The notes under the pieces: generated by a model
The model's input: only the letters and a program-made list of their open reading frames with translations
Told to the model about the DNA's origin: nothing
Databases searched by the model: none
In this document: in pieces, positions 1 to 64,000 of the stretch
Layout: each line of letters starts with the position of its first letter
Position numbering within the stretch: the first letter of the stretch is position 1
Made by a program: the position numbers and the translations under genes
Source of the DNA: Patescibacteria group bacterium
GTDB lineage: Bacteria > Patescibacteriota > CPR2 > UBA1875 > CAIMLA01
Direction: 5' to 3'
Length of the DNA: 64,000 nt
Assembly: GCA_041738615.1 (NCBI GenBank)
Contig: JBGSPL010000003.1
Span: 114,352 to 178,351 of the forward strand

Positions 1-102
1 CAAAACAAACGAAAACACCCCGTCGAGTGCAATCTGGATGTTTTGCTCCCTTTTCTTTTCTGGCCAAAAATGAGGAATCTTATCTATCACCAAATGGGAC
101 AT
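1..102 (-). CDS. Hypothetical protein, N-terminal fragment (gene continues beyond window start)
   Basis: ATG at 102 on minus strand, open to window edge (MSHLVIDKIPHFWPEKKREQ...); not in ORF track because truncated. Confidence 0.3.
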   Translation of the reverse strand, partial: MSHLVIDKIPHFWPEKKREQNIQIALDGVFSFVL

Positions 103-185
103 GACGCCTACTATAAAAGCCAAAAATGGGTTTGGAATAAACCGTCCAATTGCGGCACCTACAGATGTGTGGGTTACGCCCGTCA

Positions 186-938
186 CTAGAGCTGCTCCAT
201 AATACTTTCGGGAATGTCGTAATTGGAGTAAACAGTAGTTACGTCCTCAATGTCCTCGATGGCATCGATAAGCCTCAGGATTTTCCTTGCCGTTTCAACA
301 TCGGTAACTTTTGCTTCATTTTTTGGCTTATAGACAATCTCATCGTCAGAAATAATGATTTTTGAGCTTGCGAGAGCCTCTTTCACTTTCTGAAAATTTA
401 CTACTTTTGTATAAATTATGTATTCATTATCTGTCTCTTCGAAGTCATCAGCGCCAGATTCCAGGATAGCCATCTCAATTTCATCGGCAGATAGTATCTG
501 TCCCTCCCGAGGAACGACTATCTCACCTTTCTTCTCAAATTGGAATGCAACAGAGCCCGTTTCGGCCATATTACCACCTAGCTTCGAGAATACCGCGCGA
601 ACCTCTGGACCTGTACGATTTCTGTTATCTGTAAGCGCCTCGATAAGAACCGCCACACCTGCTTGAGCATAACCCTCATATAGTAACTCCTCCGGTGCAG
701 CTCCCCCAAGCTCTCCTGTCCCCTTTTTGATCGCACGTTCGATGTTTACCGAAGGCATATTTACCATCTTCGCCTTATCTATGGCGAGTCTTAGAGAAAA
801 GTTTGTCTTCGGATCACCGCCACCCTGCTTCGCGGCGATGGTAATGTTTGCAGCCGCCTTGGTAAACTCTTTGCCTTTCTTGGCATCTGTAGCTGCTTTC
901 TTGTGTTTGATACTAGCCCACTTACTGTGTCCGCTCAT
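186..938 (-). CDS. yebC: YebC/PmpR family DNA-binding transcriptional regulator
   Basis: 250 aa; MSGHSKWASIKHKK... N-terminus and overall YebC family pattern. Confidence 0.9.
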   Translation of the reverse strand: MSGHSKWASIKHKKAATDAKKGKEFTKAAANITIAAKQGGGDPKTNFSLRLAIDKAKMVNMPSVNIERAIKKGTGELGGAAPEELLYEGYAQAGVAVLIEALTDNRNRTGPEVRAVFSKLGGNMAETGSVAFQFEKKGEIVVPREGQILSADEIEMAILESGADDFEETDNEYIIYTKVVNFQKVKEALASSKIIISDDEIVYKPKNEAKVTDVETARKILRLIDAIEDIEDVTTVYSNYDIPESIMEQL

Positions 939-1063
939 TTAGGCTCCTCTCTATCTCGTCAATGGTGTTCGTTACAACCAGATTATACTCTTTTTGTGCC
1001 TAGAATTGAAGGCGGCGCTTACCCCATGGGGTAAGCGCCGACCAGACAGAGAGAAATGAGTGA

Positions 1064-1348
1064 TTAGAGCCCGCGAGCTTGTTTGCGTCCCTCGCAGTGT
1101 TCATGCGGCGCCAGGTAGACGCCGTCGGCCTGTCTGCGAAAGTGAAGGAGAACCCCACAATCTGGGCACGGGGCCGTCTGTGGGACAGTATCCTGGCACT
1201 GGCACCCCATAATCATTCTTACGGTATTTTTGGCACGAGGATGAGCAAGCGCCCCGTTCCCCTTAAAACATGCTTCCAGTACGACCGGTGTCTGACACTT
1301 CGTGCATGCTATATCAATGGCATTACTCGGTGTGCTGACGTCACCCAT
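1064..1348 (-). CDS. Island A Cys-rich hypothetical protein (94 aa from MGDVST)
   Basis: GC-rich ORF; AAGGAG RBS 7 nt upstream of ATG at 1348; CxxC...CPDC...HEHC pattern suggests metal binding. Confidence 0.45.
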   Translation of the reverse strand: MGDVSTPSNAIDIACTKCQTPVVLEACFKGNGALAHPRAKNTVRMIMGCQCQDTVPQTAPCPDCGVLLHFRRQADGVYLAPHEHCEGRKQARGL

Positions 1349-1440
1349 CTCTAGCTCCTTCGGTTGTGGTACTCGACAATTCATCTGTCGCGAATGTTCT
1401 TGGTCGGGCTGGCAAGGGATCGACCTTACCAGCCCGGAAT

Positions 1441-1466
1441 AAAAAAACCTCGCCGGAAAGCGAGGT
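1441..1466 (-). terminator. Rho-independent terminator (CCTCGCTTTCCGGCGAGG + T7 on minus strand)
   Basis: Perfect 6-bp stem hairpin followed by TTTTTTT on minus strand, downstream of island A gene 1711..1929. Confidence 0.6.
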
Positions 1467-1710
1467 GATCTTCTACATTGTGCTAAAACAACTAAAACTC
1501 CGCTTTCCTGCTCGTGGTAGTAAAGAAAAAAGGGAACGGGCGAAATGTATTTGTTGTTTGCATGTGAAATATCTTAGCCAACTTGAGCTTAAATGTCAAT
1601 AAAGCGAACGGCGCACCGTCCAAGCCTGCCCTGTAGGGCACTTATCAACCTCAACGTATGTTCATACGTATCTCGATTGGCTTGGTCTGGTGCGCTCGTG
1701 TTCGCGAGAG

Positions 1711-1929
1711 CTACATAGCAGGTACGGGCTTCACTTCCACCCGGAGCCCTTCTTTCGTGGGACGGCCTTCCAGGATGTTGCGCCTGACGTACAAGGCGTT
1801 CAGGTTCTCCCTGATCCGAGCCGCTTTCCTTGAGCGCTCCGGAAGACCCTCGAGCTTACCTTCGAGGCACTTGATTTCCTCGCATACCTCAGCGAGTTCC
1901 GCCATATTGGCGTCCGTACCATTCGGCAT
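1711..1929 (-). CDS. Island A hypothetical protein (72 aa from MPNGTD)
   Basis: GC-rich ORF; RBS GAGGGGAGG 5 nt upstream of ATG at 1929; coiled-coil-like composition. Confidence 0.45.
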   Translation of the reverse strand: MPNGTDANMAELAEVCEEIKCLEGKLEGLPERSRKAARIRENLNALYVRRNILEGRPTKEGLRVEVKPVPAM

Positions 1930-1940
1930 GGTTCCTCCCC

Positions 1941-2141
1941 TCATGCTGGGACGTTTGGTCCCGAGCACCTCGTTGTGATCCAAACACCTGCCTGCTGATC
2001 CGCGACTACCTGAAGCTTGCCCCCTAACTCAGAAGTGTAAGCTGTATAGCCCATCTTACGACAGGCCGCTACGGCCTTCTCCAGATCTTCGCGGCTCACC
2101 CCTTCTGGCGCCGGCATTGTCGTCGGCTCACTACTCGCCAT
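1941..2141 (-). CDS. Island A hypothetical protein (66 aa)
   Basis: GC-rich ORF; RBS AGAGGGGGGG 3 nt before ATG; stop 12 nt before next gene start, operon-like. Confidence 0.45.
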   Translation of the reverse strand: MASSEPTTMPAPEGVSREDLEKAVAACRKMGYTAYTSELGGKLQVVADQQAGVWITTRCSGPNVPA

Positions 2142-2206
2142 ACCCCCCCTCTTTCTCTCGCGGTTTCTGTATGTACCCGGGCGAGGTCCACCCGCATTAA
2201 CCTCAG

Positions 2207-2277
2207 CGGGGACGGCAGGATTCGAACCTGCACTCTACGGATGTTATCCGCTTGCCTACCAATATGGCCGCATCCCC
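2207..2277 (-). tRNA. tRNA gene, 71 nt, best-fit anticodon AAC (Val) - atypical
   Basis: Minus-strand GGGGATG...GGTTCGAATCC...CGTCCCC: 7-bp acceptor, T-arm GCAGG/TTCGAAT/CCTGC, D-loop with GG, anticodon loop AUAACAU with U33 and A37. A34 is unusual for bacteria; isotype needs tRNAscan. Confidence 0.6.
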
Positions 2278-2285
2278 ATAGAATC

Positions 2286-2309
2286 AAAAAACCTCACCGC
2301 TTGGTGAGG
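2286..2309 (-). terminator. Rho-independent terminator (CCTCACCAAGCGGTGAGG + TTTTTT on minus)
   Basis: 7-bp perfect stem followed by T6 on minus strand, just upstream (5') of the tRNA. Confidence 0.55.
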
Positions 2310-2476
2310 CCTACACGTGATTAGATGCTCCTACTCTTCTACCCGGACCTCATCAACCACAACCTCACCATAGCTACGGAGAATAGCTAGGACCACTACG
2401 AGGACGAGAATAAATGTGGTTGTTACGATTAACATGGCTATATGGTAGTAAATTTCCGCTCAGCCGTCAATAGAAA

Positions 2477-3349
2477 TTATTTAACTTTCTTTACTTCGTT
2501 TTGCCCTATCTCGAAGCTAACCGTCCCTTCTTGATCGGTCCGAAAGACCTGTATACCAGAAAGCGCAGCTAGCGCCTTTGTAGTTGGATGGCCAAACTTG
2601 TTATCCTTCCCGACCTCTATCACCGCAAACTTTGAATTCACTGCCTTTAGAAAATCAACACTTACCGAATCCTTGCTCCCGTGATGTGGGACTTTATAGA
2701 GTGAGCTGCGTATCTCTTGTCCAGACGCTAACAGCTGGCCCTGAGCCTCAGCTTCGAGGTCTCCCATAAAGAGGGCCGACTCACCCCCATAGCTCAGCTT
2801 AGTCACGACCGAGCTGTTGTTGATGTTGTCCATACTCGTTCCGGAAACTTCACTCAAAGGGAAAAGGAAACTGATCCCAACACCCGCTCCCAGGTCTAGC
2901 TTATCCCCTGCCTTTACGGCCTTCGTGCTCACATTCTTTGATTTCAGCAAACTCAAAAACTCCAAATACTCATCCGTAGAATAAGTAACTCCGCTAATAT
3001 ACGCCGTCTTGACCTGGTATTTCTTCAGTACCGAGACGAGTCCTGCCACGTGGTCTGCATGAGGATGGGTAAGGACTATTGCGTCAATCCTGCGACTATA
3101 GAAAGGAATGAACTTATCAAGCTCAACAAGAACACTGTCATCGGGACCGCCATCTATAAGCACATTCTGATGGCTCGGAGTCTGGATAAGCTCGGCGTCA
3201 CCCTGTCCCACAGATAAGAAATGTACAAATAGCCCGTTTTCGGTAGGTTTTACATCCGCTGACCAAACCGCAAAGACTAGCAAGGTCAATATAGCCAAAG
3301 CAAGAGTGTTACCAAGTATCTTTCTGATGTATTGCCATATGGCTCTCAT
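2477..3349 (-). CDS. ComEC-related metallo-beta-lactamase fold protein with N-terminal TM anchor
   Basis: 290 aa; HPHADHVAG..., GDLEA..., PHHGS MBL motifs as in ComEC/Rec2 C-terminal domain. Confidence 0.75.
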   Translation of the reverse strand: MRAIWQYIRKILGNTLALAILTLLVFAVWSADVKPTENGLFVHFLSVGQGDAELIQTPSHQNVLIDGGPDDSVLVELDKFIPFYSRRIDAIVLTHPHADHVAGLVSVLKKYQVKTAYISGVTYSTDEYLEFLSLLKSKNVSTKAVKAGDKLDLGAGVGISFLFPLSEVSGTSMDNINNSSVVTKLSYGGESALFMGDLEAEAQGQLLASGQEIRSSLYKVPHHGSKDSVSVDFLKAVNSKFAVIEVGKDNKFGHPTTKALAALSGIQVFRTDQEGTVSFEIGQNEVKKVK

Positions 3350-3506
3350 AACACAATTATATTACTTATCTTAAACCTTTACAGGTATACACTTTTTTGT
3401 TAATATACTTCACATGCAAACCGCAACGAACAACATGAAGAAATGCTGGAAGAAGGCTCGCCTCACGGAGAGTGTGCTTTAGGTTTGTAGATTTACTTTA
3501 CCTATC

Positions 3507-3534
3507 AGCTCTCCGCTAAGGAGAGCTTTTTTTA
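3507..3534 (+). terminator. Orphan plus-oriented hairpin+T7 (AGCTCTCCgctaaGGAGAGCT TTTTTTT)
   Basis: Perfect 8-bp stem + T7; no plus-strand gene immediately upstream. Confidence 0.35.
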
Positions 3535-3619
3535 TGGAAATTTCGGGGGGAATCCTGAAGTATCCACCAATACAAGATGGGCTGAGAAGCTCGCGTACCA
3601 CGAAAACGAGGAGGCACTG

Positions 3620-3820
3620 ATGAGCGCGAATACTCCGGGCGACATGCCAAGGAAGAGCCAGATCCGTGTAGGTTTTGGGAACGTGGAAACGACAGGGGGA
3701 CACATCGGAAGCACCGTCGTCCATCACTCCACCCAGAACACCGACGCCGAACTCGAGCGAATCCCGTCTATCGAACCGAAGAGTCCAAGCCTCGGGGCCT
3801 TGTTCCCCGAAGTCGACTGA
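3620..3820 (+). CDS. Island B hypothetical protein (66 aa)
   Basis: GC-rich; RBS GAGGAGGCACTG-ATG. Confidence 0.4.
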   Translation: MSANTPGDMPRKSQIRVGFGNVETTGGHIGSTVVHHSTQNTDAELERIPSIEPKSPSLGALFPEVD

Positions 3821-3829
3821 GGAGGCACC

Positions 3830-4084
3830 ATGAGTACGGACGGAAGAGATTGGACCCTAGTGCCTGGGTTGCCACTTTGCGTAAATCCAGTAGGACTCCA
3901 GGTAGCTCGTATGTCTGCGGGCTTTACTCAGGAGTCGCTCGTTGGGCCGTGCCCGCTCAGGGGATCTATCCTGATCTACGGCCAGAGTTGCCGTTGTGGC
4001 GTCGCTGACGTCATTGGATGCGGCTACCTTGTTCACCAGGCAGAACCCGCCCTGGCCTCCATCCCGCTCGCCCCTAATCTCTAG
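3830..4084 (+). CDS. Island B hypothetical protein (84 aa)
   Basis: GC-rich; RBS GAGGAGGCACC-ATG nearly identical to the upstream gene's RBS; stop lies in terminator hairpin. Confidence 0.4.
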   Translation: MSTDGRDWTLVPGLPLCVNPVGLQVARMSAGFTQESLVGPCPLRGSILIYGQSCRCGVADVIGCGYLVHQAEPALASIPLAPNL

Positions 4085-4105
4085 GGGCGGGCGGGCGCCC
4101 TTTTT
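4070..4105 (+). terminator. Double-hairpin Rho-independent terminator of island B (GCCCCTAatctcTAGGGGC + GGGCGGGCGCCC TTTTT)
   Basis: Two GC-rich stems followed by T5; the palindromic CTAG supplies stop codons on both strands. Confidence 0.65.
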
Positions 4106-5523
4106 CCAAAAAACAACCAGATGTCCAATATGAAGATATACGCAAGGAGAATCCACCACGGGTTCTCTATTTTGTATGCCGCGCTCGCCCAGCCCACGCT
4201 TCCGGACCACGTGATAACAGCGTTTATAAAGTGCAATATATAAAAGGTGGGCACTGCCAGAAATGTCCCCAGCGGTTGCCAAAGTATCCCCACTATTCCC
4301 ATCGCAAATGTCATTGCCATAGCCAGCGGGACTAGCGCCAAGATTACAACATTTGTTAGTGGCGCTATCACCGATACAATACCAAAGTAGTAGGAAAGGA
4401 GCGGCAATGTAGCGATCTGAGCCCCGAGGGTCTCGGAAAAAAGTGCCACATAACCTCCGCCAGCTCTTTCGAATAGGTTTTCTATTGTCGGTCCTATGTA
4501 CACGATACCTGCGAATGCAACAAAAGAGAGTTGGAAACCGACATCAAAGAGCGGCAGAAATGGATTAAACACAGCCATCATTGTCGCTGAAAACAAAATC
4601 GAGATAAAATTATCACTTTCCCGCCCGAGGTATGATGCGAGTAATGGTAAAGAACCCATGAGCGCCGCGCGCACCAAACTTGGTGCGCCACCAGTCATTA
4701 AAACAAAAATTAGAATCAAGGAAACAGGGAGTATCAGCTTCATCCGACGTGACATTTTGTTTCTAATCAGCAAAAAAGCCCCCATCAGGATAGTGATGTT
4801 ATAACCCGAGAGCGCAATAATGTGCGTGGTTCCGCTCACTTGCAGTGCCCTGACCATCTCAGGGCTCACGAGCGCCTTTTCTCCCATGATTATTCCGCTC
4901 CCCAAGCCAGCCTCGGCTGAGGGCAAGAGTCGTGAGATTGATTCGTTTAGCGCCTGCCGAAATGAGAGAAGAATGCCCCTGGCACCAACAAACACGCCTT
5001 CGCTCTGACCCGAACTCTCATATTTGGAGACAGACACCTCTCCAAGGAGTCCGTTGCTAATCATTCGCCATCGTGTCTCTTCTTTGTAGCCGGTGATTTT
5101 GGTCTCCAGCTCCAGCAATTCGCCATACTTCGGGGCTGTTCCGCTGTTTATATAACCTGTAAGTTTCGAGCCCACAAGGTCAGATTCTCCTGACACGACG
5201 ACCAAACGTACCTTATCACCATGAAGTGCCTTCTGGGGCAAATCATCTACTCGCGCCGTGAAGTGAAGATTATTACCGGAATACATGGAGTTAAGTTCGA
5301 TCAACCTAGAAGCAACGGCCTGGAAATGCCAAAGGGAAAGTAAGAACAGCCCTAAGCCGAATATTGTTCCAAATAAATACGGTTTCTTCAAAAATAGAAA
5401 AGACAATGCGATTAAGGTTCCCGCCAACGCGAGGTAGCCAGCAAGATAAATAGGTAGCACGAAACCCGCGAAACATCCCGCCAGATAGCAAAATAGCCAA
5501 ATTAGCAGTACTTTTGCCTTCAT
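4081..5523 (-). CDS. comEC: ComEC/Rec2 family competence protein, N-terminal DUF4131 + competence (membrane channel) domains, no MBL domain
   Basis: 480 aa, many TM segments, ...HIIALSGYNITIL... competence-domain pattern; C-terminal codons (RAPARP*) run into the island B terminator hairpin. Confidence 0.8.
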   Translation of the reverse strand: MKAKVLLIWLFCYLAGCFAGFVLPIYLAGYLALAGTLIALSFLFLKKPYLFGTIFGLGLFLLSLWHFQAVASRLIELNSMYSGNNLHFTARVDDLPQKALHGDKVRLVVVSGESDLVGSKLTGYINSGTAPKYGELLELETKITGYKEETRWRMISNGLLGEVSVSKYESSGQSEGVFVGARGILLSFRQALNESISRLLPSAEAGLGSGIIMGEKALVSPEMVRALQVSGTTHIIALSGYNITILMGAFLLIRNKMSRRMKLILPVSLILIFVLMTGGAPSLVRAALMGSLPLLASYLGRESDNFISILFSATMMAVFNPFLPLFDVGFQLSFVAFAGIVYIGPTIENLFERAGGGYVALFSETLGAQIATLPLLSYYFGIVSVIAPLTNVVILALVPLAMAMTFAMGIVGILWQPLGTFLAVPTFYILHFINAVITWSGSVGWASAAYKIENPWWILLAYIFILDIWLFFGKRAPARP

Positions 5524-5536
5524 AAGGGTATTTTAC

Positions 5537-5565
5537 TTGAAAAATATTCATTCTCATAATATAAT
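5537..5565 (+). promoter_or_regulatory. sigma70-like promoter TTGAAA-N17-TATAAT driving island C
   Basis: -35 TTGAAA 5537-5542, 17-nt spacer, -10 TATAAT 5560-5565. Confidence 0.5.
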
Positions 5566-5629
5566 TCCCGAGACGGAGGGCACGAGTAATCGTGTCCTCA
5601 AATCGTAGTTCCCGACCAAGGGAGGTCGC

Positions 5630-6236
5630 TGTGAGCAAAACAACCGCAGCCCAAGAGGACACTCGCATTACCCCCGAAAAGCACGTCTACTTCGACGACT
5701 GGAACAAGACCAGCCTTCGCCTCGGCAAGCTCGCCCGAGTCCTTGGCTGGGGCAGCCCGACGAAGGGTGATGGTGCTTTCAGCTCCGGCCAGGCAATCCA
5801 ATTTCAGCGGGTCACGGTCATCCTGCCGAGCGACGGTTCCAAGCCGTTCTACCTCGGCAACATCGAGATGGATGGACCGGCCGTCAAGGTCAACACTCTC
5901 TTGGCAAAGGGGTTGATCGACCAGCAGACGGCAGACGCTATCAATGCCGAGGTCGAGCTCGCGAAGGCAGCACGCATCACACGTCGCAAGCAGACCGAGA
6001 AGGCAAGGGAGAACTTCTCCTCGGCAGAGGGCAGGCTCCGTCAAGCACTGGCAGAGGTCGATCAGGCGGATCGCTTGGTTCACAAGCTTTCACGTGACCG
6101 GAAGAAGCCCATCACTGAAGTCGACGTCGCGCGCAAGGCCTACTTCAAAGCACAGGACAAAGAGAAGCGTGCGCGGCGCCATCGCGACAGGCTCTCTGAG
6201 CTGCGCATGGTAGGTCGAATTTCTCTGCCCCTCTAG
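5630..6236 (+). CDS. Island C hypothetical protein (~202 aa from GTG)
   Basis: GC-rich; RBS AAGGGAGG 5618-5625 then GTG 5630; basic/coiled-coil C-terminus; leader contains 8-bp stem GNRA-tetraloop hairpin (5578-5597). Confidence 0.5.
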
Positions 6237-6257
6237 CCCATGCCCCGTTGGGGCAAC

Positions 6258-6316
6258 GTGAAACCCTTGGTGTAACGACCAAGATCTCCGTTGCACCAAC
6301 GGGGTTTCACTTTATT
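6258..6316 (+). terminator. Long hairpin terminator of island C (GTGAAACCC...GGGGTTTCAC + TTTATT)
   Basis: ~22-bp imperfect stem then T-rich tract. Confidence 0.6.
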
Positions 6317-6321
6317 AGCAA

Positions 6322-6345
6322 AATAACCCCACGAGTGGGGTTATT
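6322..6345. terminator. Bidirectional hairpin AATAACCCCACGAGTGGGGTTATT between convergent genes
   Basis: Perfect stem flanked by A/T runs on both sides. Confidence 0.5.
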
Positions 6346-6359
6346 TATAAGAGTCCAAA

Positions 6360-6818
6360 CTAAACTGTAAATATTTTGAATACTGAGAATAAAACAGAGA
6401 GTAAGGTTACCACAACTATGCCGACTAGAAACATAGCACCGATAGTCTTCCAACCTAGATTATTGTAACCCTTGGCTAAATCTGGTAGCGTTTTTCGAAG
6501 ACTGTAGTAATACACAGCCTGTCCGATCAACGGATTTAGGGTCATGATTGCGACTGCCTTTGCATTAGCTACTTCTGTTCTAGCTATCTCGGGGTTTTTC
6601 TTAATCTTGTCTACATCCATGAGTGCTAGTACAAAACCAATACCTACAAGTACCCAACTAGCTGCTGGTATAAAACTATTTACTAGGTTCGCAACGACTA
6701 CAATACCCGCGATTATAAATAAATACTTCCATTTAAAAACTTTGAGCGTAATTTTTTCAGTTGAAGCTACTGGTGCCACCGGTGCCACTTCTGGTTTACC
6801 CATTTCTACGTCTGTCAT
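6360..6818 (-). CDS. Hypothetical membrane protein
   Basis: 152 aa, 3-4 hydrophobic helices. Confidence 0.5.
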   Translation of the reverse strand: MTDVEMGKPEVAPVAPVASTEKITLKVFKWKYLFIIAGIVVVANLVNSFIPAASWVLVGIGFVLALMDVDKIKKNPEIARTEVANAKAVAIMTLNPLIGQAVYYYSLRKTLPDLAKGYNNLGWKTIGAMFLVGIVVVTLLSVLFSVFKIFTV

Positions 6819-6841
6819 CTTTCTCCTTTATTTATCCGTTA

Positions 6842-7480
6842 CTAATTATATCTAAACCCAAAGTTCCAAACAACTATTCCTATAAAGATTAAAATTATGA
6901 TAAACATGAACAAACCAACTTTCCATCTAATTGGTTTGTTTTCATTCTGATGACTTACCATTACTAGCTGATTACCATTTAAGAACTTCTGCAAAGTATC
7001 GCCGACGGATATTTGCTTATTGGCAGAAAGAACATTCAAAATTGTATTTCGTAGTGTTTTCTCCTTTAGAAAGATAAAGTCGGCTTGATCTACTAAATAT
7101 TTCATCCCATCATCCATGGTAATCTCTAGATAACGCAGCGGTATTAGCGTAAGCAAGAAAAGCAGATTATCAAATACAAAGACATCGTTGTTAAATACGC
7201 TCAGAAAGTTCATGGATTTAATCTCTGAAATATTTATAGTATTTGCTCCTATCGGACCACCAAGTTCTAGACTGTTACCCTTAAGCGCAAAGGTATACCT
7301 TCTCAAAGAATACGACACTACAAATATACCCATGATTCCCAAGAAAATCAGTCCAAAGTGAGGAATCAATTCGGTTAATTGTTGAGAGAATAATTGCTTA
7401 GCAGTCCAATTTAGTAGATAAAAGACAAATAATAGTCGAATAAATACTATTTCGAGACTTAAAACTTTTCTTTTTTGCAT
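6842..7480 (-). CDS. Hypothetical membrane protein
   Basis: 212 aa, hydrophobic N- and C-terminal segments, very AT-rich. Confidence 0.5.
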   Translation of the reverse strand: MQKRKVLSLEIVFIRLLFVFYLLNWTAKQLFSQQLTELIPHFGLIFLGIMGIFVVSYSLRRYTFALKGNSLELGGPIGANTINISEIKSMNFLSVFNNDVFVFDNLLFLLTLIPLRYLEITMDDGMKYLVDQADFIFLKEKTLRNTILNVLSANKQISVGDTLQKFLNGNQLVMVSHQNENKPIRWKVGLFMFIIILIFIGIVVWNFGFRYN

Positions 7481-7536
7481 AGGAATAATATATAATAATT
7501 ATGCAATTGAGTAAATACTAAGAACAAAGAAATAGG

Positions 7537-8343
7537 GTGCGACTTATGGATACTCCAGAAAATATAGAAAGCAAGATACCAACATCAGTAGAGAAAAAGA
7601 ATTTTCTTGATACCTTAAGGCAGCACAAATTGGCTACGGCATTGGTATCAATTTTTTCCTTGTTGCTTCTTATATTCTTATTGGCAATTAACACAAAAGA
7701 TCAGGCAAGCGCCAACGCCAAAGAGGAATTAGCAAAATACTTAAATGATAAATACAAAGAAAGTTTTGATACAATTGACTACATTACTTATAGCAACGAA
7801 GGTAGCGCAGACTCTTGGGAAAAGATACTTGTAGTAAACCCAGCTAACGACAAATCTGTAGTTTTTGATGCTACGAAAACTTCTGAAGGAATTACTGACA
7901 GCTATCGATTATCAAGATGGTCAAAAGAACTAACAGGTAGACTGCGGGCTCAGGTAGAAGGCCTATTTAATTCAGAGACAGTTGTAAAAATATACCCAAC
8001 GGCAGATCGCACCTCCAGCCTACCGAAGGATTTTTCGTTTTATGATAACAACGTTACCACCGTTTATTTAGTAGGTGTAAAAACTTTAGGCTCAATAAAT
8101 TTTAGCGACTATCGTGAGTCAGTGTTTAAGCTCTATCAGCTTGCACGAAGTAACGGTGGGCAATTCGATATCAGTGTCCAGTTTGTTAGCTCCCTAGACA
8201 ACTTGACAAATGATGTTGAATATCGTAACGTGAATAGCCGCTACAATCGGTCTACTAATGGCGTAAACGCTCGTATAAATGTTGGTTCGCTTGAGAATAT
8301 AACAACGGCTAAAGATCTAGACAAGTATTTCGTTTCAAACTAA
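7537..8343 (+). CDS. Hypothetical membrane-anchored/secreted protein
   Basis: 268 aa, single N-terminal TM then hydrophilic Ser/Asn-rich domain. Confidence 0.55.
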   Translation: MRLMDTPENIESKIPTSVEKKNFLDTLRQHKLATALVSIFSLLLLIFLLAINTKDQASANAKEELAKYLNDKYKESFDTIDYITYSNEGSADSWEKILVVNPANDKSVVFDATKTSEGITDSYRLSRWSKELTGRLRAQVEGLFNSETVVKIYPTADRTSSLPKDFSFYDNNVTTVYLVGVKTLGSINFSDYRESVFKLYQLARSNGGQFDISVQFVSSLDNLTNDVEYRNVNSRYNRSTNGVNARINVGSLENITTAKDLDKYFVSN

Positions 8344-8411
8344 AGAAATGATTTCTTACTGATATCAAAGAATCCCCCATTTCTGGGGGATTCTCTTAAA
8401 TAGATGTACTA

Positions 8412-8687
8412 TTAGTTTTCGCGATGTTTAGCGAAACAATCACGGCAATATACTGGACGATCTGACTTTGGCTCGAAAGGAACCGTAGTAGTCTGACCAC
8501 AGTCTGCGCAAACTACCTCGAAGCTCTTTCGGTCCATTTTGGCCTCTTTGAACTTGCGACGGCAATCAGCACAACGCTTAGGCTCGTTTTCGAAACCTTT
8601 CTCAGCATAGAACTCCTGTTCACGCGCTGTAAAAGCGAAATCTGAACCACAATCTACACATGAGAGTGTTTTGTCTTCATAACTCAT
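8412..8687 (-). CDS. Zinc-ribbon domain protein (two CxxC...CxxC pairs)
   Basis: 91 aa; CVDCG...CADCR and CADCG...CRDC. Confidence 0.6.
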   Translation of the reverse strand: MSYEDKTLSCVDCGSDFAFTAREQEFYAEKGFENEPKRCADCRRKFKEAKMDRKSFEVVCADCGQTTTVPFEPKSDRPVYCRDCFAKHREN

Positions 8688-8835
8688 TTAGTCGATATCT
8701 CCTTTCAAAAGATTCTCCATCCGGAGTGGGGCTCGACTTAGTGCAGATTGGGACTGGCCTTTTTCTGTTCCTAAATTTCGGACCATCCATACTATACCAT
8801 AAGATGGGGAAAAAAGATACAAGATTATTATTAAT

Positions 8836-9423
8836 CTACTTCTTGATCAGCTGTATCCCCTGCTTTCTAAAGATTAATAGAAAGAGCGTCCCGCAAATCA
8901 AGAATATATATATTGGAAAAGCCGCTACCGTAAATGACCATGTCTTTATGGTTAGTAAAGTGATGGCTGCGCTGACAGCCCCAAAAAAGAACACGTTATA
9001 GCTCTCCGTTTCAGGAAATTTATAGGCCTTGATGAGAATAGGTACACCAGCAAGTAAGTCGGCTAAGATACTCAAAATGATTGCAACATAACCAGTTTTT
9101 GTCAGGAACCAAAGCACTAAAGCAAGCAAGGAAAGGGCACCGCAGGCAATATCAAGCTTTGAGATTTTCCAATAAGCCTTCGGGTCATGGAAGGAAACCA
9201 GAAAAACTACAGCTGGCCCAAAACCAACCATGAAGGTCATGAGCGAACGAAGACCAACGCCGCCGCTAATCTGGGCTGAAAAGGCGATTAACGGAGCTAG
9301 AGCCCAAAGGAAGAAAGTGACCCGGTTCGGCTGGGTCTTACCTCGAAAAGTATCTATAGCATAGCTGCTGCTTCCAACGAGATTTAATAGTGCCCCAAGT
9401 AAAACAAAATTTTCATTTAACAT
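8836..9423 (-). CDS. Hypothetical polytopic membrane protein
   Basis: 195 aa, ~6 TM segments. Confidence 0.5.
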   Translation of the reverse strand: MLNENFVLLGALLNLVGSSSYAIDTFRGKTQPNRVTFFLWALAPLIAFSAQISGGVGLRSLMTFMVGFGPAVVFLVSFHDPKAYWKISKLDIACGALSLLALVLWFLTKTGYVAIILSILADLLAGVPILIKAYKFPETESYNVFFFGAVSAAITLLTIKTWSFTVAAFPIYIFLICGTLFLLIFRKQGIQLIKK

Positions 9424-9468
9424 ACGTTTCTCCTTCCTATAAAATATACGCTAAATCCTATACAAAAA

Positions 9469-9506
9469 CAAAAATGAGGCATCCAACAAGTTGGAAACCT
9501 CATTTT
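9469..9506 (-). terminator. Hairpin AAAAATGAGGcatccaacaagttggaaaCCTCATTTTT following tRNA-fMet
   Basis: 10-bp stem flanked by A5/T5; reverse complement copy at 10319-10358. Confidence 0.55.
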
Positions 9507-9581
9507 TGGTAGCGGGGGTAGGATTCGAACCCACGACCTTCGGGTTATGAGCCCGACGAGCTGCCACTGCTCCACCCCGCG
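9507..9581 (-). tRNA. Initiator tRNA-fMet (CAT)
   Basis: CGCGGGGTGGAGCAG...TCGGGCTCATAACCCGA (three G:C pairs in anticodon stem)...GGTTCGAATCC...ACCA; closely resembles canonical bacterial initiator tRNA. Confidence 0.85.
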
Positions 9582-9632
9582 TTATTAACAAACATAATTT
9601 TAGCAGTATTTGTGCTTAAAGTCAAGGCTGGA

Positions 9633-10028
9633 CTAGCCCTTAAAGAAGAACTTCAACCATTTCTCGGGACCAGAAAGCTTGTCATAAGGATCTTTTTCAG
9701 CCACTTTCTTGGTATCTTCTGGCAAGATAACTATCACCTTTTCACCTGGTTTCTGCAAACCCAGACGTTCTCTTGCTATCCGTTCCTGATAAGACGAGCT
9801 CTGGTAGTAGATGATCTTCTCAGAGAGGTCCTTATTTGCAAGCCTCATGGTCTCAATTTCGTTTTTGAGGCCATTGATCTCTTGTCTCACCTGATAGCTC
9901 TGGTAAAGGGTCTTCCCGACAACAAACAGTAAGTAAAGAATGGAGACGACTATAACGATGCGAATGAGGAAGTTATCTTTGTTCATATCTACATTATAGC
10001 AAGCAAGTATCTCGTTGACTATAAGCAC
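9633..10028 (-). CDS. FtsB/DivIC-like septum formation initiator (single TM + coiled coil); start uncertain (GTG 10028 or ATG 9986)
   Basis: TM helix then coiled coil QEINGLKNEIETMRLANKDLSEKIIYYQ... Confidence 0.5.
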   Translation of the reverse strand: MLIVNEILACYNVDMNKDNFLIRIVIVVSILYLLFVVGKTLYQSYQVRQEINGLKNEIETMRLANKDLSEKIIYYQSSSYQERIARERLGLQKPGEKVIVILPEDTKKVAEKDPYDKLSGPEKWLKFFFKG

Positions 10029-10139
10029 GATTTTCGGTATAATACCTATGTTTCAAAGTTTTCTCGACACGTTTAAGATTACCAGAAACGGCAACGGGCC
10101 GCTAAGTTTTAGCGGCTAAAAAAATCCCATATTTCATCG

Positions 10140-10215
10140 GGGCCTGTAGCTCAGTTGGTAGAGCAATTGCCTTTTAAGCAACTGGTCGCGCGTTCGAGTC
10201 GCGCCGGGCCCACCA
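10140..10215 (+). tRNA. tRNA-Lys (TTT)
   Basis: GGGCCTGTAGCTCAGTTGGTAGAGC...anticodon loop CTTTTAA...GTTCGAGTC...CCA. Confidence 0.85.
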
Positions 10216-10243
10216 GATATTTATTCCGATTCGTTCATGACGT

Positions 10244-10318
10244 GGCTGCGTAGCTCAGGGGTAGAGCAGCAGACTCATAAGCTGTTGGTCGGTGGTTCAA
10301 ATCCACCCGCAGCCACCA
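10244..10318 (+). tRNA. tRNA-Met (CAT), elongator-type
   Basis: GGCTGCGTAGCTCAGGGGTAGAGC...anticodon loop CTCATAA...GGTTCAAATCC...CCA. Confidence 0.85.
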
Positions 10319-10358
10319 AAAATGAGGTTTCCAACTTGTTGGATGCCTCATTTTTGTT
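10319..10358 (+). terminator. Hairpin terminator after tRNA-Met; inverted copy of the 9469-9506 element
   Basis: AAAAATGAGGtttccaacttgttggatgCCTCATTTTT. Confidence 0.55.
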
Positions 10359-10367
10359 TAGAAAATG

Positions 10368-10862
10368 TTATCTCCGAAACTTATTCCAAAGAGTGATTGT
10401 AGTCAGCATCACGATTGGCGCGAGAAGCCAGAGTAGCTGATAGTTTGAAACCTGTATCGCCAGCGAACTGTCGCTAAAAAGTAATGCCTTCTCTTCATCG
10501 CCCATCAGTGTAAACACACTCGATAAGAGCAAACCGGCAGCCAAAACACCGTAAATGGCTGTTTGTATCGATTTTGAACCGCCATCGTTGCCACCGCTCA
10601 GCTCTTTGTTCATCATTAGAACAAAAAGGACAGTGACAAAAACAAAAACCTTGGCGCCAAACATTGTGAGGTTGAATGAATGGGAAATATCGGTAATTTT
10701 AGTCAAATACTGATAAGCGTAGCTACCCACATGGCTAGATACAGTGAGGGCAACATAGGAGTTTATGATAATGCTGAGCACTCGACTCCGCCCTAGGAGG
10801 AAGCCATAAACGCCCATTATTACGAATGTGAGGACTATGAAAAGATCCCAAGATAGGGTCAT
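10368..10862 (-). CDS. CvpA-like small membrane protein
   Basis: 164 aa, 4 TM, Gly-rich loop. Confidence 0.4.
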   Translation of the reverse strand: MTLSWDLFIVLTFVIMGVYGFLLGRSRVLSIIINSYVALTVSSHVGSYAYQYLTKITDISHSFNLTMFGAKVFVFVTVLFVLMMNKELSGGNDGGSKSIQTAIYGVLAAGLLLSSVFTLMGDEEKALLFSDSSLAIQVSNYQLLWLLAPIVMLTTITLWNKFRR

Positions 10863-10963
10863 AGTGTTCCTTATGTTAGCACTTCACCTAGTATAGCGCC
10901 TGACTGTATCTGTGGTCAAATATGCAAAGGGACGAGCGCCCGATGCATTTACTTTGCATCGGA

Positions 10964-11683
10964 CTACTCGTCCATGTATCCCTTCTTGGGGATTGTCGCC
11001 TCGTCATAGGGCATCCACCGATTGCCACCATGTGACTTCGCGAAGTACATCGCTCCATCGGCTGCCATTATGAGGCCCTCGACAGTGCTTACGCCCGGCT
11101 GACCGAGGCAGGAAATTCCGATTGAGGCGGTAATCGGGATTTTATGGTCAGCAAACGCCATTTCCACGAGAATCCGATACCTCTCAGCAGCCTTCTTTGC
11201 CGTCTCCATATCCGTGCCCAGAAGTACGATTACAAACTCATCGCCTCCCAGACGCGTCACGGTTTCTTCTGTACGAGAAGACCCCCGCAGGAAACTGGCC
11301 ACTTCCTTGAGGTAAACGTCCCCGCCTTGATGTCCTAGGGTGTCATTGACCTCCTTGAAATGGTCTATATCGACGAACAAGACCGAGAGCCTCTCCTTGG
11401 ACCTGTTCGCTCGAGAGACTTCCTTTTCGAGAAGCGTTTCGAGCCCGACACGGTTCGTGAGTCTAGTCAACGGATCTAGATGGAGCTCCAGCTCTAGATA
11501 GGCAACTTGTCCCTCACTGCACTGCAGCTTCTGAGAAAGACGCACCAACGCCACTGCCAGGATAGCCACGAAGGCCGCCAAGACAGTGATACCCACAAGT
11601 AGCACTTGCTCCAACATTGTCTTCAGCCTCCCTCCGGCTGTACTTGTCCCGTTTTTCGGGAACACAGACATATTGCAACACAA
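10964..11683 (-). CDS. GGDEF-domain diguanylate cyclase with N-terminal TM/coiled coil
   Basis: RLGGDEFVIV (GGDEF motif), LFVDIDHFKEVND. Confidence 0.8.
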   Translation of the reverse strand: MCCNMSVFPKNGTSTAGGRLKTMLEQVLLVGITVLAAFVAILAVALVRLSQKLQCSEGQVAYLELELHLDPLTRLTNRVGLETLLEKEVSRANRSKERLSVLFVDIDHFKEVNDTLGHQGGDVYLKEVASFLRGSSRTEETVTRLGGDEFVIVLLGTDMETAKKAAERYRILVEMAFADHKIPITASIGISCLGQPGVSTVEGLIMAADGAMYFAKSHGGNRWMPYDEATIPKKGYMDE

Positions 11684-11726
11684 AGAGTCTCTATCCCTGA
11701 AAACATATTAATATACCACAATATGG

Positions 11727-12296
11727 CTAACTTGTCGAGATGAATACCTGCTCGGCTGCGGCCGAGAAGTCCATATCCGTTGTATCGATAATTACTTTAT
11801 TAAAAGAGGTTTTATGGAAAAAGTCTTGGAACCACTGCTGCTGGTCCACATAATATTTTATGATTTCGTCTCGGTTTGTGCCCTTTTTCCACACAAACTC
11901 TGCCCAGGAAGCGTCACGGTGTTTCAACGATTCAAAAATACGGGCTTCGATGCGCTCAGTTTGCACCTCGAGCATCACAAAGGTAGGATTCAGTGCGCTC
12001 AGAGCCTCCCGCACCATATCAAATTCCTTCTCTTCGCATTCGGTCCGAAATATGTGAGAAAAATATAATCTGTCAAAAAGCACGACGTCAGGATTCTCAG
12101 TGACCGCCCTATCCACAACATCCAGGCACCGCGACACATTCGCATCTACCGACCAATTCTCGATTATCGGCATCAGAGTTTGGTTTTCATCGATAACAAG
12201 TACGGACTTACCGAGAGCCCGATATTTTTCGGCCAATAACCTTGTGATTGTCGTCTTGCCACTTGTGGCTATGCCTTCAAAAATGATAACTTTCAT
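11727..12296 (-). CDS. P-loop NTPase/kinase family protein
   Basis: 189 aa; Walker A GIATSGKTT at N-terminus. Confidence 0.55.
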   Translation of the reverse strand: MKVIIFEGIATSGKTTITRLLAEKYRALGKSVLVIDENQTLMPIIENWSVDANVSRCLDVVDRAVTENPDVVLFDRLYFSHIFRTECEEKEFDMVREALSALNPTFVMLEVQTERIEARIFESLKHRDASWAEFVWKKGTNRDEIIKYYVDQQQWFQDFFHKTSFNKVIIDTTDMDFSAAAEQVFISTS

Positions 12297-12354
12297 AGTG
12301 ACTGATTATAGCACAAAAAAGGCCTTGCTTTCGCAAGGCCCACATAAATTATGT

Positions 12355-12627
12355 CTAATTAGATAATTTGAGATCTTCTGGTACTGCTCGCTGCGCAATC
12401 GAAATGGAAAGGAACTCGGAAAGAATTCCACGAAGTCTGTTGGTCTCTTCACTATTCCTCGCTATCTCATCGGTCGATATATTTGCGAATAGTTTATCTA
12501 GTTTCAACATGTCACCCTTAAGCTTTGCTTCTTTGGCCTCTAGGCTCACCTCTGATGATTCTTGTTGTATTGGCAAGGAGCCATCCCAAGATTCTGGGGC
12601 TCTCTCTGTTCTCATACCCTCTGTCAT
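12355..12627 (-). CDS. Hypothetical protein
   Basis: 90 aa acidic coiled-coil-like ORF. Confidence 0.4.
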   Translation of the reverse strand: MTEGMRTERAPESWDGSLPIQQESSEVSLEAKEAKLKGDMLKLDKLFANISTDEIARNSEETNRLRGILSEFLSISIAQRAVPEDLKLSN

Positions 12628-12887
12628 TTCACTTCTCCACTCAGTACGTCATTTACGCTATCTAGGGTCTTTTTATCTAAATACCTAGTAATCTCTACGT
12701 TGCATTCGCTCACTAGCTTCGCCAAGGCATCTATGTCATTACCAACTACCTGCGCAAGCTTCTTGGCATCATTAATGATCTCTTCTGCTACCTCTGGGTA
12801 CTCGTGCTCCAGGGTGCGAATGATTTTGTACAAATTATCGAATGGCATCACGTTCGTATCGGTCATATTTCCTCTTTCTGGGTACAT
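12624..12887 (-). CDS. Hypothetical protein
   Basis: 87 aa; 4-nt overlap with downstream ORF. Confidence 0.45.
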   Translation of the reverse strand: MYPERGNMTDTNVMPFDNLYKIIRTLEHEYPEVAEEIINDAKKLAQVVGNDIDALAKLVSECNVEITRYLDKKTLDSVNDVLSGEVK

Positions 12888-12913
12888 TATATACCAAGCT
12901 ATAAATATCGTAA

Positions 12914-12983
12914 AACGCGAAAGGACCGGAGTCCCAGCTCGCGTTGCACCGAAGTGCTAGCGAACCGGAACCCGGTCCTCGTT
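12914..12983 (-). repeat. 70-nt structured repeat element copy 1 (terminator-like, 3' of island D gene D1); identical to 13754-13823
   Basis: 100% identical 70 nt; on minus strand forms GGACCGG...CCGGTCC outer stem with inner GCAC-UUCG-GUGC hairpin, followed by TTTCGCGTTTTA. Confidence 0.8.
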
Positions 12984-13025
12984 GTGCTTTTACCCTTGCG
13001 GGTCAGGCTGCACGCCTGTGTGGAG

Positions 13026-13568
13026 CTAGAAGCTCTTGAGCTTCTTCTGGAGATCTTTGATTGCGTTGAGGGTCTCCGTGTCCTCGCCCTCGTTGTCGCC
13101 GATGTTCTCGGCGCTGACAACGTACTTGGCCAAACGGTTGATACGTGTCTCGATGGCTTTGCGGGGAAGGTCCCGCCCTTCGACCATGTCGTAGAGCATC
13201 GGGATGACGTTGTCACCGAGATTGCCGTACGCGTAGCCTTGGGCATCCTTGCCCGTGAGACGATCTTCGTAATCCTTCATGGCGTCGTCGAAGTTCACGA
13301 GCAATTGCTTCGGGTTGGCTACCAAGTTCAACTGGTAGAGCTGGTCGTCCTGCTTGACGATCTCCTCCTGGAGAGCGTCGGCGCGCTCGGACTGGGCGTC
13401 GAGTTGCTCCTGAACGGACTTGTACTCGGCCTGGAGCTTCGCGAGTTCCTTACCCTGCTGGATAGCGACCTGGGCCGTCGTCTCGCTCTTGGCCTGCATC
13501 TTGAAAGCAGTGCCGAAGGCGAGTACGAGCAATGCACAGACAACTATCAACGCAAAGATCTTCCTCAT
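13026..13568 (-). CDS. Island D gene D1: secreted coiled-coil hypothetical protein (180 aa from MRKIF)
   Basis: GC-rich; signal peptide MRKIFALIVVCALLVLAFG; RBS GAGAGGGGA 7 nt before ATG. Confidence 0.5.
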   Translation of the reverse strand: MRKIFALIVVCALLVLAFGTAFKMQAKSETTAQVAIQQGKELAKLQAEYKSVQEQLDAQSERADALQEEIVKQDDQLYQLNLVANPKQLLVNFDDAMKDYEDRLTGKDAQGYAYGNLGDNVIPMLYDMVEGRDLPRKAIETRINRLAKYVVSAENIGDNEGEDTETLNAIKDLQKKLKSF

Positions 13569-13709
13569 TTGAGATCCCCTCTCATCGAGCCCCATCGGGG
13601 CCTATTCCACTTGTTTTCGCCGGCGGCGACAGCTGATCACGATGTTCGTGAGCAATTGTCGCCGTGGCGATAGATTCAAGGTGCAATTCTTGATTTCTCA
13701 AGACAGACT

Positions 13710-13737
13710 ATATTAACATACTTGTTTGTTTTGTCAA
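13710..13737 (-). promoter_or_regulatory. sigma70-like promoter TTGACA-N16-TAATAT for D1
   Basis: Perfect -35 hexamer on minus strand in AT-rich linker. Confidence 0.5.
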
Positions 13738-13753
13738 GTGTTTTCTACGCTAT

Positions 13754-13823
13754 AACGCGAAAGGACCGGAGTCCCAGCTCGCGTTGCACCGAAGTGCTAG
13801 CGAACCGGAACCCGGTCCTCGTT
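13754..13823 (-). repeat. 70-nt structured repeat element copy 2 (3' of island D gene D2)
   Basis: Identical to 12914-12983; about 25 nt downstream of D2 stop. Confidence 0.8.
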
Positions 13824-13846
13824 TGTGGTCGCACTCTTGCGACCTG

Positions 13847-14155
13847 CTACCCCCGCTGGAAACCCTGGAAGACGTCCTGAAGCGGACCAGGCACGTTCTG
13901 CAACGAACCGCCTGCGCGGCAGAACTTGGCAGCGTAGTTCGTGACGGTCTCGACGTCGTTGACGTCGCAATCCAGAGGAACACTGCCGATGGTGTCAAGG
14001 TTGCGCTCGAGCTGCTCAAAGGCAACATTCACCGGAATTCCGCCGTGCGGGACGTACTGGAAGCCGTTCTCGGTCATGATCTTGAAGACCGCGCCCATAA
14101 GGGCAAGAACCTTCAACTCATGACGTTCCGTGCCAACCTGCTGATCGCGTGCCAT
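13847..14155 (-). CDS. Island D gene D2 hypothetical protein (102 aa from MARDQQ)
   Basis: GC-rich; AAGGAG RBS 7 nt before ATG 14155. Confidence 0.45.
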   Translation of the reverse strand: MARDQQVGTERHELKVLALMGAVFKIMTENGFQYVPHGGIPVNVAFEQLERNLDTIGSVPLDCDVNDVETVTNYAAKFCRAGGSLQNVPGPLQDVFQGFQRG

Positions 14156-14171
14156 TGTTCGCTCCTTCGTG

Positions 14172-14489
14172 TTAGAGTGTCGCCTCGAGGGCGGCGCGTA
14201 CCTGATAGAGCTTCTTCTGGTTGCGCTGGCCGATCGGGCTGTGCGGGTCGATAACGAAAACCGACTTGACCACCTTGACGATCGGGCTGTCCGCTGAACC
14301 GGCATGGACCTTGGCCGTGAACTTCACGACTTCGGACTTGGCCGGTGCGGCCACGACATCAGGCAACTTCGGGAGATGACCCCGGTTGCTGCCCTTGACG
14401 ATCGGCGCCTTGGTGGCACCTCTGCGAGGCGTGTTGCCACGACGTTCGCGAGCACGCTTGACCTTCTTGGACTCGGTAGGCTTTCCCAC
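14172..14489 (-). CDS. Island D gene D3: small basic hypothetical protein (105 aa, GTG start)
   Basis: Lys/Arg-rich N-terminus; RBS GAGGGGAG 6 nt before GTG. Confidence 0.45.
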   Translation of the reverse strand: MGKPTESKKVKRARERRGNTPRRGATKAPIVKGSNRGHLPKLPDVVAAPAKSEVVKFTAKVHAGSADSPIVKVVKSVFVIDPHSPIGQRNQKKLYQVRAALEATL

Positions 14490-14530
14490 GGTAGCTCCCC
14501 TCGTCTTGTCCCTCAGGGACAGCTGACGTA

Positions 14531-14908
14531 CTAGGACGTCTCGTCGATATAGCGAGCGAGCGTCCAGGTGATGGACAGCTCATCGTGCGCCCCATTGTTC
14601 GTGACCTGCTCAACCTTACCGATCTTCCAACCGGCGTTGAGTGAGAACAGGACCGCGAGCTCCTCGTCAGCACGAAGCAAACGACGAACCTCCTGGACGG
14701 TCTTTCCCGAGAGACCCTCACCGGTATTGATCGTAATCGACCGGTAGTAGGGATCTATAATGCTGGTTGCCTGATAGGGGCGCTGATAGCACTCCTTCAT
14801 CCCACAACCAACAGCGACCGCCAGCGCGACGGCTACCCGATCTTTAACGCCGATGTAAATTTCGTCGACGTCACTAACCACGCTTGCAAGCTCGTCCTTA
14901 TCCAACAT
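14531..14908 (-). CDS. Island D gene D4 hypothetical protein (125 aa from MLDKDEL)
   Basis: RBS GAAAGGAAAC; start placed downstream of leader palindrome; ORF track start (14971) lies inside the palindrome. Confidence 0.45.
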   Translation of the reverse strand: MLDKDELASVVSDVDEIYIGVKDRVAVALAVAVGCGMKECYQRPYQATSIIDPYYRSITINTGEGLSGKTVQEVRRLLRADEELAVLFSLNAGWKIGKVEQVTNNGAHDELSITWTLARYIDETS

Positions 14909-14937
14909 GTCTTGTTTCCTTTCGGAATAGTATGGGC

Positions 14938-14989
14938 ATTGTTTACTGCAAACTATAGACACTATGGTCAACAGTTTGCAGTAAACAAT
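14938..14989. promoter_or_regulatory. Perfect 17-bp inverted repeat ATTGTTTACTGCAAACT-N18-AGTTTGCAGTAAACAAT in D4 leader (operator or RNA hairpin)
   Basis: Each arm is itself a near-palindrome (GTTTAC-T-GCAAAC); lies between promoter at 15025-15053 and the RBS. Confidence 0.6.
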
Positions 14990-15024
14990 AAGTAAAGTTA
15001 CATTTCGCTCTCACGAAACGTTAT

Positions 15025-15053
15025 ATTCTAGCATTTATATCATGTTTTGTCAA
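15025..15053 (-). promoter_or_regulatory. sigma70-like promoter TTGACA-N17-TAGAAT for D4-D3-D2 operon
   Basis: Consensus -35, 17-nt spacer, 5/6 -10, AT-rich linker inside GC-rich island. Confidence 0.55.
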
Positions 15054-15132
15054 TACTACATATGCATAGCGGGCAAGCCCGAATGCATGTGGTATGCAAA
15101 CGGACTCGCCCGCGCGGCTAGTAGCTGGACTG

Positions 15133-15702
15133 CTAGTAGTATTCCTTGGCGGCGTCGTTGAAGCCATCCGCCTCGAGACTGTTGATCATCTGATCGTAGT
15201 CCTTGGTGGCGCTGGGCCAGATATCGGACTTCTTGTACCCCGCCTTCTTGAGGACCTTGAGGACCTTGACGAGCTTGTCGTACTTGCGCCACGCCGCTCG
15301 CCCCTCGATGTTTCCAGGGTACCAGTTCATGAAGCGCGCCACGACTGCCCTCCACCGCCACTCGGGGTGCTCCTTGCGTCCCTCGACGATTCGGATGGTC
15401 GCGTCGAGCGCCATCAGGTAGTGCTCGTCCTCGATGGTGACCTCCCCGCCGTTGGCTTCGCTCCACGCCATGTGGTCGAGAAACTGGCTGATCGGCTCCC
15501 CGGGATACCTGCCGTGAGGTTCAGGCATCGGAGGCGGTTCCTCGGAATCTGCTGCTGCCTGAGCGGCATCTACCGCACTCGTTGCTTCAGGCAAGAAACG
15601 TTGAGTGCGATCAATACTCTTGTTGCACGAACGGATGTAGATGGCGACACCCCCAAGCAAAACCAGTACCAAGATGACGACATGAACCGTACGCAACCGC
15701 AT
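15133..15702 (-). CDS. Island D gene D5: membrane-anchored hypothetical protein (189 aa)
   Basis: N-terminal TM; RBS CAGAGGGGTAGG 6 nt before ATG. Confidence 0.5.
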   Translation of the reverse strand: MRLRTVHVVILVLVLLGGVAIYIRSCNKSIDRTQRFLPEATSAVDAAQAAADSEEPPPMPEPHGRYPGEPISQFLDHMAWSEANGGEVTIEDEHYLMALDATIRIVEGRKEHPEWRWRAVVARFMNWYPGNIEGRAAWRKYDKLVKVLKVLKKAGYKKSDIWPSATKDYDQMINSLEADGFNDAAKEYY

Positions 15703-15742
15703 GAGTTACCTACCCCTCTGAGCCGCAGCTCGGTCAAAATTG

Positions 15743-15796
15743 ATTTTCCTCAACACCCAAGGGACGATGAGTCGCCCACTGCGTGCTGAGGAAAAT
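15743..15796 (-). promoter_or_regulatory. Imperfect inverted repeat (TTTTCCTCAAC...GCTGAGGAAAA) in D5 5' leader
   Basis: 11-bp arms with 1 mismatch, 33-nt spacer. Confidence 0.35.
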
Positions 15797-15823
15797 AGGT
15801 ACAAAACATACGTTTAACGTGTG

Positions 15824-15852
15824 ATTATAGGCCTATTTTAGACATTTTTCAA
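15824..15852 (-). promoter_or_regulatory. sigma70-like promoter TTGAAA-N17-TATAAT for D5
   Basis: On minus strand at the island D / dnaJ boundary. Confidence 0.5.
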
Positions 15853-16079
15853 GAGTATTCAATAGAAATACCCTCCCTCCGCGACCTGCAAAATACGACG
15901 CGTAAGGTTCCTCCTTGATTTAGTGATTTCTAGCATTTAACGTTAAGGACTTTAGTAAGCATGACTAGTCGTTGCGAAGGTCCTCAGACCGCCGCATTTA
16001 GAATGTCTTTTTGGATACTTTTGTGACAATGGACAAAAGTATCACGAGCGCCTTACTTTAGTAGGGGCGAAAAAGTATT

Positions 16080-17219
16080 TTAGAACCAGCCTTTTTCGGA
16101 GGCAAACTCCTCGAGAAGTTTCTTTTGCTTGCCCGAAAGCTTCGTCGGAGTTCTCACGATGATAGTAACCAAGTGGTCACCACGCTGCCTACCGTTTATA
16201 TGCGGAACGCCACGCTCTGTAAGCTTAAACACCTTACCGCTCTGCGTCCCTGAAGGAATCTTTAGGGTGACCTTTCCATCGATAGTTTCTACTTCGACAG
16301 TAGTCCCGAGTGCAGCCTCTGGAAATGAAATCTCGGATTCGCTCTCGATGTTATACCCATTACGTTCAAATCGCTTGTCTGCAGCGACCCTCACAATAAG
16401 GTACAGATCCCCTGCAGGAATCCCATACTCTCCCGCTTCTCCCTTGCCTGTGACTCTGATGGTCTGCCCGTTATCTACACCTGCAGGAATTTTCACCTTT
16501 ATCGTTACTTGTTCCTTTAGCCTGCCCTCGCCATGACACTTAGTACACTTTTTCTCTGGAACCTTCCCCTTACCATGGCACTCGGAACAAATAGCGGCCT
16601 GGGCAAAAGTGCCGAATATCGTATGCTGTTCGGTCTGGACCTGACCCTTGCCGTTGCAGGTGGGACAAGTCTTGGTTCCACTACCCGGTTCTGCTCCATC
16701 ACCATGACATCTATCACAACTGTTCATCTTCAGTAAGGTAAAATCCTTCTCGACTCCAAAGACTGCCTCTGTGAAAGAAATTCGCATTTCTGCCTGAATA
16801 TCAGCTCCTTTGCGCGTACGAGAGGAACGTCCACCGCCACCACCGCCAAAGAAGGTCTCGAAGATATCACCAAAACCACTCAGGTCATCCATATTGACGT
16901 TGAATCCGCCTCCGTTAAAACCGCCGCCATACTGCTGATAACCTGCACCAGCACCGGAAGGTCCGTTGCCTGCGCCAAAGGGACCAGAGTGGCCGAATTG
17001 ATCGTACTGCTTACGCTTTTGGGCATCAGAAAGAATCTGGTAGGCTTCGTTCGCCTCCTTGAACTTTTCTTCATCCTCTTTGCTGCCACCCTTGTCCGGA
17101 TGGTACTTCATCGCTGACTTGCGATAAGCCTTTTTGATTTCATCATCGGTCGCTGTTTTGCTGACGCCCAGGATTTCGTAGTAATCACTTTTTCCGGCCA
17201 ATTTATCCTCTTTCGTCAT
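16080..17219 (-). CDS. dnaJ: Molecular chaperone DnaJ
   Basis: J-domain with HPD, Gly/Phe-rich region, four CxxCxGxG zinc motifs. Confidence 0.95.
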
Positions 17220-17425
17220 TCCAGCCTAGGCTGAAATCTATTCCTAATGGTTTAATGCTCTGGTTCCCAGCCTTCGCTGGGATGACGCGGTGAAAGGGGC
17301 TTGCTTATCTAGTCGGCACGGGGGTAAAACCCCGTGCCTCAAGATGGACAAATAGTTTGTTCAATGGTGCCTGATTTACTCCAAAGTAGCAAGAATTTTC
17401 GGCAAATATTTTGTACAATATCCGC

Positions 17426-19321
17426 TTATTTTGTCTCTTCTTCGTCGACTACTTCGCCTTCTACTGGCTCATCAGATTTGGCGTCTTCTGCCTTTTCATC
17501 ACCCGCTGCGGCTTCTCCTTCTGGTTGGCTATACATCGCTGCGCCCACCTTTTGGATAGCTTCAGAGAGTTCATCGTAGGCTTTCTGCATGGCTTCTTTG
17601 TCCTCACCATCTTTCAGCTTCTTGAGCTCCTCGACCTTGTCTTCTACGGCTTTTTTATCATCGGTATTTGCCTTGTCCCCTGCATCCTTGAGGGTCTTCT
17701 CTGCAGTATAGACTAGGGCGTCAGACATGTTCTTTAGATCTACTAGCTCTTTGCGCTTCTTGTCTTCCTCGGCATGAGCCTCAGCATCTTTCTGCATCTT
17801 CTCGATCTCTTCATCAGTAAGACCAGATGAGGCTGTGATGGTAATCTTCTGCTCCTTGCCCGTAGCTTTGTCGGTAGCAGTAACGTGCACGATACCGTTG
17901 GCATCGATGTCGAACTTCACTTCTACCTGTGGGATGCCACGAGGTGCTGGTGGGATGCCATCTAGGATGAACCTGCCCAGAGACTTGTTGTCTGCAGCAA
18001 ACTCACGTTCACCCTGCAGGACACTAATCTCTACAGATGTTTGGTTGTCAGCGGCTGTTGAGAACACCTGTGACGCATTTGTCGGGATAGTTGTATTCTT
18101 CTCGATAAGCTTTGTGAACACGCCACCTAGAGTCTCGATACCGAGTGAAAGTGGGGTCACGTCGAGTAGTAGTACGTCTTTGACTTCGCCACCCAGCACT
18201 CCACCCTGGATAGCAGCACCGATAGCCACTACCTCGTCTGGATTTACGCCCTTTAGAGGCTCCTTGCCAAAGAATTCCTTTACGGCAGCCTGTACGGCTG
18301 GCATGCGCGTCATTCCACCGACGAGGATAACCTCGTTAATGTCTGTTTTCTTAACTCCTGCATCTTTCAGCGCAGCTTCACATGGTTTCAGAGTCTTTTT
18401 GATAAGCTCCCCTACAATGTCCTCTAGCTTGGCGCGGTTCATTTTGATATTCAGGTGTTTTGGGCCGCTTGCGTCGGCTGTAATGAAGGGGATATTAATT
18501 TCGCTCTCGCTTTTGCTAGAAAGCTCGATCTTTGCATTCTCTGCAGCTTCCTTTAGTCTCTGCAGTGCAGCTGTGTCGGCCTTCAGGTCGATGCCCTGCT
18601 CTTTTTTGAATTCATCTGCAAGATAGTCGATGATCTTCTGGTCGAAGTCGTCACCACCTAGGTGAGTATCACCGTTGGTAGACTTCACCTCGAAGACACC
18701 GTCACCAAGCTCCAGGATAGAAACGTCGAAAGTACCACCACCAAGATCGTAAACCACGACTTTCTCTTCCTTTTTCTTGTCGAGCCCATAGGCTAGTGCT
18801 GCTGCTGTAGGCTCATTGATAATACGTTTTACATCGAGCCCGGCGATCTTACCCGCATCTTTAGTAGCCTGGCGTTGAGCATCGTTAAAGTAAGCTGGGA
18901 CAGTAATAACTGCCTCGGTTACTGGCTCGCCCAGATACGCTTCGGCATCAGCTTTTAGTTTACCAAGAACCATAGCCGAGATCTCTGCTGGGCTGTACTC
19001 TTTCTCGCCCATTTTGATCTTCACTCCGGCGCCGCTCTTTACAATCTTGAAAGGCATTAGCTCGATGTCTTTCTTTACTTCTGCGTCGTCAAAAGCGCGT
19101 CCGATTAGACGCTTTGCCGAGAATATCGTATTCTCGTAGTTGATCACTGCCTGTCGCTTGGCTACTTGCCCAGCGAGACGCTCTCCGGCTTTACTTTCAG
19201 CAACGATCGATGGTGTAGTGCGATTACCTTCGGCATTCGCAATCACCTTCGGTTCGGCACCTTCCATCACGGCCATTGCCGAATTGGTGGTACCCAGGTC
19301 GATTCCGATAATCTTTCCCAT
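17426..19321 (-). CDS. dnaK: Molecular chaperone DnaK (Hsp70)
   Basis: 631 aa; [20 protein letters not shown]-like acidic tail. Confidence 0.97.
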
Positions 19322-19344
19322 TTTGTTCTCCTTTGGTTAACTAA

Positions 19345-19818
19345 TTACTTTAATTTATTTACTATTACCTTGGCTGGTCGAATGAGCTTGCCATTTAGCA
19401 AGTAGCCTGGGGCTTCCTCACTCGTTATTGTGCCATCACTCAGTGTCTTGTCAGCAGCTTCCCCTAGAGCTTCATGCTGATTCGGGTCAAACTGGGAACC
19501 TACAGTTTCTATACGGGACAGACCGTTTGCCAGCAGCACCTGTTCTAGCTGTTTTTCGATGGCTTTTACTCCGATTACCCACGAATTGCTCTCAATCTCT
19601 GCCGGTACATGCTTGGCGGCCAGCGCAAAGTTGTCCATCACTGGCAAGACCTGCTCTACGATGTCACTTGTTGCATATTTCACGAAGTTTGACCTATCTT
19701 CCTCGTTACGACGCCTATAATTCACGAAGTCAGCTTGGGTGCGCTGCAGTAAATCGCGAAGTTCGGCGTACTCTGTTTGCAACTTATCCCCCTGGGCGTT
19801 TTTATCTTTTTTTGGCAT
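19345..19818 (-). CDS. grpE: Nucleotide exchange factor GrpE
   Basis: 157 aa, coiled-coil N-terminus, position between hrcA and dnaK. Confidence 0.9.
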   Translation of the reverse strand: MPKKDKNAQGDKLQTEYAELRDLLQRTQADFVNYRRRNEEDRSNFVKYATSDIVEQVLPVMDNFALAAKHVPAEIESNSWVIGVKAIEKQLEQVLLANGLSRIETVGSQFDPNQHEALGEAADKTLSDGTITSEEAPGYLLNGKLIRPAKVIVNKLK

Positions 19819-20555
19819 TATTTTGCCTCCTCAAAATTACTGTTTTCATCTTGCTGCCAACTTTCCAGCATCTGCTTAATCTCTTCCACTACTGCAATCA
19901 CCTTCTCGTAGTCCATTCTTGTCGGCCCCAGAACCGCTAGTCTTCCTATGGTATTGTACGGAGTCTCAAACCCTGTAACTACGAGGGAGCAGCCGGCAGC
20001 TGCGCTGAATGGCGACTCACTACCGATAAATACGATTGGATTTACAACTTTCGGAATTTCCGATACCAGCTCATGCATCCTATCCAGTATCTCTGCCGCA
20101 CGAACTGCGTTTTCTGAATCCTGAAACTCGGGCTGTGAAAAGAGATTTGCAAGCCCGTGAGAGTAGATAAGCCCAGAAACACCGACAATTCCGACATTTC
20201 CCGTGCTGTCTGCCAGCGTTTTGGCCGCCAGATCTATCAGCTTTTCATAACGCATGTGCTGCTCGAGCATCTGGTGTTTGATTTCTCGTTCGTCTTGTTT
20301 GGTGAGAGCTCTAGTCTCCGCTACCATCAAGTTTACAAAGTACCGATACCCTTTATCTGTTGGCACCCTGCCAGCCGAGGTGTGAGGCTGTGATATATAA
20401 CCAAGTCTCTCGAGCTCAGCCATCTCGCCACGAATCGTGGCTGGAGAAAAGGGAAAATCAAACTTTTTACCAAGACTCAGCGAGCCAACAGGCTCAGCTG
20501 TTTCTACATAATCGCGAATTATAGCGTCTAGTATTGCCTCGGTTCTTGCGTTCAC
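19818..20555 (-). CDS. hrcA: Heat-inducible transcription repressor HrcA
   Basis: 245 aa; winged-helix N-terminus; CIRCE elements upstream; operon position. Confidence 0.9.
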   Translation of the reverse strand: MNARTEAILDAIIRDYVETAEPVGSLSLGKKFDFPFSPATIRGEMAELERLGYISQPHTSAGRVPTDKGYRYFVNLMVAETRALTKQDEREIKHQMLEQHMRYEKLIDLAAKTLADSTGNVGIVGVSGLIYSHGLANLFSQPEFQDSENAVRAAEILDRMHELVSEIPKVVNPIVFIGSESPFSAAAGCSLVVTGFETPYNTIGRLAVLGPTRMDYEKVIAVVEEIKQMLESWQQDENSNFEEAK

Positions 20556-20631
20556 TCATTCTCCCCTTGCAGGTAATCCAGCACGATTCCCCGAAGGGAA
20601 TCTGTGCTGGGCCCACAATACAGTGATTTGT

Positions 20632-20692
20632 CTGGCACTCTTTTATCTCGAGTGCTAAGTAGATATTAGCACTCCTCGTTGCCGAGTGTCAA
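20632..20692 (-). promoter_or_regulatory. Two tandem CIRCE operators (TGGCACTC-N9-GAGTGCTAA and TTAGCACTC-N9-GAGTGTCAA) upstream of hrcA operon
   Basis: Match to CIRCE consensus TTAGCACTC-N9-GAGTGCTAA. Confidence 0.85.
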
Positions 20693-20745
20693 GAGTTTTT
20701 TGAATAAAAAAGAGGCCCTACCAGACCCCTTTGCAAGTGCGTATT

Positions 20746-21369
20746 CTAGTCGCGCCAGCCCCTTCTCTGAAAGAAATTGGCAGCTCTGTTCATGGTCCTG
20801 CGTAGGAAATTACCCTGTACCTCATCAGCCTGGCTATGATACTTCTTTGTGGCTAGCTCTTCCCTGTCCATCCCAGATGCATATGTAGAAAGTGCCTCCG
20901 CCGCCGCTCTAGTAGCTCCTGCTGCACTTCCCTCAGCATTCACACTATCTATCCGATTATTTATAGTAGCCGTTTCGTTTGCTGATCTTGCGCCTGGAAG
21001 CAATGCTTCCTGACGAGCTATCTCCTCCTGACCCTCGCTGGTGTCGGAAAGTTTCGGAAATGCTTCAGACTTAATTGCACCTAGCTTGGCTCGAAGTGCC
21101 AGCTTAGCTTCTTCATCTTCTGCGCCATTTAGATCCAGTTCTAGCTTAGTAATATCGGCTTGATCCTTCTCAGCAACCAACGATGCCACACCACTGTCAT
21201 TAATCGCGGATTCGCCCTGTTCTGGGTCGCCAACAGCTTCCTCTGCCGCTTTTGCAATTTGTCTTGACTTTGCCTCGATAGAACGTACCTTGGTATTCTC
21301 GTCAAAAGTTAAAGATCCAGGCTCAACGCCAGCTATCTTTTCAGGTTTTGCTTCTAGGCTTTCTCCCAT
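20746..21369 (-). CDS. Hypothetical acidic Ala/Glu-rich protein
   Basis: 207 aa, low complexity. Confidence 0.5.
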   Translation of the reverse strand: MGESLEAKPEKIAGVEPGSLTFDENTKVRSIEAKSRQIAKAAEEAVGDPEQGESAINDSGVASLVAEKDQADITKLELDLNGAEDEEAKLALRAKLGAIKSEAFPKLSDTSEGQEEIARQEALLPGARSANETATINNRIDSVNAEGSAAGATRAAAEALSTYASGMDREELATKKYHSQADEVQGNFLRRTMNRAANFFQRRGWRD

Positions 21370-21472
21370 AACGAACCTTTCTTTTAGTATCTCTTCTGGG
21401 TCAATAGTATCACATTATTTATCAGGTAACCCCAATTTGTGCTAAAATGTTTAGGTAAGCGAAGGAGGGTGC

Positions 21473-21856
21473 ATGGAGGCCCAAAAACCAAAGGTTGTGG
21501 TCATCGAGAGTGATGAGAACCAGAGATACCTTTATGATATTGCTCTTGAATTTCAGAAGCTCAATGTACTCACAGCGGCTACTATTCAGGAGGGACTCGA
21601 GAAAGTACGAGAGATTCAACCTGATCTTATCCTCGTAGATGAAGTTGTTACTGATTTTCACAACTTCAATCTGATAGAAGAGCTCGAGAAGGTAGTACCA
21701 GATAAGCTGCCTGTAATCATTGTGACCAACTTGCGCGATGAAGATACCCGAGAGCTCGAGAAAAACAAAATTCACCAGGCATTTGACTACCTCGTTGATG
21801 GACAAAATACGGTCGGAAACGTAATTCGCAGCACCAGGAAAGCTATCAACCTATGA
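21473..21856 (+). CDS. Receiver-domain-like protein (single domain, divergent)
   Basis: RBS GAAGGAGGG; acidic pocket ESDE, LILVDE, conserved T and K positions. Confidence 0.6.
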   Translation: MEAQKPKVVVIESDENQRYLYDIALEFQKLNVLTAATIQEGLEKVREIQPDLILVDEVVTDFHNFNLIEELEKVVPDKLPVIIVTNLRDEDTRELEKNKIHQAFDYLVDGQNTVGNVIRSTRKAINL

Positions 21857-22227
21857 GTGAGCCAAAGATTGTCATTGTTGATAACAACAGGGATGTCTGC
21901 CGAATATACGAGGATACCCTAAATTCTGCTGGATACAGTGCAATCTCTGTTTGCGACGAAGAGAAGGCGCTTGCAGAAATTGCAAAGGAATTGCCAGAGC
22001 TTGTACTGCTAGACATACTGATGCCTAAGATTAGTGGTCTACACATCTTAGACATGATATGCAAAGATCGCAAAACCTGCAGCGTGAATGTAATCATTCT
22101 CACCGAAGTAGCTGATTCCAATATAAGACAGAAGGCCATGGACCACGGGGCAAAAGACTATATCATCAAGTCTGAAACAAACATGAAAGAGCTGCTAAAA
22201 CGAATCGACAAGGTTATTTCTAGATGA
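21853..22227 (+). CDS. CheY-like single-domain response regulator
   Basis: VDNN...LVLLDILMPKISGL...ILTEV...AKDYIIKS. Confidence 0.85.
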   Translation: MSEPKIVIVDNNRDVCRIYEDTLNSAGYSAISVCDEEKALAEIAKELPELVLLDILMPKISGLHILDMICKDRKTCSVNVIILTEVADSNIRQKAMDHGAKDYIIKSETNMKELLKRIDKVISR

Positions 22228-23207
22228 GTCTATCCATCAACAAAAAGGACTTTGGCCACTTTCTCCTTGGTATCATCGAGAGCTGGCCTACTTATGGTCC
22301 CATGGAGGACGAAGACGGTGCAAAGTCTAGATTTCGTTTTGCCAGACTCCGCACAGTCAAAGATTATGCTCTTCACTATGGTCCCACTATCATCCCACCC
22401 AAGAAATACCTCTTCCCGGCTAGGGAGGACGTCTTCCGATTCGAAAAAGGCGAGATACTCCCGCCCACAAACAAAGACTTCGTCGTCTTTGGGGTCAACA
22501 AACGAGATGGGGAGGGGCTTTTTTATTTGGACCAAATCTATCGCTATCCAGTAGAAGACACCTTCTATACCGACCGTCGCAAACACATGAAACTAGTAAT
22601 TGTTGATTCGTTACCGCCTTCTAACAACGTAGATTGCGACCTCTACCTACAGATTGTGGGCGACAAAAAGTTTGCCGCCTTCCCTTTCACCGACTTTGGA
22701 GAATCGCTAATAAGTGGCAATAAAGATTTTGGTCATGCAGGGGAAATTGGCGAGATATCAGTTCGACATATGCCCGATGAAGTCATACACCACCCTCGCC
22801 TCGCAGAGATTATAGAGGACTCTAGGGAGAGCAAGATTTGGGACAAGCTCAGTGAAATCTGTTTCAATTGCGGCATTTGCAGCTATACCTGCCCACTTTG
22901 CTACTGCTACAACGAAGGTGATCGCATCGACCTGCGCGGGAATGTGGAGAATGACGTAAAGGGCGGCCGGGAACGCACCTGGGACTCCTGCATGTTGCCC
23001 GACTTTGCGGCTATTTCCTTCAAGGATTTTCGTCCGAAACACAGGGATCGCATCTACAATTGGTATTATCACAAATTTGTACGCATGCCCAGGGAGCAAG
23101 GTTTTGTCGGCTGTGTGGATTGTGGTCGCTGCATCACCTACTGCCCAGCCAGAATAAACTACCGAAAAGTATTGGAAAGTCTGATAAAAAATGACAAACG
23201 AAAATAA
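22224..23207 (+). CDS. hydB: [NiFe]-hydrogenase group 3b Fe-S (beta) subunit, 4Fe-4S dicluster
   Basis: CGICSYTCPLC and CVDCGRCITYCP ferredoxin motifs; operon context. Confidence 0.7.
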   Translation: MSLSINKKDFGHFLLGIIESWPTYGPMEDEDGAKSRFRFARLRTVKDYALHYGPTIIPPKKYLFPAREDVFRFEKGEILPPTNKDFVVFGVNKRDGEGLFYLDQIYRYPVEDTFYTDRRKHMKLVIVDSLPPSNNVDCDLYLQIVGDKKFAAFPFTDFGESLISGNKDFGHAGEIGEISVRHMPDEVIHHPRLAEIIEDSRESKIWDKLSEICFNCGICSYTCPLCYCYNEGDRIDLRGNVENDVKGGRERTWDSCMLPDFAAISFKDFRPKHRDRIYNWYYHKFVRMPREQGFVGCVDCGRCITYCPARINYRKVLESLIKNDKRK

Positions 23208-24012
23208 TTACAAAAAGATCAAAGTCATCTCGGTTCGTGGGCTAAACCCCAGAGTTCGTGCCATTCGTTTTGGCTTCGTAGAAAAACAGGACGCCAAAGA
23301 TTTTACGTTTGCCCCGGGGAGCTTCATCATGGTCGCGGTACCTGGATTCGGTGAGTCGCCCCTGACGGTCACCACTTCTCCGAGCCAGCTGCCTGAGTTC
23401 GAGATAGCAGTGAGGACGAACGGTAACAATACTATGGCCCTAAACAGACTCGACGTTGGTGACACCGCCTACGTCCGGGGACCTCTGGGTAACGCCATCG
23501 ATTTACAAGCTGTTTACGGTCGTGAGCTCATCTTGATTGGTGGGGGCATCGGACTAGCGCCGCTTCGTTCCTTTATCCACTTCTTATCCGAGAACCCGCA
23601 AACTGTATCCAAACTGACTATCATACACGGTGCAAAGACACCGCAAGACCTGATCTTTAAGGACGAGCTTGCCAAGTGGAAAAAATTTGCCGATGTACAC
23701 GTCGTAGTCGATATTGGGGATGAAGATTGGGACGGAGAAACAGGCAATATAGTCAAATCCTTAGACAAAATCACTATTGGCAAAAAGGCTAGTGTCATCG
23801 TTTGCGGTCCCCCCGCCATGTACCTGCCCATAGTCAAATCAATTCAGAAAAAAGACGTCGCCAAGGAACAAATTTCTTTGATGTTTGAGCGAAAACTTCA
23901 CTGTGGTATTGGCAAATGCCAGCACTGTACCTGCGGCGGCAAGTACGTATGCCTGGACGGCCCGACCTTTAAATACAGCGAGATAGAAAATAACTGGGAA
24001 GCTTTTGTATAA
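23191..24012 (+). CDS. hydG: Hydrogenase gamma subunit, PyrK-like FAD/NAD-binding oxidoreductase with C-terminal 2Fe-2S
   Basis: Ferredoxin-NADP reductase-like fold, C-terminal CGIGKCQHCTCGGKYVCLDGP. Confidence 0.7.
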   Translation: MTNENNYKKIKVISVRGLNPRVRAIRFGFVEKQDAKDFTFAPGSFIMVAVPGFGESPLTVTTSPSQLPEFEIAVRTNGNNTMALNRLDVGDTAYVRGPLGNAIDLQAVYGRELILIGGGIGLAPLRSFIHFLSENPQTVSKLTIIHGAKTPQDLIFKDELAKWKKFADVHVVVDIGDEDWDGETGNIVKSLDKITIGKKASVIVCGPPAMYLPIVKSIQKKDVAKEQISLMFERKLHCGIGKCQHCTCGGKYVCLDGPTFKYSEIENNWEAFV

Positions 24013-24796
24013 AATGAAATCCTCAGAAACAAAAATTACAAAGAAAATGCAGATTGCCATTTTCGACATGACAGACTGCGAGGGCTGTGAGCTGGAGTTT
24101 ATCAACCTGCGAGAAAAGCTAGCTACACTTGCCGACCAAGCCGATTTTGCAAACTGGAGACTCGCGAGCGACAACAGTAATCCTGGTCCTTTTGACGTCA
24201 CCTTTGTCGAGGGTACACCCATCACAGAGGAAGATATCGCGATTCTGAAGCAGGCACGCTCAGTTTCTAGGTTTATCGTTTCTCTTGGAAGCTGTGCCGA
24301 TCTTGGAGGGGTCCAGAGTCTCGTGGGAAGCAAAGGCTGGAAAAAGGGTGTGCCGCTGGTTTACGGTGAGAAATACAAGACGACGAGCAAGGCACCGAAA
24401 CCACTCTCTTACTATATCAATGTCGACTACCGTTTGCCTGGTTGCCCCATAAACGGTAATGAACTCGAGGCTTTTTTGGGAGCTCTCCTAGTACGCAAAC
24501 ATCCCGCCGAGAAACGCTTCCCTGTGTGTCTAGAGTGTAAAGCACGAGAAAACGTCTGTTTACTGCTCGAGGGCCAGCCTTGTTTAGGTCCTGTGACCAA
24601 GGGTGGTTGCGAGGCTGCCTGCCCTAGTAGAGGCCTACGTTGCTGGGGTTGTTTCGGCGCCCTGCGAGGCGGGAACCAGAAAGCTCTCAAGAAGATGCTC
24701 GACATTAAGCACGGTAAGGATAGAACCGAACAGGTTTTTGGTGCTTTCATGACCCACCAAGATGAATTTAAAGAAATGTATCCAAAGGAAAAATAA
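24005..24796 (+). CDS. hydD: [NiFe]-hydrogenase small (delta) subunit
   Basis: MQIAIFDMTDCEGCE N-terminal Cys motif, CPINGNELE, additional Cys clusters. Confidence 0.8.
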   Translation: MYKMKSSETKITKKMQIAIFDMTDCEGCELEFINLREKLATLADQADFANWRLASDNSNPGPFDVTFVEGTPITEEDIAILKQARSVSRFIVSLGSCADLGGVQSLVGSKGWKKGVPLVYGEKYKTTSKAPKPLSYYINVDYRLPGCPINGNELEAFLGALLVRKHPAEKRFPVCLECKARENVCLLLEGQPCLGPVTKGGCEAACPSRGLRCWGCFGALRGGNQKALKKMLDIKHGKDRTEQVFGAFMTHQDEFKEMYPKEK

Positions 24797-26055
24797 TGCA
24801 AGAATCTGTACTAAACCACTACATCTGCAAAATCGAGGGCCACGGGGACTTGAAACTAAACTACAAGTCTGGCAAGGCAACTCTGAATATCGACGAAGGT
24901 GAACGCCTCTTCGAGCAGCTTGTTTTGGGCCGTCCCTACGACGATGCGCCATTTATCACCGCTCGTATCTGCGGGGTCTGCCCTACAGCGCACGTGCTCG
25001 TTGCCATCCAGGCGATCGAGGATGCCTTCGGTGTCACCGTGAATGAAAGAATTATGAGCCTACGCCGCGCGCTTCAAGCTGGGCAGATTATCCAATCCCA
25101 TGCTCTGCACCTCTTTTTCTTGGCTGCGCCCGACTACCTAGACGTAGTAAATGCCATCGAGCTACACCACACTAGACCAGAACTCTACAAAACAGCTGTA
25201 GCCATGAAGAAGCTCGGCGACAAATTAGTGGAAGTAATTGGCGGGAGGGCCATCCATCCGGTAGCGCCTGCTGTTGGCGGATTCTTGAGCGTACCTGGTA
25301 ACGACGTGCTAAAAGAAATGATCGGCGAACTGCGTGCTGCGATCCCTATGGCGCTCGCAACCGTGGAGCTTTTTGCGAGTTTCGAATATCCTAACCTCAA
25401 GAGAAAGACCGAATATCTGGCCACTCAGCAGGACGGGAAGCTCACATACCTAGACGGTAACAGCATAGTCTCGAACTCGAAGTTTAGGGGCACGATCGAA
25501 AACTATGGCTATGCCTTCACTGAAGAGGTGAGATCTGGTTCCAACTCTAAGTACGGCACGCGTGATGGTCACGGATTTATGGTTGGCGCGCTCGCTCGAC
25601 TTTCCCTAGACCAGGAAAGCCTCCATCCCAAGGCGCTATATGCACTTCGCAGCATATGGGGGCAGAAACTCCCCTCCTACAATAGTTTTCATAATAATGT
25701 GGCCCAGGCGATAGAGATCGTCCATCTCATCGAGGAGTCTATTGCACAGCTCGAATCCGCCATCGCAAACTCCAAGGAGCTTGCTAGAGTGCCTTTCACG
25801 GTTCGGGAAGGCTGTGGCGTTGGCGCTATAGAGGCTCCTCGCGGTACCCTCTATCACTCGGTAAAAACAGATAAAAATGGCATCATCACCGACTACGACA
25901 TCGTCACTCCTACAGTCCAGAGTCTTGTAAACCTAGAGGAAGATGCCGATGAGATGATGAAAAAGTACGGCAAACTACCAGAGAAAGAGCTGTATAGACA
26001 AATCGAAATGCTCATCCGAGCGTACGACCCCTGCATCACCTGTTCGGTACACTAA
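24796..26055 (+). CDS. hydA: [NiFe]-hydrogenase large (alpha) subunit
   Basis: N-terminal RICGVCPTAH and C-terminal DPCITCSVH Ni-binding motifs. Confidence 0.85.
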   Translation: MQESVLNHYICKIEGHGDLKLNYKSGKATLNIDEGERLFEQLVLGRPYDDAPFITARICGVCPTAHVLVAIQAIEDAFGVTVNERIMSLRRALQAGQIIQSHALHLFFLAAPDYLDVVNAIELHHTRPELYKTAVAMKKLGDKLVEVIGGRAIHPVAPAVGGFLSVPGNDVLKEMIGELRAAIPMALATVELFASFEYPNLKRKTEYLATQQDGKLTYLDGNSIVSNSKFRGTIENYGYAFTEEVRSGSNSKYGTRDGHGFMVGALARLSLDQESLHPKALYALRSIWGQKLPSYNSFHNNVAQAIEIVHLIEESIAQLESAIANSKELARVPFTVREGCGVGAIEAPRGTLYHSVKTDKNGIITDYDIVTPTVQSLVNLEEDADEMMKKYGKLPEKELYRQIEMLIRAYDPCITCSVH

Positions 26056-26063
26056 ACGGCCAA

Positions 26064-26091
26064 GGCCGGCGCTCCATGCGGAGCGCCGGCC
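26064..26091. terminator. GC-rich perfect hairpin GGCCGGCGCTCC-ATGC-GGAGCGCCGGCC between convergent hydA and island E gene
   Basis: 12-bp perfect stem; overlaps stop of 26091..26702. Confidence 0.55.
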
Positions 26092-26702
26092 TATAGTCCC
26101 AGTGCCTCTTTTGCCTTCTCGGTCCCGTGCCTCAGCCGTGGGGCCTGGAAGTAGTCGATAACGTCGATTCCCGCCATCTTGTTGGGCAACCCAGCAGAGA
26201 GCTGATTGCCGAGAATCTGAGCACTCATTCCGCCGTCTTCTACCCAAATCAGGGCTGCCAGGTGGGCGTACGGCGTCCCGACTTGCTTCCCGTAAGGAAC
26301 CAGTCCGCGAAGCTCCACGTTTGCGTCGCCGTTATCGTAGTAGTACTTACCGCCGACCATCGAGAGCGGTACCAGCGTGTGTGCGAACGCCTGCACCTGT
26401 CTTGGAAGCTCGGCACCAATCGTTGTTTCGATGGTGTCGAATTTGCCAGTATGCCCCGTCCCCGAGAAATGAAGCAGCAATGAACGCTGGTCTATCTTCC
26501 CCGAGGTTTGCCGTGCCGTCGCCGCGAGATCCATGAGACCATCGAGACTTGTAGCCAGCACACCGAAGGCTTCGAAGAAATCGTCCGACTTGTCACGGTC
26601 TAGCAGCTCTACGGCCTTCATCATGGGACCGTACGCGCCGCCGCAGCTAGCCAGAAGTTCTCTAGCGAGACCCTTGTCGTTAGGGTTCATTTCCAGGTTC
26701 AT
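26091..26702 (-). CDS. Island E GC-rich hypothetical protein (203 aa) appended to hypC operon
   Basis: High GC; RBS AGGAGG 7 nt before ATG, start 12 nt after hypC stop. Confidence 0.5.
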   Translation of the reverse strand: MNLEMNPNDKGLARELLASCGGAYGPMMKAVELLDRDKSDDFFEAFGVLATSLDGLMDLAATARQTSGKIDQRSLLLHFSGTGHTGKFDTIETTIGAELPRQVQAFAHTLVPLSMVGGKYYYDNGDANVELRGLVPYGKQVGTPYAHLAALIWVEDGGMSAQILGNQLSAGLPNKMAGIDVIDYFQAPRLRHGTEKAKEALGL

Positions 26703-26713
26703 GTGCTCACCTC

Positions 26714-26932
26714 CTAGTGACTACTGTGGGCCTGGGAAATCAATTGTAGTATTTCTTCTGCATCTTTACTAGGGATTCGGCTCACAGCAAGCTCGCCGTG
26801 GGCGAGAATCCAGTCCCCGACCTGAGGATCATCTATCAGAGAAAGCTCTACTTTATACTCTTTGCCGCCGTGTACGACGTATCCGTAATCCCCTTCGACC
26901 CGAGTCATTTTCATTGGTGTTGCGAGACACAT
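26714..26932 (-). CDS. hypC: Hydrogenase maturation factor HypC/HupF
   Basis: 72 aa; N-terminal MCLATP (MC(L/I)A(I/V)P) motif. Confidence 0.8.
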   Translation of the reverse strand: MCLATPMKMTRVEGDYGYVVHGGKEYKVELSLIDDPQVGDWILAHGELAVSRIPSKDAEEILQLISQAHSSH

Positions 26933-27279
26933 TACTTACCCACTTTCGTCAGCCACTCAAAGTGGACTTTATCATCATCAAAAACTTCTTTTACTTCATA
27001 CAAACCGCGTGTCCAGGTACTACCGTTTAGCTGAAAGTGGGTCGCCTCGAGAATCACTATGCTGGCGAGAGGACGCGAGAGCACCTCATTACCCTTCGTT
27101 TCCAAAAGAGCAATTTCACCTTGTAGCCAGTAGTTTCGCTGATCCTTCTTCAGGAAATCGTAGGTCTTCCCAGCCTCGAGTATCTCGGGCAGGCACTCCT
27201 CGAGTTTCCTATCTCCCTTCTCGTAATCGGAGTGGTTCCGAAGGGCTAGGTCTGGATTAAATTCTACCTTTATTCCCAT
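26932..27279 (-). CDS. Hypothetical protein
   Basis: 115 aa, stop/start abuts hypC. Confidence 0.45.
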   Translation of the reverse strand: MGIKVEFNPDLALRNHSDYEKGDRKLEECLPEILEAGKTYDFLKKDQRNYWLQGEIALLETKGNEVLSRPLASIVILEATHFQLNGSTWTRGLYEVKEVFDDDKVHFEWLTKVGK

Positions 27280-27293
27280 ATCAACTCCCTCCT

Positions 27294-27710
27294 TTAGGCA
27301 ACTGCCCTGTTTTGCTGCACGGCTATGTACTGTTTTGCCTTTTCCGCATCAATAGCGAAGCCCAGGGTTCTGCCGTCTTCGGATATTCTATAAACTGTAG
27401 TAGGACGAACTACGCGAAGACCAGGGTCCCCGCCATATACAGGCATCGCCACCTTTATTGCAGTTTGTTCAGTGGTTTCAATGGTGCCTCCGAAATATAA
27501 CAACTCATTTCCGGCGACAAGCAGCGTATTCTCCGGGTCCATCTCCATAAGATGTTGTACTTCCAGTGGATTAGGCATCTCGCCTACCCCGCTTACTACA
27601 TGATAATCCGTGGCACCCTGCTCTGGCGACGCTTGGTTTGCCTGGTACCCCGCCCATTCGTTTCGAGATTGTTCTGGCATTTCTGGTTGTGGGCTATATC
27701 CTTCTAACAT
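27294..27710 (-). CDS. Hypothetical protein
   Basis: 138 aa. Confidence 0.45.
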   Translation of the reverse strand: MLEGYSPQPEMPEQSRNEWAGYQANQASPEQGATDYHVVSGVGEMPNPLEVQHLMEMDPENTLLVAGNELLYFGGTIETTEQTAIKVAMPVYGGDPGLRVVRPTTVYRISEDGRTLGFAIDAEKAKQYIAVQQNRAVA

Positions 27711-27740
27711 ACTCTGATTTTACCATAAAACTGACAATTC

Positions 27741-28097
27741 TTAGTGAAACATCACATAGCCCACAAAGACTGCGCCGCTAGTGACTGCACTGATAGAGTT
27801 TACGATTGCCAGCGGCTTGTCCTTATAGAAGAAGCCATAAACGGCCCAACAGATGGAGACCATGGAGTACCCCGCCCAAGTAATCGGCGAAATCCCAGCT
27901 ACCGCCTTGGTCGTGAAGATATGAAATATTTGGACGCTCGTCATTACTGGACCAAAGGTGCCGATAGTAGCCATCGCCCTGTCTATTTTCTTTACCGAGT
28001 TCTTGTTTTGTCTATGCTTCTCAAAATATTTGTCGTGTACCGCAGTCATCATTTTTCTTAGCCTAGTCAAAACTTTTCTCCTCGTTGGCACACGCAA
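27741..28097 (-). CDS. Small membrane protein (3 TM)
   Basis: 118 aa, basic N-terminus then three hydrophobic helices. Confidence 0.45.
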   Translation of the reverse strand: MRVPTRRKVLTRLRKMMTAVHDKYFEKHRQNKNSVKKIDRAMATIGTFGPVMTSVQIFHIFTTKAVAGISPITWAGYSMVSICWAVYGFFYKDKPLAIVNSISAVTSGAVFVGYVMFH

Positions 28098-28212
28098 AAA
28101 TATGCGTCTGCCCTGTTATAAAATAAAGTAATTATTGCTCGACTAACCCAACACGACTCCTGCCGAACGCTTTTCGTAGACTATTTTAGCATTTCTACGT
28201 AGAGGTATCAAT

Positions 28213-28776
28213 CTAAAGTTTCTGCAGGGCTTCCTGAATCCCGATGTAACCGACTTCTGCGTCCCTGATGCACTCAGGAAAGGTCAATATAGCTTTTTTC
28301 TGATCAAATTTGTGGAGAACATATTTCTTAGCCTCCTCCTTGCTATAACCTCGCGAGAGCAAGTCGTCGTAATACACGCTTAATTTATCCCATGTGATAA
28401 ATTTGTAGCATTCGGCATTCTTCATAACTTCTGCTACCAAGCTATTTGGTTTCCCTGATTTGTGGTGGTCTCGAATCGCTTCCAAAATAGTCATTTGTTG
28501 CTCTTCTGGACAGCCCCAACTATCCAAATACTTTTCGGCCATGATGGCGCTGAGATCAGGGTGGTTCTTTTGGATTTCGCCTCCAACCTGCTTATCGAAA
28601 CAAATATGTGCTAAATAAAGTGCGGCCAGCACTGTTTCGGTATCCACCCCATATTTTTCCGACAGCTCCTCTCCTTTCGCGGTAGCCGTCTCTGTGAGCT
28701 CCCAAACAGGTGCCCCATTTTCTACTGTCATTTGACGCATGAGCTCTCGGGATTTCTTTACTAGGTTCGTCATACT
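28213..28776 (-). CDS. Hypothetical alpha-helical protein (start probably MTNLVKK)
   Basis: Longer ORF (to 28830) would overlap upstream gene by 55 nt. Confidence 0.45.
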   Translation of the reverse strand, partial: SMTNLVKKSRELMRQMTVENGAPVWELTETATAKGEELSEKYGVDTETVLAALYLAHICFDKQVGGEIQKNHPDLSAIMAEKYLDSWGCPEEQQMTILEAIRDHHKSGKPNSLVAEVMKNAECYKFITWDKLSVYYDDLLSRGYSKEEAKKYVLHKFDQKKAILTFPECIRDAEVGYIGIQEALQKL

Positions 28777-29242
28777 AGTAACCTTTCGGTGGTTTAGTTT
28801 TCTTGTCCGGTTTCTGTAGATCCAAGGCATCTAGCTGCCGCATTATTTCAGCGACCTCTAGCGCTACCGTTTGCGAGTGCAAACCACGAGCTTCAAGTAT
28901 ATTGTTTACTTCCTCTAGGGTTTTGTCGAAATTGTTCTTATTCTTCTGATTTATGTCTTTCCAAGCGATGTTTGCTAGCGCCTCGGCCGTCTCTTCGTGA
29001 TGCGGCACGATGCCCTTTGCAAAGAGAAATGATATTGCTGGGTAACCCAAGTACCCTGCAAAGAATGAGGCATTATCATTGGCATATATCTGCATAGTCT
29101 CTGGATTGTAACTAATGGTGTAGAATTTGCCGCGCGAAGAAGAATAGAGCTTCGCAGCGTCCCCTTCTATCTCTAGACGTCCATCGCCGATAGCACCAAG
29201 GGCTTCGTATATTTTTATTACTGGAGGCATTGGCCATTTCAT
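28775..29242 (-). CDS. Hypothetical protein
   Basis: 155 aa. Confidence 0.45.
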   Translation of the reverse strand: MKWPMPPVIKIYEALGAIGDGRLEIEGDAAKLYSSSRGKFYTISYNPETMQIYANDNASFFAGYLGYPAISFLFAKGIVPHHEETAEALANIAWKDINQKNKNNFDKTLEEVNNILEARGLHSQTVALEVAEIMRQLDALDLQKPDKKTKPPKGY

Positions 29243-29323
29243 AACCCTATTATACCGTATTATTTGCTTTGGGCGTCACTCAGCTTGCTTTACCCGCCTT
29301 CCTACTCATGGTATAAATAAGTT

Positions 29324-30370
29324 ATGAATGCAAAAAGCTTTATCAAATATCTGGGGATTATCACAATCTACGTACTGATTATGGCAGCCATCTTCAAGGC
29401 AGCCAACGTGCTCGGGATGATTGGCGCAGCAGTGCTCGTTACAATCGTGCTAGATCCCATCGTCGGCAGTATCCAAAAAGGTATGCCTAGAAAATCCCGA
29501 GGTCTTGCCATCCTTATTACATTACTCATGCTTGCTGCTGTTCTTGGGGTTTTTGGCTATATTCTCTTCATCCCTCTCGGTTCGGAGCTGTCAAAGCTAG
29601 TGACTGCCATTTCCAATCATCTAGCAAAGAATCAGGCGTCTGACATTGAGTTTCTAAAATCAAACCTAAACATTACCGATATTCAGAATATGCTGGTCGC
29701 AAATGCGCAAAAGATTCTAACTACTTCGATAGATATCACTGTAACCGTTGTGGGCAACATAGGTTCACTGATTCTGACCTTAATCACAATCATTACTATG
29801 TCTTTCTTTATGCTGATAGATACCCAGAAGATCCTCGGATACGGGAGCCATTTGCTACCGGGAAAATATCAAAAAGTTTACCGTCGATTGACTGGTGAGC
29901 TATACGGAATCACTACAAAGTACTTTGGCGGTGTATTGATAACCTCTATGATTGCGGGTCTATCTGCCTTTATCCCGCTCTTCTTTGTACACGCAGAGTA
30001 TCTCATCTCTCTAGCGTTTATCGTAGCCATCATGGACATGGTACCACTAATCGGCGCTACCATCGGGGCTGTAATTGTAATATTGGTGCTGGTGCTTACG
30101 GGGAATCCTATCGGTGCCCTCATCATGGGCGCGTACTTTCTCGCCTACCAACAGGTCGAGAATAACATCGTGATCCCTTTTGTTCAGAAGAATAACGTCA
30201 AACTATCACCTCTGGCAATATTGATTGCTCTGCTACTCGGGATATCACTTGGTGGCTTAGTGGGTGCGCTACTTGCTATCCCTGGCGCTGCGTTCATCAA
30301 GGTTGTCTTTATCGCACTACAAGAAGAGGGCCTGATCTACAAGGCGCCCGAGGACTCAGAAACTTCCTAG
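29324..30370 (+). CDS. AI-2E family transporter (PerM/YhhT-like)
   Basis: 348 aa, 8 TM, characteristic loop YQQVENNIVIPFVQ. Confidence 0.8.
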   Translation: MNAKSFIKYLGIITIYVLIMAAIFKAANVLGMIGAAVLVTIVLDPIVGSIQKGMPRKSRGLAILITLLMLAAVLGVFGYILFIPLGSELSKLVTAISNHLAKNQASDIEFLKSNLNITDIQNMLVANAQKILTTSIDITVTVVGNIGSLILTLITIITMSFFMLIDTQKILGYGSHLLPGKYQKVYRRLTGELYGITTKYFGGVLITSMIAGLSAFIPLFFVHAEYLISLAFIVAIMDMVPLIGATIGAVIVILVLVLTGNPIGALIMGAYFLAYQQVENNIVIPFVQKNNVKLSPLAILIALLLGISLGGLVGALLAIPGAAFIKVVFIALQEEGLIYKAPEDSETS

Positions 30371-30406
30371 CTACTATAGGGGTTCGGTGTATTCTAGAAC
30401 TAAATT

Positions 30407-30787
30407 CTAACGATATAAACACTCATACGGTGCTTCCCAGCTGGGAGGCGCACCGACTGGAGGCGTACAAACGTCCGTATTTATGTCATTCTTCACTGGT
30501 ACTTCATCGGCATCTACGGAGCAAACCCAACCGTTTCCAGACCCTGGCATAGAGGCCTGCCCATTATCTTGCTTTCGGGTTGGGACCAATCCTTCGCAGC
30601 ACTTTTTCTTGTCACAATCAACACAAGAGCCCCCTAGCTCCTCACCCTCCAATAGGCACTTAGTGCTTACCTTATTGTTACGCCAAGTTGTAGTTCCAAC
30701 ATAAACTAGTACCCCGGCTAGGACAACGACGACGAGTATAGATAAATATATTATGTCTTTTTTGTTCATACAGATACTATAGCACAA
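30407..30787 (-). CDS. Small secreted Cys-rich protein
   Basis: 126 aa, signal anchor, 12 Cys. Confidence 0.5.
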   Translation of the reverse strand: MCYSICMNKKDIIYLSILVVVVLAGVLVYVGTTTWRNNKVSTKCLLEGEELGGSCVDCDKKKCCEGLVPTRKQDNGQASMPGSGNGWVCSVDADEVPVKNDINTDVCTPPVGAPPSWEAPYECLYR

Positions 30788-31005
30788 ACAAAAATAATGC
30801 CTACAAAAAGCATTATCTTATATTTTGGTGGGCCTGGTATCAAATAATTTACACCTTATCTTAGAAGAGACTAGCCGCTGGCGAACCATTCTTAGTATTG
30901 AGTATGAGAGATATAAGCTTGAAAGGAGTTACGCTCCCTTGTGTTAGTTGCACTAGTGATTACTAGTAATTCTCCACGTAGGGTCGGCGTAGAAAAAGTA
31001 AAACT

Positions 31006-31428
31006 ATGTCATTAGCAGATAGGTTCCACCCAACAAAATATGATGAGAGGTACATACACTTTGCTTTATGCGTGAGTAGTATGGACACTGTCGCTGCTGC
31101 CCTTGATGAACTATACAACAAAGGCTATTCGCCTGGTAACAAGATTGGGAGAGTTAAAAATGAAACCGAGGCTGAACATCTACTTGAGATACTCAATACC
31201 CCCGGAGCGCTTACCTGTGTCCTAAACGTAAAGGGACTAGAAGCACAGTGGCCAAGATTTGAGTACATTAAGTCCAACCTAACAGGCTATATTTACTACT
31301 TTTTATGTAGTGACTGTGGCAAGAGAGTAAAGTTTCTCTACCACACTAACTCGAGTTATGGGTATAAGTGCAGAGACTGTCAGAGGCTTCGATATCCTCC
31401 AAACAAGAAGTACCTATATAACCTATAG
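31006..31428 (+). CDS. Hypothetical protein with C-terminal zinc ribbon
   Basis: CSDCGKRV...CRDCQRL. Confidence 0.45.
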   Translation: MSLADRFHPTKYDERYIHFALCVSSMDTVAAALDELYNKGYSPGNKIGRVKNETEAEHLLEILNTPGALTCVLNVKGLEAQWPRFEYIKSNLTGYIYYFLCSDCGKRVKFLYHTNSSYGYKCRDCQRLRYPPNKKYLYNL

Positions 31429-31677
31429 GTCCTCGAGCATCACTGACAGATCAACCTTCATCGCTTTTGACATTCTCCACACAGTATAAACACTCGGCGA
31501 GTACCTTCCCGTTTCTATGTGTCCAATGTAGGCGCTGTCATACCCAGCAGCTTCTGCTAACTTTTCCTGAGTAAAGCCATTCGCCTTTCGAACTTCCTTA
31601 ATTCTTAAGCCTATCTTCTTAGCGAAGTCTTTCTTCTGCTTGGCCTTTTCTAAAATATCTAAATCTCTAAACTCCAT
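31423..31677 (-). CDS. XRE-family helix-turn-helix transcriptional regulator
   Basis: 84 aa; FTQEKLAEAAGYDSAYIGHIETGRYSPSVYTVWRMSKAMKV. Confidence 0.8.
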   Translation of the reverse strand: MEFRDLDILEKAKQKKDFAKKIGLRIKEVRKANGFTQEKLAEAAGYDSAYIGHIETGRYSPSVYTVWRMSKAMKVDLSVMLEDL

Positions 31678-31743
31678 AACAAGATTATCGGTGTATTCGT
31701 AGATAATTCTTATGGCGTAGACATAGACTTTTCACATAATAAG

Positions 31744-32124
31744 TTGTATATTTTGCCTATGAGTAAAACAAAGTACTACAGTTACGTTTTTGTGGGGATA
31801 CTGTTAGGCGCTATGGCGGGACTACTCTTCACGTTCGTTAAGGTGAACTACTTTGAGAAAACAAAAAGCGGAATGTTTGCTGTACACAAAGAGTGTGTCC
31901 AGTGGAATGAAGCCTGTATCGACGCGTGCGAAGACTCTCGCGACGACGTTCGGGGCGGTAGCTGTAGTAGTTGCTGCATATTAGAAGATGACGTTGTAGA
32001 AACCCTTGGAGACCGACTTTCTTCAGAAGCAAAACTATACGGCCTTGTCTTTGCTTTTGGCCCTGGCTTACTTGTGGGGCTTGGACTAGCAGAAGATAAG
32101 AGAAAAAGGATAGAAAATGTTTAA
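31744..32124 (+). CDS. Hypothetical small membrane protein
   Basis: 126 aa. Confidence 0.4.
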   Translation: MYILPMSKTKYYSYVFVGILLGAMAGLLFTFVKVNYFEKTKSGMFAVHKECVQWNEACIDACEDSRDDVRGGSCSSCCILEDDVVETLGDRLSSEAKLYGLVFAFGPGLLVGLGLAEDKRKRIENV

Positions 32125-32302
32125 ACAAATGGATCGCTCAAGAAAGTTTGAGTTGTTTATAGGTATTCCTATAGGAGTTACCCTTATCAACATACTTAAA
32201 CCTGGTGCCCTAATAGCAATGGGGATATTTCTATTGTTCTTCTTTGGTGCCGGCCTTATTGGAGCCATAACAGACAAGGACCAGGATGAAAAAGCCAAAT
32301 AA
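32117..32302 (+). CDS. Hypothetical small membrane protein
   Basis: 61 aa, overlapping start/stop with neighbours. Confidence 0.35.
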   Translation: MFKQMDRSRKFELFIGIPIGVTLINILKPGALIAMGIFLLFFFGAGLIGAITDKDQDEKAK

Positions 32303-32525
32303 ACAAGCGCTAGATGATCTCTACGAGTTTGGGCTTGATTTGTTCAGTAACGAACCAACAACTAAACCGTACAATATTGACTACAAGCCAGGTTACGGAC
32401 CAAATGGGAGCGCTCTTCAAAGACTCTTGCATCGCTGCTTAATGGGTCTTATAGTTATCGCTTTTCTGGCGGTTCCTGTTATTACCTTGCTGGGTATTTG
32501 GGCGCTACTGACGAGGTTACTTTAA
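32286..32525 (+). CDS. Hypothetical small membrane protein
   Basis: 79 aa. Confidence 0.35.
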   Translation: MKKPNKQALDDLYEFGLDLFSNEPTTKPYNIDYKPGYGPNGSALQRLLHRCLMGLIVIAFLAVPVITLLGIWALLTRLL

Positions 32526-32562
32526 TTTGCTTATGGCTTGTCAAAGGGATTAAAATATAGCT

Positions 32563-32889
32563 ATGACAAAAATGTTAGAAGAACTATCTAAAGACTTCGT
32601 GCCGAAAACGCCCCTAGGGCATATTTGGAATATAATTCTTAGTTTTTTTGCCCTAAGTATTCACCTTTCGATAGCTGTATTCGTTATGAAAGCCTTCGCA
32701 CAGAGAGTTTATATGACCGACCTGGATAGTCTTTACCTCGTCTGGTTTTGGCTGCCCTGGGTGGCCTTTGCTGTGTGGGTACCGATTGGGATAAAATTGA
32801 AGAAAATCAAACACCCAGTTTTAACCTCATTCGCAGTAGTTATTTGGTTAATTGCATGGTTCGGTGGACTAGTTTCGGCGGTACAGTAG
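32563..32889 (+). CDS. Hypothetical small membrane protein
   Basis: 108 aa, 3 TM. Confidence 0.4.
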   Translation: MTKMLEELSKDFVPKTPLGHIWNIILSFFALSIHLSIAVFVMKAFAQRVYMTDLDSLYLVWFWLPWVAFAVWVPIGIKLKKIKHPVLTSFAVVIWLIAWFGGLVSAVQ

Positions 32890-32939
32890 AGGTGAATGAC
32901 CACTAGTCATAGTGGAAAGAAATTGTTTTCTCTGTTATA

Positions 32940-33959
32940 ATGACGAATATGAAGGAAGTTAATGTGGCCAAAGAAAAAATAACTGACCTAATAAAAGAAC
33001 TCGAAGTTGAAAGAAAATCAAAAGTTATCGTCTTTATTACGGGCGATAAACAGCCAAACGAACAGTTTGGAACTCAGGTCCACCCTGAGCAGTTGGTTTT
33101 CTTCCGCAAAACTCTTGAAGATATGGGTTCGACTGATAAGATATCACTTGTTTTAGACACTAGGGGTGGAGCTCTTGAAATGCCTTGGCCACTAGTAAAC
33201 CTAATAAGAGAATACTGTAAACGATATGAAGTTATCATTCTAGAAAAGGCACTAAGTGCCGGAACGCTAATCGCTTTAGGCGCCGATAAGATCGTTATGC
33301 AGCCATTCTCACACTTAAGCCCAGTTGACCCTGCTACTTTTATTCCCAATGGCAACCCTAATGTTCTAGAAAAGCTTGAGATAGAAGACATTATAGGTTT
33401 CATCGACTTCGCAAAAGAAAAGGTTGGCATAGCCGAACAGGCAGCTCTTTCAGACGTTATGAAGGAACTAACTAAGCAGATTAAACCGACACTCTTAGGC
33501 TCGGTTAACAGAACATACGCCCTCATAAGAAAGCTTGCTAGACAGCTACTGTCCCTGCACGGAAGCAAACTCACCGAGAAACAAGTCAATGAGATTACAG
33601 AGCACCTGACCCAGAAGCTTTACTCCCACAGTTACCTGATTAACAGGAAAGAGGCAAAAGAGATTATAGGCTTCGGTAATATTATTGAGAAATCTACTGG
33701 AAAGACACGTGAAATATCAACAAAGATAATGGACTACTACAGAGACCTGATGGATGTTGATAAAGAGTTTAACCCACCGGCTTTACTTGCAGACAAAGAG
33801 ACTGTTGACTACTCGGTCGTAGCAGCTGTGGTCCAAAGTTCAGCAAAGAAGTTCTCGTTTACAAACAAACTTAGACTTACCAAAATATCCGACCCTTCAG
33901 GAAGACTAAATATTAACTTAGAAGTCATCGAGAGAAAATGGTTAGAGGAAAAAGAATAG
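32940..33959 (+). CDS. SDH-family (ClpP/crotonase-fold, S49-like) serine protease
   Basis: 339 aa; VFITGDKQ...LVLDTRGGALEM...SAGTLIALGADKIVMQPFSHLSPVDP. Confidence 0.6.
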   Translation: MTNMKEVNVAKEKITDLIKELEVERKSKVIVFITGDKQPNEQFGTQVHPEQLVFFRKTLEDMGSTDKISLVLDTRGGALEMPWPLVNLIREYCKRYEVIILEKALSAGTLIALGADKIVMQPFSHLSPVDPATFIPNGNPNVLEKLEIEDIIGFIDFAKEKVGIAEQAALSDVMKELTKQIKPTLLGSVNRTYALIRKLARQLLSLHGSKLTEKQVNEITEHLTQKLYSHSYLINRKEAKEIIGFGNIIEKSTGKTREISTKIMDYYRDLMDVDKEFNPPALLADKETVDYSVVAAVVQSSAKKFSFTNKLRLTKISDPSGRLNINLEVIERKWLEEKE

Positions 33960-34186
33960 GAGTAACTATGTTTAGTACTTGTAACACTGTGTGCGCGTCT
34001 AATAATAAAGTCCTTACTTTCAGAAGTTCGACTGCAAATGGTAAAGTCGAAACACATTATAATGTTATTGAGCCTTATATTATAAGCAAAACTAATATCG
34101 TCAATAATCAATCGGCCACCGAAGAGATGGACAATGATTTTGATGTGAAGATTAACAAACAATTTTTTCAAACAAAGAATATTTAG
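33938..34186 (+). CDS. Hypothetical protein
   Basis: 82 aa, overlaps protease stop. Confidence 0.3.
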   Translation: MVRGKRIGVTMFSTCNTVCASNNKVLTFRSSTANGKVETHYNVIEPYIISKTNIVNNQSATEEMDNDFDVKINKQFFQTKNI

Positions 34187-34189
34187 TAA

Positions 34190-34693
34190 ATGTACATTCC
34201 TAGCAGAGAAATTGATAAAACCATATTTTATCAAGGGGATGTTATAAAGAACTTCCCCTTTTTTGTTTTGTCTGAGCTTGAAGAAAAAGTAGCTGCCATA
34301 AAAGAAGCTGGCGAGGGTACAATTGAAATTAAATCGAAGCTAGTTGACGTTATGATACTTTCTCAAACCTGCGATATCCAACGCCGAGACCAAGTCATCG
34401 TAGCTCCAATAGCTTCAATGGCATCTGGGGTAGAGAGCGGTGAATTGAAAGCAAACATACTGGATAATATCCGTGGGCGAAAAATCAACTTCCTATTTTA
34501 CCTCCCTGAAAGCCCTGATCTTATCCCAGAGTCTTACTGTAATCTTCAGCTCATCTACTATGTTTCTCCTGCGTTACTAAATAGTTTTGCAGACAATAAA
34601 GCAGTTACGCTAAGCGATTGGGGAAGACACCACCTTAGCTGGGCCCTCAGTAATTACTTTGGACGCCCAATAATTAGCAAGGTAAGGGACTAG
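34190..34693 (+). CDS. Hypothetical protein
   Basis: 167 aa. Confidence 0.45.
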   Translation: MYIPSREIDKTIFYQGDVIKNFPFFVLSELEEKVAAIKEAGEGTIEIKSKLVDVMILSQTCDIQRRDQVIVAPIASMASGVESGELKANILDNIRGRKINFLFYLPESPDLIPESYCNLQLIYYVSPALLNSFADNKAVTLSDWGRHHLSWALSNYFGRPIISKVRD

Positions 34694-35049
34694 TCTTTTG
34701 ACTTTAGTGGGGATGGTTTGATATAATATAGCTACAATTTGATTTTCGAAATGAGGTGTCCTGCGTGATCGCGTGGGCATTTTTTAATTTCGAGAGGCGT
34801 TGTGTGGGTCAAGGGCTAAACAAAACTGATTATGAGACACTTGAGAATGAGCAGGCGGAGGCCTGGGCCAGTCTGCTCTATTCTATGTTCCGCAAGAAGA
34901 AACAACGTGAAGCTTTGCAAAGCCCTGGAGGTAATAATATAATGGTATTGGACACAAATAACGACGAAGCAAGAAGGCAGTGATGGCAGTCTCTTATTCC
35001 TTGTCGTTAAGGAGTGTCCAGAGGCTGCCATCTTTGTTAGGAGTATTCT

Positions 35050-36635
<1,586 letters not shown>

Positions 36636-36678
36636 TAGACCGGTAGATTGTAGCAAATACAGGCTCAGATTTCAAGGT

Positions 36679-38451
36679 ATGTGCTATAATATAGTTATGA
36701 ATACTGTATCTAACTGTATTGTGTGCCACAAGGTACTCTCGGGTAAACAACGGTCATTCTGTTCGGTTGAGTGCAAAAATAACCATCATCTTAGCTACCC
36801 GGCACTAAAAAAACGCGCCACCGAGAGAAAGGTAATCCTACTCAATCAATTTGGCAACAGTTGTAAGCACTGCGGTTACTCTAAAAGCATCGACTGTCTC
36901 TCCTTTTACGATACCCGGGGGCAGAGTCTGCATATGGACACAACTATCCTCGCAAACTCTAGCCTGATAAAGCTGCAAAAAAAGGCCAAAAACGCGCAAG
37001 TCCTCTGCCGCAACTGTGCCGAGGAAACGCATAATGCCAGTGCAGACCCCCGGTTTGTGCAGCTGCGTGAGCTTACGCCAAAGGGCAGCAATATTGACCT
37101 TGCCAAAGTCTTGGGGTCCAAGCTGGGCAACCTAGGCATCCGCAGAGATGCAAAGATTGTCCTAGGTGTCTCTGGAGGAGTAGACTCCATAGTGCTGCTT
37201 TACCTCTTAACAAAGCTTGCACCCAAGAACAAGATAATTGTAGCTCACGTAAACCACAGTTTTCGTGAAGACTCAGATAATGATGAGCAGTTTGTCCGTT
37301 CCCTGGCCAAACAGTATGGTCTTACTTACGCATCTACGAAGCTAGAACCGCTCGACAACCATTCTAATATTCCTAAGAATATATCTGAGAGCAAATCAAA
37401 GAATCTCGAAGAGTATTTTCGAGATGAGAGGCGGAAATTTCTGCTAGATACCGTCAAGAAATACCGTGCAGACTACCTGGCCCTTGCCCACAACGCAGAT
37501 GATCAAGTAGAAACGGTACTTATGAATCTGGTGCGTGGGAGCGGTCCCTCTGGGCTTTCAGGAATGAAAGAGAAGGACGCCAAGTTGATTCGACCGCTTT
37601 TATCAATTTCTAAATCTGACATTACAAGTTTTGCGAAAACAAACCGGCTCGAATGGCACGAAGACGTCACCAATACAGACACAAACTATAGTCGAAATTA
37701 CATCCGCCATCAGCTACTCCCGCTTCTAGAGCGACTAAACACAGAATATCTCGCCAACATCGTTCGCTCTGCTAAGATTCAAGAAGAAACTTTCGCATAC
37801 CTAAAAGAGCGAGCCAGCTGGCTAGTGGAGCAGCTACAAAACAATGCAGCCGTTTCTAGGCAAGTCCCGCAGCCAATCCTCTACGAAGCGCTCGCCCAGA
37901 TGTACGAGAACGTCAAAGGTGACCGAAAGGAGCTCTCGCTTGCCCACCTGGAAGCAATTCGCGAGCTCGCACAAAATATAGAGGGTACCAAAACGATAGA
38001 TTTACCAGGAGACATTACGGCTCGGCGACGCTACAATCACCTTGATTTTGTGCTCAAAATGAGAGATAATAAAGCACAGATTCAGGCCCCTCTGGAGCTT
38101 CGTGAAGGGCACTTCAAATTCGGAAATTACCACGTGGTAGTTAGACGAGCGACACCGAAAGATACCGAGAATACAGAAACCGTGCTTCTTCCCGACCTCT
38201 CTGGGTATCTGATCCGCACGGTTCTGCCTGGAGACAGAATCGCAAAAAGGGGTCTCACTGGTCACAAAAAGCTGCAAGACCTGTTCGTAGATGCTAAAAT
38301 AGATAGGCAAATACGCTCACGGATACCATTACTGACCGGGCCCGAAAACGAGGTCCTGTGGGTTCCCGGGCTCGCAGCCTCTAGGAACCTAGACACGAAA
38401 CAAGCAAAATATAGCATAACCATAAGCGAGGCAAGTCATGAAAACCGTTAA
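36679..38451 (+). CDS. tilS: tRNA(Ile)-lysidine synthetase TilS with ~150-aa N-terminal zinc-ribbon extension
   Basis: PP-loop VLGVSGGVDS; substrate-binding C-terminal domain; four N-terminal CxxC pairs. Confidence 0.85.
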   Translation: MCYNIVMNTVSNCIVCHKVLSGKQRSFCSVECKNNHHLSYPALKKRATERKVILLNQFGNSCKHCGYSKSIDCLSFYDTRGQSLHMDTTILANSSLIKLQKKAKNAQVLCRNCAEETHNASADPRFVQLRELTPKGSNIDLAKVLGSKLGNLGIRRDAKIVLGVSGGVDSIVLLYLLTKLAPKNKIIVAHVNHSFREDSDNDEQFVRSLAKQYGLTYASTKLEPLDNHSNIPKNISESKSKNLEEYFRDERRKFLLDTVKKYRADYLALAHNADDQVETVLMNLVRGSGPSGLSGMKEKDAKLIRPLLSISKSDITSFAKTNRLEWHEDVTNTDTNYSRNYIRHQLLPLLERLNTEYLANIVRSAKIQEETFAYLKERASWLVEQLQNNAAVSRQVPQPILYEALAQMYENVKGDRKELSLAHLEAIRELAQNIEGTKTIDLPGDITARRRYNHLDFVLKMRDNKAQIQAPLELREGHFKFGNYHVVVRRATPKDTENTETVLLPDLSGYLIRTVLPGDRIAKRGLTGHKKLQDLFVDAKIDRQIRSRIPLLTGPENEVLWVPGLAASRNLDTKQAKYSITISEASHENR

Positions 38452-40258
38452 GAAGAATAAATACACAACCGTTATCGCCGTTGTGGTTGCATTACTCGTC
38501 CTCGCCGGTGTCTACACCTATCTTGGGCAAGGCACCACGCCAAAAGCAGTGAGTATTAGTGACCTAGCGGGCGAAGTCAAAGATGGTAAGGTTAGCAGCA
38601 TCGCTGTAGAGGGTACAAATGTTTTTATTACCCTCAAAGATCAAACGAAGCAGTCGTCGCAGATAGGTACTAACGAGCAAATTACCACAACCCTTAAAGA
38701 TCTAGGGGCTGACCCAAGCAAAGTAAACCTAGATATCAAGGCAAGTAGCGACAACTCTATTTGGATTACCCTACTTACTAGCGTCGTGCCGTTTATCCTG
38801 ATTATTGGATTCTTCTATTTTATGTTGAAGCAGGCCCAGGGAGGCAACAATCAGGCGATGTCCTTCGGTAAATCTGGAGCTAGACTCGCAGACAACAAGA
38901 AGGACAAGATAACCTTTGCAGACGTGGCCGGTGCCGCAGAAGCCAAACAAGAACTGCTAGAAATTGTTGATTTCCTGAAGCATCCAAAGAAATTTCTCGC
39001 TCTTGGTGCGAAGATACCAAAGGGAGTACTGCTCTTCGGTCAGCCTGGTACCGGTAAAACCCTGATGGCACGCGCCGTTGCGGGTGAGGCAGGAGTACCG
39101 TTCTTCTCTATCTCTGGTTCTGAGTTCGTAGAAATGTTTGTCGGTGTTGGTGCTTCTCGTGTCCGCGATCTTTTCGCAAAGGCCAAAAAGAACGCGCCAT
39201 GTATCATCTTCATTGACGAGATAGACGCCGTCGGTCGCCAACGTGGTACTGGTATGGGAGGCTCACACGACGAGCGTGAACAAACCCTAAACCAGATCCT
39301 TACCGAAATGGACGGCTTCGAACAAGATACCAACGTAATCGTTATGGCCGCTACCAACCGTCCCGATGTTCTAGACCCTGCCCTGCAGCGCCCGGGTCGT
39401 TTTGACCGTAAAGTAATCCTGGACATGCCTGATATCCAAGACCGCGAAGCTATTCTACTCGTGCATGCCAAGAATAAGCCTCTCGCAAAGAACGTGGACC
39501 TGAAGGTTATTGCGCGCCAAACTCCTGGTTTCTCTGGTGCCGACCTGCAAAACATTCTAAACGAAGCTGCTATCCTTGCGGCTCGCGAAAACAAAAAAGA
39601 GATCTTTGCTATCGATGTAGAGCACGCCGTGGAGAAGGTCTACCTGGGGCCAGAACGCAAGGGTGCTGGGATGAACGAGAAGGAAAAGAAGATCACCGCT
39701 TACCATGAGGCTGGACACGCTGTCGTGGGACACCTACTTGCTGGCACTGACCCAATCCACAAAATCTCCATAGTTTCCCGAGGTATGGCTCTGGGAGTTA
39801 CTTGGTCACTACCCGAGGAAGACAAGAAACTATCTAGCAAGTCCGAGCTAGAGGACGATATTGCTATGATGCTCGGCGGTCGCGCTGCAGAGAAAATCTT
39901 TTTCTCCGACGTAACGACTGGCGCTAGTAACGACATGGAACGCGCAACCAAACTGGCTCGTGAGATGGTGACTCGTTACGGCATGAGCGACATCCTGGGA
40001 AATCGTGTTTATGGACGCAAGAATGAAATGGTCTTTTTGGGACGCGAACTTGGCGAACACGACAAAGACTACTCGGAGAAAGTGGCCGCTCTTATCGACA
40101 GCGAGGTAGACAAGTTTGTCGAGGATGGCTACAAGAAGGCTACCGAGACCATAACGAAGAACAAGAAGAAACTAGAAACCGTCGCTGCCGAGCTGATCGA
40201 GAAAGAAACATTGGATGCAGACGACTTCAAAAAAATCATGGATAAGACCAAAGCCTAA
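38438..40258 (+). CDS. ftsH: ATP-dependent zinc metalloprotease FtsH
   Basis: Walker [18 protein letters not shown] zinc site. Confidence 0.95.
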
Positions 40259-41874
40259 TGAATCGAGTCAAGAAATTTTGGTATGACATCAGCAACAAGA
40301 AGCTGACTATCGGAAACGCAGCCCTTATTCTTGGTGGCACTGGTCTTCTCTCCAACATCCTCGGCCTCTGGCGCGAGCGCGTAATTGCGGGAACTTTCGG
40401 CGCCTCACATATGACTGACGCTTTCTATGCTTCCTTCCGCTTACCCGACATGATCTTCAACCTTCTGATACTCGGGGCGCTATCTAGCGCTTTTATCCCT
40501 GTATTTGTAGAGAAGATCACTGAGAAGAAGAAGGCAGAGGCCAACGAGCTGGCGAGCTCCTTCATAAACTTCATCACCCTTTCGGCTGGTATCTTTGCGG
40601 TAATTATATTTATCTTAGCTCCAAAGCTAGTACCTTTCCTTTTACCTGGATTCTTTAACCGTCCAGAAGCCAATATCGACATCTACAACGTAACAGTGAA
40701 CCTTACCCGTATGATGATGATCTCACCAATTCTATTTTCGATTTCTGGAGTTTTCGGCGGGATTTTAAATTCCTACAAGCGCTTTGTTGCCTACTCTATG
40801 GCACCGCTAATCTACAATCTATCAATTATCTTGGCTGCGATGTTTCTGGCCCCTCGATTCCAGACTCCAGTATATGCTCTCGCCATCGGCGTAATTATCG
40901 GCGCCCTGCTCCACGCTCTTATCCAGCTACCGTCTGTGTTATCTACTGGTTTTCGCTGGAAGCCAACCCTAAACTTCAAGGAAGGGCAGATCGGTCGCAT
41001 CATCAAGCTGATGCTCCCCCGTACTATCACTATCGGCGTAGGGCAAATCAATCTCTTTGTTGATACTATCGTGGCTTCGTTCTTTGTTGGGGGTATCACG
41101 GTACTGAACTTTGCGAACGACATTCAGACTGCGCCAACGGTTATCTTCGGCATCGCAATAGCAACTGCGATCTTCCCGGTGCTTTCTGAGGCAAAGACCA
41201 AGAACAACATGAAAGAATTCATGAAAAATTTCTCTTGGAGCGCGCGCCGCATCCTCTACTTTACAATCCCAGCGACTGTCGGCCTGATTGTGCTTCGTGC
41301 TCAGGTAGTCCGTCTGGTCTTTGGTGTCGGTAACTTTAGTTGGGACAACACCTACTGGACCACCAAGGCGCTTCTTTTCTTTGCTATTGGCCTGGTAGCT
41401 CAGGGCCTTATACCACTACTACTAAAGGCCTTCTATGCCATGCAGGATACTAAGACTCCGCTCTATATCAGTCTCTCGGTAATGGCAATAAATGCGATTC
41501 TTTCGGTTGCCTTGCCTTTTGTATCTCCACTCGGCCTAGGGGTTGCCGGTATCGCCCTAGCCTTTTCTATCGCCGGAATCGTGAATGTTATCGCCCTCTT
41601 TATCGCACTACACAACAAGGTCGGTGCACTTGACCCTGATCACAAAATATTTGAATCAACCGCCCGACTGATAGTAGCCTCCCTACTAATGGGTATTGTC
41701 GTCCACTACTCGCTTTACCTCTTTGATCCGCTCGTAAACACTCTTAGTGTAGTCGGCCTATTTGTCCAGACTATGGGCGCTATCAGTTTTGGAGTTGCTA
41801 CTTACTTCTTTTTCAGTTGGGTGTTTAAGTGCGAAGAAACAAAATTTGTTCTCGATAAACTACGTAGGCACTAA
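40258..41874 (+). CDS. murJ: Lipid II flippase MurJ
   Basis: 538 aa, 14 TM MviN/MurJ pattern. Confidence 0.9.
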   Translation: MNRVKKFWYDISNKKLTIGNAALILGGTGLLSNILGLWRERVIAGTFGASHMTDAFYASFRLPDMIFNLLILGALSSAFIPVFVEKITEKKKAEANELASSFINFITLSAGIFAVIIFILAPKLVPFLLPGFFNRPEANIDIYNVTVNLTRMMMISPILFSISGVFGGILNSYKRFVAYSMAPLIYNLSIILAAMFLAPRFQTPVYALAIGVIIGALLHALIQLPSVLSTGFRWKPTLNFKEGQIGRIIKLMLPRTITIGVGQINLFVDTIVASFFVGGITVLNFANDIQTAPTVIFGIAIATAIFPVLSEAKTKNNMKEFMKNFSWSARRILYFTIPATVGLIVLRAQVVRLVFGVGNFSWDNTYWTTKALLFFAIGLVAQGLIPLLLKAFYAMQDTKTPLYISLSVMAINAILSVALPFVSPLGLGVAGIALAFSIAGIVNVIALFIALHNKVGALDPDHKIFESTARLIVASLLMGIVVHYSLYLFDPLVNTLSVVGLFVQTMGAISFGVATYFFFSWVFKCEETKFVLDKLRRH

Positions 41875-43655
41875 TGGATCAGAGTAAAATACGTAATTTC
41901 TGCATTATTGCCCATATTGATCATGGTAAATCGACCCTCTCGGATCGCTTTCTTGAAGTCACAGGCACTATTGATAAGCGCGATATGCATGCCCAGCTTC
42001 TCGATACCATGGAACTCGAGCAGGAACGCGGTATCACCATCAAGCTGCAACCGGCAAGAATGGAATACCAGGGGCACATTCTGAACCTTATCGATACTCC
42101 CGGGCACGTGGATTTTACCTATGAAGTTTCCCGTTCACTCGCAGCCGTAGAGGGTGCCATCCTTGTTGTCGATGCCTCACAGGGAATCGAAGCGCAAACA
42201 CTCTCCAATATTTATCTAGCCCTCGAGCACAACCTCGAGATTATACCTGTACTGAATAAAATTGACCTACCCCATGCCGAACCTGAAAAGGTAGCGCAGG
42301 AGATTATCGACCTCCTCGGTGTGAAACGCGAGGAGATCATCCTGGCTTCCGGTAAAACTGGCGAGGGTGTGGCTGCCATTCTAGAACGCGTCATAGAGAA
42401 AGTTCCAGCACCCAAGGGAGACACGAAGAAACCTTTTCGCGCCCTAATCTTTGACTCGTTCTACGATACCTACAAAGGCGTCGTTGCCTACGTTCGCGTC
42501 ATTGACGGCGCCCTACCAAAGGGCCAAAAGCTCCATATGCTCGGCAGCAAATCTGGTGCCGAAAGCATCGAGATTGGCTACATTACGCCCAAATTTGTCC
42601 CAGAGAATCAGGTTAAGACTGGTGAGATCGGCTACATCGTCACTGGTCTACGCGACGTTTCGGGAGCACCTGTCGGTGATACCGTCACGCTTGCGAGCGA
42701 CAAGGAAGTCGAAATGTTACCAGGATACAAGAAGGTAAAGCCCTTCGTTTTTGCAGGTATCTACACCACCGAGGGAGATGATTATCCCCTACTTCGTGAG
42801 GCACTCGGCAAGCTGAGTCTCTCCGACTCCTCTCTGGCTTATGAACCAGAGGTTTCCAGCGCTCTCGGTTTCGGTTTCCGCTGCGGATTTCTCGGCCTGT
42901 TACATATGGACATCGTGAAGGAAAGGCTCGAACGCGAATTCAACCTGGACCTGCTGGTCACCATACCCTCTGTCGCCTACGAGATTGTCAAAACCAACAA
43001 GGAAGTTACCATTATAAACAGCCCGGCCGAGCTGCCCAACATCATGCACATTCAAGAAATACGTGAGCCATGGGTAAGGGTAGATATCGTAACGCCGAGT
43101 GATTACATCGGCGTCGTCATGGAGCTCATTACCAATAGACGCGGCATCTTCAAGACCATCGATTACCTCGAGGAGACTAGAGTGATCGTAAAATGCGAGA
43201 TGCCCCTCTCCCAGATAGTTACCGACTTCTTCGACGTACTGAAGAGCATCTCCTCTGGGTATGCCAGTATGAGCTATGAATTTATCGAATACCGCGCCGG
43301 GGATCTGGTGAAGGTAGACATCTACATTGCCGAGATAGTCGTCGATACACTTTCACTACTCGTTCACCGTAGTGAAGCTCAGACGGTAGGCAAACAAGTC
43401 GTCGAAAAGCTAAAGTCGCTAATTCCAAAACAACTCTTCAAGGTAGCCTTGCAGGCTGCGATTGGCGGTAAGATAATTGCTCGGGAGGACATCTCCGCGA
43501 TGCGCAAGGACGTCACAGCCAAACTTTATGGTGGCGATGTAACTCGTAAGAATAAGCTGCTGAACAAACAAAAAGAAGGCAAAAAAAGGATGAAAAAATT
43601 CGGGAAGGTCGAAATTCCCTCTGGTGTCTTCATGGAACTACTAAAAAAGGACTGA
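41874..43655 (+). CDS. lepA: Elongation factor 4 (LepA)
   Basis: IRNFCIIAHIDHGKSTL, LIDTPGHVDF, LepA C-terminal domain. Confidence 0.95.
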   Translation: MDQSKIRNFCIIAHIDHGKSTLSDRFLEVTGTIDKRDMHAQLLDTMELEQERGITIKLQPARMEYQGHILNLIDTPGHVDFTYEVSRSLAAVEGAILVVDASQGIEAQTLSNIYLALEHNLEIIPVLNKIDLPHAEPEKVAQEIIDLLGVKREEIILASGKTGEGVAAILERVIEKVPAPKGDTKKPFRALIFDSFYDTYKGVVAYVRVIDGALPKGQKLHMLGSKSGAESIEIGYITPKFVPENQVKTGEIGYIVTGLRDVSGAPVGDTVTLASDKEVEMLPGYKKVKPFVFAGIYTTEGDDYPLLREALGKLSLSDSSLAYEPEVSSALGFGFRCGFLGLLHMDIVKERLEREFNLDLLVTIPSVAYEIVKTNKEVTIINSPAELPNIMHIQEIREPWVRVDIVTPSDYIGVVMELITNRRGIFKTIDYLEETRVIVKCEMPLSQIVTDFFDVLKSISSGYASMSYEFIEYRAGDLVKVDIYIAEIVVDTLSLLVHRSEAQTVGKQVVEKLKSLIPKQLFKVALQAAIGGKIIAREDISAMRKDVTAKLYGGDVTRKNKLLNKQKEGKKRMKKFGKVEIPSGVFMELLKKD

Positions 43656-43684
43656 TTTCTCATGTCCTTTGTGCCGAGTACTAT

Positions 43685-44089
43685 TTAGTTTAGCCCGTGA
43701 TCGTGGAAGCAGTCGGCATAGGCCTTGTCTACTGTGATTATATGGTTGGTGAGCCAGCTCTTCATGAAGTCCATGACCTTCATCGCATATTCGTCTTCTT
43801 GCCCAACATAATTCTGCTGAAAATCTGCCACTGTGTCACGGAACTTTTGGTGAACTCCCTTGTGTGAAGCCGAGTCGGGATAGTCAAACTTGTCAAAGTA
43901 TTTCTCTTCGGTTGCAAAGTGGTAGTTCGCATAGGCCGCAAGCTGGTCTAAAATATCGCCAAGGATAATTTCTTCGCTCCCTACCTCTACCGTGTCGTAT
44001 AAATCGTTGATAAGTAAGACGAACTTTTTATGTTGCTCGTCTATCTCGGCGACTTCTACTTCATAATCTGGTAACCAATTGATGTACAT
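43685..44089 (-). CDS. Hemerythrin-like metal-binding protein
   Basis: 134 aa; H/E/D ligand spacing (IDEQHK..., HF..E, H..F, H.D). Confidence 0.7.
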   Translation of the reverse strand: MYINWLPDYEVEVAEIDEQHKKFVLLINDLYDTVEVGSEEIILGDILDQLAAYANYHFATEEKYFDKFDYPDSASHKGVHQKFRDTVADFQQNYVGQEDEYAMKVMDFMKSWLTNHIITVDKAYADCFHDHGLN

Positions 44090-44276
44090 AAATACATTTT
44101 ACAATATTTTCTACCACTAGCGCTAGTTAATATGAATAATATTGTTGAACAAATGCCGACCTCAAGCTATAATTACTGCGAAGCTATGTGCTTGGTCCCT
44201 TTACAGATCATTCGCACGGAGGGGCTGAGTACGAAAACCTATACGAATTTTCGAATCCAACTTGTTGGGAATTTTT

Positions 44277-44331
44277 TATATACCCTACCCTGCTTTTTCT
44301 GATATTCATAAAGGGAAGGGTAGGGTATATA
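44277..44331. promoter_or_regulatory. Perfect 15-bp inverted repeat TATATACCCTACCCT-N25-AGGGTAGGGTATATA upstream of island F gene F1
   Basis: Exact reverse complements; AT-rich junction at left edge of GC-rich island. Confidence 0.55.
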
Positions 44332-44437
44332 AGCGACAAGCCGAGGAGGCGAGACGGAGTTGAGAGGTGTACCGTTCTTTTATCAAGACTTGGTTTCGCC
44401 AGCCGGCGAACAGGGTCCCGGAAAGGGGGCGAAAGGT

Positions 44438-46615
44438 ATGTTCTGCGAATCCGCTGACAGTATCACGGTCGGGAAGCGTTCCTTCAGCTTGAGCTACAAG
44501 ACGAACCAAGGGATCATTGCTCTTCTGGAAGGCGCCGAAGGTCCGATGTCTCCGGGAGACAAGAAGAAAGCATACGACTTCATGGATCAGCGGCGCCAGG
44601 AACTCCTTACGCGCCTCGATGACCTCTTCTCAGAAGAGGCTTTCATGAAACTCCAAACGGAGGCTATGAGGCTTCTGCTCACCAATCCCAGCTACAAGGA
44701 GGAAAAGGCAGTAATCTGCCAGATTCTCGGCAACGAGCTCTGGACGATCTACGGCTCATTCGTCAACGGCCGCTACCCAACCCAGATACTCCAAGGACAC
44801 GACGACTCCATCGGCAAACTGGCCAAGGAAACGGAGCATCACAAGCTCGAGATGGTCTACAACCTTCTGGAGCTATGCTACGTGGTGGTCCTGCACATTG
44901 CCGGTATGCACCTGAAGACCGAAGGTGTCATGAGTGAGTGCCACTGTTGGCCTACGCTTCCTCTGAACACCTGGGTTGCAGGGGAGGTCAAAAGCCGTTG
45001 CAATGGTGTGAAGTCACTCCTGGCAAAACGTCGCTATGACCCCAAGGGTTTCCAGTCGGAGCACATTCCTAAGAGCAGCTCCAATGGAACTCGTGGACAC
45101 AAGCGCGCTGCACTTCCGCCTGCAGAGCTCCCCTACGAAGATGGGGATGACGACAGCGATGTTGTCGGCTCGCAAGAAGAAACACTCGACGGCCTCGAAC
45201 TTGAAACCGACTTTGAAGGTCATGACGACGCCGACGATGTATCACCAGCAGAACCCGAGACCGTACACGAACCTGCTGTGGTAGCGAATGTCGAGAAACC
45301 ATATCAGCTAGGTTTCGAGACGGTTCCGCAGGAGTTTCGTGACCACTTTCTGGAAGTACTGAAGTGCACCGATGGTGTCGATGGAGAGCATCCGCTCTCT
45401 ATACACCGCAAGCAGCTGAGCGAGGCGGCGCGGTCTCACCTCCCCGAAATGGGAGTAGCAGGGCTCGTGGTGCCAAACCGCACTGCTGCGCCTGAACCGT
45501 TCCGCCTGTGGTTCACTCTTGCTCCGGAGTACGAAGATCTCATTACAGAGGCTCAATCTGGATCTCTAGACCCATCCATCGAAGCCAAGGAGGCACCGAC
45601 CATGGGTAAGCGGCAACGTCCAGTGCTAGAAGTACTGGCACTGATTCCCGACGACCTGAAGACGTCCGTCGAGGACTGCCTTCGTTGCATCAAGCGACAC
45701 GAGGCTCCCTACAACATCGTGAAGGGGGACCTTGCGGAGAAGACGTTCGGAGACATTCCCAAGCTCCTTGAGCTGGGAATTCTCCGCGGGGCGGGGCAGC
45801 ACAGCCTCTCTTCCCCCTTCACCGCGCTCGTGAAGCCGTACCAAGGAGGACACCTCAAGGGCATGGTCTATACCGGGCCTGCGCAGGAGTCGTCCCCGGC
45901 ACCTGAACCGCCCAGTGTTCCCTCTGCAACGAGCGGCCCCGACGCGAAGTTCCGTCCCGGTGGCAGACGGCCACCGCAGCTGGGCATCGATTCCGTTCCC
46001 GAAACAGCTCGCGAGCTGTTTGTACGGATCATAAAGGTCGCAGAATCTCCGGACGCTATCGTCACCGGACAGCGGCGAACAGGCCTCTTCCACAAGACCG
46101 ATCTTCGGAACGCCGACGCAGCAAGGCTTGTCGAGCTTCTCGACCTAGGACTGCTGCGCTACACCCAGTCCAGCTACCAGTGGCACGTCAAGTCCGAGTA
46201 CTTCGACTTGATCCGCGAAGCCCAGCAGGGCAAGCTGGACTACATCCTCGAGGGCTCTCCGGCAGAACCGACTGGCGCACCCTCGCCCCCGAATCAGGGG
46301 TCCGAGCCCACACCGCCGGTCCCGACACCACCGGCAGGAGCGGGGATCGGGGGCAACCTGGTTCCCTGCACATCTCTTCCTGAATTCGGAGGACTCCAGT
46401 TCGGACTCACACCTGAACTGGTGCTGGTTCTCATAGGACTCAGTGACGTCCAGTTCAATGAGGAGGGCCAGCTCGTGGTCATCTCCAACAACGTCACGGA
46501 CGAGGTTGGCTGGAACGACGAGCTCGTGAGTGAGCTTCTCGCCACCGGTGCGCTACGCTGCACTGATGCGGCTCTTTGCTTCGGGCTCGTCATCGACGCC
46601 AAACTCACCCTCTAG
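44438..46615 (+). CDS. Island F gene F1: large acidic hypothetical protein with three ~85-aa internal repeats (start uncertain: TTG 44360 or ATG 44438)
   Basis: GC-rich; RBS AAAGGGGGCGAAAGGT-ATG; repeats (T/S)VP(Q/E)xxR(D/E)xF...EY(E/F)DLI(T/R)EAQ(S/Q)G(S/K)LD. Confidence 0.5.
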   Translation: MFCESADSITVGKRSFSLSYKTNQGIIALLEGAEGPMSPGDKKKAYDFMDQRRQELLTRLDDLFSEEAFMKLQTEAMRLLLTNPSYKEEKAVICQILGNELWTIYGSFVNGRYPTQILQGHDDSIGKLAKETEHHKLEMVYNLLELCYVVVLHIAGMHLKTEGVMSECHCWPTLPLNTWVAGEVKSRCNGVKSLLAKRRYDPKGFQSEHIPKSSSNGTRGHKRAALPPAELPYEDGDDDSDVVGSQEETLDGLELETDFEGHDDADDVSPAEPETVHEPAVVANVEKPYQLGFETVPQEFRDHFLEVLKCTDGVDGEHPLSIHRKQLSEAARSHLPEMGVAGLVVPNRTAAPEPFRLWFTLAPEYEDLITEAQSGSLDPSIEAKEAPTMGKRQRPVLEVLALIPDDLKTSVEDCLRCIKRHEAPYNIVKGDLAEKTFGDIPKLLELGILRGAGQHSLSSPFTALVKPYQGGHLKGMVYTGPAQESSPAPEPPSVPSATSGPDAKFRPGGRRPPQLGIDSVPETARELFVRIIKVAESPDAIVTGQRRTGLFHKTDLRNADAARLVELLDLGLLRYTQSSYQWHVKSEYFDLIREAQQGKLDYILEGSPAEPTGAPSPPNQGSEPTPPVPTPPAGAGIGGNLVPCTSLPEFGGLQFGLTPELVLVLIGLSDVQFNEEGQLVVISNNVTDEVGWNDELVSELLATGALRCTDAALCFGLVIDAKLTL

Positions 46616-46633
46616 CGCCACAGGCGCTAGAAC

Positions 46634-46690
46634 CAAGGGGCTACCTGCACAGCACTCGAGAGAGTGGCTGCCTGCTGGTAGCCCTCTTTC
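46634..46690 (+). terminator. Long-hairpin terminator copy 1 (GGGGCTACC...GGTAGCCC CTCTTTC) after F1
   Basis: ~85% identical to 47312-47367. Confidence 0.6.
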
Positions 46691-46700
46691 TTTACCTATA

Positions 46701-46736
46701 TATAGCCTTTACACGAAGGCTATATTGTGGTACAAT
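46701..46736 (+). promoter_or_regulatory. Promoter TTTACA-N17-TACAAT for F2 with overlapping 9-bp inverted repeat TATAGCCTT-N6-AAGGCTATA
   Basis: IR 46701-46724 overlaps -35 (46708-46713); -10 at 46731-46736. Confidence 0.5.
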
Positions 46737-46782
46737 ACTGCACGAAACTATGTACCTGTCAGCAACCGACCAAGGGGGATCC

Positions 46783-47304
46783 GTGAATTGCACGTTGCAA
46801 GTCGCCACCATCGTACTTCTTGCGATGCTCGAGGCAGACAAGCTGCCTATCGAGATGATTCCTGACGAGTTTGAGTACGAGATTTACCTGATTGCGCGTG
46901 AGCACGCTCTTACAACCCAGAACTACGAGTTCGCTCTCCATCTCTCCGAGAGTAGAGAGCGTTCACGCTGGATCAAGGAAACCAACGGAGACCGACTGAT
47001 AGTGATATGGGAAGCTCTCGGTTGGGTCGAGGTCGGATTCCATAGTCCGTTCTGGTCCGGCAAGAAGCGCTATGTCCTCCCGCGCCAATACCGCTCCTAC
47101 CCACCATGCGAAAAGCGTGAAATGGACGAAGCGGAGTTGGATCAAGCGCTAGAACAGGCCCGTGAGAGCCTGTCCAAGGGCTATCGCATCACGTTCTCGA
47201 GAGGCTGCTCGCGCGAAACAGCCTGGCGTTTGTTCGAAGCCGGGTTGGTATCCTGCAACCCGCCGAGACAGCCCAACATGGTTCTCGCACCTGAATGCCG
47301 CTAG
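46783..47304 (+). CDS. Island F gene F2 hypothetical protein (~173 aa from GTG 46783; alternative ATG 46753)
   Basis: RBS CAAGGGGGATCC-GTG; upstream promoter; ORF open from 46576 but that region holds F1's terminator. Confidence 0.4.
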   Translation: MNCTLQVATIVLLAMLEADKLPIEMIPDEFEYEIYLIAREHALTTQNYEFALHLSESRERSRWIKETNGDRLIVIWEALGWVEVGFHSPFWSGKKRYVLPRQYRSYPPCEKREMDEAELDQALEQARESLSKGYRITFSRGCSRETAWRLFEAGLVSCNPPRQPNMVLAPECR

Positions 47305-47311
47305 GCGGCAA

Positions 47312-47367
47312 CAAGGGGCTACCCGCACAGACTCGAAGAGAGGCTGCCTGCTGGTAGCCCCTCTTTC
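47312..47367. terminator. Long-hairpin terminator copy 2 after F2 (shared with convergent VanW gene)
   Basis: Divergent copy of 46634-46690. Confidence 0.6.
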
Positions 47368-47379
47368 GTATCTACTTAA

Positions 47380-49098
47380 TTAGTGCGGATATTTATCGGG
47401 ACTGTCATACTTGCTTGTAAACTTATCGTTGTCCGTGAGTTTACCTGCTGCATCTAAGATATGTCGGTAAAAGGTGGCTGTGAATGATTTCGGTCCGCGC
47501 GCCTCCTGCTCCGTAATGCTCGAGGTAACCTGTTCGACCGTATCAACCTGACCAGTCGCATCGGCATTACCCGAGAAAGAAACCTTACCTGGCTTCTTGG
47601 TGCCATAAAAGTCAAAGTAAACCATATTCCCCACTACGCTAGTCTGTATCAGAATATAATGGCCAGTATCGTTTTTGAACCGGAGGTCTGGAGTCGGTAG
47701 ATAAATCGTGGCATCCACGCCGTACGGTTTGTAATACACAATCGGATAGGCATGATTGTGCCTCTCTAGTATCGGCAGTCCTGCATTTAGCGCCGCACGA
47801 AAGGCAGTTGATGATACCTGGCAAAGTCCGCCTCCGTACTCTGGCACTGTTTTATCGGCAAGGATTACGAGCTCTGGCAAGTACCCAGTACTTGCCTCTA
47901 CTGGCCCTAGGATACTATTGAAGGAAACATCTTCGTCCGGCTTTATGAGGACGCCGTTGAACTTACTAGCCCCCGTCTTGTAATTGTGCTGCCGATTTAC
48001 AGGCGAGCCACTGGCATCAGTCCAACCACGAGAAATTTGCTCGGTAAGACCCAGTTCAGCCATATTTGCCTCACTTACGCTCGGGTTCTTCGCAGAGAGA
48101 GCAAGCTTTACGGCGTGAGTATCCTTTACTGCAGACTGAATGTCATTGATTAGCCTCGTAGTATCGAGCTCTTGCCCCACCACAGAGGGACTCTTTACCA
48201 CCATCTTGCCGTCTACATTGTCTAGAACCACGTTCGCTGCTGCCCTGTTTACCTTCGCAGCGACATCCTTCGCATAAGTGTAGACCATATTCTGATCTAG
48301 ATAGTAGTAGCCATCATCCTCGCGGGGCAATAATGTCGGTAGTTCTACCATTGTAGTTGCGGCTACAGGAGTGATTTTGAGCCATTTACGAAGGTTTTCG
48401 GTGCCAATCTGCTCCTCTTTACCCCCAGACACACTCACTGGGCGCTGCAATGCCTGCTGTACGCTCACTACGAGTGCTGAGGCATCGTTTGCGGTCAACA
48501 TCGGTGAGATAGGGGCAATACGAAGGTTGATAGTGCTAGCGAGCCTAGATAGGCCCTCACGGAGGGCTACACGACTCTCGGGAAGTAACAACCGCTGCCC
48601 GCTCTTCTCTGGAGCGATAATCCCATTTTCCAAGTTTGTAATCTTAGCATCTTCGGGGGCAATAGCTAGCGCATCATATCTCTCGAGAAGCGTATTGCTC
48701 ATGCCTTCGTCATTGTACGTAAGGTCCGCATTGTGACTCATACCGAGGTACTTGGAAAGCCCAAAGTACCCTCTTTCTTCGCGTGCAAGCGCCTCAACTA
48801 GGGTTTCTTCTACCTTCAGCTCCTTCACAAAGCTAGAAACAGATTTATCCTGGCCAGAAACACTAACCTCGACTGCCGAATACTGCTTCCAGCGCTGCTC
48901 GAGCAGTGTCTTCGCGTCTGCCTCGGTCTTGCCCGATACAACGACCCCTGAAATCTCGCTACCTAGTGCAAAACGGTGCTCAAAAACGATTGGTTGTAGT
49001 ATCACGAGCACCAGGTAAGCCCCAAAGGTAATACCAAAAGCGGCCACGACCCTAGGAAGTAGCCGAGATTTATCCACTTTACTAGTACCCCCTACCAT
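47380..49098 (-). CDS. VanW/YoaR family protein with N-terminal TM
   Basis: 572 aa; VanW motif PEYGGGLCQVSSTAFRAALNAG. Confidence 0.8.
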   Translation of the reverse strand: MVGGTSKVDKSRLLPRVVAAFGITFGAYLVLVILQPIVFEHRFALGSEISGVVVSGKTEADAKTLLEQRWKQYSAVEVSVSGQDKSVSSFVKELKVEETLVEALAREERGYFGLSKYLGMSHNADLTYNDEGMSNTLLERYDALAIAPEDAKITNLENGIIAPEKSGQRLLLPESRVALREGLSRLASTINLRIAPISPMLTANDASALVVSVQQALQRPVSVSGGKEEQIGTENLRKWLKITPVAATTMVELPTLLPREDDGYYYLDQNMVYTYAKDVAAKVNRAAANVVLDNVDGKMVVKSPSVVGQELDTTRLINDIQSAVKDTHAVKLALSAKNPSVSEANMAELGLTEQISRGWTDASGSPVNRQHNYKTGASKFNGVLIKPDEDVSFNSILGPVEASTGYLPELVILADKTVPEYGGGLCQVSSTAFRAALNAGLPILERHNHAYPIVYYKPYGVDATIYLPTPDLRFKNDTGHYILIQTSVVGNMVYFDFYGTKKPGKVSFSGNADATGQVDTVEQVTSSITEQEARGPKSFTATFYRHILDAAGKLTDNDKFTSKYDSPDKYPH

Positions 49099-49319
49099 TA
49101 GTCCCTCGCTAGTAACTCGTTGATTACCGTCTTTGCTAGCGCTTCTCTATCCTTGCGAGCATCCTCGTCTCTTTTGGCTACCAGCACTAAAACATCGCCC
49201 TCTTTACTGTGCTCAGGAAGCTTCTCCTTGGGCCAGAGTATTTGCTCTCCATGATGGGTAAGTACGGCGTAATCCCCCTCGAAGCGGTCTATAGTAGTTT
49301 TAAGTTCGTTAATAGTCAT
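49098..49319 (-). CDS. Small hypothetical protein (DUF3006-like), co-transcribed with VanW gene
   Basis: 73 aa, stop/start overlap. Confidence 0.45.
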   Translation of the reverse strand: MTINELKTTIDRFEGDYAVLTHHGEQILWPKEKLPEHSKEGDVLVLVAKRDEDARKDREALAKTVINELLARD

Positions 49320-49382
49320 GATTACATTCTATATCAACTAGTACTTAATTCCAAACGAAGCAATTAATTACAAAATGCAACG

Positions 49383-49411
49383 CGCCCCGGGTCCTGAAAC
49401 GGAACCGGGGC
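49383..49411 (-). terminator. Island G terminator CGCCCCGG...CCGGGGCG followed by T-rich on minus strand
   Basis: 8-bp GC stem, 14-nt loop. Confidence 0.55.
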
Positions 49412-49439
49412 GGTTGTGTTGCTTGTTGTGCGCGACCTA

Positions 49440-49562
49440 GATGTCGACGAGGGTGGCCCAATCGGTGGGCACCGCATCTACATCTGAGGGAGTAATGTCG
49501 ACCGACTCACTGTCGACAGTGACACTATCCTGTGGGCTCTTGTCATCGGCGGCCATGTGGTT
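49440..49562 (-). CDS. Island G micro-ORF (40 aa, acidic)
   Basis: Perfect AAGGAGG RBS 11 nt before ATG; downstream of G1 in same orientation; short, so tentative. Confidence 0.3.
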
Positions 49563-49586
49563 ACCTGCCTCCTTGGTGGAAAGTGG

Positions 49587-50045
49587 CTAAACCGTGACCA
49601 TCGCCGAGTCGGCCACAAGGACGTTCTGCCAGTGCGTAGCCGCGTACGGATCCGGGATGTTCTTCCGCTGCCAGAAGATGACGAAACGGATCTTGTCCAC
49701 GTCGATGCCGTTGGCGAGGAGATGCTTCTTGATCTCCTCAACCGCCTCGGGAAGCTTGGCCCAAGCTTCGGGCTCATCCATGGGACGAGCCCGGCACTCC
49801 TCGTGCGCGGCCAGCGAGATGACGCTGACGCCGAGGTGATTGACCGCAAAGGCAAGCCGCTCATGCAGAGCGAGACGCCTGTGCTCTGTGGCTCCGCCGA
49901 GGATAACCCCGATGGGACCAAACTCGTCACACGGGATGACCTGATCGGCGCCGAACCTGGTGACGAGTGCCATTCTCATTGCACCCAACGTGTCGCGCGG
50001 ATCGCTGCAAGCGATATTCGCGACAACCAACTTCTCTCCGGCCAT
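49587..50045 (-). CDS. Island G gene G1: GC-rich xenolog of neighbouring beta-carbonic-anhydrase-like (CxDxR...HxxC) protein, ~152 aa
   Basis: RBS GAGAGGGGAACGC-ATG; IACSDPRD...AAHEECRARP aligns with native CMDGR...AHQGCAKN in 50194..50619. Confidence 0.5.
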   Translation of the reverse strand: MAGEKLVVANIACSDPRDTLGAMRMALVTRFGADQVIPCDEFGPIGVILGGATEHRRLALHERLAFAVNHLGVSVISLAAHEECRARPMDEPEAWAKLPEAVEEIKKHLLANGIDVDKIRFVIFWQRKNIPDPYAATHWQNVLVADSAMVTV

Positions 50046-50109
50046 GCGTTCCCCTCTCGTCGAACTGACAATGTGCAACACAATTCCAGATTATACACTA
50101 TTTTTGCAA

Positions 50110-50134
50110 AAAGTCCAGCTTTTGGCTGGACTTT
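50110..50134 (-). terminator. Terminator AAAGTCCAGC-caaaa-GCTGGACTTTTT for native 50194..50619 gene; TATAAT follows on minus strand
   Basis: Perfect 10-bp stem + T5 on minus strand; putative G1 promoter TGGACT-N16-TATAAT overlaps. Confidence 0.55.
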
Positions 50135-50193
50135 AAGGCGTAAATTTGTAATGCAATGGATTCTGAAATTAGTTCAGAATGACGCTGAATATA

Positions 50194-50619
50194 TTAGGCT
50201 TCGATAAGCTTGTCGGCTATGTGGTGAATCTCCCAATCAAGATCTGTGTTCTTGGTAACCCAAAGACCGGTGATGCGGACACCCACTGGTAATCCCCATT
50301 TGGTAGCAAGAATCTCTACTGACTCTTTGAGCTCTGCAAGCTGCTCCTCGTCCGAGATTGGATTCTTGGCGCAACCCTGATGAGCGACGATGGCAACATT
50401 GCGAGAGTTGTGTCCATTGATGGAGATAAGAGTCTCTGCCTTGTAGTGCTCTACGATAGCGGCATCGCCTTTTACTATCATATTTGTAGGACCGGCTGGG
50501 TTTGGTGCATCCACAACGTCAAGCGCAAACTGTTCCTTCATCCACTTTGCCACTGGTTCCTGGGTACGGCCATCCATGCAGTTGAGCATGGTTCCGAATT
50601 TGGTATTTGTATCAGACAT
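50194..50619 (-). CDS. Native small Cys-Asp-Arg / His-x-x-Cys protein (beta-carbonic-anhydrase-like zinc ligand pattern)
   Basis: 141 aa; LNCMDGR and VAHQGCAKN motifs; homologous to island G gene. Confidence 0.45.
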   Translation of the reverse strand: MSDTNTKFGTMLNCMDGRTQEPVAKWMKEQFALDVVDAPNPAGPTNMIVKGDAAIVEHYKAETLISINGHNSRNVAIVAHQGCAKNPISDEEQLAELKESVEILATKWGLPVGVRITGLWVTKNTDLDWEIHHIADKLIEA

Positions 50620-50653
50620 AAAAATATCCTCCTAGATTACTTTAGTAGATTGT

Positions 50654-51108
50654 TTACTGCTTAAGATCGCTGATGTCTGCACCGCGGCGGCGCTTGATAC
50701 CAGAGTGCTTGGTGATAGAACGAAGCTGGGTAGTGATGCGTGCAAGCTCGGCTTCGGATGTTGCGATTAGAGCGTGATCGGTACCAGCGCTGGCTTTTGC
50801 CTCCTCGACACGTTTCTTGGCGGCCATAATCTCGACTTCATTGAGCTCGTGTAGATGCTCTGCGGCATCAGCGAGAATGAGAACCTCGATTCCATCCTTC
50901 ACATAGACAAAGCCACCATAGACCACTGCAACCTGCTCCTTACTCCCCTGCTTTACCAAAATGTCGCCGTTCACTACCTGGGAAATAAGCGGCTGATGGT
51001 GAGGCAGGATAGCAATCTGCCCAGTGTCTGTAGGCAAAACAACCTCATCGACCATATCGTCGAGGAGAGTTCGCTCTGGAGAGATAATTGTCAGATGGAT
51101 CTGTGCCA

Positions 51109-51109
<1 letters not shown>
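50654..51109 (-). CDS. atpC: F1 ATP synthase epsilon subunit
   Basis: Operon position; beta-sandwich + helical hairpin pattern. Confidence 0.85.
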
Positions 51110-53353
<2,244 letters not shown>

Positions 53354-53354
53354 C

Positions 53355-54863
53355 TTACGCTTCCTCTCTCTCCTGGCTTAGCTTCTCGAGATGCTTCTTG
53401 AGGCCCTTCTCTACAGCGTCTGTAAGGTCTAAATCTTTAGCGAAGGTCTTCTGAAAATCCTTATCCTTTGCAATTGCTGCCGAAAGTTCTGTCTCAAAGC
53501 TTTGGATTTCGCGGATAGCGACACCATCTAGGAAGCCATTGGTTGCTGCATATAGAATAGCAACCTGGTCGACTACTGGCCTTGGGAGGTACTGGTCCTG
53601 CTTTAAAACCTCTACTATACGCTTGCCACGCTCGATCTGCTTCTTGGTGTCCTCGTCGAGGTCAGATGCGAACTGTGAGAATGACTGAAGTTCACGATAC
53701 TGGGCCAGCTCCAGACGAAGTTTGCCGGCGACTTTCTTGATTGCCTTTACCTGGGCTGCTGATCCTACGCGAGAAACAGAGAGACCTACATTTAGCGCAG
53801 GACGGATGCCCTGATAGAACAGGTCCGACTCGAGGTAAATCTGTCCATCCGTAATGGAAATCACATTCGTTGGAATATAGGCAGATACGTCTCCAGCCTG
53901 AGTCTCGATGATAGGAAGTGCAGTAATAGAACCTCCACCGAACTTTTCGTCGCGTCTACAAGCACGCTCTAGTAGGCGTGAATGCAAATAGAAAACGTCC
54001 CCGGGGTAAGCTTCGCGTCCCGGTGGACGTCTCAGAAGCAGAGATATCTCGCGGTAAGCCCAAGCGTGCTTAGAAAGATCATCATAAACGATGAGGACAT
54101 CTTTGCCTTGATCCATAAAGTATTCTGCAATCGCAACACCTGAGTATGGAGAAATAAAGAGTGATGGTGCTGGATCAGAGGCCGAAGCGTTTACAATCAC
54201 AGTATTGGCCATGGCACCGTGTTCCTCGAGCTGAGAAACGATACGGGCTACCTTGGAATTCTTCTGACCAATCGCAACGTATACGCAGATTACACCTGTG
54301 TCCTTTTGATTGATAATCGCATCAAGAGCAATAGCTGTCTTACCAGTTTGGCGGTCACCGATGATAAGTTCGCGCTGTCCGCGTCCGACTGGAATAACGG
54401 CGTCGATAGCCTTGATTCCGGTCTGAAGTGGAACATTTACCGACTTACGTTCGATAACACCTGGGGCAATCTTTTCTACTGGGTAGCTCTTGGTAGTGCT
54501 CAGCTTGCCCTTGCCATCAATTGGGTTGCCCAGTGAGTCTACTACACGTCCAATGATGTCGTCTGAAACAGGAATTTCGAGTACTTTGCCAGTACAGCGA
54601 ACTTCATCGCCTTCCTTGATCGCAGTAGGATCACCCATGATAACGATACCTACGCTATCTTCCTCTAGGTTGAGGGCGATACCATAAATGCCGCCGGCAA
54701 ATTCGACCATCTCAAAAGACATTACTGCCTGAAGACCAGCTGCCTTGGCAACACCGTCTCCGACCGAAATGACCTTACCAATCTTGTACGAGCTAACCGA
54801 TGGCTTGTAATCCTTGAGTTGCTCTTCAATTTTTTGTATCAGGATTTCTCTATTACCGTCCAT
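53355..54863 (-). CDS. atpA: F1 ATP synthase alpha subunit
   Basis: GDRQTGKTA Walker A; 502 aa. Confidence 0.95.
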
Positions 54864-55261
54864 TATTTAGCTCCTGGCGTCAATTTAGTTTGTTTGATGT
54901 GCTCGGCAAGCTGCCCTACGCGACTGCGAAGTGTATTATCAATTACGGTCTCGCCGCGACGGATGATAACGCCTCCAAGCAAATCCTCGTTTATGAGGTA
55001 AGTAACCTGAATCTTGCTCTCAAATTTCTTTTCAAAAATAGTCTCAATAAGCGTTTTCTGAACCTTTGACAGCTCATTCGCGCTTGTCACCGTGACAAAA
55101 CTGTCACGAAACTCCCGTTCCAGCGACATCTTGCGAAGCAACATGTCGGCCTTCTGTGGAAATCTCTCGACAATCTTCTTTGCCAATCGTTCCACGGCAG
55201 CTGGATCTTCGTCCTCTGTCATAAGCTGCAGTATTTGAATGGCATCAAGAGTGACTGACAT
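54863..55261 (-). CDS. atpH: F1 ATP synthase delta subunit (short form)
   Basis: 132 aa, operon position. Confidence 0.75.
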
Positions 55262-55262
55262 A

Positions 55263-55766
55263 CTACTTCTTCTCTACAAAGCCCGCTAGAGCCTCGTTTA
55301 TCAGTGCGTCGTCGTATTTTTTGGTGTCATTCTTTAGAAGTGAAGTAAGCGAAGATTCGACAAGCTTGGCTACGTCGTCTTTGGCGCTCTCGATAATCTG
55401 CTCTCTCTCCTTTTGTCCAGTGATCTGGGCATCGGCAATGATTGTCTTTGCCTTGGTCTCTGCCTCGAAGGTAGCGTTCTTATCGATTTCTTTTGCCTCT
55501 ACTTTTGCAGCGTCAACAATCTTGTCAGCCTCTACTGTCGCTTTGGCGATAAGCTTCTCTTTGTGCTTTTCAATCTCTTCATACTCTTTCTCGATTGCGG
55601 CAGCCTTTTTTAGTGACTCATCGATCTTCTCAGTACGTGTGTCTAGCATTTTTACAATTGGTTTGTAAAGAAACTTCCAAAGGATCAAAAAAAGCAAAGC
55701 AAAATTCACGCCCTGGGCTATGAGCGCCTGTACGTCAATTCCTAGTTTTGTAAATGCTTCTCCCAT
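55263..55766 (-). CDS. atpF: Fo ATP synthase subunit b
   Basis: N-terminal TM then long charged helix. Confidence 0.85.
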   Translation of the reverse strand: MGEAFTKLGIDVQALIAQGVNFALLFLILWKFLYKPIVKMLDTRTEKIDESLKKAAAIEKEYEEIEKHKEKLIAKATVEADKIVDAAKVEAKEIDKNATFEAETKAKTIIADAQITGQKEREQIIESAKDDVAKLVESSLTSLLKNDTKKYDDALINEALAGFVEKK

Positions 55767-55789
55767 TGTGGTTTCCGCCTTTCAGAAGG

Positions 55790-56017
55790 TTAAACGAATT
55801 TGATGATAAGAGCGATAACAAGAGAATACACGGCGATAGCCTCTACGAAAGCACAAGTAAGAATCAGGCTTGGCTGAATCTTGTCAGCAGCTTCTGGGTT
55901 ACGACCCATTGCTTCTAGACCTTTACTTGCGATCATAGCGATACCCATAGCTGGTGCGATTGCTCCAAGGGCGATTGTTAGGGCTGGTGCGAGTGATTTT
56001 ACTACTTCTGGTTCCAT
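55790..56017 (-). CDS. atpE: Fo ATP synthase subunit c
   Basis: 75 aa two-helix hairpin with conserved carboxylate. Confidence 0.9.
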   Translation of the reverse strand: MEPEVVKSLAPALTIALGAIAPAMGIAMIASKGLEAMGRNPEAADKIQPSLILTCAFVEAIAVYSLVIALIIKFV

Positions 56018-56066
56018 TTTTTGGGACTCCTTTTATTAATTAATTTAACGTTACTAAATATAGGCT

Positions 56067-56810
56067 CTAATGAGCGTCATGTGATGTAGCCGCCATCGAA
56101 AAGAAAACGAGGGCAAGCATAGTGAACACGAGAGCTTGGATAAAACCGACAAAAAGCTCCAGAAAATAAAACGGTAATGGAATAATGTAAGGCGCTATAG
56201 CACCCAGCACAATCAGCAGAACTTCCCCTGCAAACACATTACCGAACAAGCGGAAAGCAAATGAGATAATACGAACCAGCTCGGAGGCGAGCTCAATAAG
56301 GCCAACGAAGAAATTGATTGGATTGCTGAAATTGAAGAATTTCTTACCGTATTTGAAAACGCCGATAGCACCAATCCCGAAAACCTGAGTCATAAACACC
56401 ACCACTATACCGAGCATAATTGTAGTATTTAGGTCCGCTGTACCGGCTCTTAGTAGTGGAACAAGAACAGTCTCGTGCTCTACTACCTCATGAAAACCGA
56501 CAGTCCCCACCCCTGGGAAAAGGCCAAACCAGTTGTTAAACATAATAAATATGAAGAATGTCGCAATTAGCGGGAAAACCTTGCGTGAGTACGCCTTGTC
56601 ATGAATAACACTATCAGTAAGGGCTACGAGTTTTTCGATGCCCATCTCTGCAATATTCTGTAAGCCCTTTGGGATCAAGTCCATCTTGCGGGTGGCAAAG
56701 AGAGAAACAATCCAGAGGATGATCAGGACGCATAGGGTTGCCAACATACTGTTAGTCAAATGAATCGGTCCGAGCTCAAGAACTGGATTTGCCGCAATAG
56801 AGATGTGCAT
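56067..56810 (-). CDS. atpB: Fo ATP synthase subunit a
   Basis: 247 aa, conserved Arg in penultimate helix region. Confidence 0.9.
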   Translation of the reverse strand: MHISIAANPVLELGPIHLTNSMLATLCVLIILWIVSLFATRKMDLIPKGLQNIAEMGIEKLVALTDSVIHDKAYSRKVFPLIATFFIFIMFNNWFGLFPGVGTVGFHEVVEHETVLVPLLRAGTADLNTTIMLGIVVVFMTQVFGIGAIGVFKYGKKFFNFSNPINFFVGLIELASELVRIISFAFRLFGNVFAGEVLLIVLGAIAPYIIPLPFYFLELFVGFIQALVFTMLALVFFSMAATSHDAH

Positions 56811-57047
56811 TTATTTGTCATCCTTTAGATTATCAATAGTCTGTTTGATACCGAGAACGGAAGTCACGAGAGAAAGAGCAATCCCTGAAAAAAGAAATAT
56901 GTGTCCGGTGTCAAACTGCTTGTCTAGCCAGATGCCACCGATAGTAAATGCTACCAGGGGGATGCTAATACGAAACCCTATTTCTAGTGAATATGCATAC
57001 AAATTGAAATTATTTTTTTCTTTGTCTGCCATACTTTCCTCATACAA
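56811..57047 (-). CDS. AtpZ/AtpI-like small membrane protein
   Basis: 78 aa two-TM protein immediately upstream of atpB. Confidence 0.6.
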   Translation of the reverse strand: MYEESMADKEKNNFNLYAYSLEIGFRISIPLVAFTIGGIWLDKQFDTGHIFLFSGIALSLVTSVLGIKQTIDNLKDDK

Positions 57048-57112
57048 AAATGCGTCATCGTTAGCACTGGTGGCGCACTTTGCGTGTATATTCTACAGTA
57101 GTTTACGCTTAT

Positions 57113-57343
57113 TTACAAGCTTTTGCGCTCGTTTTCGATCATTGCTTCTCGCGCAGTGACTAGTAGCCCCCAAACAGTGAGCGTTATAGCGAAAATAGCG
57201 AAGCTAATTTTGAAAAATCTGTTTAGGTGGAGGGTCCTGTCCAGGCTGTACCCGATCAGCTCTAACACCATCAGGGGCACAAAGATCCTCCAGGCCAGAT
57301 TCCTGTATGTTATAGGTAAATCGGTTTTTAGTACTTCTTTCAT
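57113..57343 (-). CDS. Small membrane protein (76 aa from MKEVLK)
   Basis: Listed 185-aa ORF continues antisense through tRNA-Asn and a GC-rich leader, so only the AT-rich 3' part is credible. Confidence 0.3.
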   Translation of the reverse strand: MKEVLKTDLPITYRNLAWRIFVPLMVLELIGYSLDRTLHLNRFFKISFAIFAITLTVWGLLVTAREAMIENERKSL

Positions 57344-57440
57344 TGCGCTAAATATTGTACCGCGTTTCTGGGTCTCACCGCAACATTTTTGTCTCACCCC
57401 TCCCCTGTCATCCCCGCGAATGCGGGGGCCCAATCTCACG

Positions 57441-57469
57441 TTGACCAATAACACATTTTTTGCTATAAT
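57441..57469 (+). promoter_or_regulatory. Consensus sigma70 promoter TTGACC-N17-TATAAT upstream of tRNA-Asn
   Basis: Exact 17-nt spacing; preceded by CCCCGC-GAAT-GCGGGG hairpin; ~125-nt structured leader. Confidence 0.6.
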
Positions 57470-57594
57470 TTCCGAGTTCCCCGCGGTATGGGGACCCCAA
57501 AATCCGCAGGATTTTAGGGGAAAAGGAACAAGCGCGAAAAGTTGTAGTCGAATAGCGATAGCTGTTCTCGGAAACTGCCAGCAGCTTGTGACGT

Positions 57595-57669
57595 TCCCGG
57601 GTAGCTCAGTGGTAGAGCAGTTGGCTGTTAACCAATTGGTCGTCGGTTCGAATCCGACCCCGGGAGCCA
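57595..57669 (+). tRNA. tRNA-Asn (GTT)
   Basis: TCCCGGGTAGCTCAGTGGTAGAGC...anticodon loop CTGTTAA...GGTTCGAATCC...GCCA. Confidence 0.85.
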
Positions 57670-57724
57670 AAATGAATTCAAAAAGAAGCCTCGCAAGAGA
57701 CTTCTTTTTTATTAGAGAATCGAA

Positions 57725-58849
57725 TTACACTTGTTGTGCCTTTAGATACCCGAATCCCATCTGTACGAGGGTTCCGAATACTGTCCAGCCAACAATGAGT
57801 CCAAAGATACCGCCGACGAAAGGAACCACTGAAACTAGAACATAAAGCACAACACCGAGAGCTGCGGTTTTCCAGTTCACTACAAGTCCTTCTTCCTTAC
57901 GGAGATACTTCCAGGCGTACGAGCCGACGAGCAATGCGGAGAGTGTGCCCGCTAGAGCAAACGCCACAAGGTAAGCTAGGAATACATACCAGAGCACTCC
58001 CCAACCAACAAAGGAGATCAACAGTAGCAGGAGGGCAAACGGTGTCACCACAATCGCTACAAACCCCATCCAGAAATTGCGGAGAGGCTTGACTGTTGCT
58101 GCCGCCAATACTTGGGCAGAAAACTTTGGTAAAAGCTTGATAAAGACAAGTAGAGCTATGAGGCCAGTGATAATACTGATGACTATACCGCCAGCCCTTT
58201 CACCTACGGTCTGTCCCGTAGAGTTCATGGTTGAAACCTTGGTGAACTCTGTTTTGCCAACCTTGGCTCCCGAGGCTACAACGGCCTCTTTGTCCGCGCT
58301 GTATTTGAGTTTGCCCCCTATTACTGCTGCAGTATCAACCTTGATGTCACCTGCATTGTACAGCTCGACGTCATTTGCAACTTTTCCAGATATCGTTACG
58401 GTGCCGCCACTACTGCTTTTGACTGAACCAGAGATGTTACCACGTAGATTCACGGTGCCGCCAAAAACAATTACATCACCTGCGATAACTGACTTGGTTC
58501 CCAGAGTGACATCACCACCAAAAACGACCAAGTCACCGCCCACGGTGCCATCGATTGTCACTGTTCCACCGGCAACGCGTACATTCTTACCAGTGCCCCC
58601 GAACAGGTTTAGGGTGCCACCAGCTGCCAAGATGCTGTCCTCAACATCTCCGTTTACGGTTACGGTTCCACCGGCAACGACCAGGTCCCCTAAGACATTG
58701 GCATCAACTGTTGGATTCTCTCCTGCTAGGTAGAGATTCTTTGTTTTTGTCTCCTTGGCTACCAACTCTGCAGACTGAAGGTCCGCGGCTAGCGAGAAAA
58801 CTGGGAAAACGACAACCAATGCCGCAAGCATCCATAAGAACTTTTTCAT
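57725..58849 (-). CDS. Secreted beta-helical repeat protein with C-terminal polytopic membrane domain
   Basis: Signal peptide; ~10 repeats of GGTVT..GDV..; 5-6 C-terminal TM helices. Confidence 0.5.
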   Translation of the reverse strand: MKKFLWMLAALVVVFPVFSLAADLQSAELVAKETKTKNLYLAGENPTVDANVLGDLVVAGGTVTVNGDVEDSILAAGGTLNLFGGTGKNVRVAGGTVTIDGTVGGDLVVFGGDVTLGTKSVIAGDVIVFGGTVNLRGNISGSVKSSSGGTVTISGKVANDVELYNAGDIKVDTAAVIGGKLKYSADKEAVVASGAKVGKTEFTKVSTMNSTGQTVGERAGGIVISIITGLIALLVFIKLLPKFSAQVLAAATVKPLRNFWMGFVAIVVTPFALLLLLISFVGWGVLWYVFLAYLVAFALAGTLSALLVGSYAWKYLRKEEGLVVNWKTAALGVVLYVLVSVVPFVGGIFGLIVGWTVFGTLVQMGFGYLKAQQV

Positions 58850-58938
58850 AATTCCCCTTACTTTAATCTAAGTACATTATAATACATTCGCATAGAGAAA
58901 ATAATATGTTTTATTCTCAGAATGGGATTATACGCTAT

Positions 58939-58964
58939 TGACCCCTTGTCCTCTTTGGTATAAT
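58939..58964 (+). promoter_or_regulatory. Promoter TTGACC-N14-TATAAT with extended -10 (TGG TATAAT) for island H
   Basis: -35 58939-58944, -10 58959-58964; spacer short (14) but TG at -15/-14. Confidence 0.45.
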
Positions 58965-59025
58965 ATATCCTGTTCGTTCTATCCAAGGAATCCTGCAAGG
59001 AATCCGAGAGGGGAAGGAAGGCACG

Positions 59026-59216
59026 TGAAGAACAGTCGAAGCCTGAGCCCAGAAGCTCGTGGTCGACAAGCGATACTGGGGCTTGTCGTCCTCACTATCG
59101 TTGTATCGCTACTGTTCGGCTACCTTGGTGCTACCGGCAAGATCAAGGCCAACTCGAACGGGAATAGCGTCAAGGCACGGCCTGGCGTGTCCGCCATCAC
59201 GACCGACACAAAGTAG
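59026..59216 (+). CDS. Island H gene H1: small membrane protein (63 aa, GTG start)
   Basis: RBS CGAGAGGGGAAGGAAGGCAC-GTG; single TM. Confidence 0.4.
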
Positions 59217-59226
59217 GGTGGTTCAA

Positions 59227-59661
59227 ATGGTAGAACAGCAGAACAATGGTGGCCGCTTCCGCTTCGTCCTGGGCACTCTAAGCTCAGGTGATAAGAGGGA
59301 GCCAGAAGCAGCGCTTCTGCAGCTACACTGGAAAAGGGTATCTTTCGAACCCTCGCCCGAGAAGAACGGTGTCGCAATCACCGAGAGCTGCTCCGCAGCA
59401 CTCCGGGCGATAAAGGTCTTCGCCGGCGAACAGCGGATGTGCACGTGCACTCCTGACGGTTACGAGTACCTCTTCTCCACCACTCTCTCCATCGAGACGG
59501 GTGGCGACGTGCCCGAAGGCCAGTTGGCAATCTTCTGGCCGAAACCTGGTGGCCACTGCGGACTCGTACGCGACGTCACCTTCTACACAATCGGTGACGT
59601 TCCGGACGAAAAGCTCGCGAGCATCATCGACATCATCGAGGCGCAGCTGCCTCACGACTAG
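59227..59661 (+). CDS. Island H gene H2: hypothetical protein (144 aa from MVEQQNN)
   Basis: GC-rich; listed ORF begins at 59059 but overlaps H1; ATG 59227 follows H1 stop by 10 nt. Confidence 0.45.
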   Translation: MVEQQNNGGRFRFVLGTLSSGDKREPEAALLQLHWKRVSFEPSPEKNGVAITESCSAALRAIKVFAGEQRMCTCTPDGYEYLFSTTLSIETGGDVPEGQLAIFWPKPGGHCGLVRDVTFYTIGDVPDEKLASIIDIIEAQLPHD

Positions 59662-59679
59662 CACACCTCGTGTGCACCT

Positions 59680-59751
59680 GCCCCGCCTGCATGACAACAA
59701 ACCGTTTGTTGCTCTTGCGAGCGGGGCGTTGTCATTTAAATATTATTTTTT
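59680..59751 (+). terminator. Compound hairpin terminator of island H followed by TTAAATATTATTTTTT
   Basis: CCCCGC...GCGGGG and ATGACAAC...GTTGTCAT stems then T6. Confidence 0.55.
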
Positions 59752-60036
59752 AGTTCTAAAAGCTTCTATAAACCCATCCGGTACCGGATCATCACCACCG
59801 TGATTCCATGGATTGCAGCGAATTATACGCCAACTACCCATAATGGTGCCGAGAATGACACCATGTTCCTCTATCGATCGCTTTGTATATTCTGAACATG
59901 TTGGCTTAAATCTACAGTATCCATGAGGAAAAAAACCTCGGAAAATACCATGATCAGGCGAGATTGTCTTCTGATACAGCGTTATCAGGCTTACAAACGG
60001 CCAACGAATAATCTTATTTAGAGTTTTCATCAGCAA
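59743..60036 (-). CDS. yidD: Membrane protein insertion efficiency factor YidD
   Basis: YCRFKPTCSEY motif; downstream of rnpA. Confidence 0.9.
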   Translation of the reverse strand: MLMKTLNKIIRWPFVSLITLYQKTISPDHGIFRGFFPHGYCRFKPTCSEYTKRSIEEHGVILGTIMGSWRIIRCNPWNHGGDDPVPDGFIEAFRTKK

Positions 60037-60370
60037 AAAGTCCCAATCGTTTAAACGAGCCTAGCAGGTCTTTCTCCAATGCCTTGTAATCAGCGCTCAT
60101 AGCTGGAGACTTGATAGAAATAATGATGCTCTGCCCACTCTTTAGCCGTGGATATGCCAGCCGAGCCGCCTCTCGCACCTTACGCTTCATAGCATTTCGA
60201 TCATGTGCCTTTTTCGCCGCCTTTTTGCTAGCAACGACACCAATCTTCGTAATCCCATATCTATTCGGTAAAACGTTTACACTAAGAAGCGCGGTCGCAT
60301 TATAACGACCGCGCCTGTATATAGTTTGAAAATCCTTGTTATCAGTAAGCCTGTGGGCTTTACTTAGCAT
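60014..60370 (-). CDS. rnpA: RNase P protein component
   Basis: 118 aa basic protein; rpmH-rnpA-yidD context. Confidence 0.9.
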
Positions 60371-60512
60371 ATGCTGTAGGAGTCAGCTTCTTGCGACCCT
60401 TGAGACGTCGTGCCTTTAGCACTTTACGACCAGCAGCTGTAGCCATACGCACGAGAAATCCGTGAGTCTTGCCGACATGTGCTTTCTTTGGTTGGAATGT
60501 TCTTTTACTCAT
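60360..60512 (-). CDS. rpmH: 50S ribosomal protein L34
   Basis: 50 aa [50 protein letters not shown]; absent from ORF track because <60 aa. Confidence 0.85.
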
Positions 60513-60582
60513 TTGAAACCTTGTAATATGTTATTTGGCGCTTTAACCTAGATATTCTAGCACAAATAGCCGACTTGGTCAA

Positions 60583-61509
60583 TTATTTAGAACTGCTTAG
60601 ATACTGCTCTATAGCGGGGACAATCTGTTTCTTTCGCGACAACACTCCTGGGCAGTCCAGAATAGAATCAGCGGTACTGCCACCAAATGCAGCCTCCACT
60701 AGGGCTTCCTCTTCCTCGCCAACTACCACGAAGTCACCTTTTTGCTCAAGGATGTCGATGACGGCAAAGAGGATGTAATCGAGTCCTTCGGCGTTCTTTT
60801 TAGCTTCAAGCGCTTCGAGGATCTCCTCCTTTCGCTCAAGCACTACGACCGGCAACACGGTTTCCCACACCCCAATACCGACTTTTTTATCCGCAATACT
60901 AAAGACTTTATAGTCTTTGCCGATAAGCTCCTCTGTCGACATCTCCGAAATGTCCGACTTTGCCGCAAACAGCTTGGTTGCCAGCTCGTCTACATCGACT
61001 GCTGCAATTTTCTCAAGAGTTGCTACTACTTCTCGGTCTCTATCGGTCGTTGTAGGCGAAGTAAGGTTGAGGGTGTCTGAGACTACCCCGGCAAGAAGCA
61101 ATCCGGCAATTTCTGCGCTCATTTCTACCTTATTTTTCTCATAACTACCGTAAACGATAGTAGAGGTTGACCCCACTGGACGCATAGTCACCGAGATTGG
61201 CCCCGAGGTGGATAGCCCTCCTAGCTTATGATGGTCAAAGATCCCAACAATTTCCTCTGTTTTCACATTTTCATGAATCTGGTCTCGTTCATTGTGGTCT
61301 ACGAGTACCACTTTCTTCTCGTCTGGTGAAATGAGTGCGGGTGACGTAAAGCCAAATTTACTCAAAGCGAGCAATGTCTCTTTGTTCAGGTCTCCAGCTA
61401 CAGCTGCTTCAAAGTCCTTACCCATGGTCTTCTTTAGCTCTGCCAGTGCAATAGCCGAAACTACCGAGTCGGTATCCGGGTTTTTGTGTCCTACAATATA
61501 GGTTTTCAT
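60583..61509 (-). CDS. ppaC: Manganese-dependent inorganic pyrophosphatase (family II, DHH-DHHA2)
   Basis: HKNPDTDS, DHN, DHH motifs; DHHA2 C-terminal domain. Confidence 0.85.
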   Translation of the reverse strand: MKTYIVGHKNPDTDSVVSAIALAELKKTMGKDFEAAVAGDLNKETLLALSKFGFTSPALISPDEKKVVLVDHNERDQIHENVKTEEIVGIFDHHKLGGLSTSGPISVTMRPVGSTSTIVYGSYEKNKVEMSAEIAGLLLAGVVSDTLNLTSPTTTDRDREVVATLEKIAAVDVDELATKLFAAKSDISEMSTEELIGKDYKVFSIADKKVGIGVWETVLPVVVLERKEEILEALEAKKNAEGLDYILFAVIDILEQKGDFVVVGEEEEALVEAAFGGSTADSILDCPGVLSRKKQIVPAIEQYLSSSK

Positions 61510-62264
61510 AGTTGTTCTCCGTTTCTTGCCTGATATATCTTCTCTACTTCGGCGAGCTGCTCAGGTGTATTTACTCCGAGAGTTTCTTTCGCATTACAGG
61601 CAGTAAGTACCCGAATCTTCCCGCCTTCTTTCTTTATTATACCAAGAACGTCGGTAAGATAGTATTCGCCTTGTGCATTTGCCGTCCCTACTTGGTGAAG
61701 TGCCTCAAATAGTTTCCCTGAATTGAAGGCATAGACACCCGTATTTACTTCATTAACACCCTTCTCCTCTGTAGTAGCATCTTTTTCTTCAACGATGCGG
61801 TTTAGGTTCCCATAGTCGTCGCGAATAATTCGCCCATAGGCGTATGGGTTCTCCAATACAGCAGTAAGGACAGTGACATCAGCACCTGTCTCCTGATGAT
61901 AGCTAATCAGTTTAGAAATAGTCCCCGGAGAAATCAGGGGTGCGTCTCCAGCAAGAACCACTACAGTGGCGTCTGGTTCCGAAATTAGACCTTCTGCCAT
62001 AAGCACAGCGTGGCCTGTGCCTTTCTGCTCTTTTTGCAGCGCATAGATGACATTGTGGTCTAGACTACTTTTGACGTGGTCAGCCTTGTGACCCACAACC
62101 AGTATATTGTTCTCGATTCCAGCCCGCTCAGCCGCCAAAATAACATGGCTCGCCATGGTCATGCCACCCACAGCATGAAGGACCTTCGGTAGGTCTGAAC
62201 CCATCCGAGTTCCCTTACCAGCTGCTAAGATGATTGAATATATTTTTTTCATGTTGTTCTCCAA
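61506..62264 (-). CDS. Sugar-1-phosphate nucleotidyltransferase (GlmU N-terminal domain-like)
   Basis: LAAGKGTRM glycosyltransferase-A-like pyrophosphorylase motif; lacks C-terminal acetyltransferase hexapeptide domain. Confidence 0.75.
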   Translation of the reverse strand: MENNMKKIYSIILAAGKGTRMGSDLPKVLHAVGGMTMASHVILAAERAGIENNILVVGHKADHVKSSLDHNVIYALQKEQKGTGHAVLMAEGLISEPDATVVVLAGDAPLISPGTISKLISYHQETGADVTVLTAVLENPYAYGRIIRDDYGNLNRIVEEKDATTEEKGVNEVNTGVYAFNSGKLFEALHQVGTANAQGEYYLTDVLGIIKKEGGKIRVLTACNAKETLGVNTPEQLAEVEKIYQARNGEQL

Positions 62265-62315
62265 ATAAAAATGGCCTTCCGGCCGCCTTATTCTAGCAAA
62301 GTGTGATAACCTTTT

Positions 62316-63359
62316 CTAGGATTTGGCCTTCTTTTTGATGTCAATCAGTCCGAGTCTCCATGCTATGGCAAAAAGAATCCCAGCAGTGATGGCAAAGGTA
62401 GTGACTGCCTGCGGATTCGTCATGTGCGTAGAGAGGATTGCGATAACACCAAGGATAATATTTACCCCGTAGATAATGAAAGCCGTCTGTTTGTGACTAA
62501 AGCCCTTGTGCATGATGCGGTGGTGGAGGTGGGCACTATCTGGCTCGAATGGACTCTTACCAGAAAGTAATCTGCGGACTATGGCAAATCCTGTATCAAA
62601 GATTGGAATCGCGAGGACTAGCATCGGTAGCAGCATCGAGAATGCAGCCGCAACCTTTACCATACCCATGATTGAGACCACCGCCAGTGAGTAACCCAAG
62701 AAATTCGAGCCAGCATCGCCCATGAACATTTTGCGGTTACAATTTTGGGAGAAATTGGTAGGCAAAAAGGCAAACGCAGCAGCTCCAATCGTGAATGCGA
62801 GTACCGCAGCGTCGTATCGTCCAGAGAGCAATGCTACCATGCCCAGTGTCCATGCCGAGATTCCAGAGACGCCGGCCGCTAGGCCGTCTAGTCCGTCCAG
62901 AAAGTTGATAGCATTGGCGACTCCTACGATCCAGATAAATGTAAACGGCAATGAGAGAAAGCCGAGATTGATCAGTCCTCCATCCGCAGGGTTACCAACA
63001 AACTCAATCCGTACTCCCGAGTAGATAACAATAAGGGCAGCTAGAATCTGGCCAAAAAACTTCGTGATGGGTGGCAAATCGAAGATATCATCGAGTAGGC
63101 CAATACCAGTAATAACTGTGCCCCCTAGCAAGAACCCAAGAACCTCTGGACTGGTGCGGTTAAAGAAGAGTATTGCAATCAGAAAACCAAAGAATATGGC
63201 AACGCCACCACTCTGAGGTACGGCAAAGCCATGCTGTTTACGTTCATTGGGGAGAGCCATCGCCCCAACCTTTTGGGAGAGACGACGGACAATCGGTAGT
63301 AGTATCATTGTTACTACCGCTGCAAATAAGGGTAATATAAATAGTTTTGGAGTAATCAT
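62316..63359 (-). CDS. Glycosyltransferase family 4 polyprenyl-phosphate sugar-1-phosphate transferase (MraY/WecA-like)
   Basis: 10-11 TM; DDxxD-like GLLDDIFDL and NAINFLDGLDGL motifs. Confidence 0.8.
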   Translation of the reverse strand: MITPKLFILPLFAAVVTMILLPIVRRLSQKVGAMALPNERKQHGFAVPQSGGVAIFFGFLIAILFFNRTSPEVLGFLLGGTVITGIGLLDDIFDLPPITKFFGQILAALIVIYSGVRIEFVGNPADGGLINLGFLSLPFTFIWIVGVANAINFLDGLDGLAAGVSGISAWTLGMVALLSGRYDAAVLAFTIGAAAFAFLPTNFSQNCNRKMFMGDAGSNFLGYSLAVVSIMGMVKVAAAFSMLLPMLVLAIPIFDTGFAIVRRLLSGKSPFEPDSAHLHHRIMHKGFSHKQTAFIIYGVNIILGVIAILSTHMTNPQAVTTFAITAGILFAIAWRLGLIDIKKKAKS

Positions 63360-63368
63360 CTTCGAGAG

Positions 63369-64000
63369 CTATCTTACCACATTATGGCCGAATTGGGCAT
63401 ATTTTTCGTATATATTCTCGATGGCTTCCCACATTTTTGCTGCAGTCAGGTGAAGCAGGGCGTATTGTTTTGCTTCTTTTGACTTCTTTTGCAAGACGCT
63501 CTTGTCGCCTATAGCTTCGTTCAGAGCCTTCGATAACGAAATCACAGAACCATTCTCAAAAAGAGTTCCTAGTTCACCGTTCTTCAAAAGAAGTTTATGG
63601 GCATCGCAATCGGATGCAACTACTGGCACCCCAAGGAGCATTGCCTCTTCTACGGCCATCGGCATGTTTTCTATTAGGGATGGCTGAATATATATGTCGG
63701 CAGCAGCAGTAATCCGGTATCCATCTTCAACATTTCCCAGGAATAGCAACCGTTCAAAAATCTTGAGCTTCTTAGCCAACGCCTTCATCTCTTCCAGGAG
63801 CGCGCCGTCTCCTGCTAGCAGCAGGACCGCTTCCTGGTCTTCTAGCTTAGCAAAAGCCCTCAGAAGCAATGCATGCCCCTTTTCCTCTGTGAATCTGCCC
63901 ACATAGCAGAGCGCTTTGGTCCCACCATCGACACTATACTGCTTACGGATACCTGTCTTGTCTACTTTTCCCAATTCCACACCATTCAGGATGGTAACAA
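63369..64000 (-). CDS. Glycosyltransferase family 1, C-terminal part (gene continues past window end)
   Basis: GT1 C-terminal Rossmann pattern EEKGHALLL..., E...PSLIENMPMAVEEAM. Confidence 0.7.
   Translation of the reverse strand, partial: VTILNGVELGKVDKTGIRKQYSVDGGTKALCYVGRFTEEKGHALLLRAFAKLEDQEAVLLLAGDGALLEEMKALAKKLKIFERLLFLGNVEDGYRITAAADIYIQPSLIENMPMAVEEAMLLGVPVVASDCDAHKLLLKNGELGTLFENGSVISLSKALNEAIGDKSVLQKKSKEAKQYALLHLTAAKMWEAIENIYEKYAQFGHNVVR

What the first reader, a model, noticed from the sequence alone, without database searches (positions are those of the whole stretch)
1000..59760. A family of at least eight GC-rich cassettes shares promoter, RBS and terminator architecture
Eight segments of about 58-65% GC sit in intergenic positions of a 35-50% GC chromosome (see summary for positions). 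Each is a complete expression unit. The AT-rich linkers contain near-consensus sigma70 promoters. The leaders contain palindromes. At least seven genes carry a GAGAGGGG/GAGGGGAG-type ribosome-binding site 5-10 nt before the start codon: A2, A3, D1, D3, D5, G1 and H1. Native genes in the window use AAGGAG instead. Long GC-rich hairpin terminators are duplicated within two of the islands. None of the roughly 18 encoded proteins has a domain I recognise, apart from G1. This is not the usual picture of a single prophage or island. It looks like repeated insertion of modular cassettes from one high-GC source, or an undescribed dispersed accessory system.
Basis: seen in the sequence. Interest (0 to 1): 0.85.

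Follow-up and report, generated by a model that had tools for sequence, protein, structure and literature searches.

The report
GC-rich orphan gene islets, Saccharibacteria
A small symbiotic bacterium (Candidatus Saccharibacteria) carries eight self-contained, GC-rich units of orphan genes between its ordinary genes; they are real genes, mostly old and inherited rather than recently imported, and their high GC content persists for reasons not yet known.

Summary
Eight segments (10.6 kb, 17 genes) form a separate compositional class. Their gene GC is 0.556-0.619, against 0.317-0.536 for 66 native genes, with no overlap. They also have their own dinucleotide signature. Most have sigma70-like promoters, strong GAGG/AGGGG Shine-Dalgarno sites and long GC-hairpin terminators. 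The terminators are duplicated in islands D and F.

The window is a Candidatus Saccharibacteria chromosome, and independent Logan contigs span island H and one junction of island D.

The islets share no DNA or protein similarity. They carry no mobility genes. Where searches worked, they have no relatives in protein, phage, plasmid, defence or structure libraries.

Islands A, B, D and gene F2 sit at the same sites, equally GC-rich, in a relative whose synonymous sites are about 50% diverged. They evolve as coding sequence. Gene E follows hypC in five genomes. It stays GC-richer than its neighbours although its synonymous sites are saturated.

A2, B2, C, F1 and G1 are swapped, gained or lost between conserved frames.

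Best reading: these are autonomous, fast-evolving orphan accessory genes, exchanged like Neisseria "minimal mobile elements" in a naturally competent lineage. An unexplained force maintains their GC elevation.

The parts
1064..1348 (-). A1, 94-aa Cys-rich (zinc-ribbon-like) orphan protein. Promoter-like site at 1571-1599; a leader hairpin with a T-run at 1447-1466 precedes it.
   Evidence: ORF and SD GAAGGAG. The ortholog in relative L003 has codon-position differences of 0.27/0.22/0.58. Promoter and hairpin.
1711..1929 (-). A2, 72-aa orphan ORF in a variable slot. SD GAGGGGAGG.
   Evidence: In L003 the homology runs through the SD and ATG, breaks just after the ATG and resumes at the stop codon. 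An unrelated 65-aa GC-rich ORF fills the slot there.
1941..2141 (-). A3, 66-aa orphan protein under strong purifying selection.
   Evidence: 65 of 66 residues are identical in L003, while 24 of 67 third positions differ. Its 90% cluster has only two members. There are no other relatives among 1.84e9 representatives.
3620..3820 (+). B1, 66-aa orphan protein. SD GAGGAGG. It lies antisense between the two ComEC ORFs.
   Evidence: 75% amino-acid identity to the L003 ortholog; GC3 is 0.70 here and 0.72 there.
3830..4084 (+). B2, 84-aa orphan ORF in a variable slot, with a GC hairpin terminator at 4063-4095.
   Evidence: In L003 it is replaced by about 900 nt of unrelated GC-rich sequence holding 145-aa and 114-aa ORFs. 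Terminator.
5537..6310 (+). Island C: promoter TTGAAA-17-TATAAT (5537-5565), 201-aa orphan gene (5631-6236) and hairpin terminator (6258-6310).
   Evidence: The gene model is the one on record. The whole stretch 5526-8361 is absent from L003.
12911..12983 (-). 73-nt GC-rich hairpin terminator after D1, copy 1.
   Evidence: 99% identical to 13751-13823. Folding energy -49 kcal/mol, z = -7.4. 97% conserved in relative L014.
13026..13568 (-). D1, 180-aa protein with an N-terminal membrane anchor and a coiled coil. SD GAGAGGGG. Promoter TTGACA-16-TAATAT at 13710-13737.
   Evidence: 72% identity to the L014 ortholog; GC3 is 0.81 here and 0.75 there. There are only weak Rz-like PHROG hits, E about 2e-3.
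13751..13823 (-). 73-nt GC-rich hairpin terminator after D2, copy 2.
13847..14155 (-). D2, 102-aa orphan protein.
   Evidence: Same gene call in Logan contig L001. An ortholog is readable in L014.
14172..14489 (-). D3, 105-aa basic orphan protein. SD GAGGGGAG.
   Evidence: 84% identity to the L014 ortholog. Third-position divergence is only 0.16.
14531..14908 (-). D4, 125-aa orphan protein. Leader palindrome at 14938-14989. Promoter TTGACA-17-TAGAAT at 15025-15053.
   Evidence: 47% identity to the L014 ortholog.
15133..15702 (-). D5, 189-aa membrane-anchored all-helical orphan protein. Promoter TTGAAA-17-TATAAT at 15824-15852.
   Evidence: 61% identity to the L014 ortholog. AlphaFold2 pLDDT is 66, and no fold match was found.
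26057..26702 (-). Island E: a 203-aa gene (26091-26702) starting 11 nt after hypC, with a 13-bp GC hairpin terminator (about 26063-26090).
   Evidence: Homologues at 38-46% identity lie directly after hypC in L002, L009-L011, L012 and L013, and are always GC-richer than their neighbours.
44145..46690 (+). F1 unit: promoter-like site (44145-44173), leader palindrome (44276-44332), 725-aa acidic orphan protein with three internal repeats of about 110 aa (44438-46615), and terminator (about 46637-46685).
   Evidence: Window 44107-46701 is absent from relative L004. The promoter/5' end and the terminator are diverged copies of those of F2. No relative exists among 1.84e9 representatives.
46708..47365 (+). 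F2 unit: promoter TTTACA-17-TACAAT (46708-46736), 184-aa orphan gene (46750-47304) and terminator (about 47314-47362).
   Evidence: 75% identical ortholog P0014 at the same site in L004 and L005. Third positions are 57% diverged, yet GC3 is 0.67 here and 0.66 there.
49587..50117 (-). G1, a 152-aa divergent Pro_CA_2-domain protein (49587-50045). SD GAGAGGGG. Promoter-like site at 50090-50117.
   Evidence: Pfam Pro_CA_2, 32.8 bits. 25% identical to the neighbouring gene 50194-50619. Window 49468-50623 is absent from L004.
58938..59735 (+). Island H: promoter-like site (58938-58966), H1 63-aa membrane peptide (59025-59216, SD GAGAGGGGAAGGAAGG), H2 144-aa ORF (59227-59661) and hairpin terminator (about 59679-59728).
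   Evidence: Logan contig L006 is 100% identical across both junctions. The strand assignment is unconfirmed: Logan calls an antisense 110-aa ORF there.

Best explanation
The eight GC-rich segments are small, autonomous transcription units of the flexible genome of a Candidatus Saccharibacteria lineage.

Anatomy. Most units carry their own sigma70-type promoter; none was found for A3/A2, B1/B2, D3/D2 or E. Several have a structured leader. Most genes (13 of 17) have a strong GAGG/GGAG-core Shine-Dalgarno site. A long GC hairpin ends most units and insulates them from neighbouring operons. They encode lineage-restricted orphan proteins. Several are membrane-anchored or coiled-coil (D1, D5, H1). 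One is a large repeat protein (F1).

Age. They are resident genes, not recent imports. Most are vertically inherited, under purifying but fast evolution. Their GC elevation is a maintained property, not a decaying donor signature.

Turnover (inferred). Turnover happens at fixed slots between conserved frames: coding sequences are swapped (A2, B2) or whole units are added or lost (C, F1, G1). I infer that this works through natural transformation (ComEC/type IV pili) followed by homologous recombination in conserved flanks, promoters and terminators. That is the way Neisseria 'minimal mobile elements' move. The duplicated promoter and terminator around F1/F2, and the duplicated terminator around D1/D2, are footprints of such unequal exchange.

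Function (inferred, weakly). The products probably act at the cell surface, in conflict or in host interaction. E is probably an accessory factor of the [NiFe]-hydrogenase/HypC module.

Unresolved. What keeps the GC high is not settled. Candidates are GC-biased gene conversion at recombination-prone loci, or selection on the mRNA.
For: Shown:
- Distinct composition and dinucleotide signature.
- Promoter, SD and terminator anatomy.
- The genes are real. Codon-position substitution patterns against the relative are A3 2/1/24, A1 30/24/58, B1 8/13/19, F2 0.24/0.15/0.57 and D1-D5 with third > first > second.
- A, B, D and F2 are syntenic and equally GC-rich in MAG GCA_964501135.1, where native third positions differ by 42-57%.
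- E follows hypC in five genomes. Its GC is 0.50-0.57, against 0.33-0.49 for neighbours. E and HypC identities are roughly congruent.
- In E, codon identity at conserved residues equals chance: 274 observed, 279 expected.
- Slot behaviour: the A2 break points fall at the ATG and the stop codon; B2 is replaced; F1, C and G1 are present or absent; the relative has its own GC-rich ORFs at other slots.
- F1 is framed by copies of the F2 promoter and terminator.
- A 98.3%-identical tract lies beside a variable region in a background of about 79% identity.
- No mobility gene lies in or beside the islets.
- Independent Logan contigs cover the D/DnaJ junction and all of H.

Established knowledge: Saccharibacteria are naturally transformable through ComEC, and cassettes integrate at intergenic sites by flanking homology (PMC10633639). 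The definition of minimal mobile elements is in PMC3787668.
Against: - No function is shown for any product. Structure predictions were poor or uninformative.
- Recombination-mediated exchange is inferred from two genomes only. No donor allele was found elsewhere.
- The shared dinucleotide signature would also fit a single foreign source.
- Between the window and its closest relative, elapsed time allows only about half-relaxation of GC3. So, apart from E, slow amelioration from a very GC-rich donor cannot be excluded.
- Remote-homology searches for A1, A2, B1, B2, C and D1-D5 against the large protein collection failed technically. Their orphan status rests on 90%-identity clusters and on Pfam, PHROG, PADLOC, NCBIfam, phage, plasmid and PDB searches.
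- The cause of the GC elevation is unexplained.
Confidence: 0.55

Rival explanations
1. The islets are recent horizontal acquisitions from one high-GC donor, for example the actinobacterial host of the epibiont or a phage or plasmid of it. They were inserted repeatedly as ready-made cassettes and are now slowly ameliorating.
For: - The GC, codon usage and dinucleotide signature are distinct and shared among islands.
- C, F1 and G1 are absent from the closest relative.
- GC3 is somewhat higher in D (0.68-0.81) than in A1/A3 (0.56-0.58).
- The window-relative divergence permits only partial amelioration (my estimate).
Against: - There is no homologue of E, F1, F2, H1, H2 or A3 outside a handful of Saccharibacteria contigs.
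- None of the 17 proteins matches 50,697 phage records, 72,556 plasmids, IMG/VR (six queries) or PDB.
- A, B, D and F2 predate the split from the relative.
- E is saturated at synonymous sites yet still GC-elevated in five genomes.
- The promoters are AT-rich sigma70 consensus like the resident ones, not actinobacterial.
- There are no mobility genes and no shared insertion sequence.
Confidence: 0.2
2. The islets are remnants of a degraded prophage or other integrative element, that is, morons or a lysis cassette. Island D would be a holin/endolysin/spanin-like module.
For: - D1 has weak Rz-like spanin PHROG matches, E about 2e-3.
- D1, D5 and H1 have N-terminal membrane anchors.
- Each unit has its own promoter and terminator, as morons do.
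- The window does hold a true integrated element with a serine recombinase at 29.3-36.5 kb.
Against: - There are no significant PHROG, phage-genome or IMG/VR matches.
- No structural or replication genes are present.
- The islets are scattered between housekeeping operons rather than contiguous.
- Island D is stably syntenic next to dnaJ in two genomes.
- The genuine integrated element is AT-rich, the opposite of the islets.
Confidence: 0.07
3. Artefact. The GC-rich segments are chimeric joins or contaminating reads in a metagenome-assembled contig, or the ORFs are spurious and the segments are non-coding.
For: The source is a metagenome assembly, and GC-rich DNA produces long chance ORFs on both strands.
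Against: - Logan contigs from SRR28170474 are 100% identical over 13794-17914 and 57641-64000.
- The same islands occur at the same sites in an independent MAG and in ERR3839025 contigs.
- Substitution patterns are coding-type.
- No Rfam family matches the islands; the low-threshold scan covered only 900-16100.
Confidence: 0.02

Closest known systems
Minimal mobile elements of Neisseria (Saunders & Snyder 2002; Snyder et al. 2007; definition quoted in PMC3787668)
   Same: There are fixed slots between conserved flanking genes in which close relatives carry different whole-gene contents. No integrase, transposase or terminal repeats are present. The host lineage is naturally competent (ComEC lies in this window; competence was shown for Saccharibacteria in PMC10633639). 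A near-identical recombination tract lies beside a variable slot.
   Different: Here the contents are orphan genes of a distinct, GC-richer composition. Break points can sit exactly at the start and stop codons (A2). Promoter and terminator copies act as the frames (F1/F2, D1/D2). No DNA uptake sequence was found. Exchange between strains is inferred, not observed.
Phage morons
   Same: Both are single genes or small groups with their own promoter and factor-independent terminator, inserted between unrelated genes, with a nucleotide composition unlike the surrounding genome.
   Different: These are not inside a prophage and have no phage relatives. They are stable over the divergence of two genomes, and for E over five.
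Integron gene cassettes / CALIN arrays
   Same: They are compact ORF-plus-hairpin units. Neighbouring units in D and F carry nearly identical structured repeats after the ORF.
   Different: The hairpins lack the RYYYAAC...GTTRRRY attC ends (read). Most units have their own promoters. No IntI integrase is present. The units are dispersed rather than arrayed. The repeat behaves as a terminator, with a U-run.
Classical horizontally acquired genomic islands
   Same: Composition is atypical, content is accessory or orphan, and presence and absence vary between relatives.
   Different: These are 0.6-3 kb rather than more than 10 kb. They are GC-richer rather than AT-richer than the host. They lack tRNA-integrase-direct-repeat borders. 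The GC3 offset is maintained despite saturated synonymous sites (E).
GC-biased gene conversion tracts in bacteria (Lassalle et al. 2015, PLoS Genetics; cited from my own knowledge)
   Same: GC3 is locally elevated at loci that show signs of recombination and rapid turnover. The elevation behaves as an equilibrium rather than as history.
   Different: Gene-sized islets 10-20 GC points above their flanks have not, to my knowledge, been attributed to this process in bacteria. Neither recombination rate nor fixation bias was measured here.

Membership tests
Minimal mobile element (Neisseria type) | Different gene content between the same conserved flanking genes in close relatives | tested here: met
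   A2 and B2 are replaced. C, F1 and G1 are present in the window and absent from the relative. The relative has its own ORFs at lepA/hemerythrin and downstream of the hydrogenase.
Minimal mobile element (Neisseria type) | No associated mobility genes or element-specific terminal repeats | tested here: met
   Pfam, PHROG and NCBIfam scans of island proteins find nothing. No repeat is shared between islands. The only recombinase (35050-36603) belongs to a separate AT-rich element.
Minimal mobile element (Neisseria type) | Movement by natural transformation and homologous recombination in the flanks | not testable with these tools
   Only indirect evidence exists: ComEC ORFs in the window, a 98.3% tract at 8362-8834 against a background of about 79%, and competence shown in cultured Saccharibacteria (PMC10633639).
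Integron cassette / CALIN | attC site with conserved R''/R' core (RYYYAAC ... GTTRRRY) after each ORF | tested here: not met
   The ends of the 73-nt D repeat read GCACAAC ... GTTTTAC / GTTATAG, which are not the cores. Hairpins of different islands are unrelated.
Integron cassette / CALIN | Promoterless cassettes in an array next to an intI integrase | tested here: not met
   Near-consensus promoters lie before most units. No tyrosine recombinase is in the window. The units are dispersed over 58 kb.
Prophage / phage moron | Location within a prophage and relatives in phage genomes | tested here: not met
   There is no match to 50,697 phage records and none to IMG/VR for F1, D5, C, D1, D4 or E. 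PHROG hits are only weak.
Classical genomic island | Integrase, tRNA target, flanking direct repeats, size above about 10 kb | tested here: not met
   The islets are 0.6-3 kb and lack integrases. The tRNA-like sequence at 2206-2277 is absent from the relative, which still has island A.
Recent horizontal transfer from a high-GC donor | Homologues in donor-type organisms; composition decaying towards the host value | tested here: not met
   There are no homologues outside a few Saccharibacteria contigs for E, F1, F2, H1, H2 and A3. E keeps its GC offset with saturated synonymous sites. For A1, A2, B1, B2, C and D1-D5 the big protein search failed, so for those genes the test is incomplete.
Anti-phage defence system / toxin-antitoxin | Match to known defence or TA protein families | tested here: inconclusive
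   PADLOC scored 10 of the 17 proteins and found no family. Pfam found none. The pattern of a conserved gene followed by a hypervariable one (A3/A2, B1/B2) resembles conflict loci, but that is only a resemblance.
GC-biased gene conversion hotspot | GC3 elevated at equilibrium relative to flanking genes | tested here: met
   For E, GC3 against neighbours is 0.67 vs about 0.50, 0.52 vs about 0.44, 0.47 vs 0.21-0.25, and 0.58 vs 0.31-0.36, with codon identity at chance.
GC-biased gene conversion hotspot | Higher recombination rate and AT-to-GC fixation bias at the locus | not testable with these tools
   This needs population reads or many genomes with an outgroup.

The most novel reading that the evidence does not exclude
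Saccharibacteria genomes hold a second, stable compositional class of genes. These are fast-evolving orphan accessory genes whose GC content, including synonymous sites, is held 10-20 points above the rest of the genome by a locus-specific force. That force could be GC-biased gene conversion at recombination-prone slots, or selection for GC-rich transcripts. On this reading, 'GC islets' mark the exchangeable, conflict- or host-facing part of the genome rather than foreign DNA.
Probability: 0.3. Interest if true: 0.75.

Novelty: new variant of a known kind. Interest (0 to 1): 0.55.

Why it matters
Atypical composition is routinely read as recent horizontal transfer. Here a clear-cut set of GC-rich islets in a reduced epibiont genome turns out to be largely old, vertically inherited and under selection. 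One member has kept its GC offset through complete synonymous turnover in five genomes whose background GC spans 33-49%.

If this is general, three things follow:
- Composition-based island callers mislabel such genes.
- Candidate Phyla Radiation genomes contain a recognisable compartment of autonomous orphan genes that could be mined for host-interaction factors. This matters for an experimentally tractable group, since Saccharibacteria can now be transformed.
- These loci offer a small, tractable test case for GC-biased gene conversion against selection on transcripts in bacteria.

The hypC-linked gene E is also a candidate new accessory factor of the group 3 [NiFe]-hydrogenase module in these organisms.

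Tried and rejected
A1, A2, B1, B2, C and D1-D5 therefore lack a deep homology search. A concatenated query did work with the HMMER-only representative search, with tblastn and with PDB phmmer.

2. I tested the idea that F1 repeats, F2 and the relative's 199-aa ORF share a winged-helix-like domain. An HMM of the three F1 repeats finds only F1, so I rejected it.

3. All-against-all BLASTP of island proteins found no paralogy.

4. An alignment of the promoter and leader regions of nine units shows no shared sequence beyond the hexamers and the SD. The exception is F1/F2.

5. I asked whether the islands are captured foreign genes read in the wrong frame. Pfam on ten long antisense ORFs found nothing.

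6. I asked whether they are structured RNAs. Rfam gathering and E-value scans found only tRNAs. Island B does not fold better than shuffles.

7. I asked whether E has dual coding or a conserved RNA structure. No antisense ORF is conserved, and synonymous sites are random.

8. I asked whether translational selection causes the high GC3. DnaK, DnaJ, GrpE, ATP synthase and FtsH use the same codons as other native genes, and both C- and G-ending codons rise in the islets. Rejected.

9. AlphaFold2 gave pLDDT 47 for E with a four-sequence alignment, and pLDDT 66 for D5. A Foldseek search of D5 against PDB had no match with E < 1.

10. A JGI metagenome scan with A3 found nothing. A scan with the E alignment found one more hypC-E locus.

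11. The relative's hypC-E region could not be fetched, because look-ups were exhausted. Whether E is present in that MAG is unknown.

Full report
**What the window is.** Native genes include yebC, a two-part comEC, the hrcA-grpE-dnaK-dnaJ cluster, a group-3-type [NiFe]-hydrogenase operon with hypC, tilS-ftsH-murJ-lepA, ATP synthase and rnpA-rpmH. The only genome hit in GTDB representatives is an uncultured Candidatus Saccharibacteria MAG, GCA_964501135.1, with ComEC 76% identical. Three stretches of that MAG (L003, L004, L014) are collinear with most of the window at 70-83% nucleotide identity. The window itself is on record in NCBI as a 187,941-nt contig, and pieces of it occur in Logan assemblies of SRR28170474.

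**Check of the observation: composition.** Overall GC is 0.479. Eight groups of segments exceed 0.56 in 200-nt windows.

I derived 17 gene models from ORFs, start-site context and, where available, the gene calls on record.

| Class | Genes | GC range (median) | GC3 range |
|---|---|---|---|
| Island | 17 | 0.556-0.619 (0.583) | 0.56-0.81 |
| Native | 66 | 0.317-0.536 (0.465) | 0.30-0.62 |

The GC ranges do not overlap (Mann-Whitney p about 1e-10).

- Third positions shift from A .22 / C .28 / G .23 / T .27 in native genes to A .13 / C .38 / G .32 / T .17 in island genes.
- The chaperone/ATPase set and the other native genes use the same codons. The shift is therefore compositional, not translational selection.
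- The base-composition-corrected dinucleotide signature is also distinct. Delta* is 0.079, against 0.031 +/- 0.010 for size-matched native samples, and 0 of 300 samples reach the observed value. Seven of eight islands resemble each other more than they resemble native DNA.

**Check of the observation: signals.**

- Promoter-like sites matching 9-11 of 12 consensus positions precede A1, C, D1, D4, D5, F1, F2, G1 and H1.
- 13 of 17 island starts have a GGAG/GAGG core, against 19 of 66 native starts. The AGGGG flavour precedes 8 of 17 island starts and 3 of 66 native starts (p = 7e-5).
- Many native genes appear leaderless.
- Long GC hairpins with U-runs end C, D1, D2, E, F1, F2, H2 and B2.
- The D1 and D2 terminators are a 73-nt repeat, 99% identical. 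The F1 and F2 terminators are about 85% identical.

So the description is accurate. Two corrections apply. The GC contrast is about 10-12 points rather than 20. And A3/A2, B1/B2, D3/D2 and E lack a recognisable promoter of their own.

**Not an artefact, and protein-coding.**

- Logan contig L001 equals window 13794-17914 at 100%. It breaks inside the 73-nt repeat, as expected for a repeat.
- L006 equals 57641-64000 at 100%, covering island H and both its junctions.
- Orthologous islands in an independent MAG, and in ERR3839025 contigs, exclude chimerism for A, B, D and F2.

Substitutions against the relative are concentrated at third codon positions.

| Gene | Codon-position differences (1st/2nd/3rd) | Amino-acid identity to ortholog |
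|---|---|---|
| A3 | 2/1/24 of 67 codons | 65 of 66 residues identical |
| A1 | 30/24/58 of 107 | 66% over 86 codons, stop included |
| B1 | 8/13/19 of 67 | 75% |
| F2 | 0.24/0.15/0.57 | 75% |
| D5 | 0.29/0.22/0.42 | 61% |
| D4 | 0.40/0.29/0.58 | 47% |
| D3 | 0.11/0.09/0.16 | 84% |
| D1 | 0.23/0.19/0.38 | 72% |

The ORFs are real genes, most of them evolving faster than housekeeping genes (DnaK 98%, DnaJ 94%, LepA 98%).

**They are orphans and not a sequence family.**

- Pfam, PHROGs, NCBIfam and PADLOC give nothing, except Pro_CA_2 for G1.
- tblastn of all 17 proteins finds nothing in 50,697 phage records or 72,556 plasmids. phmmer finds nothing in PDB.
- Six IMG/VR scans find nothing.
- An all-against-everything HMMER search of F1+F2+H1+H2+A3 against 1.84 billion representatives returns only F1 itself, A3 itself and one F2 relative.
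- D2-D5, C and G1 are singletons at 90% identity.
- E has four to five relatives, all in Saccharibacteria-like contigs.
- Among themselves the island proteins show no similarity. The islands share no DNA repeat. Their leaders do not align, apart from F1/F2.

'Family' is therefore true only in the compositional and architectural sense.

**Age and dynamics.** Native third positions differ by 42-57% between the window and the MAG, which is near saturation.

- Across that distance, islands A (A1, A3), B (B1), D (all five genes, in the same order next to dnaJ) and F2 are retained at the same sites. Their GC3 is unchanged and high: F2 0.67/0.66, B1 0.70/0.72, D genes 0.68-0.81 / 0.75-0.79.
- Both copies of the 73-nt terminator are 97% conserved between genomes. 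That is far above neutral expectation, so it is a functional element.
- A2 is replaced by an unrelated ORF of similar size. Homology stops right after the ATG and resumes at the stop codon.
- B2 is replaced by about 900 nt with two other GC-rich ORFs.
- Window 5526-8361 (island C plus three AT-rich genes), 44107-46701 (F1) and 49468-50623 (G1 plus its Pro_CA_2 neighbour) are absent from the MAG.
- The MAG has GC-rich ORFs of its own between lepA and the hemerythrin gene, and downstream of the hydrogenase.
- The F1 unit is bracketed by diverged copies of the F2 promoter/5' end and of the F2 terminator. The D1 unit is bracketed by the two terminator copies. This is the product expected from unequal homologous exchange between alternative occupants of one slot.
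- A 473-nt tract at 8362-8834 is 98.3% identical to the MAG in a background of about 79%. It lies beside a variable region, which shows recent recombination between these lineages.

**The key result on composition: gene E.** E starts 11 nt after hypC and ends in a GC hairpin. Homologues at 38-46% identity lie directly after hypC in four other genomes.

| Genome | E GC | E GC3 | Neighbour GC | Neighbour GC3 |
|---|---|---|---|---|
| Window | 0.574 | 0.67 | 0.47-0.51 | about 0.50 |
| L002 | 0.513 | 0.52 | 0.40-0.50 | about 0.44 |
| L009-L011 (three samples) | 0.498 | 0.47 | 0.36 | 0.21-0.25 |
| L012 | 0.544 | 0.58 | 0.33-0.40 | 0.31-0.36 |
| L013 | about 0.52 | not computed | about 0.42 | not computed |

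E and HypC identities are roughly congruent, which argues for co-inheritance. At residues conserved between homologues, codon identity is exactly what codon usage alone predicts: 274 observed, 279 expected. So synonymous sites have turned over completely, and no nucleotide-level element is conserved. Even so, the GC3 offset persists in every lineage. That cannot be a relic of a donor genome. It must be maintained locally, or renewed again and again in the same direction.

For the other islets, the window-MAG distance allows only about half-relaxation of GC3 by my rough estimate. Amelioration from a very GC-rich source cannot be formally excluded for them. However, E shares their signature: delta* is 0.042 to the other islands and 0.067 to native DNA.

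**Mechanism.**

- Shown: the units have their own expression signals, they encode real but orphan proteins, they occupy fixed slots, and slot contents turn over while the frames stay conserved.
- Inferred: turnover works by DNA uptake and homologous recombination. ComEC is in the window. ComEC-dependent natural transformation, with integration at intergenic sites via flanking homology, has been shown in Saccharibacteria (PMC10633639). This is the logic of Neisseria minimal mobile elements (PMC3787668).
- Inferred, weakly: the products act at the envelope or in conflict or host interaction. The basis is the membrane anchors in D1, D5 and H1, the coiled coil in D1, a 725-aa acidic protein with three repeats in F1, and the pattern of a conserved gene followed by a hypervariable one in A3/A2 and B1/B2. 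E is probably tied to hydrogenase maturation through its invariant linkage to hypC.
- Unexplained: the cause of the GC elevation. Candidates are GC-biased gene conversion at recombination-prone loci and selection for GC-rich transcripts. Translational selection, antisense coding and conserved RNA structure were tested and not supported.

**Comparison with known systems.** The islets behave like minimal mobile elements and look like morons. They fail the defining tests for integron cassettes (no attC cores, own promoters, no IntI), for prophages (no phage relatives) and for classical genomic islands (no integrase, tRNA or direct-repeat borders, and the wrong size). The window does contain one classical element for contrast: an AT-rich 7.3-kb block at 29255-36545 ending in a large serine recombinase next to tRNA-Met, absent from the MAG.

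**Verdict.** The 'single high-GC donor' and 'cassette family' readings are not supported. The best label is a new variant of a known kind: slot-bound, recombination-exchanged accessory genes. What is unusual is that they form a GC-richer, persistently maintained compositional class of orphans in a Candidate Phyla Radiation genome.

Noticed in passing
window 29255-36545: An AT-richer block (GC about 0.40-0.45) is absent from the relative (L004). It ends in a 517-aa large serine recombinase (35050-36603) whose 3' end runs into tRNA-Met (36560-36635) beside tilS. It is probably an integrated mobile element. L002 also has a serine recombinase and tRNA-Met beside tilS, which suggests a recurrent integration site.
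   Followed up: partly
window 2477-5523: ComEC is encoded as two separate ORFs: a competence domain at 4081-5523 and a metallo-beta-lactamase domain at 2477-3349, which has its own membrane helix. Island B lies antisense between them. The relative L003 has the same split.
   Followed up: partly
window 2206-2277 (-): A tRNA-Val-like sequence with the unusual anticodon AAC scores only 39.5 bits. It sits in the leader of A3 and is missing from the otherwise conserved region in L003.
   Followed up: partly
window 2331-2435 (-): A 34-aa hydrophobic ORF (MLIVTTTFILVLVVVLAILRSYGEVVVDEVRVEE) starts 6 nt after a TTGACG-17-TACCAT promoter, so it is leaderless. It is followed by its own terminator (2289-2312). 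It is about 95% conserved in L003, far above neutral expectation. It may be a small membrane peptide or a type I toxin-like gene.
   Followed up: no
window 8362-8834: This tract is 98.3% identical to the relative, where the genome-wide level is about 79%. It contains a 91-aa CxxC zinc-ribbon gene and lies next to a variable region. It looks like a recent recombination tract.
   Followed up: no
window 6360-8343: Three AT-rich genes (GC 0.33-0.39) encode membrane or secreted proteins. They lie next to GC-rich island C, and the whole stretch 5526-8361 is absent from the relative. One indel thus holds both compositional extremes.
   Followed up: no
window, e.g. starts at 29242, 29324, 12296, 27710, 44089, 49319: Many native genes have a TATAAT-like box ending 5-8 nt before the ATG and no Shine-Dalgarno site. 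This suggests widespread leaderless mRNAs, in contrast with the strong SD sites of the island genes.
   Followed up: no
window 14172-14489 (D3), 12911-12983 and 13751-13823: D3 has only 16% third-position divergence from the relative, and the 73-nt terminators are 97% conserved, where neutral sites differ by about 50%. Either this segment was exchanged recently or there is nucleotide-level constraint.
   Followed up: partly
window 1590-1723 and 3460-3660: Non-coding stretches inside islands A and B are 85-95% identical to the relative, well above neutral expectation. They include hairpins and a promoter and may be regulatory RNAs or operators. No Rfam family matches them.
   Followed up: partly
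window 44438-46615 (F1): F1 contains three tandem repeats of about 110 aa (residues 287-395, 408-500 and 511-618) separated by Pro/Ser/Ala-rich linkers, after an acidic region. No relative was found anywhere.
   Followed up: partly
window 49587-50619: G1 (GC-rich) and its neighbour 50194-50619 (native-like GC 0.49) are both Pro_CA_2-domain proteins but only 25% identical. Both are missing from the relative. There, a 1029-aa hydrolase-like gene and two small low-GC genes lie between DUF3006 (the 73-aa gene downstream of vanW) and the ATP synthase epsilon gene (atpC).
   Followed up: partly
window 10964-11683: A GGDEF diguanylate cyclase gene has intermediate GC (0.536, GC3 0.62). This is the highest among 'native' genes, so it is a borderline member of the GC-rich class with a known domain.
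   Followed up: no
window 9466-9580 and 10245-10359: A 115-nt inverted repeat is formed by two tRNA-Met genes with adjacent hairpins. The segment between them and beyond (8835-10239) is arranged differently in the relative, perhaps by inversion or deletion between the repeats.
   Followed up: no

Follow-up and report, generated by a model that had tools for sequence, protein, structure and literature searches.

A candidate tRNA-Val gene with anticodon AAC in a modular accessory locus of Saccharibacteria

Cargo genes and composition of the islet

The window analyzed here, meaning the whole 64 kb stretch of DNA, contains an islet of three small orphan genes (A1-A3, the cargo) and a tRNA gene (Table 1). 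In one clade of Saccharibacteria the locus is found with a small Val-rich ORF on one side and yebC on the other. The original prediction described a GC-rich three-gene islet abutting the 3′ end of the tRNA. The three minus-strand ORFs are present, and their GC of 0.56-0.59 departs from that of yebC (0.45) and the MBL gene (0.47) rather than continuing the flanking profile, but the high GC does not extend through the whole islet: it falls to 0.39 at positions 1437-1601, where a promoter, leader ORF and terminator lie. The GAGGGG-type ribosome-binding sites ascribed to all three genes precede only A3 and A2, A1 having GAAGGAG, and A3 begins 65 nt past the tRNA 3′ end, not immediately at it. A1 carries the pattern CxxC...CxC...CxxC...HxHC, in agreement with its description as a Cys-rich, probably metal-binding protein.

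The cargo families have a mosaic distribution across species: A2 has a homologue in the relative L002 (49% identity), and an unrelated ORF takes its place in L001, L017 and L028. A3 differs from its L001 counterpart at 27 nucleotides, 24 of them at codon position 3, with a single amino acid change, and is evidently under strong purifying selection. Nucleotide identity to L001 is 0.87 for A3, 0.84 for yebC, 0.73 for MBL and 0.65 for A1; by this measure the islet has diverged to the same degree as its flanks. Searches with the cargo proteins gave no Pfam match above curated cut-offs, no match in PHROGs and a single marginal match in PADLOC (A2, E = 0.054). No homologues of A1 and A3 were found among 5.8 billion clusters beyond the window genome and L001, and a profile search of 1.84 billion representatives with A1 returned five matches. 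The AlphaFold model of A1 had a pLDDT of 47 and was unusable.

Table 1. Features of the islet and its leader regions, listed in the direction of minus-strand transcription
Feature	Position	Strand	Evidence
Sigma-70-like promoter of the small Val-rich ORF (TTGACG, 17 nt, TACCAT)	2442..2470	-	consensus promoter scan
34-aa hydrophobic Val-rich ORF, 10 Val, MLIVTTTFILVLVVVLAILRSYGEVVVDEVRVEE	2331..2435	-	ORF + comparison
Intrinsic terminator (stem 2312-2289 + U-run) with competing antiterminator	2289..2370	-	scan + folding
Non-canonical tRNA-Val (AAC; C8, U14, G73, no encoded CCA)	2207..2277	-	ARAGORN, Rfam, orthologues
5′ UTR of A3: hairpin, GGGTACA motif, GAGGGG ribosome-binding site	2142..2206	-	sequence + comparison
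A3, 66-aa orphan protein	1941..2141	-	ORF + comparison
A2, 72-aa orphan protein, many charged residues	1711..1929	-	ORF + comparison
Conserved structured non-coding element	1602..1710	-	94-95% identical to L001; fold z = -4.7
Promoter (TTGACA, 17 nt, TAAGAT)	1571..1599	-	consensus promoter scan
Phe-rich leader ORF MQTTNTFRPFPFFFTTTSRKAEF	1492..1563	-	comparison
Intrinsic terminator of the Phe leader transcript	1440..1466	-	scan + comparison
13-bp acceptor/T-arm-like hairpin CGGGCUGG-UAAGG, loop UCGAUC, then ACCA	1401..1436	-	comparison
A1, 94-aa Cys-rich probable zinc-ribbon orphan protein	1064..1348	-	ORF + pattern
Perfect 14+14 palindrome between the A1 stop codon and the yebC promoter region	1013..1040	.	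repeat search

The tRNA gene, its orthologues and islet-free relatives

ARAGORN calls a tRNA-Val(aac) at 2206-2277(-) and Rfam concurs at 2207-2277(-), bearing out the prediction of a 71-nt minus-strand tRNA with U33, A37 and the anticodon AAC rather than a standard one. The RF00005 match runs end to end (model positions 1-71) and scores 39.5 bits against a gathering score of 29, with E = 7.7e-05 when the whole window is searched; its alignment gives the anticodon loop as A32 U33 A34 A35 C36 A37 U38. No other tRNA of the window scores so low: the remaining five of the six reach 63-78 bits. The near-universal core of tRNAs comprises U8, A14, G18 G19, the T-loop UUCRA, U33 and a purine at 37. 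The AAC tRNA retains G18 G19, the T-loop, U33 and A37, with all stems still paired, and deviates in C8, U14, G73, A13.A22 and A27.A43 mismatches and the lack of an encoded CCA. U8, A14 and an encoded CCA are found in all five other tRNAs of the window.

Orthologues occupy the same slot of the same islet in other species, with anticodon AAC in L017/L019 (two JGI samples; 48.3 bits) and UAC in L028 (53.1 bits). Among the three orthologues compared we observed three double compensatory changes (4-69, 49-65 and the tertiary pair 15-48), all falling in L017, together with a one-sided change at 6-67 and no pair broken by substitution. In the alignment 90.9% of cells are paired, compared to at most 53% with partners slid. 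The three double changes and the absence of broken pairs indicate that the islet tRNA family is structurally constrained and not a pseudogene, which agrees with the proposal of an island-borne or specialised tRNA and, for the family, leaves the companion proposal of a pseudo-tRNA unsupported. A reading of the tRNA as a window-specific insertion, drawn from its absence in L001 and L002, was overturned by the copies in L017, L019 and L028.

The AAC and UAC loops differ only at 32, 34 and 38, keeping U33, A35, C36 and A37. The valyl-tRNA synthetase of E. coli relies on A35 and C36 in the anticodon and on the discriminator A73. All three orthologues have A35 and C36; A73 is present in L017 and L028 and replaced by G73 in the window. 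U14 is common to all three copies, and position 8 is U in L017 and L028 and C in the window. The deaminase TadA acts on loops like that of tRNA-Arg(ACG), U33 A34 C35 G36, or on others where a lineage has a TadA of broadened specificity; the islet tRNA reads U33 A34 A35 C36. Codon usage is neutral, arguing neither for nor against a need for Val-AAC.

The window copy may itself be under relaxed or altered constraint. Its three specific substitutions (U8 to C8, A73 to G73 and U6-A67 to U6.G67) are all unfavourable, whereas the six specific to L017 are all compensatory; its Rfam score is the lowest of the three, and the sister genome L001 has lost the tRNA entirely. C8, G73, the low score and the loss in L001 would suit a decaying relic, on its way to becoming a pseudogene, of an islet tRNA-Val whose counterparts in other species still function, and for this one copy the earlier pseudo-tRNA proposal keeps some force. 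We nevertheless consider decay rather unlikely: pairing persists in all stems, the copy keeps an intact T-loop, G18 G19, U33 and A37 and has the same anticodon arm as L017, and three changes are too few to separate relaxed selection from altered specificity.

The closest relative, L001 (yebC 97% identical), lacks the tRNA, as does L002, which indicates that the tRNA is dispensable. All that occupies the slot in L002 is a 13-bp acceptor/T-arm-like hairpin with ACCA after it, and L001 has a decayed form of this hairpin there; because of these occupants, what the slot requires may not involve the anticodon.

We also examined three related Saccharibacteria in which this junction lacks the islet. 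In L020, L021/L022 and L029 the MBL gene, the small ORF and yebC adjoin and no tRNA lies at the junction, so the tRNA was not a pre-existing target. Comparison of orthologous loci thus supports one part of the original prediction, an island-borne tRNA (L017/L019, L028), and opposes another, the classic island insertion at a tRNA. The islet does resemble tRNA-targeted islands in lying on the 3′ side of a tRNA and in a GC unlike its flanks. It differs from them in its lack of an integrase or att repeat, in an unoccupied site without a tRNA and in a divergence equal to that of its flanks. A direct repeat of the tRNA 3′ end was absent near position 1000, in 900-2400 and across the 64 kb (up to 3 mismatches), and no integrase or recombinase was found in 1-6000, as had been noted for the integrase; the sole recombinase in the window lies at 35050-36603. 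In addition, the tRNA does not share the U8, A14 and CCA pattern seen in the resident tRNAs, and in its slot it alternates with the hairpin element. Classical integration at the 3′ end of a resident tRNA-Val, with the integrase since lost, is already contradicted by these observations and in our judgment highly improbable.

A phage or mobile origin of the tRNA was rejected, as INPHARED blastn returned only generic T-arm matches and IMG/VR pattern scans returned unrelated tRNAs or nothing. A scan of JGI metagenomes with the exact acceptor and T-arm pattern gave no match; this pattern is too strict, given that the JGI contig L017 differs in those stems.

Two leader modules and the hairpin-ACCA element

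Comparison across species shows a conserved non-coding scaffold made of two paralogous modules. Each runs in the order promoter, small leader ORF, terminator with alternative antiterminator, tRNA or hairpin-ACCA, second hairpin and ribosome-binding site, and the scaffold drives small GC-rich orphan genes that vary between species.

In the first module, the promoter of the Val-rich ORF is the sole promoter-like site upstream of the tRNA and A3-A2; a consensus scan found none between the terminator and A3, leaving the tRNA without a site of its own. The ORF is 88-97% identical in L001 and L002 and carries 8-10 Val across the compared species. Because species without the islet have it as well, it probably encodes a genuine small protein rather than serving as a leader alone, and it may double as the leader ORF. 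Codons 22-29 (GGUGAGGUUGUGGUUGAUG) are predicted to form an antiterminator with the spacer and the terminator 5′ half, pairing GGUGAGG...GAUG with the spacer plus CCUCACC. The window region folds with an MFE of -30.6 kcal/mol (z = -2.8), and the antiterminator is the minimum-energy fold in three of six species (window, L001 and L017); for L028 and L002, the lowest-energy structure of the full region has the terminator instead of the antiterminator. The terminator U-run is separated from the tRNA start by 8 nt, and the 5′ UTR of A3 further downstream is 83-86% identical to L001.

The second module begins beyond a non-coding element (1602..1710) whose identity to L001 exceeds that of every neighbouring gene. 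The -10 hexamer of its promoter ends 7 nt ahead of the leader ATG, so the Phe leader mRNA would be leaderless or nearly so. The ORF ranges from 21 to 27 aa, and its FFF run and RKAEF end are kept in five species. As an alternative to the terminator, its 5′ half (CGCUUUCC) is predicted to base-pair with GGAAAGCG, where the leader ORF ends. The hairpin-ACCA follows 4 nt after the terminator U-run, ahead of the second hairpin and ribosome-binding site, and is found in this module in the window, L001, L017, L027 and L023-L026, with many compensatory changes. Together with its UTR it is 94% identical to L001, compared to 65% for the A1 coding region. A degenerate copy lies in islet B (3536-3565); the window has just this and one perfect copy, and we rejected the idea of a dispersed repeat.

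These elements bear on a further explanation of the tRNA, which we regard as possible but on balance unlikely, namely that it acts mainly in cis as a processing or stability module. RNase P (and RNase Z) would cut the acceptor/T-arm, separating or stabilising the cargo mRNA after read-through, and the anticodon, being irrelevant, would be free to drift from UAC to AAC. Such a role would fit the hairpin or its remnant in the tRNA slot of L002 and L001, the covarying hairpin-ACCA at the equivalent place of the second module with its conservation above that of A1, the degenerate copy in islet B, and a tRNA that has neither its own promoter-like site nor an encoded CCA. A pure signal, however, would need no conserved anticodon stem, U33, A35, C36, A37, G18 G19 or covarying 15-48. 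The helix of the hairpin has 13 bp, whereas a tRNA acceptor/T-arm stack has 12 bp, and the T-like loop, of 6-7 nt, has no U55.

Proposed mechanism and relation to known systems

With a modest lean in its favor, we interpret 2207-2277(-) as a genuine, structurally constrained, non-canonical tRNA-Val gene that is part of an old accessory locus and not an integration target. The AAC form may have arisen from the UAC version by loop changes at 32, 34 and 38 that kept the valine identity elements A35 and C36. The product would be an accessory, dispensable Val-tRNA reading GUU, and also GUC and GUA if A34 were deaminated.

The leader gene and terminator look like a translation-sensing switch. Both modules have a short ORF with a regulatory codon run (FFF in one, 8-10 Val in the other) followed by an intrinsic terminator, and in both the folding predicts an exclusive antiterminator involving the 3′ end of the ORF (GGAAAGCG with CGCUUUCC, and GGUGAGG...GAUG with CCUCACC). 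A ribosome stalling early in the Val-rich leader would leave the antiterminator free to form and allow read-through, and the tRNA would be made together with A3-A2 only when the terminator is read through.

Ribosome-mediated attenuators with leader peptides include pheA/pheST, with a Phe run, and ilvGMEDA/ilvBN, with leaders rich in Val, Ile and Leu. The islet is like them in its short ORF with a run of codons for one amino acid and in a terminator 5′ half that can pair with the ORF 3′ end. Its targets, unlike theirs, are small orphan proteins and a tRNA instead of amino-acid biosynthesis operons or aminoacyl-tRNA synthetases, and it differs from known attenuators in leader mRNAs that are apparently leaderless and in a tRNA-like hairpin after each terminator. 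Synthesis of the amino acids in question is not expected in Saccharibacteria. tRNA punctuation and tRNA-like processing signals are familiar from mitochondrial transcripts, plant t-elements and MALAT1 mascRNA; we know of none described for bacterial accessory loci. As in those systems, a tRNA or tRNA-like acceptor/T-arm structure separates stretches of transcript, at a place where cleavage by RNase P or RNase Z could occur, but the islet hairpin has 13 bp and an encoded ACCA.

The original prediction held that A34 is essentially unknown in bacterial tRNA-Val. This is roughly right: non-ACG ANN anticodons account for 695 of 246,393 predicted bacterial tRNAs, and each ANN type turns up sporadically (bioRxiv 10.64898/2026.05.15.725136). 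Besides Arg-ACG, sporadic bacterial tRNAs with A34 include Leu-AAG in Lactobacillales, Oenococcus and Streptococcus and Thr-AGU in Mollicutes. Where such tRNAs are known to be retained, they take the place of the GNN isoacceptor, in Firmicutes or Tenericutes whose genomes are 60-70% AT (bioRxiv 10.64898/2026.05.15.725136). The islet tRNA shares with sporadic A34 tRNAs a four-codon box, an A-starting anticodon, retention in at least two species and, as proposed here, an origin from a neighbouring anticodon. It departs from them as a Val-AAC in a genome of ~48% GC, derived from or alternating with UAC, as a tRNA dispensable in close relatives and housed in an accessory locus, and in its non-canonical core (U14, a D stem of 3 bp plus A.A, the A27.A43 mismatch).

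Phage tRNAs can evade host anticodon nucleases through anticodon-loop mutations (eLife 2023, PMC10264068). Like phage or mobile accessory tRNAs, the islet tRNA is extra, non-essential and set among fast-changing orphan genes, and its variants differ mostly in the anticodon loop (32, 34, 38) with amino-acid identity kept. Unlike them, it lies in a chromosomal islet that is syntenic across species, has no phage genes or recombinase, finds no match in INPHARED or IMG/VR and has no nuclease identified among its cargo.

A bolder proposal, to which we give only a small chance, is that the locus is a lineage-specific modular platform of Saccharibacteria. In it a Val- or Phe-rich leader would gate read-through into a cognate-type tRNA or an ACCA-ending top-half mimic, and this tRNA-like element would be required, for processing or sensing, by the exchangeable GC-rich orphan genes of the cargo. 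If this were true, the tRNA would be the first attenuator-controlled tRNA gene, and the UAC/AAC loop polymorphism would represent diversification driven by conflict, such as evasion of a nuclease that targets tRNAs.

Apart from ACG, anticodons that start with A hardly occur in bacteria, for reasons still debated. A Val-AAC kept across species with compensatory changes, and a UAC sister allele in the same slot, provide a natural pair for studying the tolerance of unmodified or deaminated A34. The locus also presents a recurring design of leader ORF, attenuator, tRNA or tRNA-like hairpin and swappable orphan genes, whose defined RNA elements are testable in genetically tractable Saccharibacteria strains. 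This design may be a general way of switching on accessory genes under translation stress in reduced, host-dependent bacteria.

Age of the islet and the insertion question

Three minus-strand ORFs downstream of the tRNA (A3, A2 and A1) have GC contents of 0.56-0.59 against 0.45-0.47 in the flanking yebC and MBL (metallo-beta-lactamase, ComEC-C-like) genes, confirming the GC-rich islet of the original prediction. Two metagenome-assembled genomes of Candidatus Saccharibacteria, L001 and L002, encode proteins 81% and 61% identical, respectively, to the MBL protein, and context look-ups on yebC homologues supplied further species (L017/L018/L019, L020, L021/L022, L023-L026, L027, L028 and L029); the species tree is a rough neighbour-joining tree from the yebC identities of this one protein. 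A GC-rich islet lies between the small ORF and yebC in the window, L001, L002, L017, L027 and L028 (cargo GC 0.50-0.60 versus 0.42-0.49 in the flanks). In L020, L021/L022 and L029, ComEC, MBL, a small hydrophobic ORF and yebC are present and the tRNA is absent from that junction. The MBL-yebC gap is ~200 nt in L020 and L021/L022, and ~1 kb in L029, where a different leader-terminator-ORF module lies ahead of the small ORF.

The geometry had been read as insertion at the 3' end of a resident tRNA, albeit with no integrase. We rejected this reading because relatives without the islet have no tRNA there, the islet has diverged from L001 as much as its flanks (nucleotide identity: A3 0.87, yebC 0.84, MBL 0.73, A1 0.65), no direct repeat of the tRNA 3' end was found in the whole 64-kb window and, as predicted, no integrase was found near the islet. 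Between A3 and its L001 orthologue there are 27 nucleotide differences, 24 of them at codon position 3, and one amino-acid change; A3 is thus a real gene, inherited together with its neighbours. The islet itself is old.

Other islets and tRNA neighbourhoods in the window

The window's real recombinase-beside-tRNA geometry is at 35050-36635, where the 3' end of a serine recombinase gene (517 aa, Resolvase N-terminal domain) overlaps a minus-strand tRNA-Met(CAT) (36560-36635) beside tilS; the recombinase gene borders a lower-GC stretch (~31-36.6 kb, mostly 0.34-0.45). At 9466-10359, two inverted tRNA-Met(CAT) genes in 115-nt inverted repeats (78% complementary) flank a tRNA-Lys; the copy that matches L001 at 98.8% points the other way, suggestive of inversion or rearrangement.

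ORFs of the GC-rich islets are scattered among housekeeping genes (e.g. dnaK, ATP synthase, lepA), and those tested, including one of 751 aa, had no Pfam matches above curated cut-offs; some long ones may be spurious, since GC-rich DNA has few stop codons. The largest islet (12804-15789), none of whose ORFs has a Pfam match, carries a 73-nt direct repeat (12911-12983 and 13751-13823; 99% identical, 840 nt apart). L001 and L002 lack a stretch of about 2.8 kb (5526-8361), within which lie a GC-rich 214-aa orphan ORF (5592-6236) with a CCCGACCAAGGGAGG motif in its UTR and three AT-rich genes (GC 0.33-0.39) without Pfam matches. Islet B (3378-4084, plus strand) parts ComEC (4081-5523) from its MBL domain gene and has the same module design as the yebC-side islet; over 31 nt, its promoter and 5' end (3396-3426) share 81% similarity with the A1 leader (1551-1581). 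ComEC and MBL are adjacent in L021 and L029, which lack the yebC-side islet, and are separated by a 174-aa ORF in L020.

Features of the islets in window coordinates
Feature	Position	Strand	Details
A3	1941-2141	-	ORF
A2	1711-1929	-	ORF
A1	1064-1348	-	ORF, Cys-rich
Second-module promoter		-	TTGACA, 17 nt, TAAGAT; -10 hexamer ends 7 nt before ATG
Structured non-coding element between modules	1602-1710	-	94-95% identical to L001; z = -4.7
Hairpin-ACCA of A1 slot	1436-1405, ACCA 1404-1401	-	13-bp stem
Islet B promoter		+	TTTACA, 17 nt, TAATAT
Islet B leader		+	22-aa ORF starting MQT
Islet B terminator	3507-3527	+	
Islet B degenerate hairpin and ACCAA	3536-3565	+	
Islet B GCGTACC motif		+	with a ribosome-binding site
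Islet B ORFs	3620-3820, 3830-4084	+	
Eight GC-rich islets	1064-2141, 3540-4084, 5592-6236, 12804-15789, 26091-26702, 44360-47304, 49557-50207, 59059-59661		

Leader modules, hairpins and cargo

No sigma-70-like site was found between the first terminator (2312-2289) and A3, and the promoter nearest to the tRNA and A3 is that of the 34-aa ORF (2470-2442), in which 8-10 of the 34 residues are valine. Its codons 22-29 are predicted to pair with the spacer and the terminator 5' half as an antiterminator. In the window (z = -2.8 versus shuffles), L001 and L017 it is the fold of lowest energy even when the terminator is included in full, whereas the full-length fold in L028 and L002 is the terminator hairpin. 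In the second module, the leader ORF keeps an FFF run in five species, and in the predicted alternative pairings, of the classical kind, its Phe codons (UUUUUCUUU) would pair with AGGAAAGCGG, and GGAAAGCG would pair with CGCUUUCC, the 5' half of the terminator. We infer that the tRNA and cargo genes would be expressed by terminator read-through upon ribosome stalling in the leader ORFs.

Further modules with promoter, leader ORF and terminator occur at L027:560-720 (leader MKRNNLQQNLLLLALNTDGEVLIY) and L029:3800-3965 (leader MKQTFTNSLNLVLVLDIYGEVLN); the terminator 3' half recurs in the G-E-V codons (GGCGAGG) of both leaders. The module design is thus a paralogous family across Saccharibacteria. 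Leader-peptide attenuators are classical; we know of no description of one gating a tRNA and orphan genes, and found no literature on such attenuators in Saccharibacteria. The structured element between the modules, a closing stem with two hairpins, has no Rfam match and is also present in L028; a different structured sequence takes its place in L002, L017 and L027.

The tRNA slot, which immediately follows the 34-aa ORF's terminator, is occupied in L002 by a perfectly paired 13-bp hairpin (CGGCUCAG-GUAGG, loop UCCAAUC) followed by ACCA, and in L001 by a decayed form of it. A hairpin-ACCA also precedes the A1-slot gene, lying 4 nt past the terminator U-run, in the window, L001, L017, L027 and L023-L026, the last with a wholly unlike stem sequence; the degenerate copy in islet B has an orthologue in L017. 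Many compensatory changes support taking the hairpin as a real element (one pair is C-G in the window, U.G in L001 and U-A in L017), and almost none of this kind arise by chance (1 in 20 shuffles of the window). The helix resembles a tRNA acceptor/T-arm stack ending in A73-CCA, but is one base pair longer and lacks a canonical T-loop. An alternative reading of the tRNA itself is that it is a processing module.

A1, A2 and A3 have no Pfam matches above curated cut-offs and no PHROG matches; PADLOC gave one marginal match for A2 (E = 0.054). Among 5.8 billion protein clusters, relatives of A1 and A3 occur only in the window genome and L001, and A1 has 5 matches among 1.84 billion representatives. 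Cargo families are distributed as a mosaic across species: the A2 family is in the window and L002 and absent from L001, an AIAERICDD-type ORF is in L001, L017 and L028, and L017 has three ORFs of its own and an unrelated protein in the A1 slot. The non-coding scaffold is thus better conserved than the genes it drives, which points to cargo exchange by recombination inside the scaffold.

A valine tRNA kept in the islet

The AAC anticodon proposed for the tRNA was borne out by ARAGORN (tRNA-Val, 2206-2277, minus strand) and by an end-to-end Rfam match to RF00005 (2207-2277, minus strand; 39.5 bits), with the loop A32 U33 A34 A35 C36 A37 U38. Five of the window's six tRNAs reach 63-78 bits and share U8, A14 and an encoded CCA; this one, the lowest-scoring, has C8, U14, G73, A13.A22 and A27.A43 mismatches, and CUG after the discriminator.

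A tRNA-Val(AAC) occupies the same slot, right behind the small-ORF terminator, in L017 and L019 (two JGI samples), and a tRNA-Val(UAC) does so in L028; Rfam scores are 48.3 bits for L017 and 53.1 bits for L028. In a three-way alignment of window, L017 and L028, comprising the three available tRNA orthologues, both sides change at 4-69 and 49-65 (each G-C to A-U) and at the tertiary pair 15-48 (A-U to G-C), one side only changes at 6-67, and no substitution breaks a pair. Paired cells make up 90.9%, compared with at most 53% when partners are slid. The anticodon stem is the same in all three, A27.A43 mismatch included, and the AAC loop (AUAACAU) differs from the UAC loop (UUUACAG) only at positions 32, 34 and 38, with U33, A35, C36 and A37 constant. 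None of the three encodes CCA. These compensatory changes and the kept A35 and C36 indicate that the family is an RNA folding as an L-shaped tRNA with valine anticodon identity, and argue against pseudogene status at the family level. Of the proposed island-borne, specialised or pseudo-tRNA, the first two descriptions therefore gain from the shared slot in L017, L019 and L028, and the last is not supported for the family.

The window copy may nonetheless be under relaxed constraint, since its three specific changes (C8, G73 and U6.G67) are each unfavourable and the tRNA has been lost from the closest relative, L001 (yebC 97% identical); decay in the window genome is accordingly an alternative. 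L017 and L028 retain canonical U8 and A73. Phages evading anticodon nucleases carry accessory tRNAs with altered anticodon loops (PMC10264068); the islet tRNAs resemble these in that their UAC and AAC loops diverge only at positions 32, 34 and 38, but no nuclease or phage gene is present at the islet. Among 246,393 predicted bacterial tRNAs, 695 are ANN types other than ACG; those retained are Leu-AAG and Thr-AGU, found in AT-rich Firmicutes and Mollicutes (bioRxiv 10.64898/2026.05.15.725136). A Val-AAC tRNA that persists across species within an accessory locus of Saccharibacteria adds a new variant to these. Our best guess is that the islet RNA decodes valine codons.

Follow-up and report, generated by a model that had tools for sequence, protein, structure and literature searches.

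A probable two-subunit ComEC in a Patescibacteria lineage, with a convergent operon lodged between its genes

Introduction

Full-length ComEC, as represented by the Neomoorella carbonis protein (PDB 30bt, NAR 2026, PMC13539106) and by the TIGR00361 ComEC_Rec2 profile, is a three-domain protein made as one polypeptide. In the solved structure, transmembrane helix 11 (TM11) is peripheral and mobile, and the nuclease domain is tethered via a flexible linker (PMC13539106). For CPR bacteria, the fusion of ComEC to the MBL domain has been reported as "essentially absent" (Meheust et al. 2019, Nat Commun, PMC6744442); the two-gene ComEC is the normal and already published state in Patescibacteria (CPR bacteria). 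In Saccharibacteria, cultivable Patescibacteria with a split ComEC, transformation is lost on deletion of comEC (PMC10633639).

Here we analyse a ComEC locus found in a 64,000-nucleotide stretch of Patescibacteria DNA, hereafter the window. Its domains and their order are those of the N. carbonis protein and of TIGR00361, with the HxHxDH motif present in both, but they are borne by two polypeptides instead of one, the break falling between TM10 and TM11. As in the unfused CPR proteins (PMC6744442), the channel protein is of about 480 aa, carries a Competence domain and a putative DUF4131 domain and lacks the MBL domain. We consider it highly probable that this is an ordinary two-subunit Patescibacteria ComEC with a lineage-specific operon lodged between its genes.

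Results

Two genes tile the full-length protein

The channel subunit of ComEC (comEC-N, 480 aa; 4081..5523, minus strand) was delimited from its ORF, Pfam matches and homologues, and the stand-alone MBL nuclease subunit (290 aa, Lactamase_B; 2477..3349, minus strand) from its ORF and Pfam. Both genes occupy the same strand but not the same frame (5523 mod 3 = 0; 3349 mod 3 = 1) and are separated by a gap of 731 bp (3350-4080), and these coordinates agree with the initial annotation, which had described a 480-aa channel ORF and a TM-anchored MBL ORF in this arrangement. The Competence domain (PF03772) is complete in comEC-N (155.3 bits, profile positions 2-266 of 270, residues 212-471), which also scores 64.2 bits against TIGR00360 (cut-off 36.5). 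The N-terminal OB-fold DUF4131 (PF13567) is matched at 27.4 bits, below its cut-off of 31.6, and the alignment of the channel family profile to 30bt_A starts at residue 6 and runs across the OB-fold region. At its other end comEC-N, a member of the ~480-500 aa class without MBL, stops at the position where its homologues stop in the alignment. The MBL ORF starts with a hydrophobic helix (residues ~14-29), the equivalent of TM11 of full-length ComEC, and its metal-site motif HPHADH (HxHxDH, residues 95-100) is intact.

Alignment to full-length ComEC placed residues 2-279 of the MBL ORF on residues 501-784 of 30bt_A (E 4.6e-47), while the channel family profile covers residues 6-488 (envelope 1-501). 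The two ORFs (~1-500 and 501-784) hence account end to end for ~1-784 of the 801-aa chain. Their coverage of the TIGR00361 profile is likewise complementary, with positions 110-404 matched by comEC-N and 425-663 by the MBL ORF; individually they reach 66.5 and 123.6 bits, against the cut-off of 190.05 for this single-polypeptide equivalog. On these alignments, no residues are missing at the junction.

The split is shared across Patescibacteria

To place the locus among its relatives we surveyed 80 loci from GTDB-representative Patescibacteria genomes, none of which (0/80) encodes a fused ComEC. An MBL gene lies downstream on the same strand in 58/80; in the other 22 no MBL gene is present in the retrieved flank, and several of these flanks end at contig ends. 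Adjacency of comEC-N and MBL is hence common but not universal. Outside the clade of the window, 40/57 downstream MBL genes overlap comEC-N or sit at most 82 nt away. Searches with the channel ORF gave 323 homologues at E <= 1e-10; the best 120 listed are almost all of 410-540 aa and none of them contains an MBL domain. Reciprocally, for the MBL ORF all of the best 120 homologues listed are stand-alone proteins of 237-320 aa. Two insert-free genomes have the same two-gene arrangement with the same aligned ends: L099, from the same clade, where a 6-nt gap separates the genes, and the outgroup L088, where they overlap by 11 nt. This is the very pattern that the initial annotation had named as refuting its reading.

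Two readings had been put forward for this locus, a naturally bipartite ComEC and a comEC truncated or re-terminated by an insertion. The first is corroborated by the absence of fusions in the 80 loci, by the stand-alone homologues among the best 120 listed for each ORF and by the published survey (PMC6744442). Truncation is refuted by the gapless tiling of full-length ComEC and the complementary TIGR00361 coverage. It could still be argued that a GC-rich insertion split a fused comEC or deleted junction residues, crippling DNA uptake, as the position of the cassette coincides exactly with the domain boundary and the final codons of comEC-N are those of the cassette terminator. We regard this as extremely improbable: neither the 80 loci nor the 240 listed homologues include a fusion, both genes are found with unchanged ends and no insert in L088 and L099, the ORFs tile full-length ComEC with nothing missing, and both are intact, their orthologs in five cassette-bearing relatives being 44-76% (channel) and 57-81% (MBL) identical to those of the window. 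Nor do we give any real credence to an assembly or frameshift artefact. The sequence is indeed of the metagenome-assembled type, as are its relatives, but what separates the ORFs is 731 bp of unrelated, conserved sequence and not a frameshift, and the same structure has been assembled independently in many samples.

A convergent two-gene cassette occupies the gap

The two-gene cassette formerly described in the gap is present, within 731 bp, but on the opposite strand, convergent with comEC-N, and with a leader of ~245 nt that had not been described. It consists of two plus-strand ORFs, each preceded by an identical GAGGAGGCAC. ORF1 (3620..3820, plus strand) encodes an orphan protein of 66 aa, low in complexity, probably disordered and bearing a C-terminal G-x-[WL] motif; it is 74% identical to its L001 ortholog, with a pN/pS of 0.33 in frame versus 0.8-1.9 in the other two frames. 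ORF2 (3830..4084, plus strand) encodes an orphan Cys-rich protein of 84 aa that corresponds to the C-terminal half of a 139-aa protein of L002 (BLASTP E 1e-10); its orthology rests on BLASTP E values of 1e-10 and 4e-9.

The cassette proteins of the window and of the five relatives matched nothing in Pfam, NCBIfam or PADLOC, and the PADLOC defence models gave 0 matches for the nine cassette and island proteins tested. Searched exhaustively with HMMER, ORF1 matched only its ortholog in L001 and a repetitive 581-aa protein judged spurious, and a word-indexed homologue search with the 139-aa L002 version of ORF2 returned only itself. The single-sequence AF2 model of ORF2 was uninformative (pLDDT 42.5). 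At the RNA level, no Rfam family was found in the cassette or leader in a scan of the whole window at gathering thresholds, and a permissive scan of 900-6400 produced chance-level matches only. The possibility that the gap is an intron or intein between exons was rejected, as the two genes are separate phylum-wide and the promoter, SD sites and terminator of the gap are on the opposite strand.

The cassette differs from its surroundings in composition. In 200-bp windows, GC content is 0.52-0.645 over a core of ~3500-4100, compared with 0.53 for the whole gap and a mean of 0.48 for the window. This is not an effect of amino-acid composition only, which we rejected because GC3 is raised too: it exceeds that of the flanking genes by ~0.05-0.30, mostly 0.1-0.25, in 6/6 genomes. 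Such an excess is unexpected from vertical inheritance alone and may reflect compositional selection or repeated replacement by sequence from a GC-rich source.

The predicted cassette terminator is embedded in the end of comEC-N

The cassette ends in a terminator region (4063..4105, plus strand), predicted from sequence, in which a 14-bp hairpin is followed by GGGCG..CGCCC and TTTTT, an architecture kept in six genomes. The stem of the hairpin (4063-4095; arms CCCGCTCGCCCCTA/TAGGGGCGGGCGGG) has 11 G-C pairs, with CGCCC and TTTTT after it. On the minus strand, the 3′ arm of the hairpin encodes the end of comEC-N, R-A-P-A-R-P-stop. The CTAG at 4081-4084 provides both stops, TAG of ORF2 (4082-4084) and, as CTA (4081-4083), TAG of comEC-N. 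The initial annotation had proposed both the hairpin-encoded RAPARP end and the double stop of CTAG, and both hold; a stable hairpin is moreover found at or next to this stop codon in five relatives, too often for a coincidence.

All six cassette-bearing genomes have the hairpin with its centre at or next to the stop codon of comEC-N. Where the cassette strand reads GTGGG..CCCAC and then a T-run, the comEC strand encodes V-G..P-T after K codons, and the resulting tail motif, VGRxRPT (RAPARP in the window), tracks the cassette, L099 having the tail KKTKVVVET and no hairpin. By this sequence correspondence, the cassette terminator hairpin explains the conserved-looking tail motif of comEC-N. Re-termination thus stands in a narrow sense, in that the cassette terminator overprints the final ~8 codons, and not beyond it, the motif lying past the end of the Competence domain.

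Putative promoters and leaderless starts

Upstream of comEC-N, a promoter-like site ATGAGA-16-TAAAAT (5530..5557, minus strand), recognised from sequence only, has a -10 box that ends 6 nt short of the ATG; with no SD present, a leaderless comEC-N mRNA is suggested. The MBL gene likewise has a -10-like TATAAT (3356..3361, minus strand) exactly 6 nt upstream of its ATG. TA(T/G)AAT recurs at this 6-nt spacing in 6/6 cassette-bearing genomes and is absent from the outgroup L088, in which the genes overlap, which points to a separate promoter for the MBL gene and to a leaderless mRNA. The same layout, a candidate start without an SD and with a -10-like hexamer 6-8 nt ahead of it, is found for 13 of the 61 ORFs of the window that reach 120 aa. 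The cassette has a predicted promoter of its own, TTTACA-17-TAATAT (3378..3406, plus strand), the alignment columns of which do not vary among four genomes. Reverse-complemented, its -35 box gives TGTAAA, the -35-like element of the divergent MBL promoter.

A conserved leader precedes the cassette genes

The leader (~245 nt, 3376-3619) is conserved in four genomes and absent from L005 and L087. It contains a putative leaderless sORF of 22 codons (MQTATNNMKKCWKKARLTESVL; 3414..3482, plus strand), the length of which is kept by in-frame indels in L004; with a pN/pS of 0.7-1.4, its coding nature is unproven. A predicted terminator follows (AGCTCTCC/GGAGAGCT plus T7; 3507..3534, plus strand), and then a conserved hairpin that is unique in the window (ATGGAAATTTCGGGGGGAATCCTGAAGTATCCACCA; 3534..3569, plus strand) and shows two compensatory pairs in L004. 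For the 5′ arm of the leader terminator, the 3′ end of the sORF offers an alternative partner, GGAGAG. The resulting antiterminator-like fold is the MFE in 3/4 genomes, within 0.6-3.7 kcal/mol of the terminator fold, a comparison of four sequences only, and covarying pairs are few in the leader helices (n=4 sequences). A metagenome scan with an invariant 20-mer of the leader yielded 10 loci, in which nhmmer matched only the generic terminator part, and no new leader copies. Elsewhere in the window, a paralogous leader in another island (island A, the cassette being island B; ~1445-1600, minus strand) encodes a conserved Phe run.

This organisation resembles leader-peptide attenuators of the trpL, pheL and thrL type, in which a sORF just behind the promoter is followed by a terminator with an arm that can pair with the 3′ end of the sORF. 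Unlike in those systems, the island B sORF appears leaderless and has no clear run of a single amino acid (KKCWKK, weakened in L004), and the downstream genes encode orphan Cys-rich proteins instead of a biosynthetic operon. The combination that identifies an attenuator, a codon run for the sensed amino acid and a matching synthesis or transport operon, is hence not seen in island B. We think it unlikely, if worth stating, that the island A and B leaders are ribosome-mediated attenuators acting on leaderless peptides and gating orphan operons of Zn-ribbon-like proteins, with island B read-through being antisense to comEC-N. If true, such attenuation would make expression of the DNA-uptake channel depend on translational or amino-acid status.

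A functional link to DNA uptake could also be envisaged more generally, with the cassette providing accessory proteins of the split ComEC or a leader-gated antisense or interference switch on comEC-N. Its position between the ComEC genes is kept across a deep clade, the terminator is inside the comEC-N coding sequence, so that read-through would be antisense to comEC-N, and the leader has alternative terminator and antiterminator folds of similar energy. On the other hand, L099 and all Patescibacteria outside the cassette-bearing group lack the cassette and retain the same ComEC genes, and the cassette proteins have no recognisable domains. Furthermore, synteny is generally conserved in this region (zf_Tbcl-comEC-MBL-YebC-RuvC), making position alone weak evidence. 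Taken together, we judge this link to be quite improbable.

The cassette is old, variable and losable

The cassette is syntenic in six genomes (the window, L001, L002, L004, L005 and L087), and the junction between the ORF1 stop and the following SD, TGAGGAGGCACC, is identical in the window and L087. Its gene content varies: ORF2 of the window is without the N-terminal Cys domain, L001 has a third ORF, and L005 and L087 are without the leader. This variation indicates that some turnover of cassette content has occurred. In the ComEC tree L099, which has no cassette, is nested among cassette-bearing genomes, so the cassette is dispensable.

Several features would fit a recent foreign or mobile element, from a phage, a plasmid or a GC-rich host, that landed between the genes: GC and GC3 clearly exceed those of the flanking genes, the cassette genes have strong SD sites while their neighbours appear leaderless, gene content differs between genomes, and unrelated inserts occupy the same junction in other Patescibacteria, including an IS200-like gene in L059. 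However, the same cassette is at the same site in genomes whose ComEC channel proteins are only 44-76% identical. The hallmarks of mobile elements and genomic islands are missing too: no repeats, target-site duplications or second cassette copies were found in the window (flanking repeats not going beyond chance), no integrase or transposase domains were found there, and phage and plasmid DNA collections contained no match to the cassette. Finally, all relatives show the GC excess to an equal degree, so there is none of the decay expected of an ancient transfer. A recent arrival therefore seems very improbable to us. The cassette is old, vertically inherited, fast-evolving and losable, and not a recent disruptive insertion.

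Discussion

In an ordinary two-subunit ComEC with an operon lodged between its genes, the comEC-N product would provide the OB-fold and the channel (TM1-TM10 equivalent), ending in a short basic cytoplasmic tail, and the downstream gene would contribute the external beta-lactamase-like nuclease with the counterpart of TM11, the last TM helix. The break would thus be located in the cytoplasmic stretch between TM10 and TM11. Because TM11 is peripheral and the nuclease flexibly linked in full-length ComEC, the two products would be expected to assemble non-covalently and to work like the fused protein, the nuclease presumably degrading one strand while the channel imports the other.

As for its history, the two ComEC genes probably overlapped or abutted in the ancestral state, and a small operon convergent to comEC-N would have come between them in this clade. 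This operon comprises ORF1 (disordered) and ORF2 (Cys-rich), and in one sub-clade also the leader with its promoter, putative leaderless sORF, terminator and hairpin. As a consequence, the MBL gene would have gained a -10 box of its own, 6 nt upstream of the ATG, and the operon terminator would have been accommodated within the last ~8 codons of comEC-N, so that the RNA structure would dictate the sequence of the ComEC tail.

We see no sign that the split or the cassette causes a DNA-uptake defect. For annotation, a Patescibacteria ComEC of ~480 aa and a neighbouring MBL protein of ~290 aa should be read as one two-subunit machine and not as a truncated gene. The break between TM10 and TM11 agrees with the new structures of full-length ComEC, where the attachment of TM11 and of the nuclease domain is loose, and the split protein offers a natural test case for the need of a covalent link between nuclease and channel. 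Both the cassette and its leader are orphans restricted to this lineage, and their wider significance is uncertain. The embedded terminator, for its part, illustrates that a constraint on RNA structure can masquerade as a conserved protein tail.

Two further comparisons situate the locus. Like intrinsic terminators at convergent genes in compact genomes, that of the cassette is a GC-rich hairpin at the meeting point of the genes, with overlapping stops; unlike the usual ones, its T-run and stem fall within the coding sequence of comEC-N, whose final residues (K-K/V-G-R-x-R-P-T) they fix. With respect to the unfused ComEC of other Patescibacteria, where the MBL gene mostly overlaps or abuts comEC-N, the window and five relatives differ in having a convergent operon of 505-1346 bp between the two genes and, unlike most Patescibacteria, an MBL gene with its own promoter-like element.

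The channel and nuclease ORFs together cover a full-length ComEC

Re-examination of the window upheld all the coordinates and features of the initial annotation. The channel gene, comEC-N (4081..5523, minus strand), encodes 480 aa with a DUF4131 and a complete Competence domain. Between it and the stand-alone nuclease gene (MBL gene, 2477..3349, minus strand, 290 aa) lies a gap of 731 bp (3350-4080; GC 0.53 overall), whose GC-rich core at ~3500-4100 reaches 0.52-0.645 GC in 200-bp windows, against a window mean of 0.48. The gap carries on the plus strand the island B cassette, a small operon of two ORFs, ORF1 (66 aa) and ORF2 (84 aa), each with an identical GAGGAGGCAC ahead of it. The cassette ends in a hairpin (4063-4095, 14-bp stem, 11 GC) followed by CGCCC-TTTTT. 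As had been annotated, the RAPARP-stop tail of comEC-N is the 3' arm of this hairpin read on the minus strand, and the CTAG at 4081-4084 supplies the stop codons of both comEC-N and ORF2.

The proposal that the insertion had truncated comEC proved wrong. The channel-family profile covers residues 6-488 (envelope 1-501) of the solved full-length ComEC chain 30bt_A (801 residues), and the MBL ORF corresponds, from its residue 2, to residues 501 to 784 (E 4.6e-47); likewise, one ORF matches positions 110-404 of NCBIfam's full-length model TIGR00361 and the other positions 425-663. By both alignments no residues are absent at the junction, and the two ORFs together span a fused ComEC completely. 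The alignment makes the MBL ORF's helix the equivalent of TM11. In the solved ComEC a short cytoplasmic helix lies between TM10 and TM11, TM11 is peripheral and mobile, and a flexible linker attaches the nuclease domain (PMC13539106); with such a TM11 and linker, the break point is therefore structurally permissive.

The alternative, a naturally bipartite ComEC, was right. Among the best 120 of 323 channel-ORF homologues at E <= 1e-10, almost all are 410-540 aa long and none carries an MBL domain; the best 120 MBL-ORF homologues listed are stand-alone proteins of 237-320 aa. A scan with one genome per GTDB species yielded 80 loci, with titles nearly all of Patescibacteria-type MAGs (3 are labelled Gammaproteobacteria), and a script check found a fused ComEC ORF in none of them. 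In 58/80 the MBL gene follows comEC-N on its strand; in the other 22 none was found within the fetched flank, several such flanks being cut short where the contig ends. Of the 57 comEC-N/MBL pairs from outside the window's clade, 40 overlap or are <=82 nt apart. This survey and the earlier report of unfused ComEC in CPR by Meheust et al. (PMC6744442) thus establish the bipartite ComEC as already known and ancestral for the phylum.

Unrelated genes separate comEC-N from the MBL gene in L016, L024, L039, L047, L059, L069, L074 and L083, including an IS200-like (HYHLL) ORF in L059 (5658-6354) and an opposite-strand, GC-rich lipoprotein-like ORF in L024. The junction so tolerates insertions in other Patescibacteria lineages, and seems to have been hit repeatedly.

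The cassette is an old resident of the locus

Five further genomes carry at the same site a GC-rich gap (505-1346 bp) with small opposite-strand genes, and their channel proteins are 76% (L001), 61% (L002), 55% (L004), 46% (L005) and 44% (L087) identical to that of the window. ORF1 shares 74% identity with its ortholog in L001, with a pN/pS of 0.33 in the annotated frame versus 0.8-1.9 in the other two. Across the clade it has diverged beyond alignment; only a G-x-[WL] motif at its C terminus and the stop/SD junction are kept, the latter, TGAGGAGGCACC, being the same in the window as in L087. ORF2 is Cys-rich; the window copy matches the C-terminal half of the 139-aa L002 protein (BLASTP 1e-10), without the N-terminal domain of four Cys that L001, L002 and L004 have. 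The L005 and L087 proteins match each other (4e-9). Homologue searches found no relatives of either ORF outside the clade and domain-library scans no domain matches: the cassette is an orphan operon specific to the clade.

We reject the reading of a recent disruptive insertion: the cassette is syntenic in five relatives, and has neither a second copy nor terminal repeats within the window and no phage or plasmid match. A secondary loss is implied by L099 (P0014), which nests among cassette-bearing genomes in the ComEC tree yet has no cassette, its ComEC genes lying 6 nt apart. In the outgroup L088 they overlap by 11 nt, so that relatives without the insert also have two separate genes. All this makes the cassette a dispensable resident of long standing that is inherited vertically and evolves fast.

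Its GC3 exceeds that of the flanking ComEC genes by about 0.05-0.30 (most often 0.1-0.25) in 6/6 genomes, and the GC excess of island B is present just as much at the orthologous site of the five relatives. The cassette proteins are rich in G, P, R and C, but such a composition leaves third positions unaccounted for, and that the GC3 excess persists across deep divergence speaks against simple recent transfer. GC-rich patches (GC 0.55-0.63, GC3 up to 0.76) are dotted through this 0.48-GC genome, in the window at ~1000-2300, 3540-4100, 5590-6240, 12800-15800, 26090-26700, 44360-47300, 49560-50200 and 59060-59660; those examined (islands A, B and C) contain small or orphan ORFs.

Around the locus, ~2.9 kb (5524-8411) between comEC-N and zf_Tbcl (8412..8687) is absent from L001, L002 and L004, where zf_Tbcl is directly upstream of comEC-N. 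It contains the GC-rich island C orphan ORF (5592..6236, plus strand, 214 aa, GC3 0.72) and three AT-rich ORFs (6360-8343, GC 0.33-0.39), at least two with long hydrophobic stretches. Just downstream of the MBL gene, in the GC-rich island A, sits a weak tRNA-Val-like gene (2206-2277, minus strand, anticodon AAC, Rfam 39.5 bits), called at the same place in L002 (9668-9739) and not in L001 or L004. Because an A34 Val anticodon is unusual in bacteria, the gene could represent a tRNA-like element or what remains of an integration site.

Predicted terminator and promoters at the ComEC genes

In 6/6 cassette-bearing genomes the comEC-N stop codon lies at, or next to, the centre of a stable GC-rich hairpin. 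The cassette strand has a shorter hairpin, GTGGG..CCCAC (in the window GGGCG..CGCCC), with a T-run behind it that varies in strength and is degenerate in L087. Read on the comEC strand, the same bases encode K-(K)-V-G-R-x-R-P-T; thus the seemingly conserved ComEC tail is, as read from these bases, probably the imprint of a terminator. In cassette-free L099 the tail is KKTKVVVET and the hairpin is absent. The suggested re-termination of comEC stands insofar as the terminator sets its last codons; these come after the Competence domain has ended, and the change would therefore carry no evident functional cost.

In 6/6 cassette-bearing genomes the MBL gene lacks an SD, and TA(T/G)AAT stands exactly 6 nt upstream of its ATG; the comEC-N start is preceded by TAAAAT with the same spacing. 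A candidate start without SD and with a -10-like TAnnnT hexamer 6-8 nt upstream recurs in 13 of the 61 window ORFs of at least 120 aa (~1/5; for example the starts at 3349, 5523, 7480, 12296, 27710, 29242 and 44089), which suggests that leaderless mRNAs are frequent in the window. AGGAG-type SD sites occur at other window genes and at the cassette ORFs. Given these recurring boxes, comEC-N and the MBL gene are likely to be independent leaderless transcription units. The cassette would separate the MBL gene, with its own -10 box, from the comEC-N promoter; this transcriptional uncoupling and the terminator in the last channel codons are its only demonstrable effects on ComEC.

Leaders of islands A and B

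The modest remaining novelty of the locus lies in its leader elements. Conservation within the gap is highest in a ~245-nt leader rather than in the ORFs, with 81% mean column identity (n=4; window, L001, L002 and L004). In order, it has a promoter (TTTACA-17-TAATAT) and, after 7 nt, the ATG of a 22-codon sORF; its 5' end pairs with the region past the sORF stop (one compensatory change), and a terminator with T7, a hairpin (two compensatory changes) and GTACCACGA-AAC-AGGAGG lead into ORF1. In the predicted fold, GGAGAG at the sORF 3' end can pair with the terminator 5' arm; this extended fold is the MFE in 3/4 genomes and within 0.6-3.7 kcal/mol of the terminator fold. The length of the sORF is maintained through in-frame indels, but its pN/pS is 0.7-1.4, which leaves its translation no more than plausible. 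No Rfam family matched the leader.

The island A leader (1445-1600, minus strand), upstream of a Cys-rich ORF (1064..1384, minus strand), is a paralog, with orthologs in L001 (~5100-5375), L002 (~10660-10890) and L004 (~4790-5050). In it, TTGACA-17-TAAGAT and 7 nt precede a leaderless sORF, MQTTNTFRPFPFFFTTTSRKAEF; after the sORF come a strong terminator, then a hairpin and finally GAGTACCACAACCGAAGGAG. The sORF retains its Phe run across in-frame indels in four genomes, and GGAAAGCG at its 3' end complements the arm and loop of the terminator, CGCTTTCC. This leader looks like a putative Phe-type attenuator before an orphan Zn-ribbon-like protein. Both leaders, at four sequences each, resemble leader-peptide attenuation, and we hypothesize that they may act as leader-peptide attenuators.
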